From the NCBI GenBank assembly GCA_045655785.1, contig JAZOPW010000225.1, positions 1 through 28,686 on the forward strand: 28,686 nucleotides of DNA, written 5' to 3'. This stretch comes from Eubacteriales bacterium (GTDB taxonomy: Bacteria > Bacillota > Clostridia > Oscillospirales > CAG-272). Positions 1-28,686 of the stretch are shown one piece after another. A program made the translations under genes and the position numbers. Under the pieces are notes generated by a model. It was given only the letters and a program-made list of their open reading frames with translations, had not been told where the DNA came from and made no database searches. How positions within the stretch are numbered: the first letter of the stretch is position 1; every line of letters begins with the position of its first letter.

Positions 1-3000
1 CCTTGAGTACCACATTCTCGGTCAAAAGTAAGCTTGTTTCTGCCGCATAGGGCTCGCCGATGACCGCGTTGCCGCTGACGATCTCCCACTTGAGGAATAC
101 CTTGCCGTCGGCAGGGTCGTTTGCAAAGAGGTAAAGGCGTGTGCCGATGGGCTCCTCTGCGGAGGGATCGTCAGCTTCGTATACGTACGCGCCGCCGTCG
201 GTCACGCTGACGGTCGCCTTACTCGGGTTGGGGGCGCAAACGTAATCGGCTCCAACGTAGCCATCGTCTCCGTAGGCATCAAGCCAATCCGAATCCGCCA
301 CGAAGCCTGCGGGGAGGATCATATTGATCTCTACGTAGGGAGAAAACGTGTACCCCTCTTTGGGGATCAGTTCCATCCATGCGCTGTACGTTTTTCCGTT
401 TTCAAAAATCAGGGTGTCCTCGAAGGTGTACCATGTGTCTCCGTCGTACCACTCAAAGTCGTTCACTGTGTAGGGGGCTTCCTTTGGAAGCGTTGCAACA
501 AAGCTTGCCTGCTGACCGCTGACGGGGAGCGTGAAGCTGACGTTGACCTCGGTGATGGGTGTGAGCGCCACGTAGGTAAAGCGGCAAAGGATCTCGTTTG
601 CGGTCAAGCTTATGATCTCTGCTCTCGTGCTATCAACGTTTTGATATACCCTGTAGGTCGTTGCAGTATCAAAATAGTAACCCGCCTGGGGAAGGATGCG
701 AAGCTCAACCGTGTAGCTCTTGCCCTGCTCGAAGGTGTCGGCAGAGGTCAGCTTGGTCGTGCCGTCGTAGTAACCGATGACTGTGGAAACCGACTTGTTA
801 TAGGTATCCTCCTGATCGCCGTCAACCGGCTTGCCGCCCGTATAGGGGACAAGGAAGTCAAGATAGAAGTAACTATACGGAACGGCGGCATACGAATTAT
901 AATTTGCCGTAAAGGAAACGTTGCTCGTTCCCATGGTAAAGGTGGTCTCGGTTGCCTTGTTGTCAGCAAGGAGCGAGGAGTTGCCCGACCAGCCGCTGAA
1001 GTACTTGCCCTCATCGGGTACATCGGCAACGATCTTGACCTCGGTGTTAGGTGCGACCTTGGAGCCGCTTGCGACCTCCTCGTCGTCCACATAGATCTTA
1101 CCACCCGTTACGGTGACAGTGTAGCTTTTCAGCTTGGGAGCCAGCTCGTAGCCGCACACGGTACAGGTCTGCGGTTCTGTTTCTGTTGCCGCGGGACCGG
1201 GGGTGTGTTTGGTCTCTGAGGTCTTACTGCCCGTTTTGTCGGTACAATCAGGATCGTTACACTCCTTCCAATGGTGCGTTGCGTTGGATTGGTAGTCGTC
1301 GCCGTAGGTGTGGGTGTGATAAATGGCGCGGACGGTAACGGGTTCCTTGGTATACATGTAGAAATACCCGCCGGTTGCCTGATTGACGTTGCTGATGGAA
1401 ATTCCGCCGCTGACGACCTCCCAACGCAAGAAGGATTTGCCTTCGGGAATCTCGCCCACCGTCAGATACACGATGCTGCCGTATTTCTGCTCGGTGATCT
1501 CCTCGTCCTCCGCATTGGTTGCCACGCCGCCCTCCACGGTAATGGGAACGGGGGCATAGAGATCTGCATACCGATGCAGATAGGGAGGATTGGAGGAATA
1601 ATACCCCGACTTTTCGCCGTTGACCGTCACCACGGTACTGTTATTGATATAGTATTTTTCATCAAGCTCAAGGTAGAAGACGATTCCGTACGTCACACCG
1701 TAGGAGAAGGTATCCTCGGCGCCCATTTTGCGGTTGTTGAAGTTATCCCACCAATAATCAAGCGTTGCCGTATACTTGGTAGGATCGGCAGAGGTGATCT
1801 CCTCGGAAGGAAGCTCTCCGTTTGCAGGCTTGGTAACCGTCAGGGTCAGCTCCTCCAGGTAAATTTTATCCGCCCAAATGACGCGGACCTCTACTGCCTC
1901 GCCCGTCATTACAAAGGTGGTGGTCTTTTGGGTCGCATCCGAGAAGGTCACACCGCCGCTGACACACTCCCAACCTGCAAAATATTTGCCGTCGGGGGCA
2001 TCGTCCGCAGTGATCGTTACCGTCTCTCCGCTACCCGCAAACGTAATGTCTGCCTCACCGTCGGTGACGGTGACTGTGTGCGGGGTGTTGCGGTAGACCG
2101 CTTTGATGCTGACGTTGCCTGCAGTCATGACGAAGGTGGTCGTACTTGCGGTTGCATCTGCGAGGAATACGTTCTCGCCGCTGACGATCTGCCATTCCTT
2201 GAACGCCTTGCCTGCCTCGGGTACATTTGCGGTGATGGTCACCACAATGCCGCCGCTGACCTCGGTCACGGGCGTTTCGTCAACCGATGCCGTACCCCCT
2301 TCCACGGTGACGTTGTAGGGCTCGCCTGCCTCCACGGTAAACTGCAGGTAATAACCGCAGGTGGAATATCCGCCGGCGGCAGTTCCGCCGCCCCTATATT
2401 GGGGCTCGGTGCCGTTGATGAGCACCACCAGATCATGCAAATCAATGTAGTGCGTTTCGTTGGTGGTAAAATCAACGGAGATGCGGTAGGTCTTACCGAC
2501 CTCAAAGAGCTCGCCATCCAACATCTCGCGATACTTCTCGGCTTCCTCATCGTAAACCTCCCAGCTGCGAAAATCGACGTCGCAGTAGGTGTCGGCGCTC
2601 TTGGTCACCGTTTTGTCGGGTGCCTTACCCGCAACAGGAGCGGTCACGGTAACAGATGCGCTGTCCTCGTAGTGTCTCGCCTGAACCGATACCTCAAAGA
2701 CAATGTATTCGCCATTTTCGTCAAGCTCGAGGATGATTCCGTCTACATTGGTTCCGTTGAAGCTATTATAAGGCTCATAGGTATCGTAATACTCTGCGTC
2801 GCGGAAACGGTAGCCTGCTGCGGGAGTCAAACGAAGCTTTACGGTGTAAACCTTGCCCGCCTCAAAAACGTGGGTAGGCTCAAGCAGTGTTTCACCCTCA
2901 TACCAGCCCAGCACCTCACCGTAATAGTTTTGGTAGGTCGGCACGCCTGCATCATAGGAGGGGGTGTCGCCAATCGTGGGATGCGGTACCTGGGTGTACG

Positions 3001-6000
3001 GCCCATAGTTGACCTGCGTTAACGTCTGATACTGTGCCTCAAGCACGATCGTTGAATCGAACGCGGAAGGCACGCCAACCGTAAAGGTCAGTGTGGAGAA
3101 GCGGTAGTCGGTGACGCCGACAATTGTACTGTACACATAGGGAGTTGCCCACGTTTTGAATACCTGTCCCTCTGGGAAAAGGCTCTCGTCTGCCACCAGC
3201 GTCAGGACCGTTCCGGGGAGAAACTCGGTCTCGTTGGTCTCCACGCCGTCGAGATAGAGCTTACCGCCCGTAATATCAAAGCTTACGTAAACGGTGTCAA
3301 AGTAATAAGCTCGTGCGTGTACGATTCCCGTACCGCTCACATAACCGAAAGTGGAAAGCTGCTTGTCATTTATCGTGATTCTAACGTCGCCGTAGTCGAT
3401 GAAATAGCCGTCGATGGGAACGATGCTGAATTCGCATTTGTATTCTACGTTGGGCTGATAGGTGTCGGTGGGGAGCATTTCGTGCAGGTTGAGCTCCTCA
3501 TCGTAGTAATACCATCCATCGATTACAATATCGTAAAGATCACTGTTGTCGGCAACGGTGGTAATGGGGGTTTCTCCAACCTTGATGGGGGGCATGGTGC
3601 CCTCTGCGGTGTCTATCGGGATCGCCCAAATGGCTTCGCAGGTCAGAACGGAAACGGAGCTGCCAATGTACCAGTTTGTATCATAATGGCAATAGTGGGT
3701 ACCCGTGCCGTCGGTGATCTTCCACATCAGGAATTTTTTGCCCTCGGGGGCTTCACCCGCTTTGAGGTAAATATAAGTGCCGGAAAAGACCTCGCCAATT
3801 TCATTGATATGCTCACTTTCAGTGTAGGCTTTTCCGCCCGTGACGGTAACGAGTACAGGCAAATGAAACGACCATCTGTGCTTTTCATAGCCCGTAACGT
3901 CACCGCCGTATGCGTAGGTCTGGTCACCGTTTACGGTAACGACCGTGTCGGAGGAAACTGCGTAGCCCTCGGCGGGAATGATCTCAAACTGCATCACGTA
4001 GGGCATACCGTGCTCAAAGCGATCGGTAGGTAGCAGATCGGGATAGGGGTTTTTATTAAGGTAAAACTCACAAAGCACCGCCGTGTATCTTGTAGGATCG
4101 GCAGAGGTGATCTCAATGGTTGCAAGATCTCCGACCGCAGGCTTTGTAACGGTGAGCGTCACCTCGGTCAGCACGGTGGCGTAGACTGCCTCCAGCTCGA
4201 TCTCCTCATCGTAAATTCGGAAGGAGGGGTTTCTGCTTGTGGTATCAATGGAGATGTCGCCCTTTTTGACGAGCCATTTGACAAAGATCTTGCCCGGCGC
4301 GGGATCTGCCGCGGTAACGTAGATGTAATCGCCGGATCCAGCCTCGGTGATCTCCACGGTGCGGTCGCTGTCTGCGTATGCTTTGCCGCCCGTGACGGTG
4401 ACGGCACCCGTCGTCGTCAGATAACCCCAGTGGGCGCTTTCGTAGTAGCTGCCGTAGAGCGTCTCTCCGTTGAGGGTTTTCACGGTTTCGTTTGTGATGA
4501 TCGAGCCGTCTGCCGTGACCACGTCAAAGCTGATCTTATATTCGGTCAGCGGCAGATATTTGTCGGAGGGGGTAAGCGGTGTGCCCACGGAGTAGATCTC
4601 AATGACCACGTTCTCCGCCCAATACTTTTCGGGCTCGGCGGAGTTGACCGTGAGATTGACATTCTCACCGCGCACGAAATCGGCAAGGGTAAAGTGCATC
4701 TCCTCAAGCGGCGTTGCAAAGACCGCCACGATCTCCACGGCCTTCTCGCTCATGGTGAAGTAGGTTTCCTCATTGGTGGGGTTGCTGATCGTGACATTGC
4801 CCGAGACGACCTTCCAATATTTGAAAACCTTTCCCTCGGGCGCTTCGTCTGCGCGGAGGTAGACCCATTGATTTCGTCCGACGGTGATCTCCGCGGTGCG
4901 GTCGCTGTCCTCGTATGCCTTGCCGCCTGTGACGGTGATCGGTACGGGAAATTCAAAATAATAGCGCTTGGTGTAGGTTCCGTTGTCGCTCATTTCCACG
5001 CCGTTGACGTAGAACTTGGCGTCATCGGCAAGCTCGTAGCCGTTTTGGAGTTCAAAGCGCAGCTCCAGCTCATAGCCCTTGCCGGATAGATAGACGTCCT
5101 CGTCGGTCAGATCGGGGTAGAGCCCCTCATAGAGGTAGATGCGAACCGTGTCAACGCCGTATTTGGTCGGCTCCGCAGGTGTCAGAACAAAGCTCGGATG
5201 CGCACCAACCGTGGGAACGGTCATGGTGAAATCCAAGCGATCCAGCTCAACGATCTCGGCATAGATCGCTTCAAGCACCACGTTACCCGCAATCATGGTA
5301 AAGGAGGTGGAGTCGGAGGTTGGATCCTCAAGCGTGATCTCACCGCTGACGACCTTCCAGCGAATGAAGGCATAGCCCGAAGTGGGGCTATCCGCAGAGA
5401 TGTAAATCTCCTCGTCGACGTTCGCGTCCGTGATCTCATTGTCGTTGTGGTTGACGTAGCCCTTGCCGTCCTTGATCGAAACGGTGTAATCGGTGTAGGA
5501 ATAAAGCGCCGTGATCACGATATTGCCCGTACCGTCCGCCGTGAAGGTGGTGGTGCTGTCGACGCCCGCAACCGAGCCGCCGTTGACATTCCATCCGTTG
5601 AAGGTTGCGCCTGCGCGCTCCTCCGCGGTGATCGTGAATACGTCGCCGATCTGTGCCGAGGTCACGGGGGTTCCGTCCTTGGTTGCCGAGGCGTACTCGG
5701 TGGCAACCGTAAAGGTTGCCTTTTCGTAGACGGCAACGATCGTCACGTCGGAGGAAAGGCCGCTAAAGGTCGTGGTTGCGGCAGTGGCATCGGCAATCGT
5801 ACAGCTGCCCATACTGATCTGCCACTCTTTAAAAACGTAGCCCGTGGCGGGATCGTTTGCCGTGATGGTCACGGTGTCCTCGATCGTTGCTACGGAGATA
5901 TCGGTCTCCTCGATCGATGCCGTGCCGTCGGTCACGGTCACGCTATATTCGATCGGTGCATAGGTTGCCGTAACGGTGACGTTGCTGTATTCCACGAGGA

Positions 6001-7342
6001 AGGAGGTGGTCAGAGCGGAAGCATCCGTCAATGCCACACCGCCTGCCGGGACCGTCCAGCCAGCAAACTGATAGCCTGCCTCGGCCTCATCTGCCGTGAT
6101 GGTCACGATCGTTCCTGCAGGTGCCGTGCTCACGTTTGCCGTGCCATGGTTGACGGTGATCCCGTAGAGCGGCTCGTAGGTGGACTCCAGCTCAACCGCG
6201 CCGCCGGTCATCGTGAAGGTGGTGGTGCTCTCCGTTGCGTCGGCAAAGGTCACCTCGCCCACGGTGGCGCCCCACTGCATAAAGGTCATCCCCGCCTCGG
6301 GAGCGTCGGCTTCGACCGTCACAATCTCTCCCTTGCTCGCAGAGGTAACCTCCACGCCGTCCACCTTTGCCACACCGCCCGTGACGGTGACGGGGAACTT
6401 ATAGGCATAGGTCTTGCTGGTCATATCGTCGGGGAGTGTGCCGATCTTATAGTTGCCGTCGGTCAGACCGTCGCTGTATTTGATCTCGCATTCTTCGTCA
6501 AAATTGGGGTAGGTCCAATCCAGCGTCATATTACCAACCGCACCGAGCTGCATATCCGACGCGCGGAAGATGTTTTCACCGAGCTCGTAGCCGGATTTAC
6601 CGCAAACCGCGATCGAAACATCACCCGTGGTGTTGATCACGATCGTGCTGTCAAGAGAATAAACGGCAGCCGCCGAGCTGGAATATACGTTGTTTGCCTC
6701 GATTGTCAGGCTTGCATTGCCCAAAACCGAGATCATACCATAGGCACCGATCCCGTAGGCTCCGCCGGTGGTGTAGGTTTTGGTCGATTCAATTGAAACC
6801 GCAGCCTTTCCCATAATGCTTACGCTGTCACCCGATTTCGGGGCAGACGCATAGGAGCCATCAAAGTTGTTGGAGATGCCGACGTAGTGGGCAGACTCAT
6901 CGGAATGGTCGGTGGCAGGGAGACTTTCGATCTCCAGCGTTGCCGCACTGTCGGCGGTGATCGTCAACTCTCCGCCATAGAGGCTGATGCCACAGTATTT
7001 GTGTTGGATGGTATTTGCGTTCATCAGCTTGACCGTCAGATCCCCTACGGCACTCGTGGAGATGGCACCGCCATAGTAATCCCTCAGGGTCAGTGTGCCC
7101 GTGTCAACGTCAAACTGAGCCACCCAAGAGAAGGATCCAAGCTGTGTTCCATCGTCTACAATATATCCCCCGCCCGTATCCAGCAGATAGGGGGTGGTCG
7201 CATTCAGAATCTTGTCTTTGTCCACCGTGACGGAAGTAACGGGCGATGTGTCTGCCGCTGCGGGGAACATCAACATGCCAATCATCGTGAGTGCTACCAA
7301 TAATAGCATACAAAGTTTGCTCAATTGCTTTGTTGTCTTCAT
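1..7342 (-). CDS. Giant secreted/cell-surface repeat protein, partial (3' end beyond window), >=2447 aa, with ~14 divergent InlB B-repeat-like (Flg_new_2-type) modules and ~9 copies of a second Ig-like module
   Basis: ATG at 7342 with RBS GAAAGGAG and signal peptide MKTTKQLSKLCMLLLVALTMIGMLMFPAAA-DTS. Manual translation stays open to base 2 (...ENVVLK). Recurring module TVTVTGG...VTITAD.PEEGKVF..W.VVSG......TTFTM....V...AVY alternates with module L.EVTLTVTKP..GE.P......Y......F..GK.Y.V...L.P..GY. Absent from the ORF track, probably because it has no stop in the window. Confidence 0.93.
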   Translation of the reverse strand, partial: MKTTKQLSKLCMLLLVALTMIGMLMFPAAADTSPVTSVTVDKDKILNATTPYLLDTGGGYIVDDGTQLGSFSWVAQFDVDTGTLTLRDYYGGAISTSAVGDLTVKLMNANTIQHKYCGISLYGGELTITADSAATLEIESLPATDHSDESAHYVGISNNFDGSYASAPKSGDSVSIMGKAAVSIESTKTYTTGGAYGIGAYGMISVLGNASLTIEANNVYSSSAAAVYSLDSTIVINTTGDVSIAVCGKSGYELGENIFRASDMQLGAVGNMTLDWTYPNFDEECEIKYSDGLTDGNYKIGTLPDDMTSKTYAYKFPVTVTGGVAKVDGVEVTSASKGEIVTVEADAPEAGMTFMQWGATVGEVTFADATESTTTFTMTGGAVELESTYEPLYGITVNHGTANVSTAPAGTIVTITADEAEAGYQFAGWTVPAGGVALTDASALTTSFLVEYSNVTVTATYAPIEYSVTVTDGTASIEETDISVATIEDTVTITANDPATGYVFKEWQISMGSCTIADATAATTTFSGLSSDVTIVAVYEKATFTVATEYASATKDGTPVTSAQIGDVFTITAEERAGATFNGWNVNGGSVAGVDSTTTFTADGTGNIVITALYSYTDYTVSIKDGKGYVNHNDNEITDANVDEEIYISADSPTSGYAFIRWKVVSGEITLEDPTSDSTSFTMIAGNVVLEAIYAEIVELDRLDFTMTVPTVGAHPSFVLTPAEPTKYGVDTVRIYLYEGLYPDLTDEDVYLSGKGYELELRFELQNGYELADDAKFYVNGVEMSDNGTYTKRYYFEFPVPITVTGGKAYEDSDRTAEITVGRNQWVYLRADEAPEGKVFKYWKVVSGNVTISNPTNEETYFTMSEKAVEIVAVFATPLEEMHFTLADFVRGENVNLTVNSAEPEKYWAENVVIEIYSVGTPLTPSDKYLPLTEYKISFDVVTADGSIITNETVKTLNGETLYGSYYESAHWGYLTTTGAVTVTGGKAYADSDRTVEITEAGSGDYIYVTAADPAPGKIFVKWLVKKGDISIDTTSRNPSFRIYDEEIELEAVYATVLTEVTLTVTKPAVGDLATIEITSADPTRYTAVLCEFYLNKNPYPDLLPTDRFEHGMPYVMQFEIIPAEGYAVSSDTVVTVNGDQTYAYGGDVTGYEKHRWSFHLPVLVTVTGGKAYTESEHINEIGEVFSGTYIYLKAGEAPEGKKFLMWKITDGTGTHYCHYDTNWYIGSSVSVLTCEAIWAIPIDTAEGTMPPIKVGETPITTVADNSDLYDIVIDGWYYYDEELNLHEMLPTDTYQPNVEYKCEFSIVPIDGYFIDYGDVRITINDKQLSTFGYVSGTGIVHARAYYFDTVYVSFDITGGKLYLDGVETNETEFLPGTVLTLVADESLFPEGQVFKTWATPYVYSTIVGVTDYRFSTLTFTVGVPSAFDSTIVLEAQYQTLTQVNYGPYTQVPHPTIGDTPSYDAGVPTYQNYYGEVLGWYEGETLLEPTHVFEAGKVYTVKLRLTPAAGYRFRDAEYYDTYEPYNSFNGTNVDGIILELDENGEYIVFEVSVQARHYEDSASVTVTAPVAGKAPDKTVTKSADTYCDVDFRSWEVYDEEAEKYREMLDGELFEVGKTYRISVDFTTNETHYIDLHDLVVLINGTEPQYRGGGTAAGGYSTCGYYLQFTVEAGEPYNVTVEGGTASVDETPVTEVSGGIVVTITANVPEAGKAFKEWQIVSGENVFLADATASTTTFVMTAGNVSIKAVYRNTPHTVTVTDGEADITFAGSGETVTITADDAPDGKYFAGWECVSGGVTFSDATQKTTTFVMTGEAVEVRVIWADKIYLEELTLTVTKPANGELPSEEITSADPTKYTATLDYWWDNFNNRKMGAEDTFSYGVTYGIVFYLELDEKYYINNSTVVTVNGEKSGYYSSNPPYLHRYADLYAPVPITVEGGVATNAEDEEITEQKYGSIVYLTVGEIPEGKSFLRWEVVSGGISISNVNQATGGYFYMYTKEPVTVRAIYHTHTYGDDYQSNATHHWKECNDPDCTDKTGSKTSETKHTPGPAATETEPQTCTVCGYELAPKLKSYTVTVTGGKIYVDDEEVASGSKVAPNTEVKIVADVPDEGKYFSGWSGNSSLLADNKATETTFTMGTSNVSFTANYNSYAAVPYSYFYLDFLVPYTGGKPVDGDQEDTYNKSVSTVIGYYDGTTKLTSADTFEQGKSYTVELRILPQAGYYFDTATTYRVYQNVDSTRAEIISLTANEILCRFTYVALTPITEVNVSFTLPVSGQQASFVATLPKEAPYTVNDFEWYDGDTWYTFEDTLIFENGKTYSAWMELIPKEGYTFSPYVEINMILPAGFVADSDWLDAYGDDGYVGADYVCAPNPSKATVSVTDGGAYVYEADDPSAEEPIGTRLYLFANDPADGKVFLKWEIVSGNAVIGEPYAAETSLLLTENVVLK

Positions 7343-7368
7343 AATTTTACTCCTTTCAAATAAGACGG

Positions 7369-7806
7369 TCAGGCAATTCCTGTTTCTTCATTCAGCCTGA
7401 TCTGCTCAAGAACGTCGATAAATTTCGGTCTTTCACGCATCGGTGAGAAAATCTCATCACGGGAGCTGACCCGAACCTGCCCGGGCAGCTCGTGCGCCAC
7501 GCCGTTGGCGTCGAACAGCTCTACAAAGAAGTACCATACCACTGAGTTGAGATTCCTTTTCCTTTCGGGGCAGAAAAAGCTGATCCTTCTTTCCTGTCGC
7601 TTGATTTCGAACAGGCAATACTCTCTGTCCGAATGCTCGGGAACGGTGAACCTCGGAAAGCCTTCTTCAAAATACATCGAAAACCGATCGTGCGGTTCGT
7701 TGATGAATAGATAGTTGGTATCGGGCTTTTCCTCGTCCAAGAGATATTCGAGTCCATGTATTCTGGGGAACTCAAACTTGCCAAATAGAATTCGCTTGTC
7801 GGTCAT
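7369..7806 (-). CDS. Hypothetical protein (145 aa), probably co-transcribed with the giant surface protein
   Basis: RBS GGAGGTGG upstream of the ATG; the stop lies just upstream of the RBS of the giant gene; same strand. Confidence 0.75.
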   Translation of the reverse strand: MTDKRILFGKFEFPRIHGLEYLLDEEKPDTNYLFINEPHDRFSMYFEEGFPRFTVPEHSDREYCLFEIKRQERRISFFCPERKRNLNSVVWYFFVELFDANGVAHELPGQVRVSSRDEIFSPMRERPKFIDVLEQIRLNEETGIA

Positions 7807-7860
7807 ACTTCACCACCTCCTCTTGAGTTGATTCGACAGTCCTCATTCTATCTTGGGTAC

Positions 7861-7939
7861 ATTATACTATAATATATATCATCTCGGTACACCCTAAAGG
7901 GGTGAAAATTAAAAAATCAGGGGTGAAAAAGGGGTGAAA
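7861..7939 (-). promoter_or_regulatory. Probable activator-dependent promoter: -10 TATAAT, poor -35, and three GGGGTGAAA repeats plus a CACCC-N5-GGGTG palindrome just upstream
   Basis: TATAAT at 7861-7866 (minus). At 17-bp spacing the -35 reads TACCGA. GGGGTGAAA occurs at 7899-7907, 7920-7928 and 7931-7939. CACCCTAAAGGGGTG occurs at 7890-7904. Confidence 0.6.
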
Positions 7940-7953
7940 GCCTTTTGGAACGC

Positions 7954-7986
7954 AAAAAAAAGACGGTAGACCTCAATCCACCGTCT
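7954..7986 (-). terminator. Rho-independent terminator of the LuxR gene
   Basis: Minus strand AGACGGTGGA-TTGAGG-TCTACCGTCT followed by a T-run, just after the stop at 7994. Confidence 0.8.
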
Positions 7987-7993
7987 AAAATTG

Positions 7994-8947
7994 TTATTTC
8001 AAGAGGAATGCATAAAGCTCCTCGCGCGAGCTGACGCCAAGCTTGTTGTAAAGCGTTCGCGTATAGGTTTTGATGGTGTTTTCCGACAGATGCAATTCGT
8101 CTGCAATCTCTTTTCGCCTCTTATTTTGCAGAATCAACTCAAGGATCTCTCGCTCTCTCGCGGCAAGCATCTCCCCGTCCCTTACAAAAAGCAGAACCTT
8201 TCCAATCTTCGTTTCCATCGGCATCGTGGCAATATCCACACCGAGCTGCTCTTTTTGGGCAAGCGTATATTTCGGAATATCGTTTACGTGAACGTAGTCC
8301 TGCATCATCCAATAGAGGAAGAGGAACATCAGCTCGGAGATGATGTAGGTCACGGAGAGAAATTCAAATTCCCAATTGATGAATTTCTCGATCAGCCAAA
8401 CGAGGATGTTTCCGCAAACAACGGCGGCGATCAGTCCTGCGAACTTATAGGAACTGTGCTTTTTTCTTCTGATCGAATGGATAATGGTAACGATCATTGC
8501 AGCAAAATAGCCGAGCAGATAAACAAGATAGGCATTGTGCAGGGGTCCGTATACCTTTACGAGCTTTGCAGATCCGTTAATAAACGTAAGGGACACTTCC
8601 TTGTAATACCAAGGCAGGATGCCCACGGTTGCAATGATGGCGAACATGACCGATCCAAGCGTTATGCAAATGACGACGTGTGCCTTCTTGATCTCAAATC
8701 CGCAGAGCTTGACAATGGTGAGAAGCATACACATGGAGAGAAATACGCTACCGAGATACGCCACGTTGTTTGCGAAGATGGCAAACTCTACGGTCCTTGC
8801 CATAGAAAGCAGAAGGTATCCGAGATTGACTACCGCCACGCAAACGTAAAGCAGCGAGAGCCAAAATTCTCGTATCTTAACGATGGCAAAGTAGGCAACA
8901 GCTAAGCCCACGGCAAACGCCAAGGTAATTGCATATCCGATTGTCAT
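7994..8947 (-). CDS. Membrane-bound one-component regulator: N-terminal ~7-TM sensor (HisKA_7TM-like) fused to a C-terminal LuxR/GerE HTH
   Basis: Several hydrophobic helices in residues ~1-215. C-terminal LAAREREILELILQNKRRKEIADELHLSENTIKTYTRTLYNKLGVSSREEL is a LuxR HTH. No receiver or kinase domain. RBS GGAGG. Confidence 0.88.
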   Translation of the reverse strand: MTIGYAITLAFAVGLAVAYFAIVKIREFWLSLLYVCVAVVNLGYLLLSMARTVEFAIFANNVAYLGSVFLSMCMLLTIVKLCGFEIKKAHVVICITLGSVMFAIIATVGILPWYYKEVSLTFINGSAKLVKVYGPLHNAYLVYLLGYFAAMIVTIIHSIRRKKHSSYKFAGLIAAVVCGNILVWLIEKFINWEFEFLSVTYIISELMFLFLYWMMQDYVHVNDIPKYTLAQKEQLGVDIATMPMETKIGKVLLFVRDGEMLAAREREILELILQNKRRKEIADELHLSENTIKTYTRTLYNKLGVSSREELYAFLLK

Positions 8948-8985
8948 AGGCCCACCTCCCGAGGATTTGTTGTCTTAACTTCGTT

Positions 8986-9014
8986 ATTATATCACAGAAT
9001 TTGGTTTTTTTCAA
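8986..9014 (-). promoter_or_regulatory. sigmaA promoter of the LuxR gene
   Basis: TTGAAA (9009-9014), 17 bp, TG-n-TATAAT (8986-8991) on the minus strand. Confidence 0.65.
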
Positions 9015-9110
9015 GAGGAAAGGGGAATTTTTATCATTGGAATGCTTTTATAAAGGAATAACGGCTATATTCTTTTGGGGCTTGATGAATCAAAAAATTG
9101 TTCTTCAAGA

Positions 9111-9146
9111 TAAAAAGTCCTGAAATCTTGCGATTTCAGGACCTTT
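9111..9146 (-). terminator. Intrinsic terminator, probably the original tRNA-Ser terminator displaced by the insertion
   Basis: Perfect 11-bp stem GTCCTGAAATC-N4-GATTTCAGGAC (9117-9142) followed on the minus strand by TTTTT. It lies directly downstream of the duplicated tRNA 3' end. Confidence 0.75.
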
Positions 9147-9149
9147 CTT

Positions 9150-9163
9150 TGGCGGAGAAGGAG
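9150..9163 (-). repeat. Attachment-site direct repeat (copy of the tRNA-Ser 3' end, CTCCTTCTCCGCCA)
   Basis: TGGCGGAGAAGGAG at 9150-9163 is identical to 26511-26524, the last 14 nt of the tRNA including CCA. Confidence 0.9.
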
Positions 9164-9263
9164 CAAATTGTGTTATGTACACAACCATATACATTACGTT
9201 TGAATCAACATATTAGCATCCCCTATATTTTAACAATTTTCATTTCTCCAAAGCATCTTTTCC

Positions 9264-9989
9264 TTATGTTAAAAATTCCTTATTATCAAAATAAAATTCT
9301 TTCATATCATCAAGCCGCAGAAACATAGGTGTAGCTCCTCCGGATGCACCTACATCTATATCAATCCAAGTATCCGTATGAAATGCTTTGCCTTGAGCGC
9401 CATAGAAATATGTAGGGGTGTGTCCGAAAACCGTTAATATGTTATCAAAATATCGATCCTCTTTTTGGGGACGATTCCAAAGGAGGTCATTTTCCGAATA
9501 ATCAGACAGTTTTTTATTTTTATCGAAATTACGAAATCCTGAATGGCAAAGAAGAAAAGATTTTCCGTTTATTTCAACACTTTCACATAGGGGCGTATCA
9601 CGTAAATACGCTACCATGTCCTCAACTATTTCGGGTGATGTATGCAGTAAGCGTTTTACTTCGCCAAGTGTGGGAATTGCTCCGTTAGCTAACCAACAAT
9701 TTAGATTATCTAAATCTTTTGCGGATACATTGGATAGCGAGCGCTCTGTTATTGACTCAAAAACCCAAGTGCAAGAGATCATCATTTGTTCGTGATTTCC
9801 CCTTATCAATTGAACATTCGGTTGCTCAAGAAGCCACAACAATATAGCTATACCGCCATCATTATTTCGATCAATGACATCTCCTAAGATGTATAGCCAA
9901 TCACTTGGAGAAAATCCAATAATTTTCAATAGTTGCTTGAATTTTTTAATCGAAATTCCGTGAAGATCTGTAGTAACGTAAACTGCCAT
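9264..9989 (-). CDS. Calcineurin-like metallophosphoesterase, PPP-family Ser/Thr protein phosphatase-like
   Basis: Motifs DLHG, GDVIDR, RGNHE, HSG, FGHTP and IDVG in canonical order; RBS AAGGAG. Confidence 0.9.
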   Translation of the reverse strand: MAVYVTTDLHGISIKKFKQLLKIIGFSPSDWLYILGDVIDRNNDGGIAILLWLLEQPNVQLIRGNHEQMMISCTWVFESITERSLSNVSAKDLDNLNCWLANGAIPTLGEVKRLLHTSPEIVEDMVAYLRDTPLCESVEINGKSFLLCHSGFRNFDKNKKLSDYSENDLLWNRPQKEDRYFDNILTVFGHTPTYFYGAQGKAFHTDTWIDIDVGASGGATPMFLRLDDMKEFYFDNKEFLT

Positions 9990-10150
9990 CTTTCTCCTTA
10001 TTATTTCGTATATGCATCATAGTTGTAACTGTACCTAAACTCAGATGATTAGTAGTCTTAAATATTTCGTTGTGTGTCACTAGCCTAGCAGTACTTCAAT
10101 ACAAGTTAGCTCTGCGTTAGTATTCGTGTTATGTGATGGCACCGTTAACA

Positions 10151-11347
10151 TCAAGAAAGATTCCAATCAAGACGTAGTTTAAAACCATAGTCTTCATCAT
10201 TTGCGCACATTGCTACTCTGTTTGCTTCTACAGCTGGGGCAAAATCTCTATTTTGTCCACTCATACCACGTTTTTTGAACTCTCGAATATGATTTTCGGC
10301 AGTGTTGAGCATAAATTCATACGTATCATATGTTTCTTGATATGATTTCAACGACAACATATCACATTGGACTTTTAAGCAATGGAGATAATGTTTAAAG
10401 GAGTTCGTTTCGTTATAGTTCGTACTTGAAGGAACTGCGCCTTTGAATAACATTTCAGAGTATGGATTTTGAAATTCCCCTTGCGGTAGAAAAGCGTCAA
10501 GATATCCTCGTTGCATAGCAACATCGAGCAATGTAGCTTTATATTCACTAAATGCCGTAGGGAGATAATACCACGTGCTCTTGTGCTTGATATCGTCATC
10601 TTTGGGCGATTTGAATTTTGCAGGAACAAAAGATCGTGTATTCATATATGTGCCAGATGCAATGCCGTCTACATTGGCTAATGAATAAAGCAAACCTTGA
10701 TGATTGGAGTATCCCACAATCACTTGCTTTTTTGCAAGTTTTAAGCATGTGAACAATTTCAAAGCGCCTATCACCCAACTGGGATCAGAAACAATATACT
10801 CGTTATTGGAAGGATGAGGAATAATATAATACCCATCTACGGGAATTATCTTGAGTTGTTCCACTAAGCCCTCAATTGCAATGGGATTTCTAATGGTTTC
10901 TGGATATAAGCATAGTGTTGCAAGAAGCGGTTTGTCTGTTTTTTGAGAAAGATATGCTGCCGATTGATTCATGCAATTGAGTCCATAATTAAATTGATTC
11001 TCTTGCATTTCTATACCGGGAAGAATTATGTGCGAGCTGTTAATTTCATTGTTAATTCTTAACAATTCTCGGTTAATTGTTTCATATCCGTTTTGAGAGG
11101 TTATAGATACACCGCTTGATGGCCAGTAGTCATATGCTTGCAATTTTATGTGACCCTCTTTAGGATAGAACATTTGAGGATCAAAGAGAACCCGTCCTCC
11201 ACATGCATGGATTTTGTTCGCAAAACTAACAAGTTTATCTTGTTGAAGATTTACGGGGCTGATAATTACACTCCCTTTTCCCCAAGATTTTATTAATTCC
11301 TGGGATAACGCTTGCATTCCATGACCTAGTTGTAAATACAATTCCAT
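10151..11347 (-). CDS. Uncharacterised 398-aa protein, predicted (beta/alpha)8 TIM barrel
   Basis: Eight alternating short hydrophobic strands (LYLQLG, SVIISP, VLFDPQ, HIILPG, LLATLCL, GYYII, VIVGY, DGIASG) separated by helical segments. Starts 3 nt after the kinase stop, with RBS GGAGG. The fold is inferred by eye. Confidence 0.8.
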   Translation of the reverse strand: MELYLQLGHGMQALSQELIKSWGKGSVIISPVNLQQDKLVSFANKIHACGGRVLFDPQMFYPKEGHIKLQAYDYWPSSGVSITSQNGYETINRELLRINNEINSSHIILPGIEMQENQFNYGLNCMNQSAAYLSQKTDKPLLATLCLYPETIRNPIAIEGLVEQLKIIPVDGYYIIPHPSNNEYIVSDPSWVIGALKLFTCLKLAKKQVIVGYSNHQGLLYSLANVDGIASGTYMNTRSFVPAKFKSPKDDDIKHKSTWYYLPTAFSEYKATLLDVAMQRGYLDAFLPQGEFQNPYSEMLFKGAVPSSTNYNETNSFKHYLHCLKVQCDMLSLKSYQETYDTYEFMLNTAENHIREFKKRGMSGQNRDFAPAVEANRVAMCANDEDYGFKLRLDWNLS

Positions 11348-11350
11348 TAG

Positions 11351-12196
11351 TTAATCCTCCAGTTCAAGGGTGGCTCGGATAGCCGATAAATAGCGCAATG
11401 CATCTGCGGCAGTATCGGGGCGTTGAGATTGATTTTTTGCCATAAGCATATTAACAAATTGAGCAAACATTCCCTTAGTATCTCCCTGTAAAACCAATGA
11501 TGTTGGTATTAGTGACATAGTTCGTGTCATAATCTGATAAATCGTTTCATTAGGTTTTACAAATGGATTTTTCCCGGCACAACATTCGTATGTTGTAACC
11601 CCTATTTGAAACAAATCTGTACGAACATCTTGCGAGAGTTTGATGTTTGCGAATTGTTCATGAGGAGCATATCCAGGAGTAAACGGACCGTGTAACGCCC
11701 CTGTTTGCGTTATAGAGGTTCCACCAATTTTTTTGGCAAGGCCAAAATCAATAAGGTAAACCATTCCATTTGCTCCCAAAATAATGTTGTTAGGATTGAT
11801 ATCGCGGTGTAAAATATTGTTTTTTTCGAGTTCGATTTCAATACACAGCAAGGTTTCAAGAATTTTGAAAGCAAAAGACAAATCAGCTTTGTTTCCTTTG
11901 TTTAACCAATCTCGTAACGATGTGCCGGAGATATATTCCTCTACGATATAAAGGGCATCTTCGTTAACCGTTTCATCCGTTACAATACCGCTGTCAATGA
12001 TTTTGGGAACATTATTCAGATTCAATTGTCTAAGAATTGCAATCTCTTGCAAAACTCTAGGATCCGTAGCGTTTCCAATTATTTTCAAAGCTACTGTTTG
12101 TCCACTGGAATCTATAGCTGAATAAACAATTTTTTGCCCACCTTTTTTTATTTTGTTGATAGAAGTATAGTTCGCTTTTAACTCTGATATGTTCAT
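11351..12196 (-). CDS. Hanks-type Ser/Thr protein kinase, cytoplasmic, kinase domain only (~281 aa)
   Basis: GGQKIVY loop, VALK, HRDINPNN, DFGLAK, GYAPHEQ, DLFQIG and RP motifs. Likely start is ATG 12196 (RBS GAGGAG, ATGA overlap with the upstream stop), not 12235. No TM or PASTA domain. Confidence 0.93.
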   Translation of the reverse strand: MNISELKANYTSINKIKKGGQKIVYSAIDSSGQTVALKIIGNATDPRVLQEIAILRQLNLNNVPKIIDSGIVTDETVNEDALYIVEEYISGTSLRDWLNKGNKADLSFAFKILETLLCIEIELEKNNILHRDINPNNIILGANGMVYLIDFGLAKKIGGTSITQTGALHGPFTPGYAPHEQFANIKLSQDVRTDLFQIGVTTYECCAGKNPFVKPNETIYQIMTRTMSLIPTSLVLQGDTKGMFAQFVNMLMAKNQSQRPDTAADALRYLSAIRATLELED

Positions 12197-12966
12197 ATAT
12201 CCGTCTCCTCTGTATGTATCCATCGTAAAATCCACTCATTAAACTGAATGGAAGCGTATGAAACAGGAATACATCTTTTTGTGCTAGCAAGAGTTGTCTT
12301 AATTTTTCCATTCACTAGAATAATGCCCAATCCATCACTACTACATGTATCGATAATGGTTGATGAGCACGAATCTTTATTTAATAAAATATATGATTCT
12401 GTAGAAAACCAAATATTATTGTTTGCTTGTCGTATGGCTTCATTCCATTTGTCTATTTTTGCTTCGATCGCAATAATTTTATTTATTCTACAATACCTTC
12501 TAAAGTCAACATTGCTTGCATTATTTTTATCATCAGACAAATAAATCAATCCGCAATTAAATAATCTTAAAAGTGATTTTCGCACAACATCAGTTGGAAA
12601 ACCTAGTATATCGCTGATTTGTTTTGTCGAAGATTTTTTTTGTTTCTGTATGTAAAATAATATTTTAAAATCTGTAGTAGTTAAACTATTCCTTGTTTTA
12701 TCCCATGACAAATTTGGAACGGAATAAAATTCTACAATCACGATATCTGGATACCCGGTATCAATTTGAGGTTCGATAAATATAGCAGCTTTCTTAGATT
12801 TACATTTCGAATATTTTTTTATCAAAAACTCTATATATTTATTTACCATGTCAAACTCTTTACCGAGAGTACTTGTTCTTGATATATATCCAATTTGTGG
12901 AATAGAACTGTTAAATAAGATAATGTTTTGAGGAATTTGAATATTTCTTTCAAGTTGTTTTTTCAT
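12193..12966 (-). CDS. PD-(D/E)xK nuclease-fold protein with an inserted winged HTH
   Basis: FIEPQIDTGYPDIVIV (E...PD) and IIAIEAKIDKWNEAIRQA (ExK...Q) flank a wHTH-like segment, SSTKQISDILGFPTDVVRKSLLRLFNCGLIYL. ATGA overlaps at both ends. Confidence 0.75.
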   Translation of the reverse strand: MKKQLERNIQIPQNIILFNSSIPQIGYISRTSTLGKEFDMVNKYIEFLIKKYSKCKSKKAAIFIEPQIDTGYPDIVIVEFYSVPNLSWDKTRNSLTTTDFKILFYIQKQKKSSTKQISDILGFPTDVVRKSLLRLFNCGLIYLSDDKNNASNVDFRRYCRINKIIAIEAKIDKWNEAIRQANNNIWFSTESYILLNKDSCSSTIIDTCSSDGLGIILVNGKIKTTLASTKRCIPVSYASIQFNEWILRWIHTEETDI

Positions 12967-13172
12967 ACTGTATCACCTGAAGTTAATTCAAATGCTCTCA
13001 TAAATTTGGCATTGACAGCATCCGCAATTATTTCCAATTCCTCAATAGTAAAACTTTCTCTTTTTAATTTAGCGTTAAATGCTTGCGGTGAAGTTCCAAT
13101 TCTCCTGGCTAGCTCCGCTACGCTTATATTAGACCGAACACATAATACTTTTATTTGCTCAGAAATAGTCAT
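12963..13172 (-). CDS. Small XRE/Cro-type HTH protein (69 aa), first gene of the kinase operon
   Basis: SNISVAELARRIGTSPQAFNAKLKRESFTIEELEIIADAV; its stop overlaps the nuclease ATG. Confidence 0.85.
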   Translation of the reverse strand: MTISEQIKVLCVRSNISVAELARRIGTSPQAFNAKLKRESFTIEELEIIADAVNAKFMRAFELTSGDTV

Positions 13173-13201
13173 AAAACATTACCATCCAAACATAAAAATT
13201 C

Positions 13202-13254
13202 TAATTTATATTATAAATTAAAAAGTTTATTTTGTCAATGTTTTTTTGACAAAA
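13202..13254 (-). promoter_or_regulatory. Consensus sigmaA promoter of the HTH-nuclease-kinase operon with candidate operators
   Basis: TTGACA (13233-13238), 17 bp, TATAAT (13210-13215) on the minus strand. Perfect palindrome TAATTTATA-T-TATAAATTA (13202-13220) covers the -10. Inverted repeat TTTTGTCAA/TTGACAAAA (13230-13254) covers the -35. Confidence 0.8.
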
Positions 13255-13332
13255 ACTCACACTAAAAAATTGCAGATAATCAAAAAACATTTATACACCA
13301 TACCTATGAAATCACAATCATAGGAGGTACAC

Positions 13333-13619
13333 ATGTTCCCATCCAAACGCTATGTAACGGCGGCGAGTCGAAAGATTCCGCTTGCCGTTCTATTATTTTT
13401 ATGACATTGCATTGCCGCACTACCTTTTCCGCCAGACTATTTATTGGCATTTGAACTATCCACCAAGAGTGGTCGGCTGAGAATCGTACACACACAGGAA
13501 TGTCTGGACTACCGCAAGGAATATCTGTTACTGTTGGACATAAAATCACAGTGAAACTTTATGTAATCAACGATGAAATACACGCAAACATGCTCTTATG
13601 TGAGGAGCTTCACATTTAA
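13333..13619 (+). pseudogene. Degenerate DUF960-family paralogue
   Basis: RBS GGAGG, then MFPSKRYVTAASRKIPLAVLLFL*HCIAALPFPPDYL...IVHTQEC..YRKEY...VKLYVINDEIHANMLL.EE. It aligns by eye with the next gene. A TGA at 13402 sits where the intact copy has Trp, and there is a frameshift near 13550. Confidence 0.8.
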
Positions 13620-13709
13620 AGAACGGCGCATTAGTCCCTATCTTTCATAATGTTTTTCGGCTTTTTTAAATTATATATTATCCCTCCGAAACAGAAAGGA
13701 GGAGTTTTT

Positions 13710-13997
13710 ATGTTTCCAAACCAAAGATACGTAACCGCGAATGTGATGCGAGCGGTTCCTCTCGATTTGCAAATATTCCTATGGCAATGTGCGGATAGCA
13801 TTTCGGTTGAGGCGGATTATCTGCAGATTTTCCAACTGTCAAAAGCAGATGGACTGCAAAAAATCGTGCATAAGCAAGAATGTCCACCGTACAAAAAAGA
13901 ATATCAGTTAGCACCGATCTTTCCGCTCGTCGAGGCGAAGATCTATGTTATCAATGATGAAACACACTCAACCATGCTATTTAGTGATGAGTATTAA
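13710..13997 (+). CDS. DUF960-family protein (95 aa)
   Basis: MFPNQRYVT...PLDLQIFLW...DYLQIFQL...IVHKQE.P.Y...KIYVINDETHSTMLFSDEY. Start reassigned to ATG 13710 after RBS AGGAGG. Confidence 0.8.
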   Translation: MFPNQRYVTANVMRAVPLDLQIFLWQCADSISVEADYLQIFQLSKADGLQKIVHKQECPPYKKEYQLAPIFPLVEAKIYVINDETHSTMLFSDEY

Positions 13998-14001
13998 CAG
14001 C

Positions 14002-14046
14002 AACGCCGCCATGTTTCCAATCTGCGAAGCATGGCGGCGTTCTTTG
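14002..14046 (+). terminator. Hairpin/terminator after DUF960
   Basis: AACGCCGCCATG ... CATGGCGGCGTT followed by CTTT. Confidence 0.6.
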
Positions 14047-14143
14047 GAAAAACGGATTGAAAATTTCAAGGAAATCTACGAATGGCAATTTCAATGAAAA
14101 AAGTTTAAAATATAATTATATTCAAAAGAAGGAGGATAATTTT

Positions 14144-14386
14144 ATGGATGCACAAGATTTTGCAGATATTTACTTTGAGATTGCAAATGCGGTCGGAGCA
14201 GAAAATGCGGTAAAGATACATGGTCTTTTCAAGGGGCAACAGATCCAATTTCCACAAAAGCTGTATAAGAAAGAATACATTTATTCCTATATCAAGAAGA
14301 ATTATAACGGTCAGAACATCCGTGAATTATCTCAAAAATTCGGATATTCCGATCGGCGTATCAGGCAGATTATCAATTCAGGATGA
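14144..14386 (+). CDS. Mor transcription activator family protein (80 aa)
   Basis: IANAVGAENAVKIHGLFKGQQIQFPQK...YNGQNIRELSQKFGYSDRRIRQII matches the Mor/C pattern; start ATG 14144 after RBS AAGGAGG. Confidence 0.8.
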   Translation: MDAQDFADIYFEIANAVGAENAVKIHGLFKGQQIQFPQKLYKKEYIYSYIKKNYNGQNIRELSQKFGYSDRRIRQIINSG

Positions 14387-14453
14387 AGTATTGGCTTTAT
14401 GCTAGTGCCTTTGATTATTATAAAAAATCAATTCTTACTGATAGGAGAAATAT

Positions 14454-14642
14454 ATGAGCAACAAGAAAGGTGAAAACAAATATTACGTAAGCTATACTCA
14501 TGCCAGAAAAGAATATCCCAATTCGGGTACAATTTCTAATAAAACGATTAAAGCCTGTAGCGAAAGCGCGGCTCTTACAATCTTAAAAACATTTATCAAG
14601 GCTGGTGAAATACTTAAAAACGTAAAAATCAAAAAACTATAA
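14454..14642 (+). CDS. Small basic hypothetical protein (62 aa)
   Basis: RBS AGGAG at normal spacing; co-oriented with its neighbours. Confidence 0.5.
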   Translation: MSNKKGENKYYVSYTHARKEYPNSGTISNKTIKACSESAALTILKTFIKAGEILKNVKIKKL

Positions 14643-14686
14643 GAAATTATATGTTTAATTCATCAATTGGAAGGAGGCGACTTTAT

Positions 14687-14791
14687 ATGAAAAAGCGTTA
14701 TGAAAATCCCCAAGTTTGTGTTTTGGAGCTTTCTAACGAGGATGTTCTCACCACATCGGGTGGGGATGAAAATCAAGGCGAGTGGACTTGA
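14687..14791 (+). CDS. Unannotated 34-aa peptide MKKRYENPQVCVLELSNEDVLTTSGGDENQGEWT
   Basis: Strong RBS AAGGAGG upstream of ATG 14687; TGA at 14789-14791; YxxP leader-like motif. Too short for the ORF track. Confidence 0.75.
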   Translation: MKKRYENPQVCVLELSNEDVLTTSGGDENQGEWT

Positions 14792-14805
14792 CTGCTCAAA
14801 AAACA

Positions 14806-14848
14806 AACAGTCGGTGTATTATGATTCTCTCAAAATACACCGACTGTT
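14806..14848 (+). other. 15-bp perfect inverted repeat between the peptide gene and the LRR gene
   Basis: AACAGTCGGTGTATT (14806-14820) and AATACACCGACTGTT (14834-14848); no U-tract follows. Confidence 0.85.
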
Positions 14849-14876
14849 CCCAACATTAAAAAGGAGATTAAGGAAA

Positions 14877-16994
14877 ATGAAAAACAAAAAATTTTTATAT
14901 TTATTAACTCTGTTGATTTTAGTCCCCCTGATTGGAACTATAACAATTTTTGCAACAGGTACTTCAACTGAACCAACTTTGAGTATTGACAAATTCAATT
15001 TGTCCTTTTCGGATTCTATCTACATCAAATATGCGGTCAAGATTGACGGTGTTGACGCAACATTGTTGGGAGATGATTTTCGAATGCTTTTTTGGACGGT
15101 ACCGCAAAGTATTTATGAAAAAGGAACTGAAGCGAGCAGTATCGTTTCTACCGATACACAAACGATCAACGGACAGAAATATTATATTTTCGATTATAAA
15201 AAACTTGCCGCTAAACAAATGACCGACGCAATCTATGCAAGAGCCTATCTGCTTGTTGACGGAAAGGCATATTACAGCGAGGTGGAAAAATACAGTATCC
15301 TTGACTATGTATATACGAAGCTTGGAAAGACCGGAACTGCAACGAACGATGAAAATTTGAAAGTGTTACTTGCCGAGATGCTTTCCTACGGTGCATCAGC
15401 GCAAACATATTTTAATTACAAAATCGACAGACTTGCTACCGCTGATTATTATCAGATTACAGTAGGCGGCGAGGGATATATATCCTCCGACCTCTGTCAA
15501 CATGGGTTGTATTTAAAGGGGGAAACGGTTGAGATTACTGCCCCCGAAAGAAACAGTGATGGTGTTATATTTGCATATTGGATGGATATTAACGGAAATA
15601 AAATTTCGACCACTCGAACTTATCGTGCAACTGTCGAAGCTGAGAACAAGACTTTTATACCCAAATTTACGCATACCGACTTTGAATCCCTGAGATTAAT
15701 CCAAACAGAATTTGAAAAATTGCCAAGCAGCTTTGTTCAGTCAGACATTCATTCTTATAAACAAGCAGTTGCCTTACTTAATTCCGTATTGGAACAAATT
15801 GATGAATATGAATCCTCTTATGAGTGTCCTGATTTGAATAATTGCTCTCAATGTAATTTCGGTCATGATATTGATCTTTGGGCTTTGAGAACAGATGCAT
15901 TATCTACTATCGGATCTGCTTATGCTTCGCATTATAACGAACTATTAGCGAATGGGGGCGATATTAATGAATCCCATGCGCAGTCTGTTCTGTCATTATA
16001 TAAAGAATATTCAGCATTATTAGCAACTTGCACCGTTAATGATGTAGAAAATATCAAGACACAGGCAATGGATGAACTTGAAAAATATCCTGTATGTAGT
16101 ATTACAGCAAAAGGAACATGCGGTGAAAATCTTAGTTGGGAATATTACGGAAGTACAAAAACACTCATTATTACCGGCACGGGCGATATGACATCTAACC
16201 CTTGGTCTCCTTCTTACCGTGAAGAAATTTCAACTGTTATTCTGAGGGATGGCGTAACATCTATTACAGATAGTGCTTTTAAGTATTGCGCTAAGTTAAG
16301 TAGCATTTCTATTCCAAATACTGTTACAAAAATAGGAGACTATGCATTTTACGAGTGTTATGCATTATCCACCATCAATATACCGAATCAATTAGTAAGT
16401 ATTGGTTCTCACTTGTTTTATAATTGTACTAGCCTAGAAACAATAATAATTCCTCAAAACATCACCAGTATTGGTTGGCGAGCCTTTTTCAATTGTAAAA
16501 AGTTAACCCACGTCATAATTCCTGATTCAGTAACTAGCATAGGCAAGGAAGCATTTAATAACTGCGATAGCCTTGTTAGTGTTGTAATCGGCAATGGATT
16601 AACATGTATTGATGAATATTTATTTAACAGTTGTGACAACCTAGAAAAAATTACAATTGGAAGTAACATAAAAACTATTAAAACATACGCCTTTGCAAAT
16701 TGTAAAAAAATAAGCAGCATAGTTATACCAGCCAATGTAACCGGCGTTGACGGATATGCATTTAGATATTGCGAAAATCTTTCAAGTATAACTATTTTAG
16801 GTGATATATCGGCGATTTCTGCATTATATGATTGTGATAATCTTGTTGTATATTACGCTGGAACGGAATGTGAGGAAGAGAATCTAAGAACCGGCGGAAA
16901 CACCTTCGCTCCAATTTACTGTTATGCTGAAACGAAACCAATAGGAAAAGGACGATACTGGCATTATGTAAATGATATCCCTACAATTTGGTAA
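14877..16994 (+). CDS. Secreted surface protein with C-terminal BspA-type leucine-rich repeats (LRR_5), 705 aa
   Basis: Start ATG 14877 (RBS AAGGAG); signal peptide MKNKKFLYLLTLLILVPLIGTITIFA; one InlB-B-like module; repeats of the form SIGxxAFxNCxxLxSIxIPxxVT. Confidence 0.9.
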   Translation: MKNKKFLYLLTLLILVPLIGTITIFATGTSTEPTLSIDKFNLSFSDSIYIKYAVKIDGVDATLLGDDFRMLFWTVPQSIYEKGTEASSIVSTDTQTINGQKYYIFDYKKLAAKQMTDAIYARAYLLVDGKAYYSEVEKYSILDYVYTKLGKTGTATNDENLKVLLAEMLSYGASAQTYFNYKIDRLATADYYQITVGGEGYISSDLCQHGLYLKGETVEITAPERNSDGVIFAYWMDINGNKISTTRTYRATVEAENKTFIPKFTHTDFESLRLIQTEFEKLPSSFVQSDIHSYKQAVALLNSVLEQIDEYESSYECPDLNNCSQCNFGHDIDLWALRTDALSTIGSAYASHYNELLANGGDINESHAQSVLSLYKEYSALLATCTVNDVENIKTQAMDELEKYPVCSITAKGTCGENLSWEYYGSTKTLIITGTGDMTSNPWSPSYREEISTVILRDGVTSITDSAFKYCAKLSSISIPNTVTKIGDYAFYECYALSTINIPNQLVSIGSHLFYNCTSLETIIIPQNITSIGWRAFFNCKKLTHVIIPDSVTSIGKEAFNNCDSLVSVVIGNGLTCIDEYLFNSCDNLEKITIGSNIKTIKTYAFANCKKISSIVIPANVTGVDGYAFRYCENLSSITILGDISAISALYDCDNLVVYYAGTECEEENLRTGGNTFAPIYCYAETKPIGKGRYWHYVNDIPTIW

Positions 16995-17059
16995 TATACA
17001 TACACTAACCAAAAGGGGAATGGTGTTCAAATTATTATTTTTAAATGATAATCGCAAAC

Positions 17060-17104
17060 CGCTTTGGGGGTGATTTCAGTAGTCACCCCCAAAGCGTTTT
17101 TTAT
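17060..17104. terminator. Terminator between the convergent LRR and HTH genes
   Basis: 14-bp stem CGCTTTGGGGGTGA/TCACCCCCAAAGCG followed by TTTTTTAT. Confidence 0.85.
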
Positions 17105-17105
17105 A

Positions 17106-17282
17106 TCAATGATTTTCTATATGAGCCACCACACTCTCCTTGGGTATTTTCCACCTACTCCCAATCTTAAATCCCTCAATCTGTCTTGTGTGCAACAGCT
17201 CCAGCATGGTGTTTTTGCCAACCTTGAGTATCTGTTGGCACTCCTTTAACGTCATTATTTCGGGGATATTTTCGTACATCAT
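17106..17282 (-). CDS. Excisionase-like helix-turn-helix protein (HTH_17 type, 58 aa)
   Basis: PEIMTLKECQQILKVGKNTMLELLHTRQIEGFKIGSRWKIPKESV; start reassigned to ATG 17282 after RBS AAAGGAG. Confidence 0.85.
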   Translation of the reverse strand: MMYENIPEIMTLKECQQILKVGKNTMLELLHTRQIEGFKIGSRWKIPKESVVAHIENH

Positions 17283-17427
17283 ATCCGCTCCTTTCGTTTT
17301 ATTTTTTGGTTTGCGTTGGTTTGAAACAGACCTTTTTGGTTTGTTTTGCCATCGCAAGCCTTATTTTTTTGTTTATATATTATCGTCTTGTAGGAAACCA
17401 AAATAAAACTTTCAGGAGGATAAAACC

Positions 17428-18603
17428 ATGAACGAAAACACCTACGAACAAAATCAAGAAATTACCACGGAAGTCACCCAAGAAGCCACCCATGTCTGCT
17501 CGGAATGCGGCGCGAAGTTAACCGCCGACGAAGCCCATGAATTTGAGGGACACCTCTATTGCGAGGATTGCCTTGACGATCTGACCGTCCTTTGTGACTG
17601 TTGCTCTACACGGATTTTGCGAGACAACGCAGAGGGCAACGATTCGCTGATCCTTTGCACCCGTTGCTACGAGGATCGCTACACCACCTGCGAGGACTGC
17701 GGGTGTCTGATCCCAACCAACGATGCCTATTACGACGATGACTCGGACTACCCCTATTGCGCAAGCTGCTATCAAAAGCTTCGGGAGCGTCCGATCCATT
17801 CGTACAACTACAAGCCTGAACCCATCTTCTACGGCACGGAAAATGATCTCTACATGGGCGTGGAATTGGAGGTCGACAAGGGGGGTGAATTGGACGAGAA
17901 CGCCGAAAAGATTCTCGACGTTGCAAATTTCTCCAAGGATCACGTCTATTGCAAGCATGACGGAAGCATCCACGACGGTTTTGAGATCGTCAGCCATCCC
18001 ATGACCTTGGAATACCACACGTCCAAGATGAACTGGAAGGAGGTCTTTGAGACGGCATTGGAGATGCGCTACGCGTCCCATAATACCTCAACCTGTGGCT
18101 TTCATATCCATTGTAGTCGCTATGCCTTTGGCGAGGATTCCTATACGCAGGATGCCGCCATCGGCCGTGTGGTCTTCTTCGTTGAAAAGCATTGGAATGA
18201 GCTTGTCCGCTTCTCTCGCCGTCATGCTGATGCTTTGGAACGTTGGGCGGCAAGATATGCGACCATCTCCCCAACAACCAAAGAAACCTTCAAGAAAGCC
18301 AAGGACAAACGCATGGGGAGGTACGTTGCCGTCAATTTGGAGAACTACGAAACCATTGAGTTTCGTCTGTTCAGAGGCACACTTCGCTATGAGACATTCA
18401 TTGCAACCTTGCAGTTGGTATCCGAGATCTGCAACGCTGCCATTGTCCTGACGGACGAGGAAATGGAGAACCTCTCTTGGAGCGATTTTGTTCTTCGTAT
18501 TGACAAAGAGAACCGCTCGGAGCTGATCAATTATCTCAAATTGAAGCAGCTCTACGTCAACGAGCCTGTGTGTGAAATCACTGATGAAAGTGAGGGCATG
18601 TAA
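17428..18603 (+). CDS. Putative amidoligase (COOH-NH2 ligase, Amidoligase_2-like) with N-terminal Cys-rich zinc-binding repeats
   Basis: GVELEV, KHDGSI, GFEIVSHP, CGFHIH, RYVAVN and TIEFRLFRGT motifs; three CxxC-x(16-19)-CxxC units in the N-terminal ~115 aa; RBS AGGAGG. Confidence 0.85.
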   Translation: MNENTYEQNQEITTEVTQEATHVCSECGAKLTADEAHEFEGHLYCEDCLDDLTVLCDCCSTRILRDNAEGNDSLILCTRCYEDRYTTCEDCGCLIPTNDAYYDDDSDYPYCASCYQKLRERPIHSYNYKPEPIFYGTENDLYMGVELEVDKGGELDENAEKILDVANFSKDHVYCKHDGSIHDGFEIVSHPMTLEYHTSKMNWKEVFETALEMRYASHNTSTCGFHIHCSRYAFGEDSYTQDAAIGRVVFFVEKHWNELVRFSRRHADALERWAARYATISPTTKETFKKAKDKRMGRYVAVNLENYETIEFRLFRGTLRYETFIATLQLVSEICNAAIVLTDEEMENLSWSDFVLRIDKENRSELINYLKLKQLYVNEPVCEITDESEGM

Positions 18604-18604
18604 G

Positions 18605-19549
18605 ATGTGCGGATTGTTTGGATTTTCGGATTACAGTGGGAAAAGCACCAAGGGCTTGTCCGACCTTACCAATTCTCTTGCCGAGCAATCTGCGGTCAGA
18701 GGGATTGACGCTACGGGGATTGCTTTTTGTAGACCGGGCGGTATCAACATTCAAAAGGAGGCGAAATCGGCGTATGCTTTGGATTTCAAGCATCCCGATG
18801 ATGTTCCCGCATTGATCGGTCATACAAGGCATTCGACACAAGGGGACGAGAAAAAGAACTTCAACAACCATCCGTTCTACGGAAAGGCAAAAGGCGTCCG
18901 CTTTGCGCTTGCTCATAATGGTGTGCTATTGAACGACGAGGATTTGAGAAAAGAACTGAATCTTCCCAAGACCAAAATCAAGACCGATTCCTTCATTGCG
19001 GTACAGTTGATCGAGAGTCGAAAGGTCTTTAATATCGACAGTATCAAATACATGGCGGAGCAAGTCAAGGGGAGCTTTTCGTTTTCAATCTTGGATGATC
19101 GGAACAACGTCTATCTCGTTAAAGGTGATTCACCGCTCTCGATCCTGCATTTTCCAAAGCAAAAGCTCTACGTCTATGCCAGCACCGAGCCGATTCTCTA
19201 CAAGGCGTTGGTGGATACCAAACTCTTTGATGCGTTGAAGATTGGAGACTATGAGGAGATCCCGATTGAGGAGGGTGAGATTCTTAAGATTCGTCCCGAT
19301 GGAAAGATCGAACGGCATCACTTTCATTATAGCTACTACAAATCCAAGGGCTGGTGGGAGTATGATGGATATGCATCCTATGGTCTATCCTTCGGGAACA
19401 CAACGGGGAGTGAGCGGGATGCCTATATTGATGCATTGAAATCGATTGCGGCATACCAAGGGGTGTCAATTGGTGTAGTCGATGAACTGCTAAAAGAAGG
19501 CTTTACACCGGAGGAAATCGAGGAGTACATTTATGAGTTCGCGTACTGA
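18605..19549 (+). CDS. Class II (Ntn) glutamine amidotransferase
   Basis: Likely start ATG 18605 gives MCGLFG (catalytic Cys2); RGIDATG, GHTRHST, NNHPF, AHNG and TDS motifs; 1 nt after the amidoligase stop. Confidence 0.9.
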   Translation: MCGLFGFSDYSGKSTKGLSDLTNSLAEQSAVRGIDATGIAFCRPGGINIQKEAKSAYALDFKHPDDVPALIGHTRHSTQGDEKKNFNNHPFYGKAKGVRFALAHNGVLLNDEDLRKELNLPKTKIKTDSFIAVQLIESRKVFNIDSIKYMAEQVKGSFSFSILDDRNNVYLVKGDSPLSILHFPKQKLYVYASTEPILYKALVDTKLFDALKIGDYEEIPIEEGEILKIRPDGKIERHHFHYSYYKSKGWWEYDGYASYGLSFGNTTGSERDAYIDALKSIAAYQGVSIGVVDELLKEGFTPEEIEEYIYEFAY

Positions 19550-19718
19550 CAAAGACGACAAAAAAAGAAGAAAATATTGGCGGACGAAGTTGGATCTTAT
19601 CAAAGCAAGAAGTAAGCTGTTTTGCATCCTTTATGCCCCCGTCATCGTTACACTTCTCGAAATTTTTGCAGACGAATATCGAGAATATAAAGCAAAACAC
19701 AAGAACAACAATCCGTAA
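19533..19718 (+). CDS. Possible small hypothetical protein (61 aa)
   Basis: GAGGAG upstream; overlaps the end of the amidotransferase; no recognisable motif. Confidence 0.3.
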   Translation: MSSRTDKDDKKRRKYWRTKLDLIKARSKLFCILYAPVIVTLLEIFADEYREYKAKHKNNNP

Positions 19719-19850
19719 CAAATACACCAATAGGGTACACCCTTGAGAGAGAGTAAGCGTCTGTATCAATAGAGTCGGATTCGGCTTTTTGGAACATGTC
19801 ACCGACAAGGTTAACCCTATTGGGAATCAAAAGAAAGGAATATAAAAACT

Positions 19851-20399
19851 ATGATAATTGGATATATCAGAATTTCCTCTACCGATCAGAACACAGCGCG
19901 CCAAGAAGTACTGATGAAGGAACTGAAGGTGGAACAAATCTTCATTGACCGTATGAGCGGAAAGAACCCCGACCGTCCGGAGCTTAAACGTATGATGAGC
20001 TTTGTACGTGAAGGGGACACGGTGATCGTCGAATCAATCAGCCGATTTGCGAGAAATACTCGTGATCTTCTATCTCTCGTCGAACAACTCTTGGCAAAGA
20101 ACGTGGAATTCAAATCAAACAAAGAAGCCATTGACACGGCAACCCCTACGGGCAAATTCATGCTTACTGTCTTCGGAGCAGTCGCCGAGCTGGAGCGAGA
20201 ATATATTTTGCAACGCCAAAAAGAAGGCATCGCTATAGCCAAGGCGAATGGAATCTATAAAGGGCGTAAACCCATTGAACGCGCAGAGCTTGTCTCGGTT
20301 GTGGCACAATGGAGAGCGGGCAAAATCACAGCAGTTCAGGCAATGAAACAACTGGACATGAAGCCAAGTACGTTTTATAGGAGAGTAAAACAGATATGA
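19851..20399 (+). CDS. Small serine recombinase (resolvase/invertase family)
   Basis: IGYIRISSTDQNTARQ (catalytic Ser), GDTVIVESISRFARN, C-terminal HTH. Confidence 0.93.
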   Translation: MIIGYIRISSTDQNTARQEVLMKELKVEQIFIDRMSGKNPDRPELKRMMSFVREGDTVIVESISRFARNTRDLLSLVEQLLAKNVEFKSNKEAIDTATPTGKFMLTVFGAVAELEREYILQRQKEGIAIAKANGIYKGRKPIERAELVSVVAQWRAGKITAVQAMKQLDMKPSTFYRRVKQI

Positions 20400-20746
20400 G
20401 AGTGTTAATTGTTGAACCGTTGAAACCGCCGTATGAGAGGGATATTGATAGAGGATTGGAATCCATGCAAAAGATCGTAAGTGGATATATCCAAGTCATC
20501 TATCCCTTTGAAGACGAAGAAATTGCTCTGATTTGTAACGAAGAGGGTAAGTTGAGAGAGCTTACTTTTAATCGTGCCTTGAGAGACGGAATCGGAACCA
20601 TATACGACATAGTGGTTGGAACGTTCATTCTCTGTCGGGCACCGGTAGATGAGGGAAATTTTGTAGGTTTGACGGATGAGCAACTTGAATTTTGCAAGAA
20701 GAGATTCGAAGAAATCGATCTGTTTTTAATTGATTTATCACTATGA
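20396..20746 (+). CDS. DUF3846-family protein
   Basis: MRVLIVEP..PPY......LESMQ.IV.GYIQ..YP.....ALICNEEGKL..L.FNR......DIVVGTF pattern; ATGA overlap with the resolvase. Confidence 0.75.
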   Translation: MRVLIVEPLKPPYERDIDRGLESMQKIVSGYIQVIYPFEDEEIALICNEEGKLRELTFNRALRDGIGTIYDIVVGTFILCRAPVDEGNFVGLTDEQLEFCKKRFEEIDLFLIDLSL

Positions 20747-20755
20747 GAATATCGC

Positions 20756-20780
20756 GTAACAGAGGTAACGGATGTAACGG
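20756..20780 (+). repeat. GTAAC direct repeats at 9-bp period
   Basis: GTAAC at 20756, 20765 and 20774. Confidence 0.6.
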
Positions 20781-21005
20781 AGATTTCCAAATCTGCGCCA
20801 TACCATGCCATAAAGGAAAGGCTAGCTCTCTTGAATTGAAGTGATCTGTGGAAAGAATCTCTTAAAAACTGTTAAAAAAACAATTATTTTGAAGAATCTT
20901 CATTTTGGGGATTAACAAAAGGCGTGTTTTATGGTATAATAAATTGTCACATAGATCATATATTGTGATAATTACTTTTAGGAGCGCAATTGATTGCTAT
21001 TGTAA

Positions 21006-21950
21006 ATGAAAGATAAAAAAATTAAAAGAGAGAAAAAAGAAAGAAGATCTTTTCCTGAAAAAGAATATTACCGTGTAGGTATTAATATTGCGACATTGCG
21101 TAATATTCATGGAGAAACACAAGAAGAATTGGCTCTTTCGATCGGAGTTTCCAAAGCTGCTATTTGTAATTATGAAACCGGCAAGCGAATTCCCAACCGC
21201 GATGAATTGCATGCAATAGCAAAGCATTATAATTTAACCGTTTCTCGGTTGATGCGTGGGGATTTTTCAAAAGTTCACATTGAAAAAGATATCATGGTAA
21301 CCGACCCCAATAATATGGCAATAATTCTTGAACGCATATTACCCATTATATCGTCCGAAATCTCTATGGAAAACAAACATTTTAAAAAAGCGTTCGATTT
21401 ACATTGTAAAGTAGCAGAGGATTTGTGCTATTCAAGTGAGAGCCCCGATGCAGCCATGATAGAACAATATACAACACTATATCAAAAAGCAATAGAGGAA
21501 GGTGTCTATGACGCATGTGTCAATAGTCTATGGTGGCCGATGTACATTTTGATAGGAATGTCCCATCTCTCGACATCTCCATTTGATTTGAACGAATCAT
21601 TTTTCAAAGCAACCGCAGACGATATATATCACAAGTTATACATGAGAAATTATGACGATGAAATTGATAAAGCTTGGGAAAAAGGGAAAAAGGAGCTTTT
21701 TGAAGAGATGCGTCCCGATATCATGTCAAATCTTGTATATCTAAAAAATGTTGGAGATCCGGATTTACATGAAATTGCAGATTATTATATCGCTTTAGGG
21801 TATTTGTTTAATGTTTTCAAAACAGATTTATCTGTAGAAGAAAGTCGAATGGTAGGACAAGAACTACTATGTATGTGTATACGTATGAATAATGAATACG
21901 CAAAAACCTTTTTGTCTACTACCAACCAAATAAATAAATCTATAAATTAA
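21006..21950 (+). CDS. XRE-family HTH regulator with a large helical C-terminal domain
   Basis: NIATLRNIHGETQEELALSIGVSKAAICNYETGKRIP; extended -10 TGGTATAAT near 20931-20939. Confidence 0.85.
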   Translation: MKDKKIKREKKERRSFPEKEYYRVGINIATLRNIHGETQEELALSIGVSKAAICNYETGKRIPNRDELHAIAKHYNLTVSRLMRGDFSKVHIEKDIMVTDPNNMAIILERILPIISSEISMENKHFKKAFDLHCKVAEDLCYSSESPDAAMIEQYTTLYQKAIEEGVYDACVNSLWWPMYILIGMSHLSTSPFDLNESFFKATADDIYHKLYMRNYDDEIDKAWEKGKKELFEEMRPDIMSNLVYLKNVGDPDLHEIADYYIALGYLFNVFKTDLSVEESRMVGQELLCMCIRMNNEYAKTFLSTTNQINKSIN

Positions 21951-21967
21951 ATACTGAAAAATAAAAG

Positions 21968-22010
21968 GAATCATCCTAAATGAAAAACCATTTAAGATGA
22001 TTCTTTTTTG
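21968..22010 (+). terminator. Intrinsic terminator after the XRE gene
   Basis: GAATCATCCTAAATG/CATTTAAGATGATTC stem followed by TTTTTT. Confidence 0.8.
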
Positions 22011-22205
22011 TTTTCAAAGAATGTATTTCCCGAAAACTGATAATAAATTCGATTTATTTAAGAATAATTTTCGTGGTACACGGTGTGTGTACGACAAGAG
22101 TTTTTTGATGTGTTAGAATATAGTCACAAGCAAGCGCTTTCTTGATAAAACAAAAAAGGAGAGGGCACCTACACATTGATAGCTACAATGTGTAGGTAAC
22201 AGGAT

Positions 22206-23735
22206 TTGCCTGTTACGCCCGTTACAGTTATGCCAAAAGATAATTATGATCTGATCAACAACACCGAAGAACCTTCCGTATTTAAAGGAAAGGAACCAGA
22301 CGAAAAAATCAAACAGAAAGTTGCTGAAAAAGCAAAAAAAGCATCAGATACTGCTGGCGATCTTAATAAAGTGGCTGATGAATTAATGAAATTCAATATT
22401 GTAGAAGAAGTTTTTGATGAACTTATGCAATCGTATGATTTTATTTCTGTTGAAGAGAAGCTTTATGTGTACGTAAAAGAATTCGGCTATTGGAAATTAA
22501 TAACTGATAGTGAAAGCCAACGCGAATTAAGAAGAAGAGTAGATCGAAAATGGCGAGGGCGTATCAACAAAAATAACCTTCAGGAACTTTATGAGTGGTT
22601 GATATTAGACGCAAGGCACATAGATTCTTCTCGCTTTAGAGAGGGACGTCATTATTTGAATTTTTCTGATGTAGCATATAATTGGAAAAAGGATAAAGTG
22701 ACCAAAGATCGCAAAGCGCTTTATTTTCGCTATGCCTTGAAAGTTCCTTTCAAATGCAAATACGATGAATCGGGGGCTTTTCAAAAATTTTTGACAGATA
22801 TTTTTGACACCGATAAAAATTCTCTTGCAGAATTTCAAAAATTTATAGGACTTGCCCTGAGTGATATTAGAACACTCAAGTATGCGTTCGTATTTTATGG
22901 TCCTTCTAATACGGGTAAATCTGTAACCATGAATTTGCTTCGTTATTTGGTTGGAGCTGAAAATACCGCATCCGTCTCTTTTTCACAGATGTCATCCGAA
23001 TTTCACACTGCCCAACTTCATAACCGACGAATTAACTGTTCTGCCGAAGTTTCCGGAGTAACCCTGTCTCGCTTGGATGTCTTTCGTGCGCTCTGTGGAA
23101 ACGATGAAATCCTAGTGTCCAATAAGATGAAAGATCCTTTTGGCTTTATTAATCGGTGTCTTTTACTGTTTTCCTGCAATGTTCTTCCGAAAATTTCAGA
23201 TCCAATGGAAGCGCAGAGTGTGGTAGAAAGACTCATTATCTTCCCGTTCAACAATGTAAAAAAACGAGAAGAATGGGAGCCCAAATTGGCTGAGCGTCTC
23301 TTTCAGGACTACCCATCCGTTATTGAATTTGCCATTGAAGGACTTCGTTTGTTGGAAAAAGATGATTACACGATCAAAGAAAGTCCGGAAATGCTTCGCT
23401 GCAAAGAACAATATGCGGGCACCTACGACAGTTTTTCCTTATTCGCCCAAGAATACATACAAGCGTCTAAGGATACCAAGATTGCCAGTGCACGCATTAA
23501 AGAAACATACCATCGATATTGTACTCTCAAAGATTGCCAAGAGCTAAACGACAATGTTTGGGGACAGATGCTCAAGCGCGATTTTGATTGTGTCTCTTGT
23601 ACCATGAGCGATAAAAGCACCGGTCAAAGTCATCGTGTTCGTGCATATCAAGGTATTACCTTAAAAAAAGATATCGAGAAATTATTTAATGAAAAAACAC
23701 CCGAAATGACCCTTTCGGATATTTTAAAATGTTAA
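22206..23735 (+). CDS. D5/P4-family SF3 helicase (phage/plasmid primase C-terminal type), no recognisable primase domain; start uncertain
   Basis: D5_N-like region (YLNFSD...), Walker A GPSNTGKS, LLFSCN, C-terminal wHTH-like segment. Confidence 0.88.
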   Translation: MPVTPVTVMPKDNYDLINNTEEPSVFKGKEPDEKIKQKVAEKAKKASDTAGDLNKVADELMKFNIVEEVFDELMQSYDFISVEEKLYVYVKEFGYWKLITDSESQRELRRRVDRKWRGRINKNNLQELYEWLILDARHIDSSRFREGRHYLNFSDVAYNWKKDKVTKDRKALYFRYALKVPFKCKYDESGAFQKFLTDIFDTDKNSLAEFQKFIGLALSDIRTLKYAFVFYGPSNTGKSVTMNLLRYLVGAENTASVSFSQMSSEFHTAQLHNRRINCSAEVSGVTLSRLDVFRALCGNDEILVSNKMKDPFGFINRCLLLFSCNVLPKISDPMEAQSVVERLIIFPFNNVKKREEWEPKLAERLFQDYPSVIEFAIEGLRLLEKDDYTIKESPEMLRCKEQYAGTYDSFSLFAQEYIQASKDTKIASARIKETYHRYCTLKDCQELNDNVWGQMLKRDFDCVSCTMSDKSTGQSHRVRAYQGITLKKDIEKLFNEKTPEMTLSDILKC

Positions 23736-23751
23736 AAGAAGGAGACTGTAA

Positions 23752-23892
23752 ATGATGAAACAGGAACGAAATATAACTTTTTTATCTTCTGCACTTAATC
23801 TTTCTGTCGAAGAGCATCTCAATATGCTTTGTCAGATAATGGAAGCCGCGGAACCAGACAGGCATTCGTCCGAGCAGATAACAGCCGCATAA
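23752..23892 (+). CDS. Small ORF (46 aa) between the helicase and the integrase
   Basis: RBS GAAGGAG; MMKQERNITFLSSALNLSVEEHLNMLCQIMEAAEPDRHSSEQITAA; not in the ORF track. Confidence 0.5.
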   Translation: MMKQERNITFLSSALNLSVEEHLNMLCQIMEAAEPDRHSSEQITAA

Positions 23893-23935
23893 CTACTTGA
23901 GTTTCTACATTTTTCCATGAAAGGAGGTGAGCAGA

Positions 23936-25453
23936 ATGAAGCGAGCCATTGCTTATGCGAGATTTTCCAGTGATCTTCAGCGCGAAGAGTCTATCGATGC
24001 GCAAATCCGCGCCATCCGTAAATATTGCGACGAGAACGATTTCGTTCTGCTCGCTACCTTTGCGGACAAAGGAATTTCGGGCACCTCGGACAATCGTCCC
24101 GAATTTCAAAAAATGATTTCGACAGCAATCAAAGGAGAAGTGGACGCAGTGATCGTCCACAAGCTCGACAGATTTGCCCGCAACCGCTATGACTCGGCAT
24201 TTTACAAAAATATTCTGAAAAAGAATAATGTCAAGCTGATCTCGGTGCTCGAAAATCTACAAGATAGTCCCGAAAGCGTAATCCTTGAGTCGGTTATTGA
24301 AGGCATGAATGAATATTATTCTCTGAACCTCTCTCGTGAGGTTCGGAAGGGTTTGCAGGAGAATGCGCTTGAATGCAAGGTCACAGGCGGTCCTCCCGCA
24401 CTTGGATATTCGGTTGACCGCTCCACACAAAAATACGTGATCAATGAATATGAGGCGGAAGCCGTTCGTATGATCTTTCGAATGTATTTGGACGGCTACT
24501 CCTACACCGAAATCATTAGTGAGCTGAATCGAAAGGGATATCGCACACGTCGCGGACTTCCGTTTGCAAAAAACTCGTTGTATGAAATTCTTCGAAATGA
24601 GCGGTATAAGGGCGATTACATCTATGTGAAAGATGCTACCAAGAATCCCAAGGGTAAGTATGTCCGCCATGGCAAATACGATCCCGAAGCTGTGATCAGA
24701 ATCCCCGGAGGGATGCCACAAATCATCTCTCCCGAGGATTTTGATCGAGTGCAAATTAAGATGAAAGAGCGTCAGCATAAAGCTGCCAAATTCTCCGCTA
24801 AACAAGAGTATTTGTTGAGCGGCAAGATCTACTGTGGCGAGTGCGGAAGCCCCTATGCAGGAAATTCCCGCAGACCTCGCCCAGGGCATCCAATGTACGT
24901 TTCCTACAAATGCACAAGACGCAACCAACGAGACAAGTACTGCAAGAACCCAGAGATCAATCGGGACAAGCTGGAGCAATTGGTATTGGATCGGTTGTCA
25001 AAGGTGCTTTTTAATCCCAATGTGATTCCGCAGCTTGTAAAGCAGTACAACGAATACATAGCCGAGAAGACCGGGAGTGCCAAGGAACGAACTCTTGCAT
25101 TACAGACAGAGCTTCGTGATGTGGAGCGGAAGATTACCAACACGGTCAATCTCATGGTTGAAACCGGATCTTCCGCCTTTAAAAACAAGCTGTTTGAGCT
25201 GGAACAGACCAAGGAAAAGCTATTGTTTTCTCTGAATGAAGCAGAGGCGGCATTGAAGCAAGAGACCTTCTCCGAGGATCAAATCCGTAAACTCTTTCAT
25301 ACCGCCGAGCAGCAGCTCAAGAACGGTACATTAGCGAATCGACGTATGGTGATCGATCAGTATATCAACAAGGTTCTCATTTATCCCGATAAGATTGAGG
25401 TGTATATGAATCTTATGAGTGATTATACGGTGAAGGAAACGATTAAGCAATAA
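23936..25453 (+). CDS. Large serine recombinase (integrase)
   Basis: AYARFSS (catalytic Ser), DKGISG, HKLDRFARN, recombinase domain, Zn ribbon LLSGKIYCGECG...YKC...C and coiled coil. Start ATG 23936 after AAGGAGG. Confidence 0.95.
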   Translation: MKRAIAYARFSSDLQREESIDAQIRAIRKYCDENDFVLLATFADKGISGTSDNRPEFQKMISTAIKGEVDAVIVHKLDRFARNRYDSAFYKNILKKNNVKLISVLENLQDSPESVILESVIEGMNEYYSLNLSREVRKGLQENALECKVTGGPPALGYSVDRSTQKYVINEYEAEAVRMIFRMYLDGYSYTEIISELNRKGYRTRRGLPFAKNSLYEILRNERYKGDYIYVKDATKNPKGKYVRHGKYDPEAVIRIPGGMPQIISPEDFDRVQIKMKERQHKAAKFSAKQEYLLSGKIYCGECGSPYAGNSRRPRPGHPMYVSYKCTRRNQRDKYCKNPEINRDKLEQLVLDRLSKVLFNPNVIPQLVKQYNEYIAEKTGSAKERTLALQTELRDVERKITNTVNLMVETGSSAFKNKLFELEQTKEKLLFSLNEAEAALKQETFSEDQIRKLFHTAEQQLKNGTLANRRMVIDQYINKVLIYPDKIEVYMNLMSDYTVKETIKQ

Positions 25454-25459
25454 TTGATA

Positions 25460-25485
25460 AAGGGAAAGGCGCCCGCCTTTCCCTT
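25460..25485. terminator. Hairpin terminator between the convergent integrase and HEPN genes
   Basis: AAGGGAAAGGC-GCCC-GCCTTTCCCTT. Confidence 0.8.
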
Positions 25486-25491
25486 GTTAAG

Positions 25492-26439
25492 TTATTCGTT
25501 GGTTTGTTGTTCTGACTCTATACTGACAAGAGTAGAAAGTGCATTGAATACTTTTAGGCATCCAATTTTATCGCCTTCTTTTCCGGTCCGTCCATGCTGA
25601 ATCCAATGTCGATTTATTGAATCTGGCTCTATCTGTGAAAAATCACTTTTTTGATATAAAATCACTATGTATTGATACATGGATATCCAACACAAATTTT
25701 TTATATATTTGCCTTTGCTTAACTCTTCATCTGCATGGAATTTACATATTCTCATTACACGAACATCATTTGTATTATCTCCAAAGGTTGAAATAAATCC
25801 TTCTAGCACAGTAAGTAGAGTAGTTAAACAGGTGGAATACAATCCTGCTTCATATGATAGCACGCATTCGTTGAAAATGTTTTTTTGAGCTTCATTTTGG
25901 ATGCTTTTAGATATTTTTCTGCAAATGTACTTGAACTCTCTGTTAATGTAGTAGTTTTCGAAAAATTGATTTAGAGCATTTTCGTCATCTGCAGCTTTTT
26001 TTAAATCGCCAAATCTGCGCAAATCTATGTTAAGGGGAATTGTCCATCCAGCATTGGCAATTTTCTCTATGATAGATTTATATTCGTCATTTAATATTTT
26101 AAGAGGATCTTCCAAATCTGATTGTGGAGCACCTTCTAGCTTATAATACGGAAGATCTCGGTTGTTTCGAAGAATATCGCTAAATTTATTCTGTATTACC
26201 TTTTTACGCAAAGAAACCGGGAGCTTTTTTATTTTTTCCATTTCAATATCTGCAGCATGCTTGGTATATTCATTGTATATACGAATAACCTCTTCCTCTG
26301 TTAAAGCAAATTCCTTAGAAACCAACTCGAACACTTTTTTGTCGTGTTTAGAAGGATAATAACCGCCATCTTGAAGTTCCAAATCCTTAAAGCCTTTTTG
26401 ACAAGCTTCTACAATTTTACTGTTTTCTATCGTTGCCAT
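25492..26439 (-). CDS. Hypothetical protein with a C-terminal HEPN-like domain (putative RNase/Abi effector)
   Basis: Helical C-terminus with ECVLSYEAGLYSTCLTTLLTVLEG and NRHWIQHG (RxxxxH); RBS AGGAG; AT-rich. Confidence 0.7.
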   Translation of the reverse strand: MATIENSKIVEACQKGFKDLELQDGGYYPSKHDKKVFELVSKEFALTEEEVIRIYNEYTKHAADIEMEKIKKLPVSLRKKVIQNKFSDILRNNRDLPYYKLEGAPQSDLEDPLKILNDEYKSIIEKIANAGWTIPLNIDLRRFGDLKKAADDENALNQFFENYYINREFKYICRKISKSIQNEAQKNIFNECVLSYEAGLYSTCLTTLLTVLEGFISTFGDNTNDVRVMRICKFHADEELSKGKYIKNLCWISMYQYIVILYQKSDFSQIEPDSINRHWIQHGRTGKEGDKIGCLKVFNALSTLVSIESEQQTNE

Positions 26440-26478
26440 ATGTTTCTCCTGTTTAGATTATACTCGTATGATAAAGAA

Positions 26479-26508
26479 CAAGTCCACAACATTGCTGTTG
26501 TGGACTTG
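26479..26508 (-). terminator. Element-supplied hairpin directly downstream of the tRNA CCA; overlaps the att arm
   Basis: Perfect 12-bp stem CAAGTCCACAAC-N6-GTTGTGGACTTG, followed on the minus strand by TTCTTTAT. Confidence 0.7.
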
Positions 26509-26510
26509 GA

Positions 26511-26602
26511 TGGCGGAGAAGGAGAGATTTGAACTCTCGCGCCGGTATAACCGGCCTACACCCTTAGCAGGGGCGCCTCTTCGGCCCCTTGAGTACTTCT
26601 CC
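26511..26602 (-). tRNA. tRNA-Ser(GCT)
   Basis: GGAGAAG/CTTCTCC acceptor stem, anticodon loop CT-GCT-AA, long variable arm GCCGGT-TAT-ACCGGC, T-arm GAGAG-TTCAAAT-CTCTC, encoded CCA. Confidence 0.97.
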
Positions 26603-26648
26603 GTGTACTATCACAGACCGCCGGTTGCATAGGTCTGTAACATCCTAT

Positions 26649-26677
26649 ATTATACACATATTTTGTCCATTTGTCAA
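26649..26677 (-). promoter_or_regulatory. Consensus sigmaA promoter of tRNA-Ser
   Basis: TTGACA (26672-26677), 17 bp, TATAAT (26649-26654) on the minus strand. Confidence 0.85.
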
Positions 26678-26680
26678 GCC

Positions 26681-26840
26681 TTTTTTTCGGTTTTACAAAA
26701 CATTTTTTTCGGTTTTACAAAACATTTTTTCGGTTTCACAAAAGTTTTTCAAATTTACAAAGCTTTTCCTTTTCGCAAAGCTTTTCCTTTTCGCAAAGTT
26801 TTTCCTTTTTACAAAGCTTTCCCTTTTTGTAAAGCTTTTA
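26681..26840. repeat. Degenerate tandem repeats: ~22-bp TTTTTTTCGGTTTTACAAAACA x~3, then 18-bp TTTTCCTTTTCGCAAAGC x~5
   Basis: Read directly; abuts the -35 of the tRNA promoter. Confidence 0.8.
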
Positions 26841-27127
26841 GCAGGATTTTTCTCAAAAGACTTTTTTGTGGCATCTTTAAGGAAATATTGCACTGGCCTT
26901 CACAAAAACTCATTTCTTCTTGATCCGACTTTGGGTTGCCAATTTGATCACACGTTCAAATCTCACCGTAAGCTCGTCGAATGAAATCAAGCGCTTTTTG
27001 TTCTCGTTGTATAGAGTGATGGATTTGTTTCGTCCATCCCTTTTCACTTTTTTATATTTTACGTCACTCCAATACTCCCTGTTCTCTTTCCTGTGAAAAG
27101 AGTCTCATTCATAAAAGCCCAACGCCC

Positions 27128-27325
27128 TTAATCGATCGAAAGGACGCTGTTGATCTGCTCCTCATAATACGCGTTCTCATACTTTTTGATCACAAATTGA
27201 TGTCTGCCGTTTGCATCCAATACAAAATGATTGGCACCTGTCTGCCCGTCCACAGAAGCCGTTCCGCAAACCGTACGGTACCCTGCCCGTGTCTCGTCCC
27301 CGATCAGCACCATTGAGACCAGCAT
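27128..27325 (-). CDS. Possible small hypothetical gene or gene remnant
   Basis: ORF only; an RBS-preceded ATG (MRKFILG) just upstream is in a different frame, suggesting a possible frameshift. Confidence 0.25.
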   Translation of the reverse strand: MLVSMVLIGDETRAGYRTVCGTASVDGQTGANHFVLDANGRHQFVIKKYENAYYEEQINSVLSID

Positions 27326-27584
27326 CGGATCCCAAAATAAATTTCCTCATGAAAATGACTCCCTTTTGTTGTTCATGAATGTTGCTTCATTATACCATAT
27401 CATCGGTACGATGTCAACACTTGGACACCTGATAAAAGCATACACGGGCTTACCAAAATACACCCCCAAAAAAATTGTCACCGTGTACCATTCGCATTTT
27501 CATAATTGCCAACAGAATCGATCCGCCAAAAAATGACATATAATGTAATGGTGCTTCACCAAAATCTATAAAGGAGGAAATTTT

Positions 27585-28418
27585 ATGAGCAGACAAAATC
27601 CGTTTGCACGAAATACCAACGAACGCTCTTGCAATAACTGTCAAAACGGTTGTCAGAATGACTGCCAAAACAACTGTAACGATCAACCGTCCGATTGCGA
27701 TGCGCATGACTGTTGTCATGATAAAGATAAAAACCCATGTATTCTCTGTCCTCCCGGTCCAATGGGTCCCCCCGGCCCGATGGGGCCCGCAGGTCCAAGA
27801 GGTGCTGTTGGTCCGCAAGGTCCGGAGGGGCCGAGAGATCCAGTCGGTCCACAAGGTGATACAGGTCCTGTCGGAGCGCAAGGACAAAAGGGAGATACAG
27901 GATCTCAAGGTCCCGCAGGAGCGACGGGGCCGCAGGGACCGCAAGGCGATACAGGTCCAACAGGTCCGCAGGGACCGCAAGGACTCCCCGGAGGCGTATT
28001 GAGCTATGCCGATTTTTATGCCTTGATGCCTCCCGATAATGCAGCGACAGTTGCTCCCGGAACCGATGTCAGCTTTCCGCAAAACGGTCCTATTGCCAAC
28101 ACGAATATCGGTCGTCTCGGTCCGTCCTCATTCAATCTCGGTCCCATTGGCACCTATCAGATCCTGTTTCAGGTCAGCGTTACCGAAGCGGGACAGCTGA
28201 TCCTCACCTTGAACGGTGAAGACCTGGCTTATACCGTTGCAGGTCGCGCCACCGGCACGTCACAGATCGTGGGAATGGCGGTGGTAACCACCACAGCGGT
28301 CAACTCGATTCTTACAGTCCGCAATCCTGCAGGCAACGCCGCCGCTCTTACCGTTACCTCTCTTGCAGGCGGCACACGCTCCGTGTCTGCGCATCTCGTC
28401 ATCACACAGATATCCTGA
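27585..28418 (+). CDS. Collagen-like spore-surface (BclA-like) protein
   Basis: Cys/Asn-rich N-terminus, ~27 Gly-X-Y triplets (one Gly->Asp break, DPV) and a BclA_C-like beta-rich C-terminus. RBS AAAGGAGG. CATATAAT at 27537-27544 resembles a mother-cell sigma -10. Confidence 0.88.
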
Positions 28419-28686
28419 TCGCGTTGACCCATAGTAAAAAAACAGTCGGGTAAACAAGCAGTAAAAAACCGATCCGCTTGTTGTTTTGTTTGAAGATCGG
28501 CGCAGAAAGCATTTACAATTGATCATATCCCTCGGATAGATAACAAGTCATGACCACCAGCCGTGCTGGTGGCTTGCGATAGCCCCCTTGGGGCATTCCA
28601 CACGCTGAGCCTATAGGCTCGTCGAAAAATCCGCCACTTGCGGTAATTGCCCTACCACTATTGAAATAGTAAATTTCTGTAGCCAT

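Follow-up and report, generated by a model that had tools for sequence, protein, structure and literature searches.

A 17.4-kb island at the 3' end of a tRNA-Ser(GCU) gene in a gut Clostridia genome, probably inserted by its own large serine recombinase

Organization of the locus

The window, by which we mean the whole 28,686-nt stretch of DNA analyzed here, comes from a metagenome-assembled genome (MAG) of a gut Clostridia host (415 contigs, 69% completeness, 3.6% contamination). The only tRNA gene called in it by ARAGORN is a tRNA-Ser(GCU) on the minus strand (26511-26602), intact with 7 of 7 acceptor pairs and preceded on the host side by a consensus sigma-70 promoter (TTGACA-17-TATAAT, 12 of 12 positions; 26649-26677, minus strand). 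The complement of the last 14 nt of the tRNA, CCA included, is TGGCGGAGAAGGAG, and this core is found on the plus strand both at the tRNA end (26511-26524, attL) and as a displaced copy at 9150-9163 (attR). A 14-nt repeat of some kind is not unusual within 28.7 kb, with about one expected by chance; a second copy anchored at the terminal base of the tRNA is expected about 2 x 10^-4 times (28,686 x 2 / 4^14). Across the 2.09-Mb assembly there are just three copies of the 14-mer, of which the third, on contig C409, likewise forms an island junction.

Outside the left copy, on the B' side of attR, lies a terminator hairpin with an 11-pair stem (9117-9142, minus strand), which abuts the core and is followed on the tRNA strand by TTTTTAT. 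It is homologous to the hairpin found directly 3' of the intact tRNA-Ser in three relatives (G019, G016 and G007), and we take it to be the displaced native terminator of the tRNA. Inside the left copy is the P arm (9164-9185, plus strand), ending in ATGTACACAAC. At the other end, a terminator-like hairpin of 13 pairs, the P' arm (AAGTCCACAAC ... GTTGTGGACTT; 26479-26510, minus strand), abuts the tRNA and is predicted to serve as its replacement terminator. The earlier note had reported a 14-bp duplication of the tRNA 3' end, an orphan terminator beside the left copy and a unit length of 17,361 bp (26511-9150), all of which we could reproduce; its description of the element as complete holds for the two ends and the recombinase gene, which are intact, and is otherwise a presumption. 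GC content inside the element ranges from 0.30 to 0.51, against 0.495 for the genome.

Gene content

The left end is occupied by a block of minus-strand genes (9264-13172), assigned through Pfam, that encode a metallophosphatase (9264-9989), a 398-aa protein with no assignment (10151-11347), a Ser/Thr kinase (11351-12235), a wHTH protein (12193-12966) and a Cro/C1 HTH protein (12963-13172). The sister elements described below lack homologues of all five proteins, and we therefore regard the block as variable cargo. It is followed by an 81-aa open reading frame (13304-13549, minus strand) and a DUF960 gene (13650-13997, plus strand; Pfam), both common to the sister elements L018 and L020 and the latter also present on C409, and then, still on the plus strand, by a Mor-family activator (14057-14386; Pfam) and a BspA-type leucine-rich-repeat protein that we count as cargo (14700-16994; PF13306, 1.4e-67).

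The plus-strand module that comes next comprises an Amidoligase_2 gene (17428-18603), a class-II GATase gene (18572-19549), a small serine recombinase of the resolvase type (182 aa, 19851-20399, catalytic motif IRISSTDQ) and a DUF3846 gene (20396-20746). The amidoligase, GATase and resolvase are found in those sister elements that retain the region 17428-20746, and copies of the module, 83-85% identical in nucleotide sequence, are present on contigs C310 and C93. Iyer and colleagues are said to have pointed in 2009 to DUF3846 and the amidoligase/GATase pair as hints of a transferable element; these are the only such genes here, and no relaxase or T4SS component gave a Pfam match among the 20 open reading frames. 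The rest of the plus-strand genes encode a 314-aa HTH_3 regulator (21006-21950; Pfam and PHROG), a D5_N/DUF5906 primase-helicase-type replication protein (22206-23735; Pfam, and PHROG DNA-primase families down to 5.8e-43) and a large serine recombinase (LSR; 23927-25453). The backbone of the element is thus made up of amidoligase, GATase, small resolvase, replication helicase and LSR. Capsid, terminase and packaging functions gave no Pfam match among the 20 open reading frames and no PHROG match among 10, several small open reading frames being without any match, and no phage structural genes were detected in the element with either collection.

The right end carries a single minus-strand gene (25492-26439) for a conserved 315-aa protein with 83 homologues, among which R277...H282 is invariant. 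Its AF2 model (pLDDT 89.9) is all-helical, and residues 178-315 match HEPN domains at Z 5-7, a weak score for a helical bundle, so the protein may be called weakly HEPN-like. Defence-like cargo had been claimed for both ends of the element. This stands for the left end, where the kinase matches PADLOC PD-T4-6 at 1.8e-41, and less well for the right. The element has two variable, partly defence-like cargo slots, one at each end. In each relative the slots beside the att sites hold different cargo, again partly defence-like (kinase/phosphatase and HEPN-like protein in the window; a WYL protein and a dynamin-like GTPase are carried in G045), which makes the family a possible carrier of defence genes.

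The large serine recombinase and the tyrosine recombinase question

The LSR has an N-terminal resolvase catalytic domain (PF00239, residues 7-147, 3.4e-29) with a YxRxS-type motif, followed by a Recombinase domain (PF07508, 1.6e-23) and a zinc ribbon (PF13408, 4.3e-15). All three domains are intact, with the catalytic motif AYARFSSDLQ (YARFSS), a DRFARN motif and the four ribbon cysteines. It matches the phrog_95 integrase family at 1.8e-123, has the TP901-1, SPbeta and A118 integrases as its relatives in the PDB and aligns to the A118 and SPbeta chains; its nearest phage homologue is the integrase of Moorella phage MCACPph1, at 44% identity. The claim that the element has only a serine integrase needs correction, as two serine recombinases are present, the LSR and the 182-aa resolvase.

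The 3' end of a tRNA gene is the classical target of tyrosine integrases. The earlier note found none in this element, and we concur: a six-frame search of the whole assembly with PF00589 (E <= 0.1) gave five hits, none on this contig, and no open reading frame listed in the element has a tyrosine-recombinase Pfam match. The 315-aa protein encoded beside the tRNA, which lacks annotation, is all-helical in its model. The locus thus has an intact tRNA with a displaced 3' fragment in direct orientation and a restored gene, as the Islander program looks for, and has no tyrosine-recombinase integrase on board, which Islander also looks for. The same note called the pairing of an LSR with a tRNA uncommon, and this agrees with the statement accompanying Islander that serine integrases are not known to target tRNA genes (PMC4383910), although there are precedents (PMC3146451; bioRxiv 10.1101/2020.12.28.424599).

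A family of related islands

A scan of genome contigs identified LSR homologues with 82-88% identity in seven other species (L017-L023). Five of these (L017, L018, L019, L021 and L023) adjoin tRNA-Ser(GCU), with side and strand as in the window, making six of eight when the window is counted; directly beside L020 lies a displaced tRNA fragment of 23 nt, and the contig of L022 ends too early to judge. The partial homologues L026 and L063 adjoin tRNA-Ser(GCU) in the same way. A P' hairpin of 34-38 nt abuts the tRNA end in all eight tRNA-Ser-adjacent loci (these seven and the window), and homology on the element side begins at about 26473-26477. The hairpin is kept whatever intervenes, and in sister elements the gap between LSR and tRNA can be as short as 220 bp or as long as 8002 bp. 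By these comparisons the element belongs to a family of LSR islands in gut Clostridia. That the contig might instead be an assembly chimera, joined at shared tRNA-end or arm sequences, is suggested by the fragmentation and contamination of the MAG and by the second attR-type junction on C409; we consider it very improbable, as separate assemblies of at least seven other MAGs show the order of LSR, P' arm and tRNA, and contigs of G045 and G043 each hold both ends of an element.

In a tree of LSR sequences, the window and its seven relatives, five of them tRNA-Ser-adjacent, form a clade with 100/100 support, and the sister clade includes L024, which has a tRNA-Ser core and a tRNA-like fragment. 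More distant are a 100/100 clade of genes adjacent to the 3' end of tRNA-Pro(CGG) and another such clade of genes adjacent to the 3' end of tmRNA. LSR clades thus correlate with target gene. Because close homologues adjoin the same tRNA with the same end sequences in other species, because LSR clades track the target, and because the att arms have the symmetry of serine-integrase sites (see below), the LSR is the probable catalyst, as had been proposed before these comparisons were made. We put at roughly 85% the probability that the element is an integrated mobile element, a 17,361-bp unit inserted by its own LSR at the 3' end of tRNA-Ser(GCU).

Anatomy of the attachment sites

G045 and G043 each have a pair of 14-nt cores, with spacings of 15,881 bp and 40,637 bp respectively, and the outer junctions of both have the order seen in the window, terminator, core and P arm. 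This second conserved arm is common to five terminator+core junctions (window, G045, G043, C409 and L065), in which CACAAC follows the core at nt 17-22. Junctions of the form P'-core-P, as expected for attP, occur in assembled contigs, one from a metagenome (L073) and three from MAGs (L064, L065 and L027); CACAAC, with variants, is present in these as well, and the LSR gene next to each of the four is truncated. Some elements stand in tandem arrays, with a possible cassette lacking an LSR as well as P'-core-P junctions in L065 and G051.

When seven attP sequences were scanned for symmetry, the best centre was the GG at core positions 11-12, with 87 of 168 positions matched against 61 for the next centre. 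As in attP sites of serine integrases, the site is about 50 bp long, with imperfect inverted half-sites of about 24 nt and a central GG lying within the 14-nt identity. Since this GG is the symmetry centre of both arms, the crossover is predicted to fall there, at tRNA positions 65/66 (26521-26522 in attL and 9160-9161 in attR). An identity of 14 nt is long for a serine integrase, perhaps because the tRNA end has to be rebuilt. Neither the core nor the tRNA-side arm of the target differs among the species examined. A core variant with T at position 10 coincides exactly with a tRNA 5' strand of GGAGATG, so that 7 of 7 acceptor pairs are kept.

The structure of these junctions bears on whether the LSR is a passenger, the insertion being the work of a tyrosine integrase that another island supplied in trans. 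The target is a classical one for such enzymes, four tyrosine recombinase genes above the Pfam cut-off are found elsewhere in the MAG, and a tyrosine-integrase island occupies the same tRNA in G016. That island, however, uses a different repeat, of 23 nt and ending in the T loop, and the 14-nt core class is therefore specific to the LSR family. Tyrosine-type junctions at tRNA-Ser have 21-23 nt of tRNA, ending in or at the T loop, whereas the 14-nt core always comes with LSR-family arms; moreover, LSR clades track the target gene, and the attP has 24-nt inverted half-sites around a dinucleotide. We regard insertion in trans as highly unlikely.

The small recombinase is a better candidate than this, either as a required partner of the LSR or as the integrase itself. 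It is intact, with its catalytic serine and a C-terminal HTH, and has a homologue (34-83% identity) in the sister elements that retain its region; pairs of an LSR and a small recombinase have been described in ssrA islands (PMC3146451), where DsiA and DsiB are proposed partners, and in pipolins (PMC11551731). It lacks, however, the two domains by which att sites are read (recombinase and zinc ribbon), its variable identity does not track the nearly invariant att arms, and the amidoligase-GATase-resolvase module is present on C310 and C93, where no close LSR homologue was detected. Small serine recombinases usually resolve or invert, and the one in pipolins has been proposed to maintain the circular form (PMC11551731), a role that would fit a replicating circle here. 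Integration by the small recombinase, or a need for it in integration or excision, is in our estimation unlikely.

Empty site and present mobility

When the flanks are joined at 9149/26511, they align across the joint with an uninterrupted tRNA and terminator in three relatives of the same genus (88.8% over 223 bp, 83.3% over 221 bp and 81.4% over 221 bp). Synteny is not conserved beyond about 42 bp to the left of the core, so the expectation of an empty site in relatives is borne out in that the tRNA of G019, G016 and G007 runs into a homologous terminator, and only locally. Neither an empty site from the same species nor the element's own attP (circle junction) was found in the collections scanned, no recombination directionality factor was identified, and related loci are often decayed, with truncated LSR genes in L027, L028, L064 and L065. 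The element could accordingly have been integrated by the LSR and since become fixed, its repeats being a scar and no longer working att sites. Against this, the LSR retains an open reading frame and its motifs, the two arms agree with the consensus of the family, and sister elements with 82-88% identical LSRs are found in different species, which implies recent spread; we think loss of mobility unlikely, though less so than a required role for the small recombinase. Given the second terminator+core+P-arm junction on C409, the bin may contain more than one strain, or a single insertion may be too simple a description of the locus.

Proposed mechanism and significance

In the mechanism that we favor, the LSR would pair an attP of about 50 bp, consisting of P' hairpin arm, 14-nt core and P arm, with an attB formed by the T-stem/acceptor region of the tRNA and the start of its terminator. 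[quoted passage not shown] That the element is mobile today and replicates once excised is presumed, as is its route of transfer between cells. A wider proposal, on which we are evenly divided, is that the window LSR comes from a clostridial lineage whose targets are the extreme 3' ends of stable-RNA genes and whose clades are specialized on tRNA-Ser(GCU), tRNA-Pro(CGG) and tmRNA, with a P' arm that doubles as replacement terminator, a core that co-varies with the host acceptor stem, and SCC-like tandem arrays that can include LSR-less cassettes moved in trans. If true, this would be a serine-recombinase counterpart to the targeting of tDNA by tyrosine integrases.

Finders of the Islander type rest on the premise that tRNA genes are targeted by tyrosine integrases alone (PMC4383910), and elements of this kind would therefore be missed or misattributed; for gut Clostridia this premise needs qualifying. 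The predicted crossover at tRNA 65/66, with an element-borne 11-nt 3' end and terminator, suggests a way for a serine integrase to use an essential gene harmlessly. The family would provide natural serine integrases with an attB in a highly conserved gene, which could permit landing-pad-free integration in poorly tractable anaerobes.

Comparison with known systems

Well-studied phage serine integrases insert within protein-coding genes. Those of A118, TP901-1, SPbeta and phiC31 share with the window LSR their domain architecture and catalytic motifs, and an attP that is an imperfect inverted repeat with half-sites of about 24 nt around a non-palindromic dinucleotide; they differ from it in that the window LSR appears to target a tRNA end and rebuild it, in an element without detected phage structural genes. 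Among IMEs, those described as having site-specific serine recombinases interrupt genes that are dispensable (PMC5704250). Tyrosine-integrase tRNA islands (Hudson et al. 2015, PMC4383910) are similar in having an intact tRNA with a displaced direct 3' fragment, a restored gene and an integrase gene near the tRNA-proximal end. They are unlike the present element in their integrase, as no PF00589 domain was found here, and in their repeat, which in the G016 island is 23 nt and ends in the T loop, against 14 nt ending at the T-stem/acceptor junction here; Islander reports tyrosine integrases only, by design.

SCC/SCCmec elements also insert by LSRs (Ccr) at the extreme 3' end of a conserved gene whose function is kept, have short direct repeats and tandem arrays, and contain a replicative helicase and a DUF960 gene. 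Their target, however, is rlmH (orfX), and they use CcrAB or CcrC in place of a single LSR with a small resolvase at tRNA-Ser(GCU); their helicase is of the DUF927/Cch type rather than D5_N/DUF5906, and their neighbors DUF950 and DUF1643 were not found in the element, in which an LSR and DUF960 are present. The likeness drawn here is one of architecture and gene content. The tycheposons of Prochlorococcus (Hackl et al., bioRxiv 10.1101/2020.12.28.424599) are cargo-carrying, self-replicating integrative elements whose modules include small serine recombinases, primases and helicases, and in 27 of 937 an LSR takes the place of the tyrosine recombinase. They belong to another phylum and have another gene set.

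A close parallel is with the ssrA islands of Dehalococcoides (McMurdie et al. 2011, PMC3146451), which are of similar size, have a direct repeat of a stable-RNA 3' end and variable cargo, and place an LSR (DsiB) beside the attachment site and an intact RNA gene, accompanied by a small serine recombinase (DsiA); the likeness drawn is one of architecture. The parallel extends to more distant homologues of the window LSR, the stop codons of which lie within about 20 bp (17 bp) of tmRNA 3' ends. The ssrA islands differ in target (tmRNA rather than tRNA-Ser(GCU)), in host (here a gut Clostridia MAG) and in backbone, with RecF, ParB and Mom where the present element has amidoligase, GATase and a D5-type helicase. 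The present element thus has precedents, both in these islands and in the LSR-bearing tycheposons.

Insertion of the element in tRNA-Ser(GCU)

The sequence comes from a 2.09-Mb metagenome-assembled genome (MAG) of 415 contigs that is 69% complete, and the window is one whole contig of it, C225. The sole tRNA that ARAGORN finds in the window is a tRNA-Ser(GCU) at 26511-26602 on the minus strand, with a perfect sigma-70 promoter upstream. The complement of its last 14 nt, encoded CCA included, is TGGCGGAGAAGGAG, and a second copy is present at 9150-9163 (= 26511-26524), as an earlier note on this DNA had described. The 14-mer has three copies in the whole assembly, all three at island junctions, and by our own arithmetic the expected number of second copies anchored at the terminal base of the tRNA is about 2 x 10^-4 in the window. 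GC content between the repeats ranges over 0.30-0.51, versus 0.495 for the genome. An island with a large serine recombinase (LSR; 23927-25453, plus strand) in tRNA-Ser(GCU) is real and well supported.

An 11-pair hairpin (9117-9142), followed by a T run on the tRNA strand, abuts the left copy of the 14-nt core. The same note took it for an orphaned terminator, and it does match hairpins located just after intact tRNAs in relatives; for this reason we rejected, as the main reading, the alternative that it is an arm of the element. That alternative keeps some room because an island with a tyrosine integrase in genome G016 (discussed below) duplicates this terminator. At the right core copy, a second hairpin on the element side (26479-26508) is called terminator-like on the tRNA strand by the scanner. 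On the host side, just upstream of the tRNA promoter (26681-26839), there are two tandem arrays, one of 22-nt units repeated 2.9 times (TTTTTTTCGGTTTTACAAAACA) and one of 18-nt units repeated 4.6 times (CAAAGCTTTTCCTTTTCG).

The empty site and the left flank

The window flanks were joined at 9149/26511 and aligned to same-genus genomes. They align across the joint in three species, G019 (88.8%), G016 (83.3%) and G007 (81.4%), each over about 220 bp, and in each the tRNA is uninterrupted with a homologous terminator immediately after it. The joined junction expected in relatives is thus present locally, but conservation in the relatives ends about 42 bp to the left of the core. The left-flank LuxR-type gene occurs in four other same-genus relatives, away from any tRNA or convincing core copy; with left-flank synteny absent, no two-sided empty site is demonstrable among the same-genus relatives. 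An exact scan of metagenome contigs for terminator plus core, seeking an empty site of the same species, gave no match. In another genome, G052, one contig (C28, locus L085) has an empty attB, the terminator directly following tRNA-Ser, and a second contig (C168, L064:2200) has an unrecombined junction in which the core lies between the two element arms P' and P; the LSR of this family that adjoins it is an 84-residue fragment.

The host-side genes in the window include a minus-strand gene at 2-7342, whose product exceeds 2447 aa and has seven Flg_new_2 (InlB B-repeat-like) domains, and a plus-strand gene at 27585-28418 for a collagen-triple-helix-repeat protein. Homologues of the left-flank genes are found between two core copies on a MAG contig, L065 (8846-16224): a 7TM-LuxR regulator (64% aa identity), a 145-aa protein (63%) and, where the window has its giant adhesin, a 1762-aa protein. 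This trio lies after a P'-core-P arm and before a hairpin-core-P arm; it comes behind a 34-codon LSR remnant and is oriented oppositely to the window. Possibly it is a cassette without an LSR that forms part of a tandem array, and the DNA to the left of 9112 in the window may therefore be, or have been, mobile.

The recombinase family and its attachment sites

A family scan, with one genome per species, gave 49 loci with LSR relatives. Seven full-length homologues, 82-88% identical, form a clade with the window's LSR (support 100/100). Those of L017, L018, L019, L021 and L023, and the partial homologues of L026 and L063, adjoin tRNA-Ser(GCU), each on the side and strand seen in the window; the LSR of L020 adjoins a displaced 23-nt tRNA fragment, and the L022 contig ends too early to show its neighbour. 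At all seven tRNA-adjacent loci the 34-38 nt touching the tRNA end correspond to the window's hairpin arm (P', 26479-26510), while the DNA between LSR and arm (220 to 8002 bp) is unrelated among them. Both ends of an element lie on one contig in two genomes, with the cores separated by 15,881 bp in G045 and by 40,637 bp in G043, and the outer junctions of both consist of the local terminator, the core and an arm that ends in CACAAC at nt 17-22, matching the window's P arm (9164-9185). This junction type is also seen in L065 and on another contig of the window's MAG, C409, and tandem arrays were found in L065 and G051.

The C409 junction (6571-6622, or L013:2572-2623) has a terminator 94% identical to 9112-9164, and past its P arm, cgttgcatcccatggacacaac, comes a region of high GC that contains a membrane-protein gene; a DUF960 gene with 87% nucleotide identity to window 13671-13997 lies towards the terminator. 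As the bin has only one intact tRNA-Ser(GCU), this junction comes from a different strain, from a second locus or from within an array.

We searched for the unrecombined form with the P' arm, the core and the first base of the P arm. This attP query found one metagenome contig, L073, from another member of the family; for the circle junction of the window's own element there were no hits in viral contigs and none in metagenome contigs. The P'-core-P arrangement is also present in three MAG contigs (L064, L065 and L027), so the predicted attP is a real contiguous sequence. All four natural attP-type junctions adjoin truncated LSR genes, and the L027 contig has no terminal overlap, hence no sign of circularity.

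Four natural attP sequences and three reconstructed ones, seven in all, were scanned together; the scan placed the centre of inverted symmetry at the GG of core positions 11-12 (87 of 168 positions matched, versus 61 for the next best centre), and CA.GT.CACAAC occurs in both half-sites at equal distance from it. Judged by sequence, this GG-centred layout is that of a serine-integrase attP, and the GG, being non-palindromic, makes the site directional. In the tRNA it falls on positions 65/66, where the T stem meets the acceptor stem. If the LSR exchanges at GG, the tRNA's 3' acceptor strand, discriminator and CCA would come from the element, which would explain why identity reaches the terminal base of the tRNA on one side and extends just 2 nt past GG on the other. 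A core with T at position 10 goes together, at L018, L026 and L028, with a tRNA 5' strand that reads GGAGATG; no locus loses any of its seven acceptor pairs. The family loci, their arms, the attP symmetry and the tracking of target by clade (below) support the LSR as the element's probable integrase, the catalyst that the earlier note had favoured.

A second recombinase family acts on the same tRNA. In G016 (contig C44, locus L014) a 13-kb island, from 2-56 to 13086-13218, lies in tRNA-Ser(GCU) and carries a tyrosine integrase (9990-11180; PF00589, 6.4e-29) and a RhuM-family gene. The repeat at its borders comprises the terminator and 23 nt of the tRNA, with its end in the T loop. Further junctions of the 21-23-nt class were found on G045:C95 (two copies, 228 bp apart), on G042:C183 and at L020:13512. 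The 23-nt and 14-nt junctions indicate that a single tRNA serves two recombinase families, which differ in their exchange points. When the window's assembly was searched for PF00589 in six frames there were five hits, none on the window contig, and no tyrosine recombinase was detected in the element, as the earlier note had said.

Gene content

The block at the attR end, on the minus strand, encodes a metallophosphatase, a 398-aa protein, a Ser/Thr kinase (matching PADLOC PD-T4-6, 1.8e-41), a wHTH protein and a Cro-like HTH protein. Next along are an 81-aa ORF, DUF960, a Mor-family activator and a BspA-type LRR protein, then Amidoligase_2, a class-II GATase, a 182-aa resolvase-type serine recombinase and DUF3846, followed by a 314-aa HTH regulator and a D5_N/DUF5906 primase-helicase. 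The 508-aa LSR has all three signature domains, YARFSS and DRFARN motifs and a four-Cys ribbon, and a 315-aa protein (25492-26439, minus) is encoded on the opposite strand. Genes for capsid, terminase, relaxase or secretion proteins were not detected among the element's ORFs.

Amidoligase, GATase, small resolvase and LSR are found again in the sister elements, while the helicase type varies and the regions beside both att arms are wholly different. In the 15.9-kb G045 element (C19, locus L066, 2553 to 18434) a WYL-WCX regulator and a dynamin-family GTPase at the P-arm end stand where the window has its kinase block, and an SF2 (ResIII/DEAD) helicase replaces the D5-type helicase. Cargo slots and replication module are exchangeable between sister elements, and we read the window's element as a probable integrative element that replicates itself and has two slots for cargo. 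Resolution of multimers is the most likely role of the small resolvase, and it may possibly be a DsiA-like helper of the LSR. The amidoligase-GATase segment (17091-19552), with a GC content of 0.46-0.51, above that of the rest of the element, has two more copies in the MAG (C310:2142-4582 and C93:331-2289; 83-85% nucleotide and about 90% aa identity); the beginning of a small resolvase gene (40% aa) comes after each copy.

We modeled the fold of the 315-aa protein because it occupies the place expected for a tyrosine integrase. The model is confident and all helical (pLDDT 89.9), and Foldseek found no match to it in the PDB; VIA-align gave weak matches of the C-terminal half to HEPN domains (Z 5-7), so that this half of the model may, weakly, be called HEPN-like. 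The family is widespread (83 homologues, 37-92% identity) and has no Pfam model; R277-x4-H282, W132, P135 and an NRHWxxHGR motif are invariant. Pfam, PADLOC and PDB sequence searches were empty for the 315-aa and 398-aa ORFs, and PHROG matched the former to a function-unknown family alone.

Targets of related recombinases and comparison with known systems

In the sister clade (L024) we found a tRNA-Ser core and a tRNA-like fragment. Members of a 100/100 clade at 41-44% identity (L029 and L030) adjoin tRNA-Pro(CGG), and the Vallitalea LSR genes (L032 and L059) end 17 bp, and that of Thermoanaerobacterium (L051) 20 bp, from a tmRNA 3' end. From these sequences the LSR target gene appears to track the LSR clade, the assignment being one of adjacency for the tRNA-Pro and tmRNA clades, since mapping of the far ends yielded only a displaced 13-nt tRNA-Pro end joined to an element arm, on a separate contig in the L030 genome.

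At position 1113 of L075 (G050:C321), compared with L077 and L078, a displaced 13-nt tRNA-Pro(CGG) 3' end leads into an arm that carries CCTGCGACC; the distance of this motif from the core is 5 nt greater there than in the T arm of the tRNA. Structural work on the A118 integrase reportedly found a 5-bp register difference between attP and attB half-sites for serine integrases, which the L075 shift may, by analogy, recall.

We found no papers on the Moorella phage MCACPph1. The Islander study describes serine integrases as not known to target tRNA genes (PMC4383910), which bears out the earlier note's view of this pairing as a less common one, and the serine-recombinase IMEs with site-specific integration studied so far disrupt dispensable genes (PMC5704250). 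The pairing of an LSR with a stable-RNA 3' end is nonetheless precedented: McMurdie et al. described Dehalococcoides tmRNA islands with an LSR and a small serine recombinase (PMC3146451), and among tycheposons and related elements 27 of 937 have an LSR (bioRxiv 10.1101/2020.12.28.424599). In view of the tmRNA islands and tycheposons, the element adds a variant to a known kind of system and is not a new one.

Follow-up and report, generated by a model that had tools for sequence, protein, structure and literature searches.

A mobile nuclease–kinase–TIM-barrel gene cassette with a putative role in bacterial conflict

The block of five genes described here is probably one copy of a conflict cassette of three genes, self-contained and horizontally mobile and most likely directed against phages or mobile elements; this reading includes the local accessories and the mechanism set out below. 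On comparison of related loci, the conserved unit is three genes, encoding a nuclease, a kinase and a TIM barrel, and not five. We infer a role in defence from context, mobility and domain types, and sensing and killing are assigned to particular subunits below as a proposal.

A five-gene block at the end of an integrative element

In the window, the whole 28,686-nt stretch of DNA analysed, ORF coordinates place five genes in the same orientation, all on the minus strand, behind a single promoter. The block and its left border contain the following features.

13210–13238, minus strand: SigA/sigma-70-type promoter, TTGACA-17-TATAAT, at the start of the mobile block
12963–13172, minus strand: Cro/C1-type HTH protein, 69 aa (Pfam HTH_26, 1.9e-7; PHROG 4583 repressor, 1.9e-9)
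12193–12966, minus strand: PD-(D/E)xK nuclease-fold protein, 257 aa, whose PD and ExK motifs are separated by an inserted winged helix
11351–12196, minus strand: minimal Hanks-type Ser/Thr kinase, 281 aa, without a sensor domain (Pkinase, 1.1e-28)
10151–11347, minus strand: TGT-superfamily-like TIM barrel, 398 aa (AF2 model and VIA-align)
9990–10150, minus strand: 161-nt spacer upstream of the phosphatase gene, terminator-free, with a weak promoter-like site (10029–10000, 9/12)
9264–9989, minus strand: PPP-family (lambda/NinI/PrpA-like) metallophosphatase, 241 aa (Metallophos, 6.4e-14; PHROG 246 NinI-like Ser/Thr phosphatase, 8.3e-31)
9150–9170, no strand: left attachment repeat, a direct repeat with its other copy at 26511–26531
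9117–9142, no strand: hairpin and T-run terminator, a remnant of the tRNA-Ser locus (hairpin scan)

The promoter, read from 13238 to 13210, is the sole 12/12 match in the scanned region, where promoter-like sites overall (21 found, 20.4 expected) and terminator-like sites are about as common as chance predicts. The HTH and nuclease genes share a 4-nt ATGA overlap (12963–12966), the nuclease and kinase genes share another (12193–12196), and the kinase and barrel genes are separated by 3 nt (11348–11350); this tight spacing is likewise kept in relatives. No convincing minus-strand terminator was found from 13172 to 9264, the scan returning just a weak 5-bp stem within the kinase gene. By this layout, the five genes look co-transcribed.

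The GC content of the block is 30–38%, compared with 52–60% in the flanking chromosome. The block is carried by a 17.4-kb element in tRNA-Ser, which also contains a large serine recombinase gene (23927–25453), and the left repeat lies 94 nt from the block. The right copy of the repeat overlaps the 3′ end of tRNA-Ser (26511–26602), and the repeat pair at this position means that the block abuts the left end of the element. The five genes are terminal cargo of this serine-integrase element. The original prediction had described five co-oriented genes behind a perfect promoter, ATGA overlaps at two junctions and a 3-nt gap at a third, no terminator ahead of the phosphatase gene, an AT-rich block and a position against the left attachment site, and all of this is confirmed, together with its domain assignments (Cro/C1 HTH, PD-(D/E)xK with wHTH, Pkinase, TIM barrel and PPP Metallophos).

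A conserved three-gene core and two local additions

The nuclease, kinase and barrel genes are all present and in the same order at 76 of 80 genome loci; of the remaining four, three run into contig ends and one has decayed. The 80 loci span Bacillota, Bacteroidota, Acidobacteriota, Planctomycetota, Cyanobacteria, Chloroflexota, Campylobacterota, Myxococcota, Actinomycetota and other phyla, and include one archaeal locus (Thermoplasmatales). Beyond the three core genes, no further gene is conserved around the core. Near-full-length matches to the barrel number five in 401 genomes of the phylum, the window's own genome counted. Cassette DNA is present in none of 24 same-genus genomes, and the cassette is found on three plasmids and in none of 50,697 phage records; near-identical copies occur across different genera, for example in eight flavobacterial genomes. 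The flanks are variable, and the neighbours are often defence genes (Thoeris ThsA/ThsB, HamA, KAP NTPase, OLD-TOPRIM, NACHT, Lit-like U49, AbiEii, AbiH, Schlafen, type I/II methylases, DISARM DrmD/DrmMI-like and PglX) or mobile-element genes (integrases, TniQ), with housekeeping genes (Tex, ThrRS, GH95) at some loci. A conserved neighbourhood, proposed earlier as a check, was found for the three core genes, and relatives have defence and mobile genes as neighbours.

The two outer genes behave differently from the core. The HTH gene is immediately 5′ of the core only where the relatives' barrel identity is at least 68%, and is limited to one gut/rumen Firmicute clade. The phosphatase translation shows DLHG, GDVIDRN and RGNHE in keeping with the PPP motifs (GDxHG, GDxxDRG, GNHE) and matches the family HMM, while PrpA/PrpB and ApaH models score under their cut-offs. 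This gene is in none of the 80 related loci searched and follows the core in L099, L101 and L102 only, three near-identical relatives in which the promoter-to-phosphatase block travels as one piece between differing flanks. Specifically, L099 and L101 are 93.6% identical to the window in DNA over exactly 13255 to 9281/9288, beginning just 5′ of the promoter, and their flanks are unrelated; in L010 (73% identity), homology ends at 10163, short of the phosphatase gene. As far as these comparisons go, the HTH protein is a clade-specific regulator and the phosphatase a lineage-specific accessory that moves with the block in its own lineage. The phosphatase gene may be transcribed from a promoter of its own, and its function may be unrelated. 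Since it is absent from all 80 loci, the phosphatase cannot be a reset on which the system depends generally, a part of the original prediction that finds no support in that form, and the roles proposed for both additions are not general, because both are missing from most relatives. Of the predicted five-gene system, the core is conserved and the two outer genes are local additions.

The 257-aa nuclease carries E...PD...(D/E)xK on a restriction-endonuclease fold. E65, P73-D74 and E168-A-K170 are invariant in 48 sequences, Q180 is also family-invariant, and the wHTH occupies about residues 95–147. The AF2 model has a pLDDT of 94, and VIA-align pairs it best with the nuclease domains of Can2, Cdn1, PaqCI, VC1899 and NucS (Z 9.6–10.2), with an rmsd of 2.1–3.2 Å at Z of about 10 for Can2, PaqCI and NucS. 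No relation to the cII family was detected, hhalign giving 0.1–0.3% against P4 cII and a 4-member cII-like profile.

The kinase, counted from the ATG common to its relatives, has the Hanks-type set of invariants (K38, E51, H130-R-D132, N137 and D150-F-G). The window kinase and its clade have HRDIN where others have HRD(I/V)K, and this replacement of the catalytic-loop Lys by Asn may lower or alter kinase activity in the clade. PADLOC PD-T4-6 models match the kinase at 1.7e-41, but these models recognise Hanks kinases in general, housekeeping PASTA kinases (PMC11514479) among them, so as a defence label for the kinase they are weak. MAD6 of MADS scores 100.7 bits and PglW of BREX type 2 scores 34.8 bits on the kinase, compared with NCBIfam cut-offs of 460 and 990, and no other MADS or BREX protein matched in the PADLOC search.

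No Pfam, NCBIfam or PADLOC family matches the barrel. Its AF2 model (pLDDT 96) has eight beta/alpha units, a hairpin at 259–270 and long C-terminal helices, and VIA-align retrieves archaeosine TGT (Z 20.6), TGT (19.4), QTRT2 (16.6), DpdA (15.2) and Cap10 (14.2), with generic barrels at Z of 14 or less in the same list. A structure match to a "T4 beta protein" cluster gave TM 0.54/0.62. The family comprises 515 clusters at 50% identity (E up to 0.001), and its conserved residues follow the predicted strands (D56-P-Q, P110, T144, Y174, G212-Y and G232/N236/R238). E268 in the C-terminal hairpin is also conserved, and D56 and E268 are candidates for the TGT-type catalytic Asp pair at the C-terminal face of the barrel. 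For the TGT zinc site, CxCxxC...H, no Cys is conserved among 63 family members and H319 is nearly invariant; the fused relative L107 does have CTCPYC followed by a His. Because the TGT zinc motif is missing from the barrel, its enzymatic activity is putative. Assignment to PF14350 (Beta_protein) was rejected, as Pfam gave no match at E up to 0.1 and PF14350 found nothing in the window's genome at E up to 10; hhalign gave 0.1% against P4 beta and 0.4% against a 5-sequence Beta_protein profile.

Two observations connect the kinase to the barrel. At L107, one 669-aa protein consists of kinase and barrel (hhalign 99.9% and 97.1%), a convergent overlapping gene encodes a nuclease homologue (98.1%), and an XRE HTH and an M78 peptidase are encoded upstream. 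Furthermore, complex modelling, also suggested earlier, was run on unpaired alignments and gave an ipSAE of 0.60 for kinase plus barrel, compared with 0.00 for the best control. Of 80 solved complexes, 58 reach the mark on this scale, as do 2 of 110 mismatched pairs; at 0.60 or lower, the passes are just 7 of the 80 solved complexes and both of those mismatches. The predicted interface sets the kinase C-lobe against barrel helices, and the score falls to 0.00 once the barrel is replaced. The prediction lends weak support to a contact between kinase and barrel.

Proposed mechanism and alternative explanations

We propose that the barrel binds the kinase and holds it off or primed, either by binding alone or through a nucleobase-transfer reaction of the type that Cap10 has been shown to use and that TIM-B barrels are proposed to use. 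The kinase would be freed by an infection cue and would phosphorylate cellular or phage proteins or license the nuclease, and the outcome would be growth arrest and/or DNA cleavage. In the gut/rumen Firmicute lineage, the Cro-like HTH protein probably autoregulates the strong promoter, and the PPP phosphatase probably strips basal phosphorylation, giving a threshold against self-damage. A bolder version, which we hold to be unlikely, has the TGT-like barrel controlling the kinase specifically via nucleobase transfer (covalent modification or a small-molecule inhibitor), with infection breaking this control and the lineage phosphatase resetting the switch.

The structural rank of DpdA among the best barrel matches (Z 15.2), the nuclease's own DNA-binding domain and intact catalytic residues, and the several cassette copies within or beside R-M, DISARM or BREX-type operons would also fit modification-restriction, in which the barrel swaps or removes a DNA base, the wHTH-nuclease cuts DNA lacking (or carrying) the mark, and the kinase regulates only. 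We rate this as improbable: no preQ0/queuosine synthesis genes, DpdB-like ATPase or other conserved partner surround the core, the barrel family lacks the TGT/DpdA zinc motif and any conserved Cys, and it is the kinase, and neither the nuclease nor DNA, that the fusion and predicted contact link with the barrel.

Similarly doubtful is an addiction (toxin-antitoxin-like) module that chiefly stabilises its carrier elements and does not stop phages. The cassette does lie at integrative-element ends and on plasmids beside recombinases, in a compact, translationally coupled layout with an HTH gene first, as in many TA operons; however, it is often flanked by chromosomal defence islands where no element is visible, and roles in addiction and defence are not exclusive, so this explanation overlaps with the main one. 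Very unlikely, in our judgement, is a plain kinase/phosphatase signalling pair regulating the element life cycle or host physiology without a role in conflict. A Hanks kinase and a PPP phosphatase in one block resemble housekeeping pairs, and the defence label of the kinase is weak, but the phosphatase is missing from the wider relatives, the kinase is always tied to the nuclease and the TGT-like barrel, and the distribution is patchy, with near-identical copies in different genera.

If the conflict cassette is phage-protective, it would be a widespread, still unnamed immune system of many bacterial phyla, archaea and plasmids, in which a transglycosylase-like barrel holds the central enzyme, a eukaryote-like protein kinase. 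The TIM-B/gop-beta-cII idea would then extend to a further, new barrel family, with phosphorylation as output. If nucleobase transfer controls the kinase, immunity would be regulated in a new way, with base-exchange enzymology coupled to protein phosphorylation, and descent from true transglycosylases would be visible in the fused relatives that bear CxCxxC. The window is a natural experiment, a core that occurs with and without the phosphatase and HTH and with a changed catalytic-loop residue, and offers a direct route to how such a kinase is kept harmless.

Comparison with described systems

Searches with PADLOC v2, NCBIfam and Pfam, as anticipated, do not return the combination as a named system: only the kinase matches, generically. 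As a sign of novelty this is not clean, given the PD-T4-6 match. No paper describing a nuclease-kinase-barrel cassette was found in a literature search.

The TerY-P triad and other kinase-phosphatase defence candidates were reportedly described by Gao et al. in 2020. Like the triad, the window block pairs a Ser/Thr kinase with a protein phosphatase within an operon in defence contexts, but it has no TerY/vWA protein, and its phosphatase is PPP-type, not PP2C, and confined to a sublineage. DpdA is a DNA preQ0 insertase, and Cap10 carries out deazaguanine modification of a CD-NTase, which shows that a barrel of this kind can act on a partner protein instead of nucleic acid. Both share the fold class of the barrel and are its top structural matches after the tRNA TGTs, with no sequence similarity detected to either; in contrast, the family barrel lacks a zinc site, and neither QueC-like nor preQ0 genes lie near the core. 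PD-T4-6 (E. coli) and Stk2 (Staphylococcus epidermidis) likewise have a Hanks kinase as the central enzyme, and an abortive-infection type of action is plausible. However, these are single genes, usually with extra domains, whereas here a bare kinase is always alongside two other proteins, in an architecture of three to five genes.

The closest described concept is phage P4 gop-beta-cII (DefenseFinder Rst_gop_beta_cll) and the TIM-B systems, in which a TGT-like TIM-B barrel is combined with a toxic effector and a REase, an upstream HTH and metallopeptidase and a convergent overlapping REase gene are described, and the barrel is proposed to restrain the effector (bioRxiv 10.64898/2026.10.19.760177). 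The present cassette resembles these in its TGT-like barrel, whose model has the C-terminal hairpin and helical extension, its adjoining toxic-type effector, its restriction-endonuclease-fold protein and the proposed logic of a barrel holding the effector back, and L107 shares the upstream HTH and metallopeptidase and the convergent overlapping REase gene. It differs in that the effector is a Hanks kinase, absent from the preprint's TIM-B partners (bioRxiv 10.64898/2026.10.19.760177), in that the window genes are all co-directional with the nuclease first, convergent overlap being seen only in L107, and in that the nuclease has an inserted wHTH.

Layout of the block and its mobile element

The block occupies the minus strand of the window, next to one end of an integrated element that also encodes a large serine recombinase. 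The features of the block and the recombinase are as follows.

13238–13210, minus strand: promoter (TTGACA, 17 nt, TATAAT), the sole 12/12 match across the 4.7 kb scanned
12963–13172, minus strand: Cro/C1-type HTH protein, 69 aa, first gene after the promoter
12193–12966, minus strand: PD-(D/E)xK nuclease-fold protein, 257 aa, core gene
11351–12196, minus strand: Hanks kinase, 281 aa, core gene
10151–11347, minus strand: TIM barrel protein, 398 aa, core gene
9264–9989, minus strand: metallophosphatase, 241 aa, behind a 161-nt spacer
23927–25453: large serine recombinase of the same element

The first two gene junctions are overlaps of 4 nt each and the third is a gap of 3 nt; this spacing is kept in relatives. 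The spacer before the phosphatase contains a weak promoter-like site, and a scan of the block found no credible terminator upstream of the phosphatase. The GC content of the block is 30–38%, compared with 52–60% in the adjoining chromosome. A 21-nt direct repeat (9150–9170 and 26511–26531) overlaps the 3′ end of tRNA-Ser and, together with the serine recombinase, marks the block as the cargo at the far left of an integrated element of 17.4 kb. The observations behind the original prediction of a phosphorylation-switched five-gene defence operon, namely five co-oriented genes, a perfect promoter, coupled junctions, no terminator, AT-richness and a position at the left att site, are all confirmed.

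Further cargo of the element includes DUF960, a Mor-like regulator, a D5-type helicase, a small resolvase, DUF3846 and an amidoligase/GATase pair. At 17428–19549 (plus strand), a 391-aa Amidoligase_2 protein precedes a class-II glutamine amidotransferase-like protein of 325 aa; the pair also adjoins the cassette in the relative L102 and may represent peptide- or metabolite-modifying cargo of such elements. A 764-aa element protein (14700–16994, plus strand) carries in its C-terminal half many ‘I-IP--VT-IG--AF--C’ repeats, which in translation look like BspA-type leucine-rich repeats. Just beyond tRNA-Ser at the right end of the element, 26661–26839 contains two short direct-repeat arrays (about 21–22 nt ×3 and 18 nt ×4), with a distant fifth copy at 22695–22739. 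In the GC-rich chromosomal part, an open frame of >2447 aa (2–7342, minus strand) runs past the window end.

The three-gene core and its accessories

We surveyed one genome per species with a 12-sequence barrel alignment and kept 80 loci, which span Bacillota, Bacteroidota, Acidobacteriota, Planctomycetota, Cyanobacteria, Chloroflexota, Campylobacterota, Myxococcota, Actinomycetota, Verrucomicrobiota, other phyla and one Thermoplasmatales archaeon. The nuclease, kinase and barrel genes are adjacent and in identical order at 76 of the 80 loci, while three of the remaining four run off the end of a contig and one has decayed; the barrel gene is split in three further copies. A phmmer search found the phosphatase at none of the 80 loci, rejecting it as a general partner of the core, and PP2C domains occur in 2 of 122 nearest neighbours. 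Because the trio is kept at 76 of 80 loci, the phosphatase at none and the HTH gene only in close relatives, the system is a three-gene core. The expected conserved neighbourhood therefore exists for the core genes, but does not generally include the HTH protein and the phosphatase.

Around the core there is no other recurrent gene family, except one element common to eight flavobacterial genomes. These eight (L054–L058 and L060–L062), from different genera (Flagellimonas, Maribacter, Euzebyella, Croceitalea, Cytophaga-labelled and others), have equal E-values and common flanks including a 1671-aa protein, which points to a very recent spread of one large element. Among 401 sampled genomes from the phylum of the window, 5 have a near-full-length barrel gene, counting the genome of the window itself, and cassette DNA is in none of 24 same-genus genomes. 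Three plasmids, two from Bacillus and one haloarchaeal, carry the cassette, annotated as ‘hypothetical protein / serine/threonine-protein kinase / hypothetical protein’, and 50,697 phage records contain no copy.

The phosphatase is of the PPP type, with DLHG, GDVIDRN and GNHE motifs (Metallophos, 6.4e-14; NinI-like PHROG, 8.3e-31), and an exact look-up in the contig index returned no record of it. The HTH gene lies directly 5′ of the core only where barrel identity is at least 68%, and three near-identical relatives (L099, L101 and L102) carry a Metallophos gene 3′ of the barrel at the same distance. The flanks of L099 and L101 are unrelated: a UvrD-type helicase lies beside one block, and DprA plus a RecQ-like helicase beside the other. 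In both, the stretch that matches the window (93.6% DNA identity) has the exact limits 13255 and 9281/9288; it opens just 5′ of the promoter and closes 17–24 nt short of the phosphatase stop (9264). In the more distant L010, at 73% DNA identity, the match covers 13245–10163 and goes no further than the end of the barrel gene. The alignments thus indicate that a four-gene block recently gained the phosphatase, which has moved with it since, and that the five-gene block moves as one unit in this sublineage. The original prediction is consequently upheld in part: the five-gene operon holds for the sublineage of the window but not as a family-wide system.

Neighbour lists drawn from metagenome contigs and genomes are suggestive of a defence-island setting. 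They include defence genes (Thoeris ThsA/ThsB, HamA, KAP NTPase, OLD-type TOPRIM, NACHT, Lit-like peptidase, AbiEii, AbiH and Schlafen), restriction-type genes (type I/II methylases, DISARM-type SNF2/DUF1156 genes, PglX and a NotI-like nuclease) and mobile-element genes (integrases, serine recombinases, TniQ and IS110 transposases), with housekeeping neighbours (Tex, ThrRS and GH95) at some loci. At two related loci (L028, 3555–12112, and L029) a DNA methylase of 948 aa and an SNF2 helicase of 967 aa flank the cassette with almost no spacing, so that it looks built into a DISARM-like operon.

The core proteins and the kinase–barrel link

The nuclease family has invariant residues E65, P73-D74, E168-A-K170 and Q180, and a winged helix (about residues 95–147) is inserted between the PD and ExK strands. 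The structure model (pLDDT 94) aligns, outside the winged helix, with the PD-(D/E)xK domains of Can2, Cdn1, PaqCI, VC1899 and NucS (Z 9.6–10.2, rmsd 2.1–3.2 Å). The fold is visible only with VIA-align, as Foldseek against the PDB gave weak wHTH matches alone. The insertion and the structural alignments together uphold the original reading of a split nuclease. Profile comparison detected no relation to P4 cII or its relatives.

The 281-aa protein consists of a Hanks kinase domain alone (Pkinase, 1.1e-28). Its PADLOC matches are PD-T4-6 (1.7e-41) and mad6 (6.4e-40), and its NCBIfam MAD6, PglW and PknB scores are far under the respective cut-offs. Since PD-T4-6 models also label housekeeping PASTA kinases (PMC11514479), the match says little beyond ‘Hanks kinase’; the PADLOC check of novelty proposed for the operon gave only this generic kinase match, and the barrel has no PADLOC family. 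At kinase residue 134, the HTH-bearing Firmicute clade (L010–L020) reads HRDIN in 11 of 11 members, whereas every other member reads HRD(I/V)K and none HRDIN. Loss of the catalytic-loop lysine is a conserved trait of this clade.

Pfam, NCBIfam, PHROGs and PADLOC contain no family for the barrel, and it has no PDB sequence relatives by family-profile search. A search of the viral fold library BFVD gave no specific match (TM <0.46). The family comprises 515 clusters at 50% identity (E up to 0.001). The model of the 398-aa protein is very confident (pLDDT 96, pTM 0.94) and shows a TIM barrel whose C-terminal part has a hairpin and helices. When structures were compared all against all, its top five matches all belonged to the transglycosylase superfamily: archaeosine TGT (Z 20.6), bacterial TGT (19.4), QTRT2 (16.6), DpdA (15.2) and Cap10 (14.2). 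Unrelated barrels score Z ≤14, and Foldseek agrees. The conserved residues (D56-P-Q, P110, T144, Y174, G212-Y, G232/N236/R238 and E268) lie after predicted barrel strands and in the hairpin, a placement suggesting that the barrel may be an enzyme. The family lacks the TGT zinc motif, as no Cys is conserved.

In L107, a relative from the same phylum (1225–6929), a 669-aa protein is a fusion of kinase (hhalign, 99.9%) and barrel (97.1%, E 5.7e-11). The barrel part keeps CTCPYC...H, the TGT zinc signature, which ties the family to true transglycosylases. At its 3′ end the fusion gene overlaps a convergent gene for a nuclease homologue (98.1%). Upstream of the fusion come an XRE HTH and an M78 (IrrE-like) peptidase, with a large serine recombinase on the downstream side. 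A three-chain complex prediction with unpaired, self-made alignments gave an ipSAE of 0.60 in three runs (best control, 0.00) and was graded ‘weak support’: 58 of 80 solved complexes and 2 of 110 mismatched pairs attain the ipSAE mark, and among those that pass, only 7 solved complexes lie at ≤0.60, as do both mismatched pairs. Confident contacts join the kinase C-lobe (187–188, 246–272) to barrel helices (159–163, 201–205, 386–393), and ipSAE dropped to 0.00 when the barrel was replaced. The fusion and the prediction together make a kinase–barrel complex likely. Modelling of the proposed complex therefore pointed to this contact, but indicated none for the nuclease, which we do not count as evidence against one.

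Interpretation and comparison with known systems

The trio is mobile and self-contained, with intact catalytic motifs, kinase and barrel joined in some relatives, and variable, conflict-gene-rich flanks. We consider the cassette to be probably a conflict or defence module. How it would work is a more doubtful matter, and we offer the following steps tentatively. The barrel would hold the kinase inactive or primed, through binding and possibly a base-transfer reaction; an infection signal would set the kinase free; and phosphorylation would then stop cell growth or activate the nuclease. In the lineage of the window, the HTH protein would autoregulate the strong promoter and the PPP phosphatase would clear background phosphorylation. 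A modification–restriction scheme in which the barrel acts on DNA is unlikely, an addiction module serving the carrier element is about equally so, and plain signalling is more improbable still.

A recent preprint brings the phage P4 beta protein (PF14350) together with the TGT-type barrel under the name ‘TIM-B’, suggests that this barrel keeps a toxic effector in check, and lists as varied effector partners Gop, cyclase, HigB, Pol-beta, GNAT, sirtuin, RES and caspase, a list from which a protein kinase is absent; the operons often add an HTH-metallopeptidase and a convergent REase (bioRxiv 10.64898/2026.10.19.760177). The barrel of the window is not a Beta_protein (PF14350) member by sequence, with no match at E ≤10 in the window's genome and <1% in profile comparison with P4 beta and five Beta_protein members. 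A Beta_protein cluster matches the barrel structurally about as well as TGTs do. The cassette thus resembles TIM-B systems in layout without belonging to them by sequence, and it represents either a parallel lineage or a very remote branch, one that has the kinase as the effector-type partner. CapK/CapS (EMBO J 2026) and the DefensePredictor systems are not precedents, as their kinases are of different types (anti-sigma-factor type and HipA type). Literature searches found no published description of the nuclease–kinase–barrel trio. The cassette would belong with the TA-like defence cassettes built on a TGT-like barrel and a nuclease, among which the trio itself is apparently undescribed; new here are the phosphatase and HTH accessories, the evidence that the five-gene block moves as a unit, the clade-specific catalytic-loop change, and an independent kinase–barrel fusion with a zinc motif.
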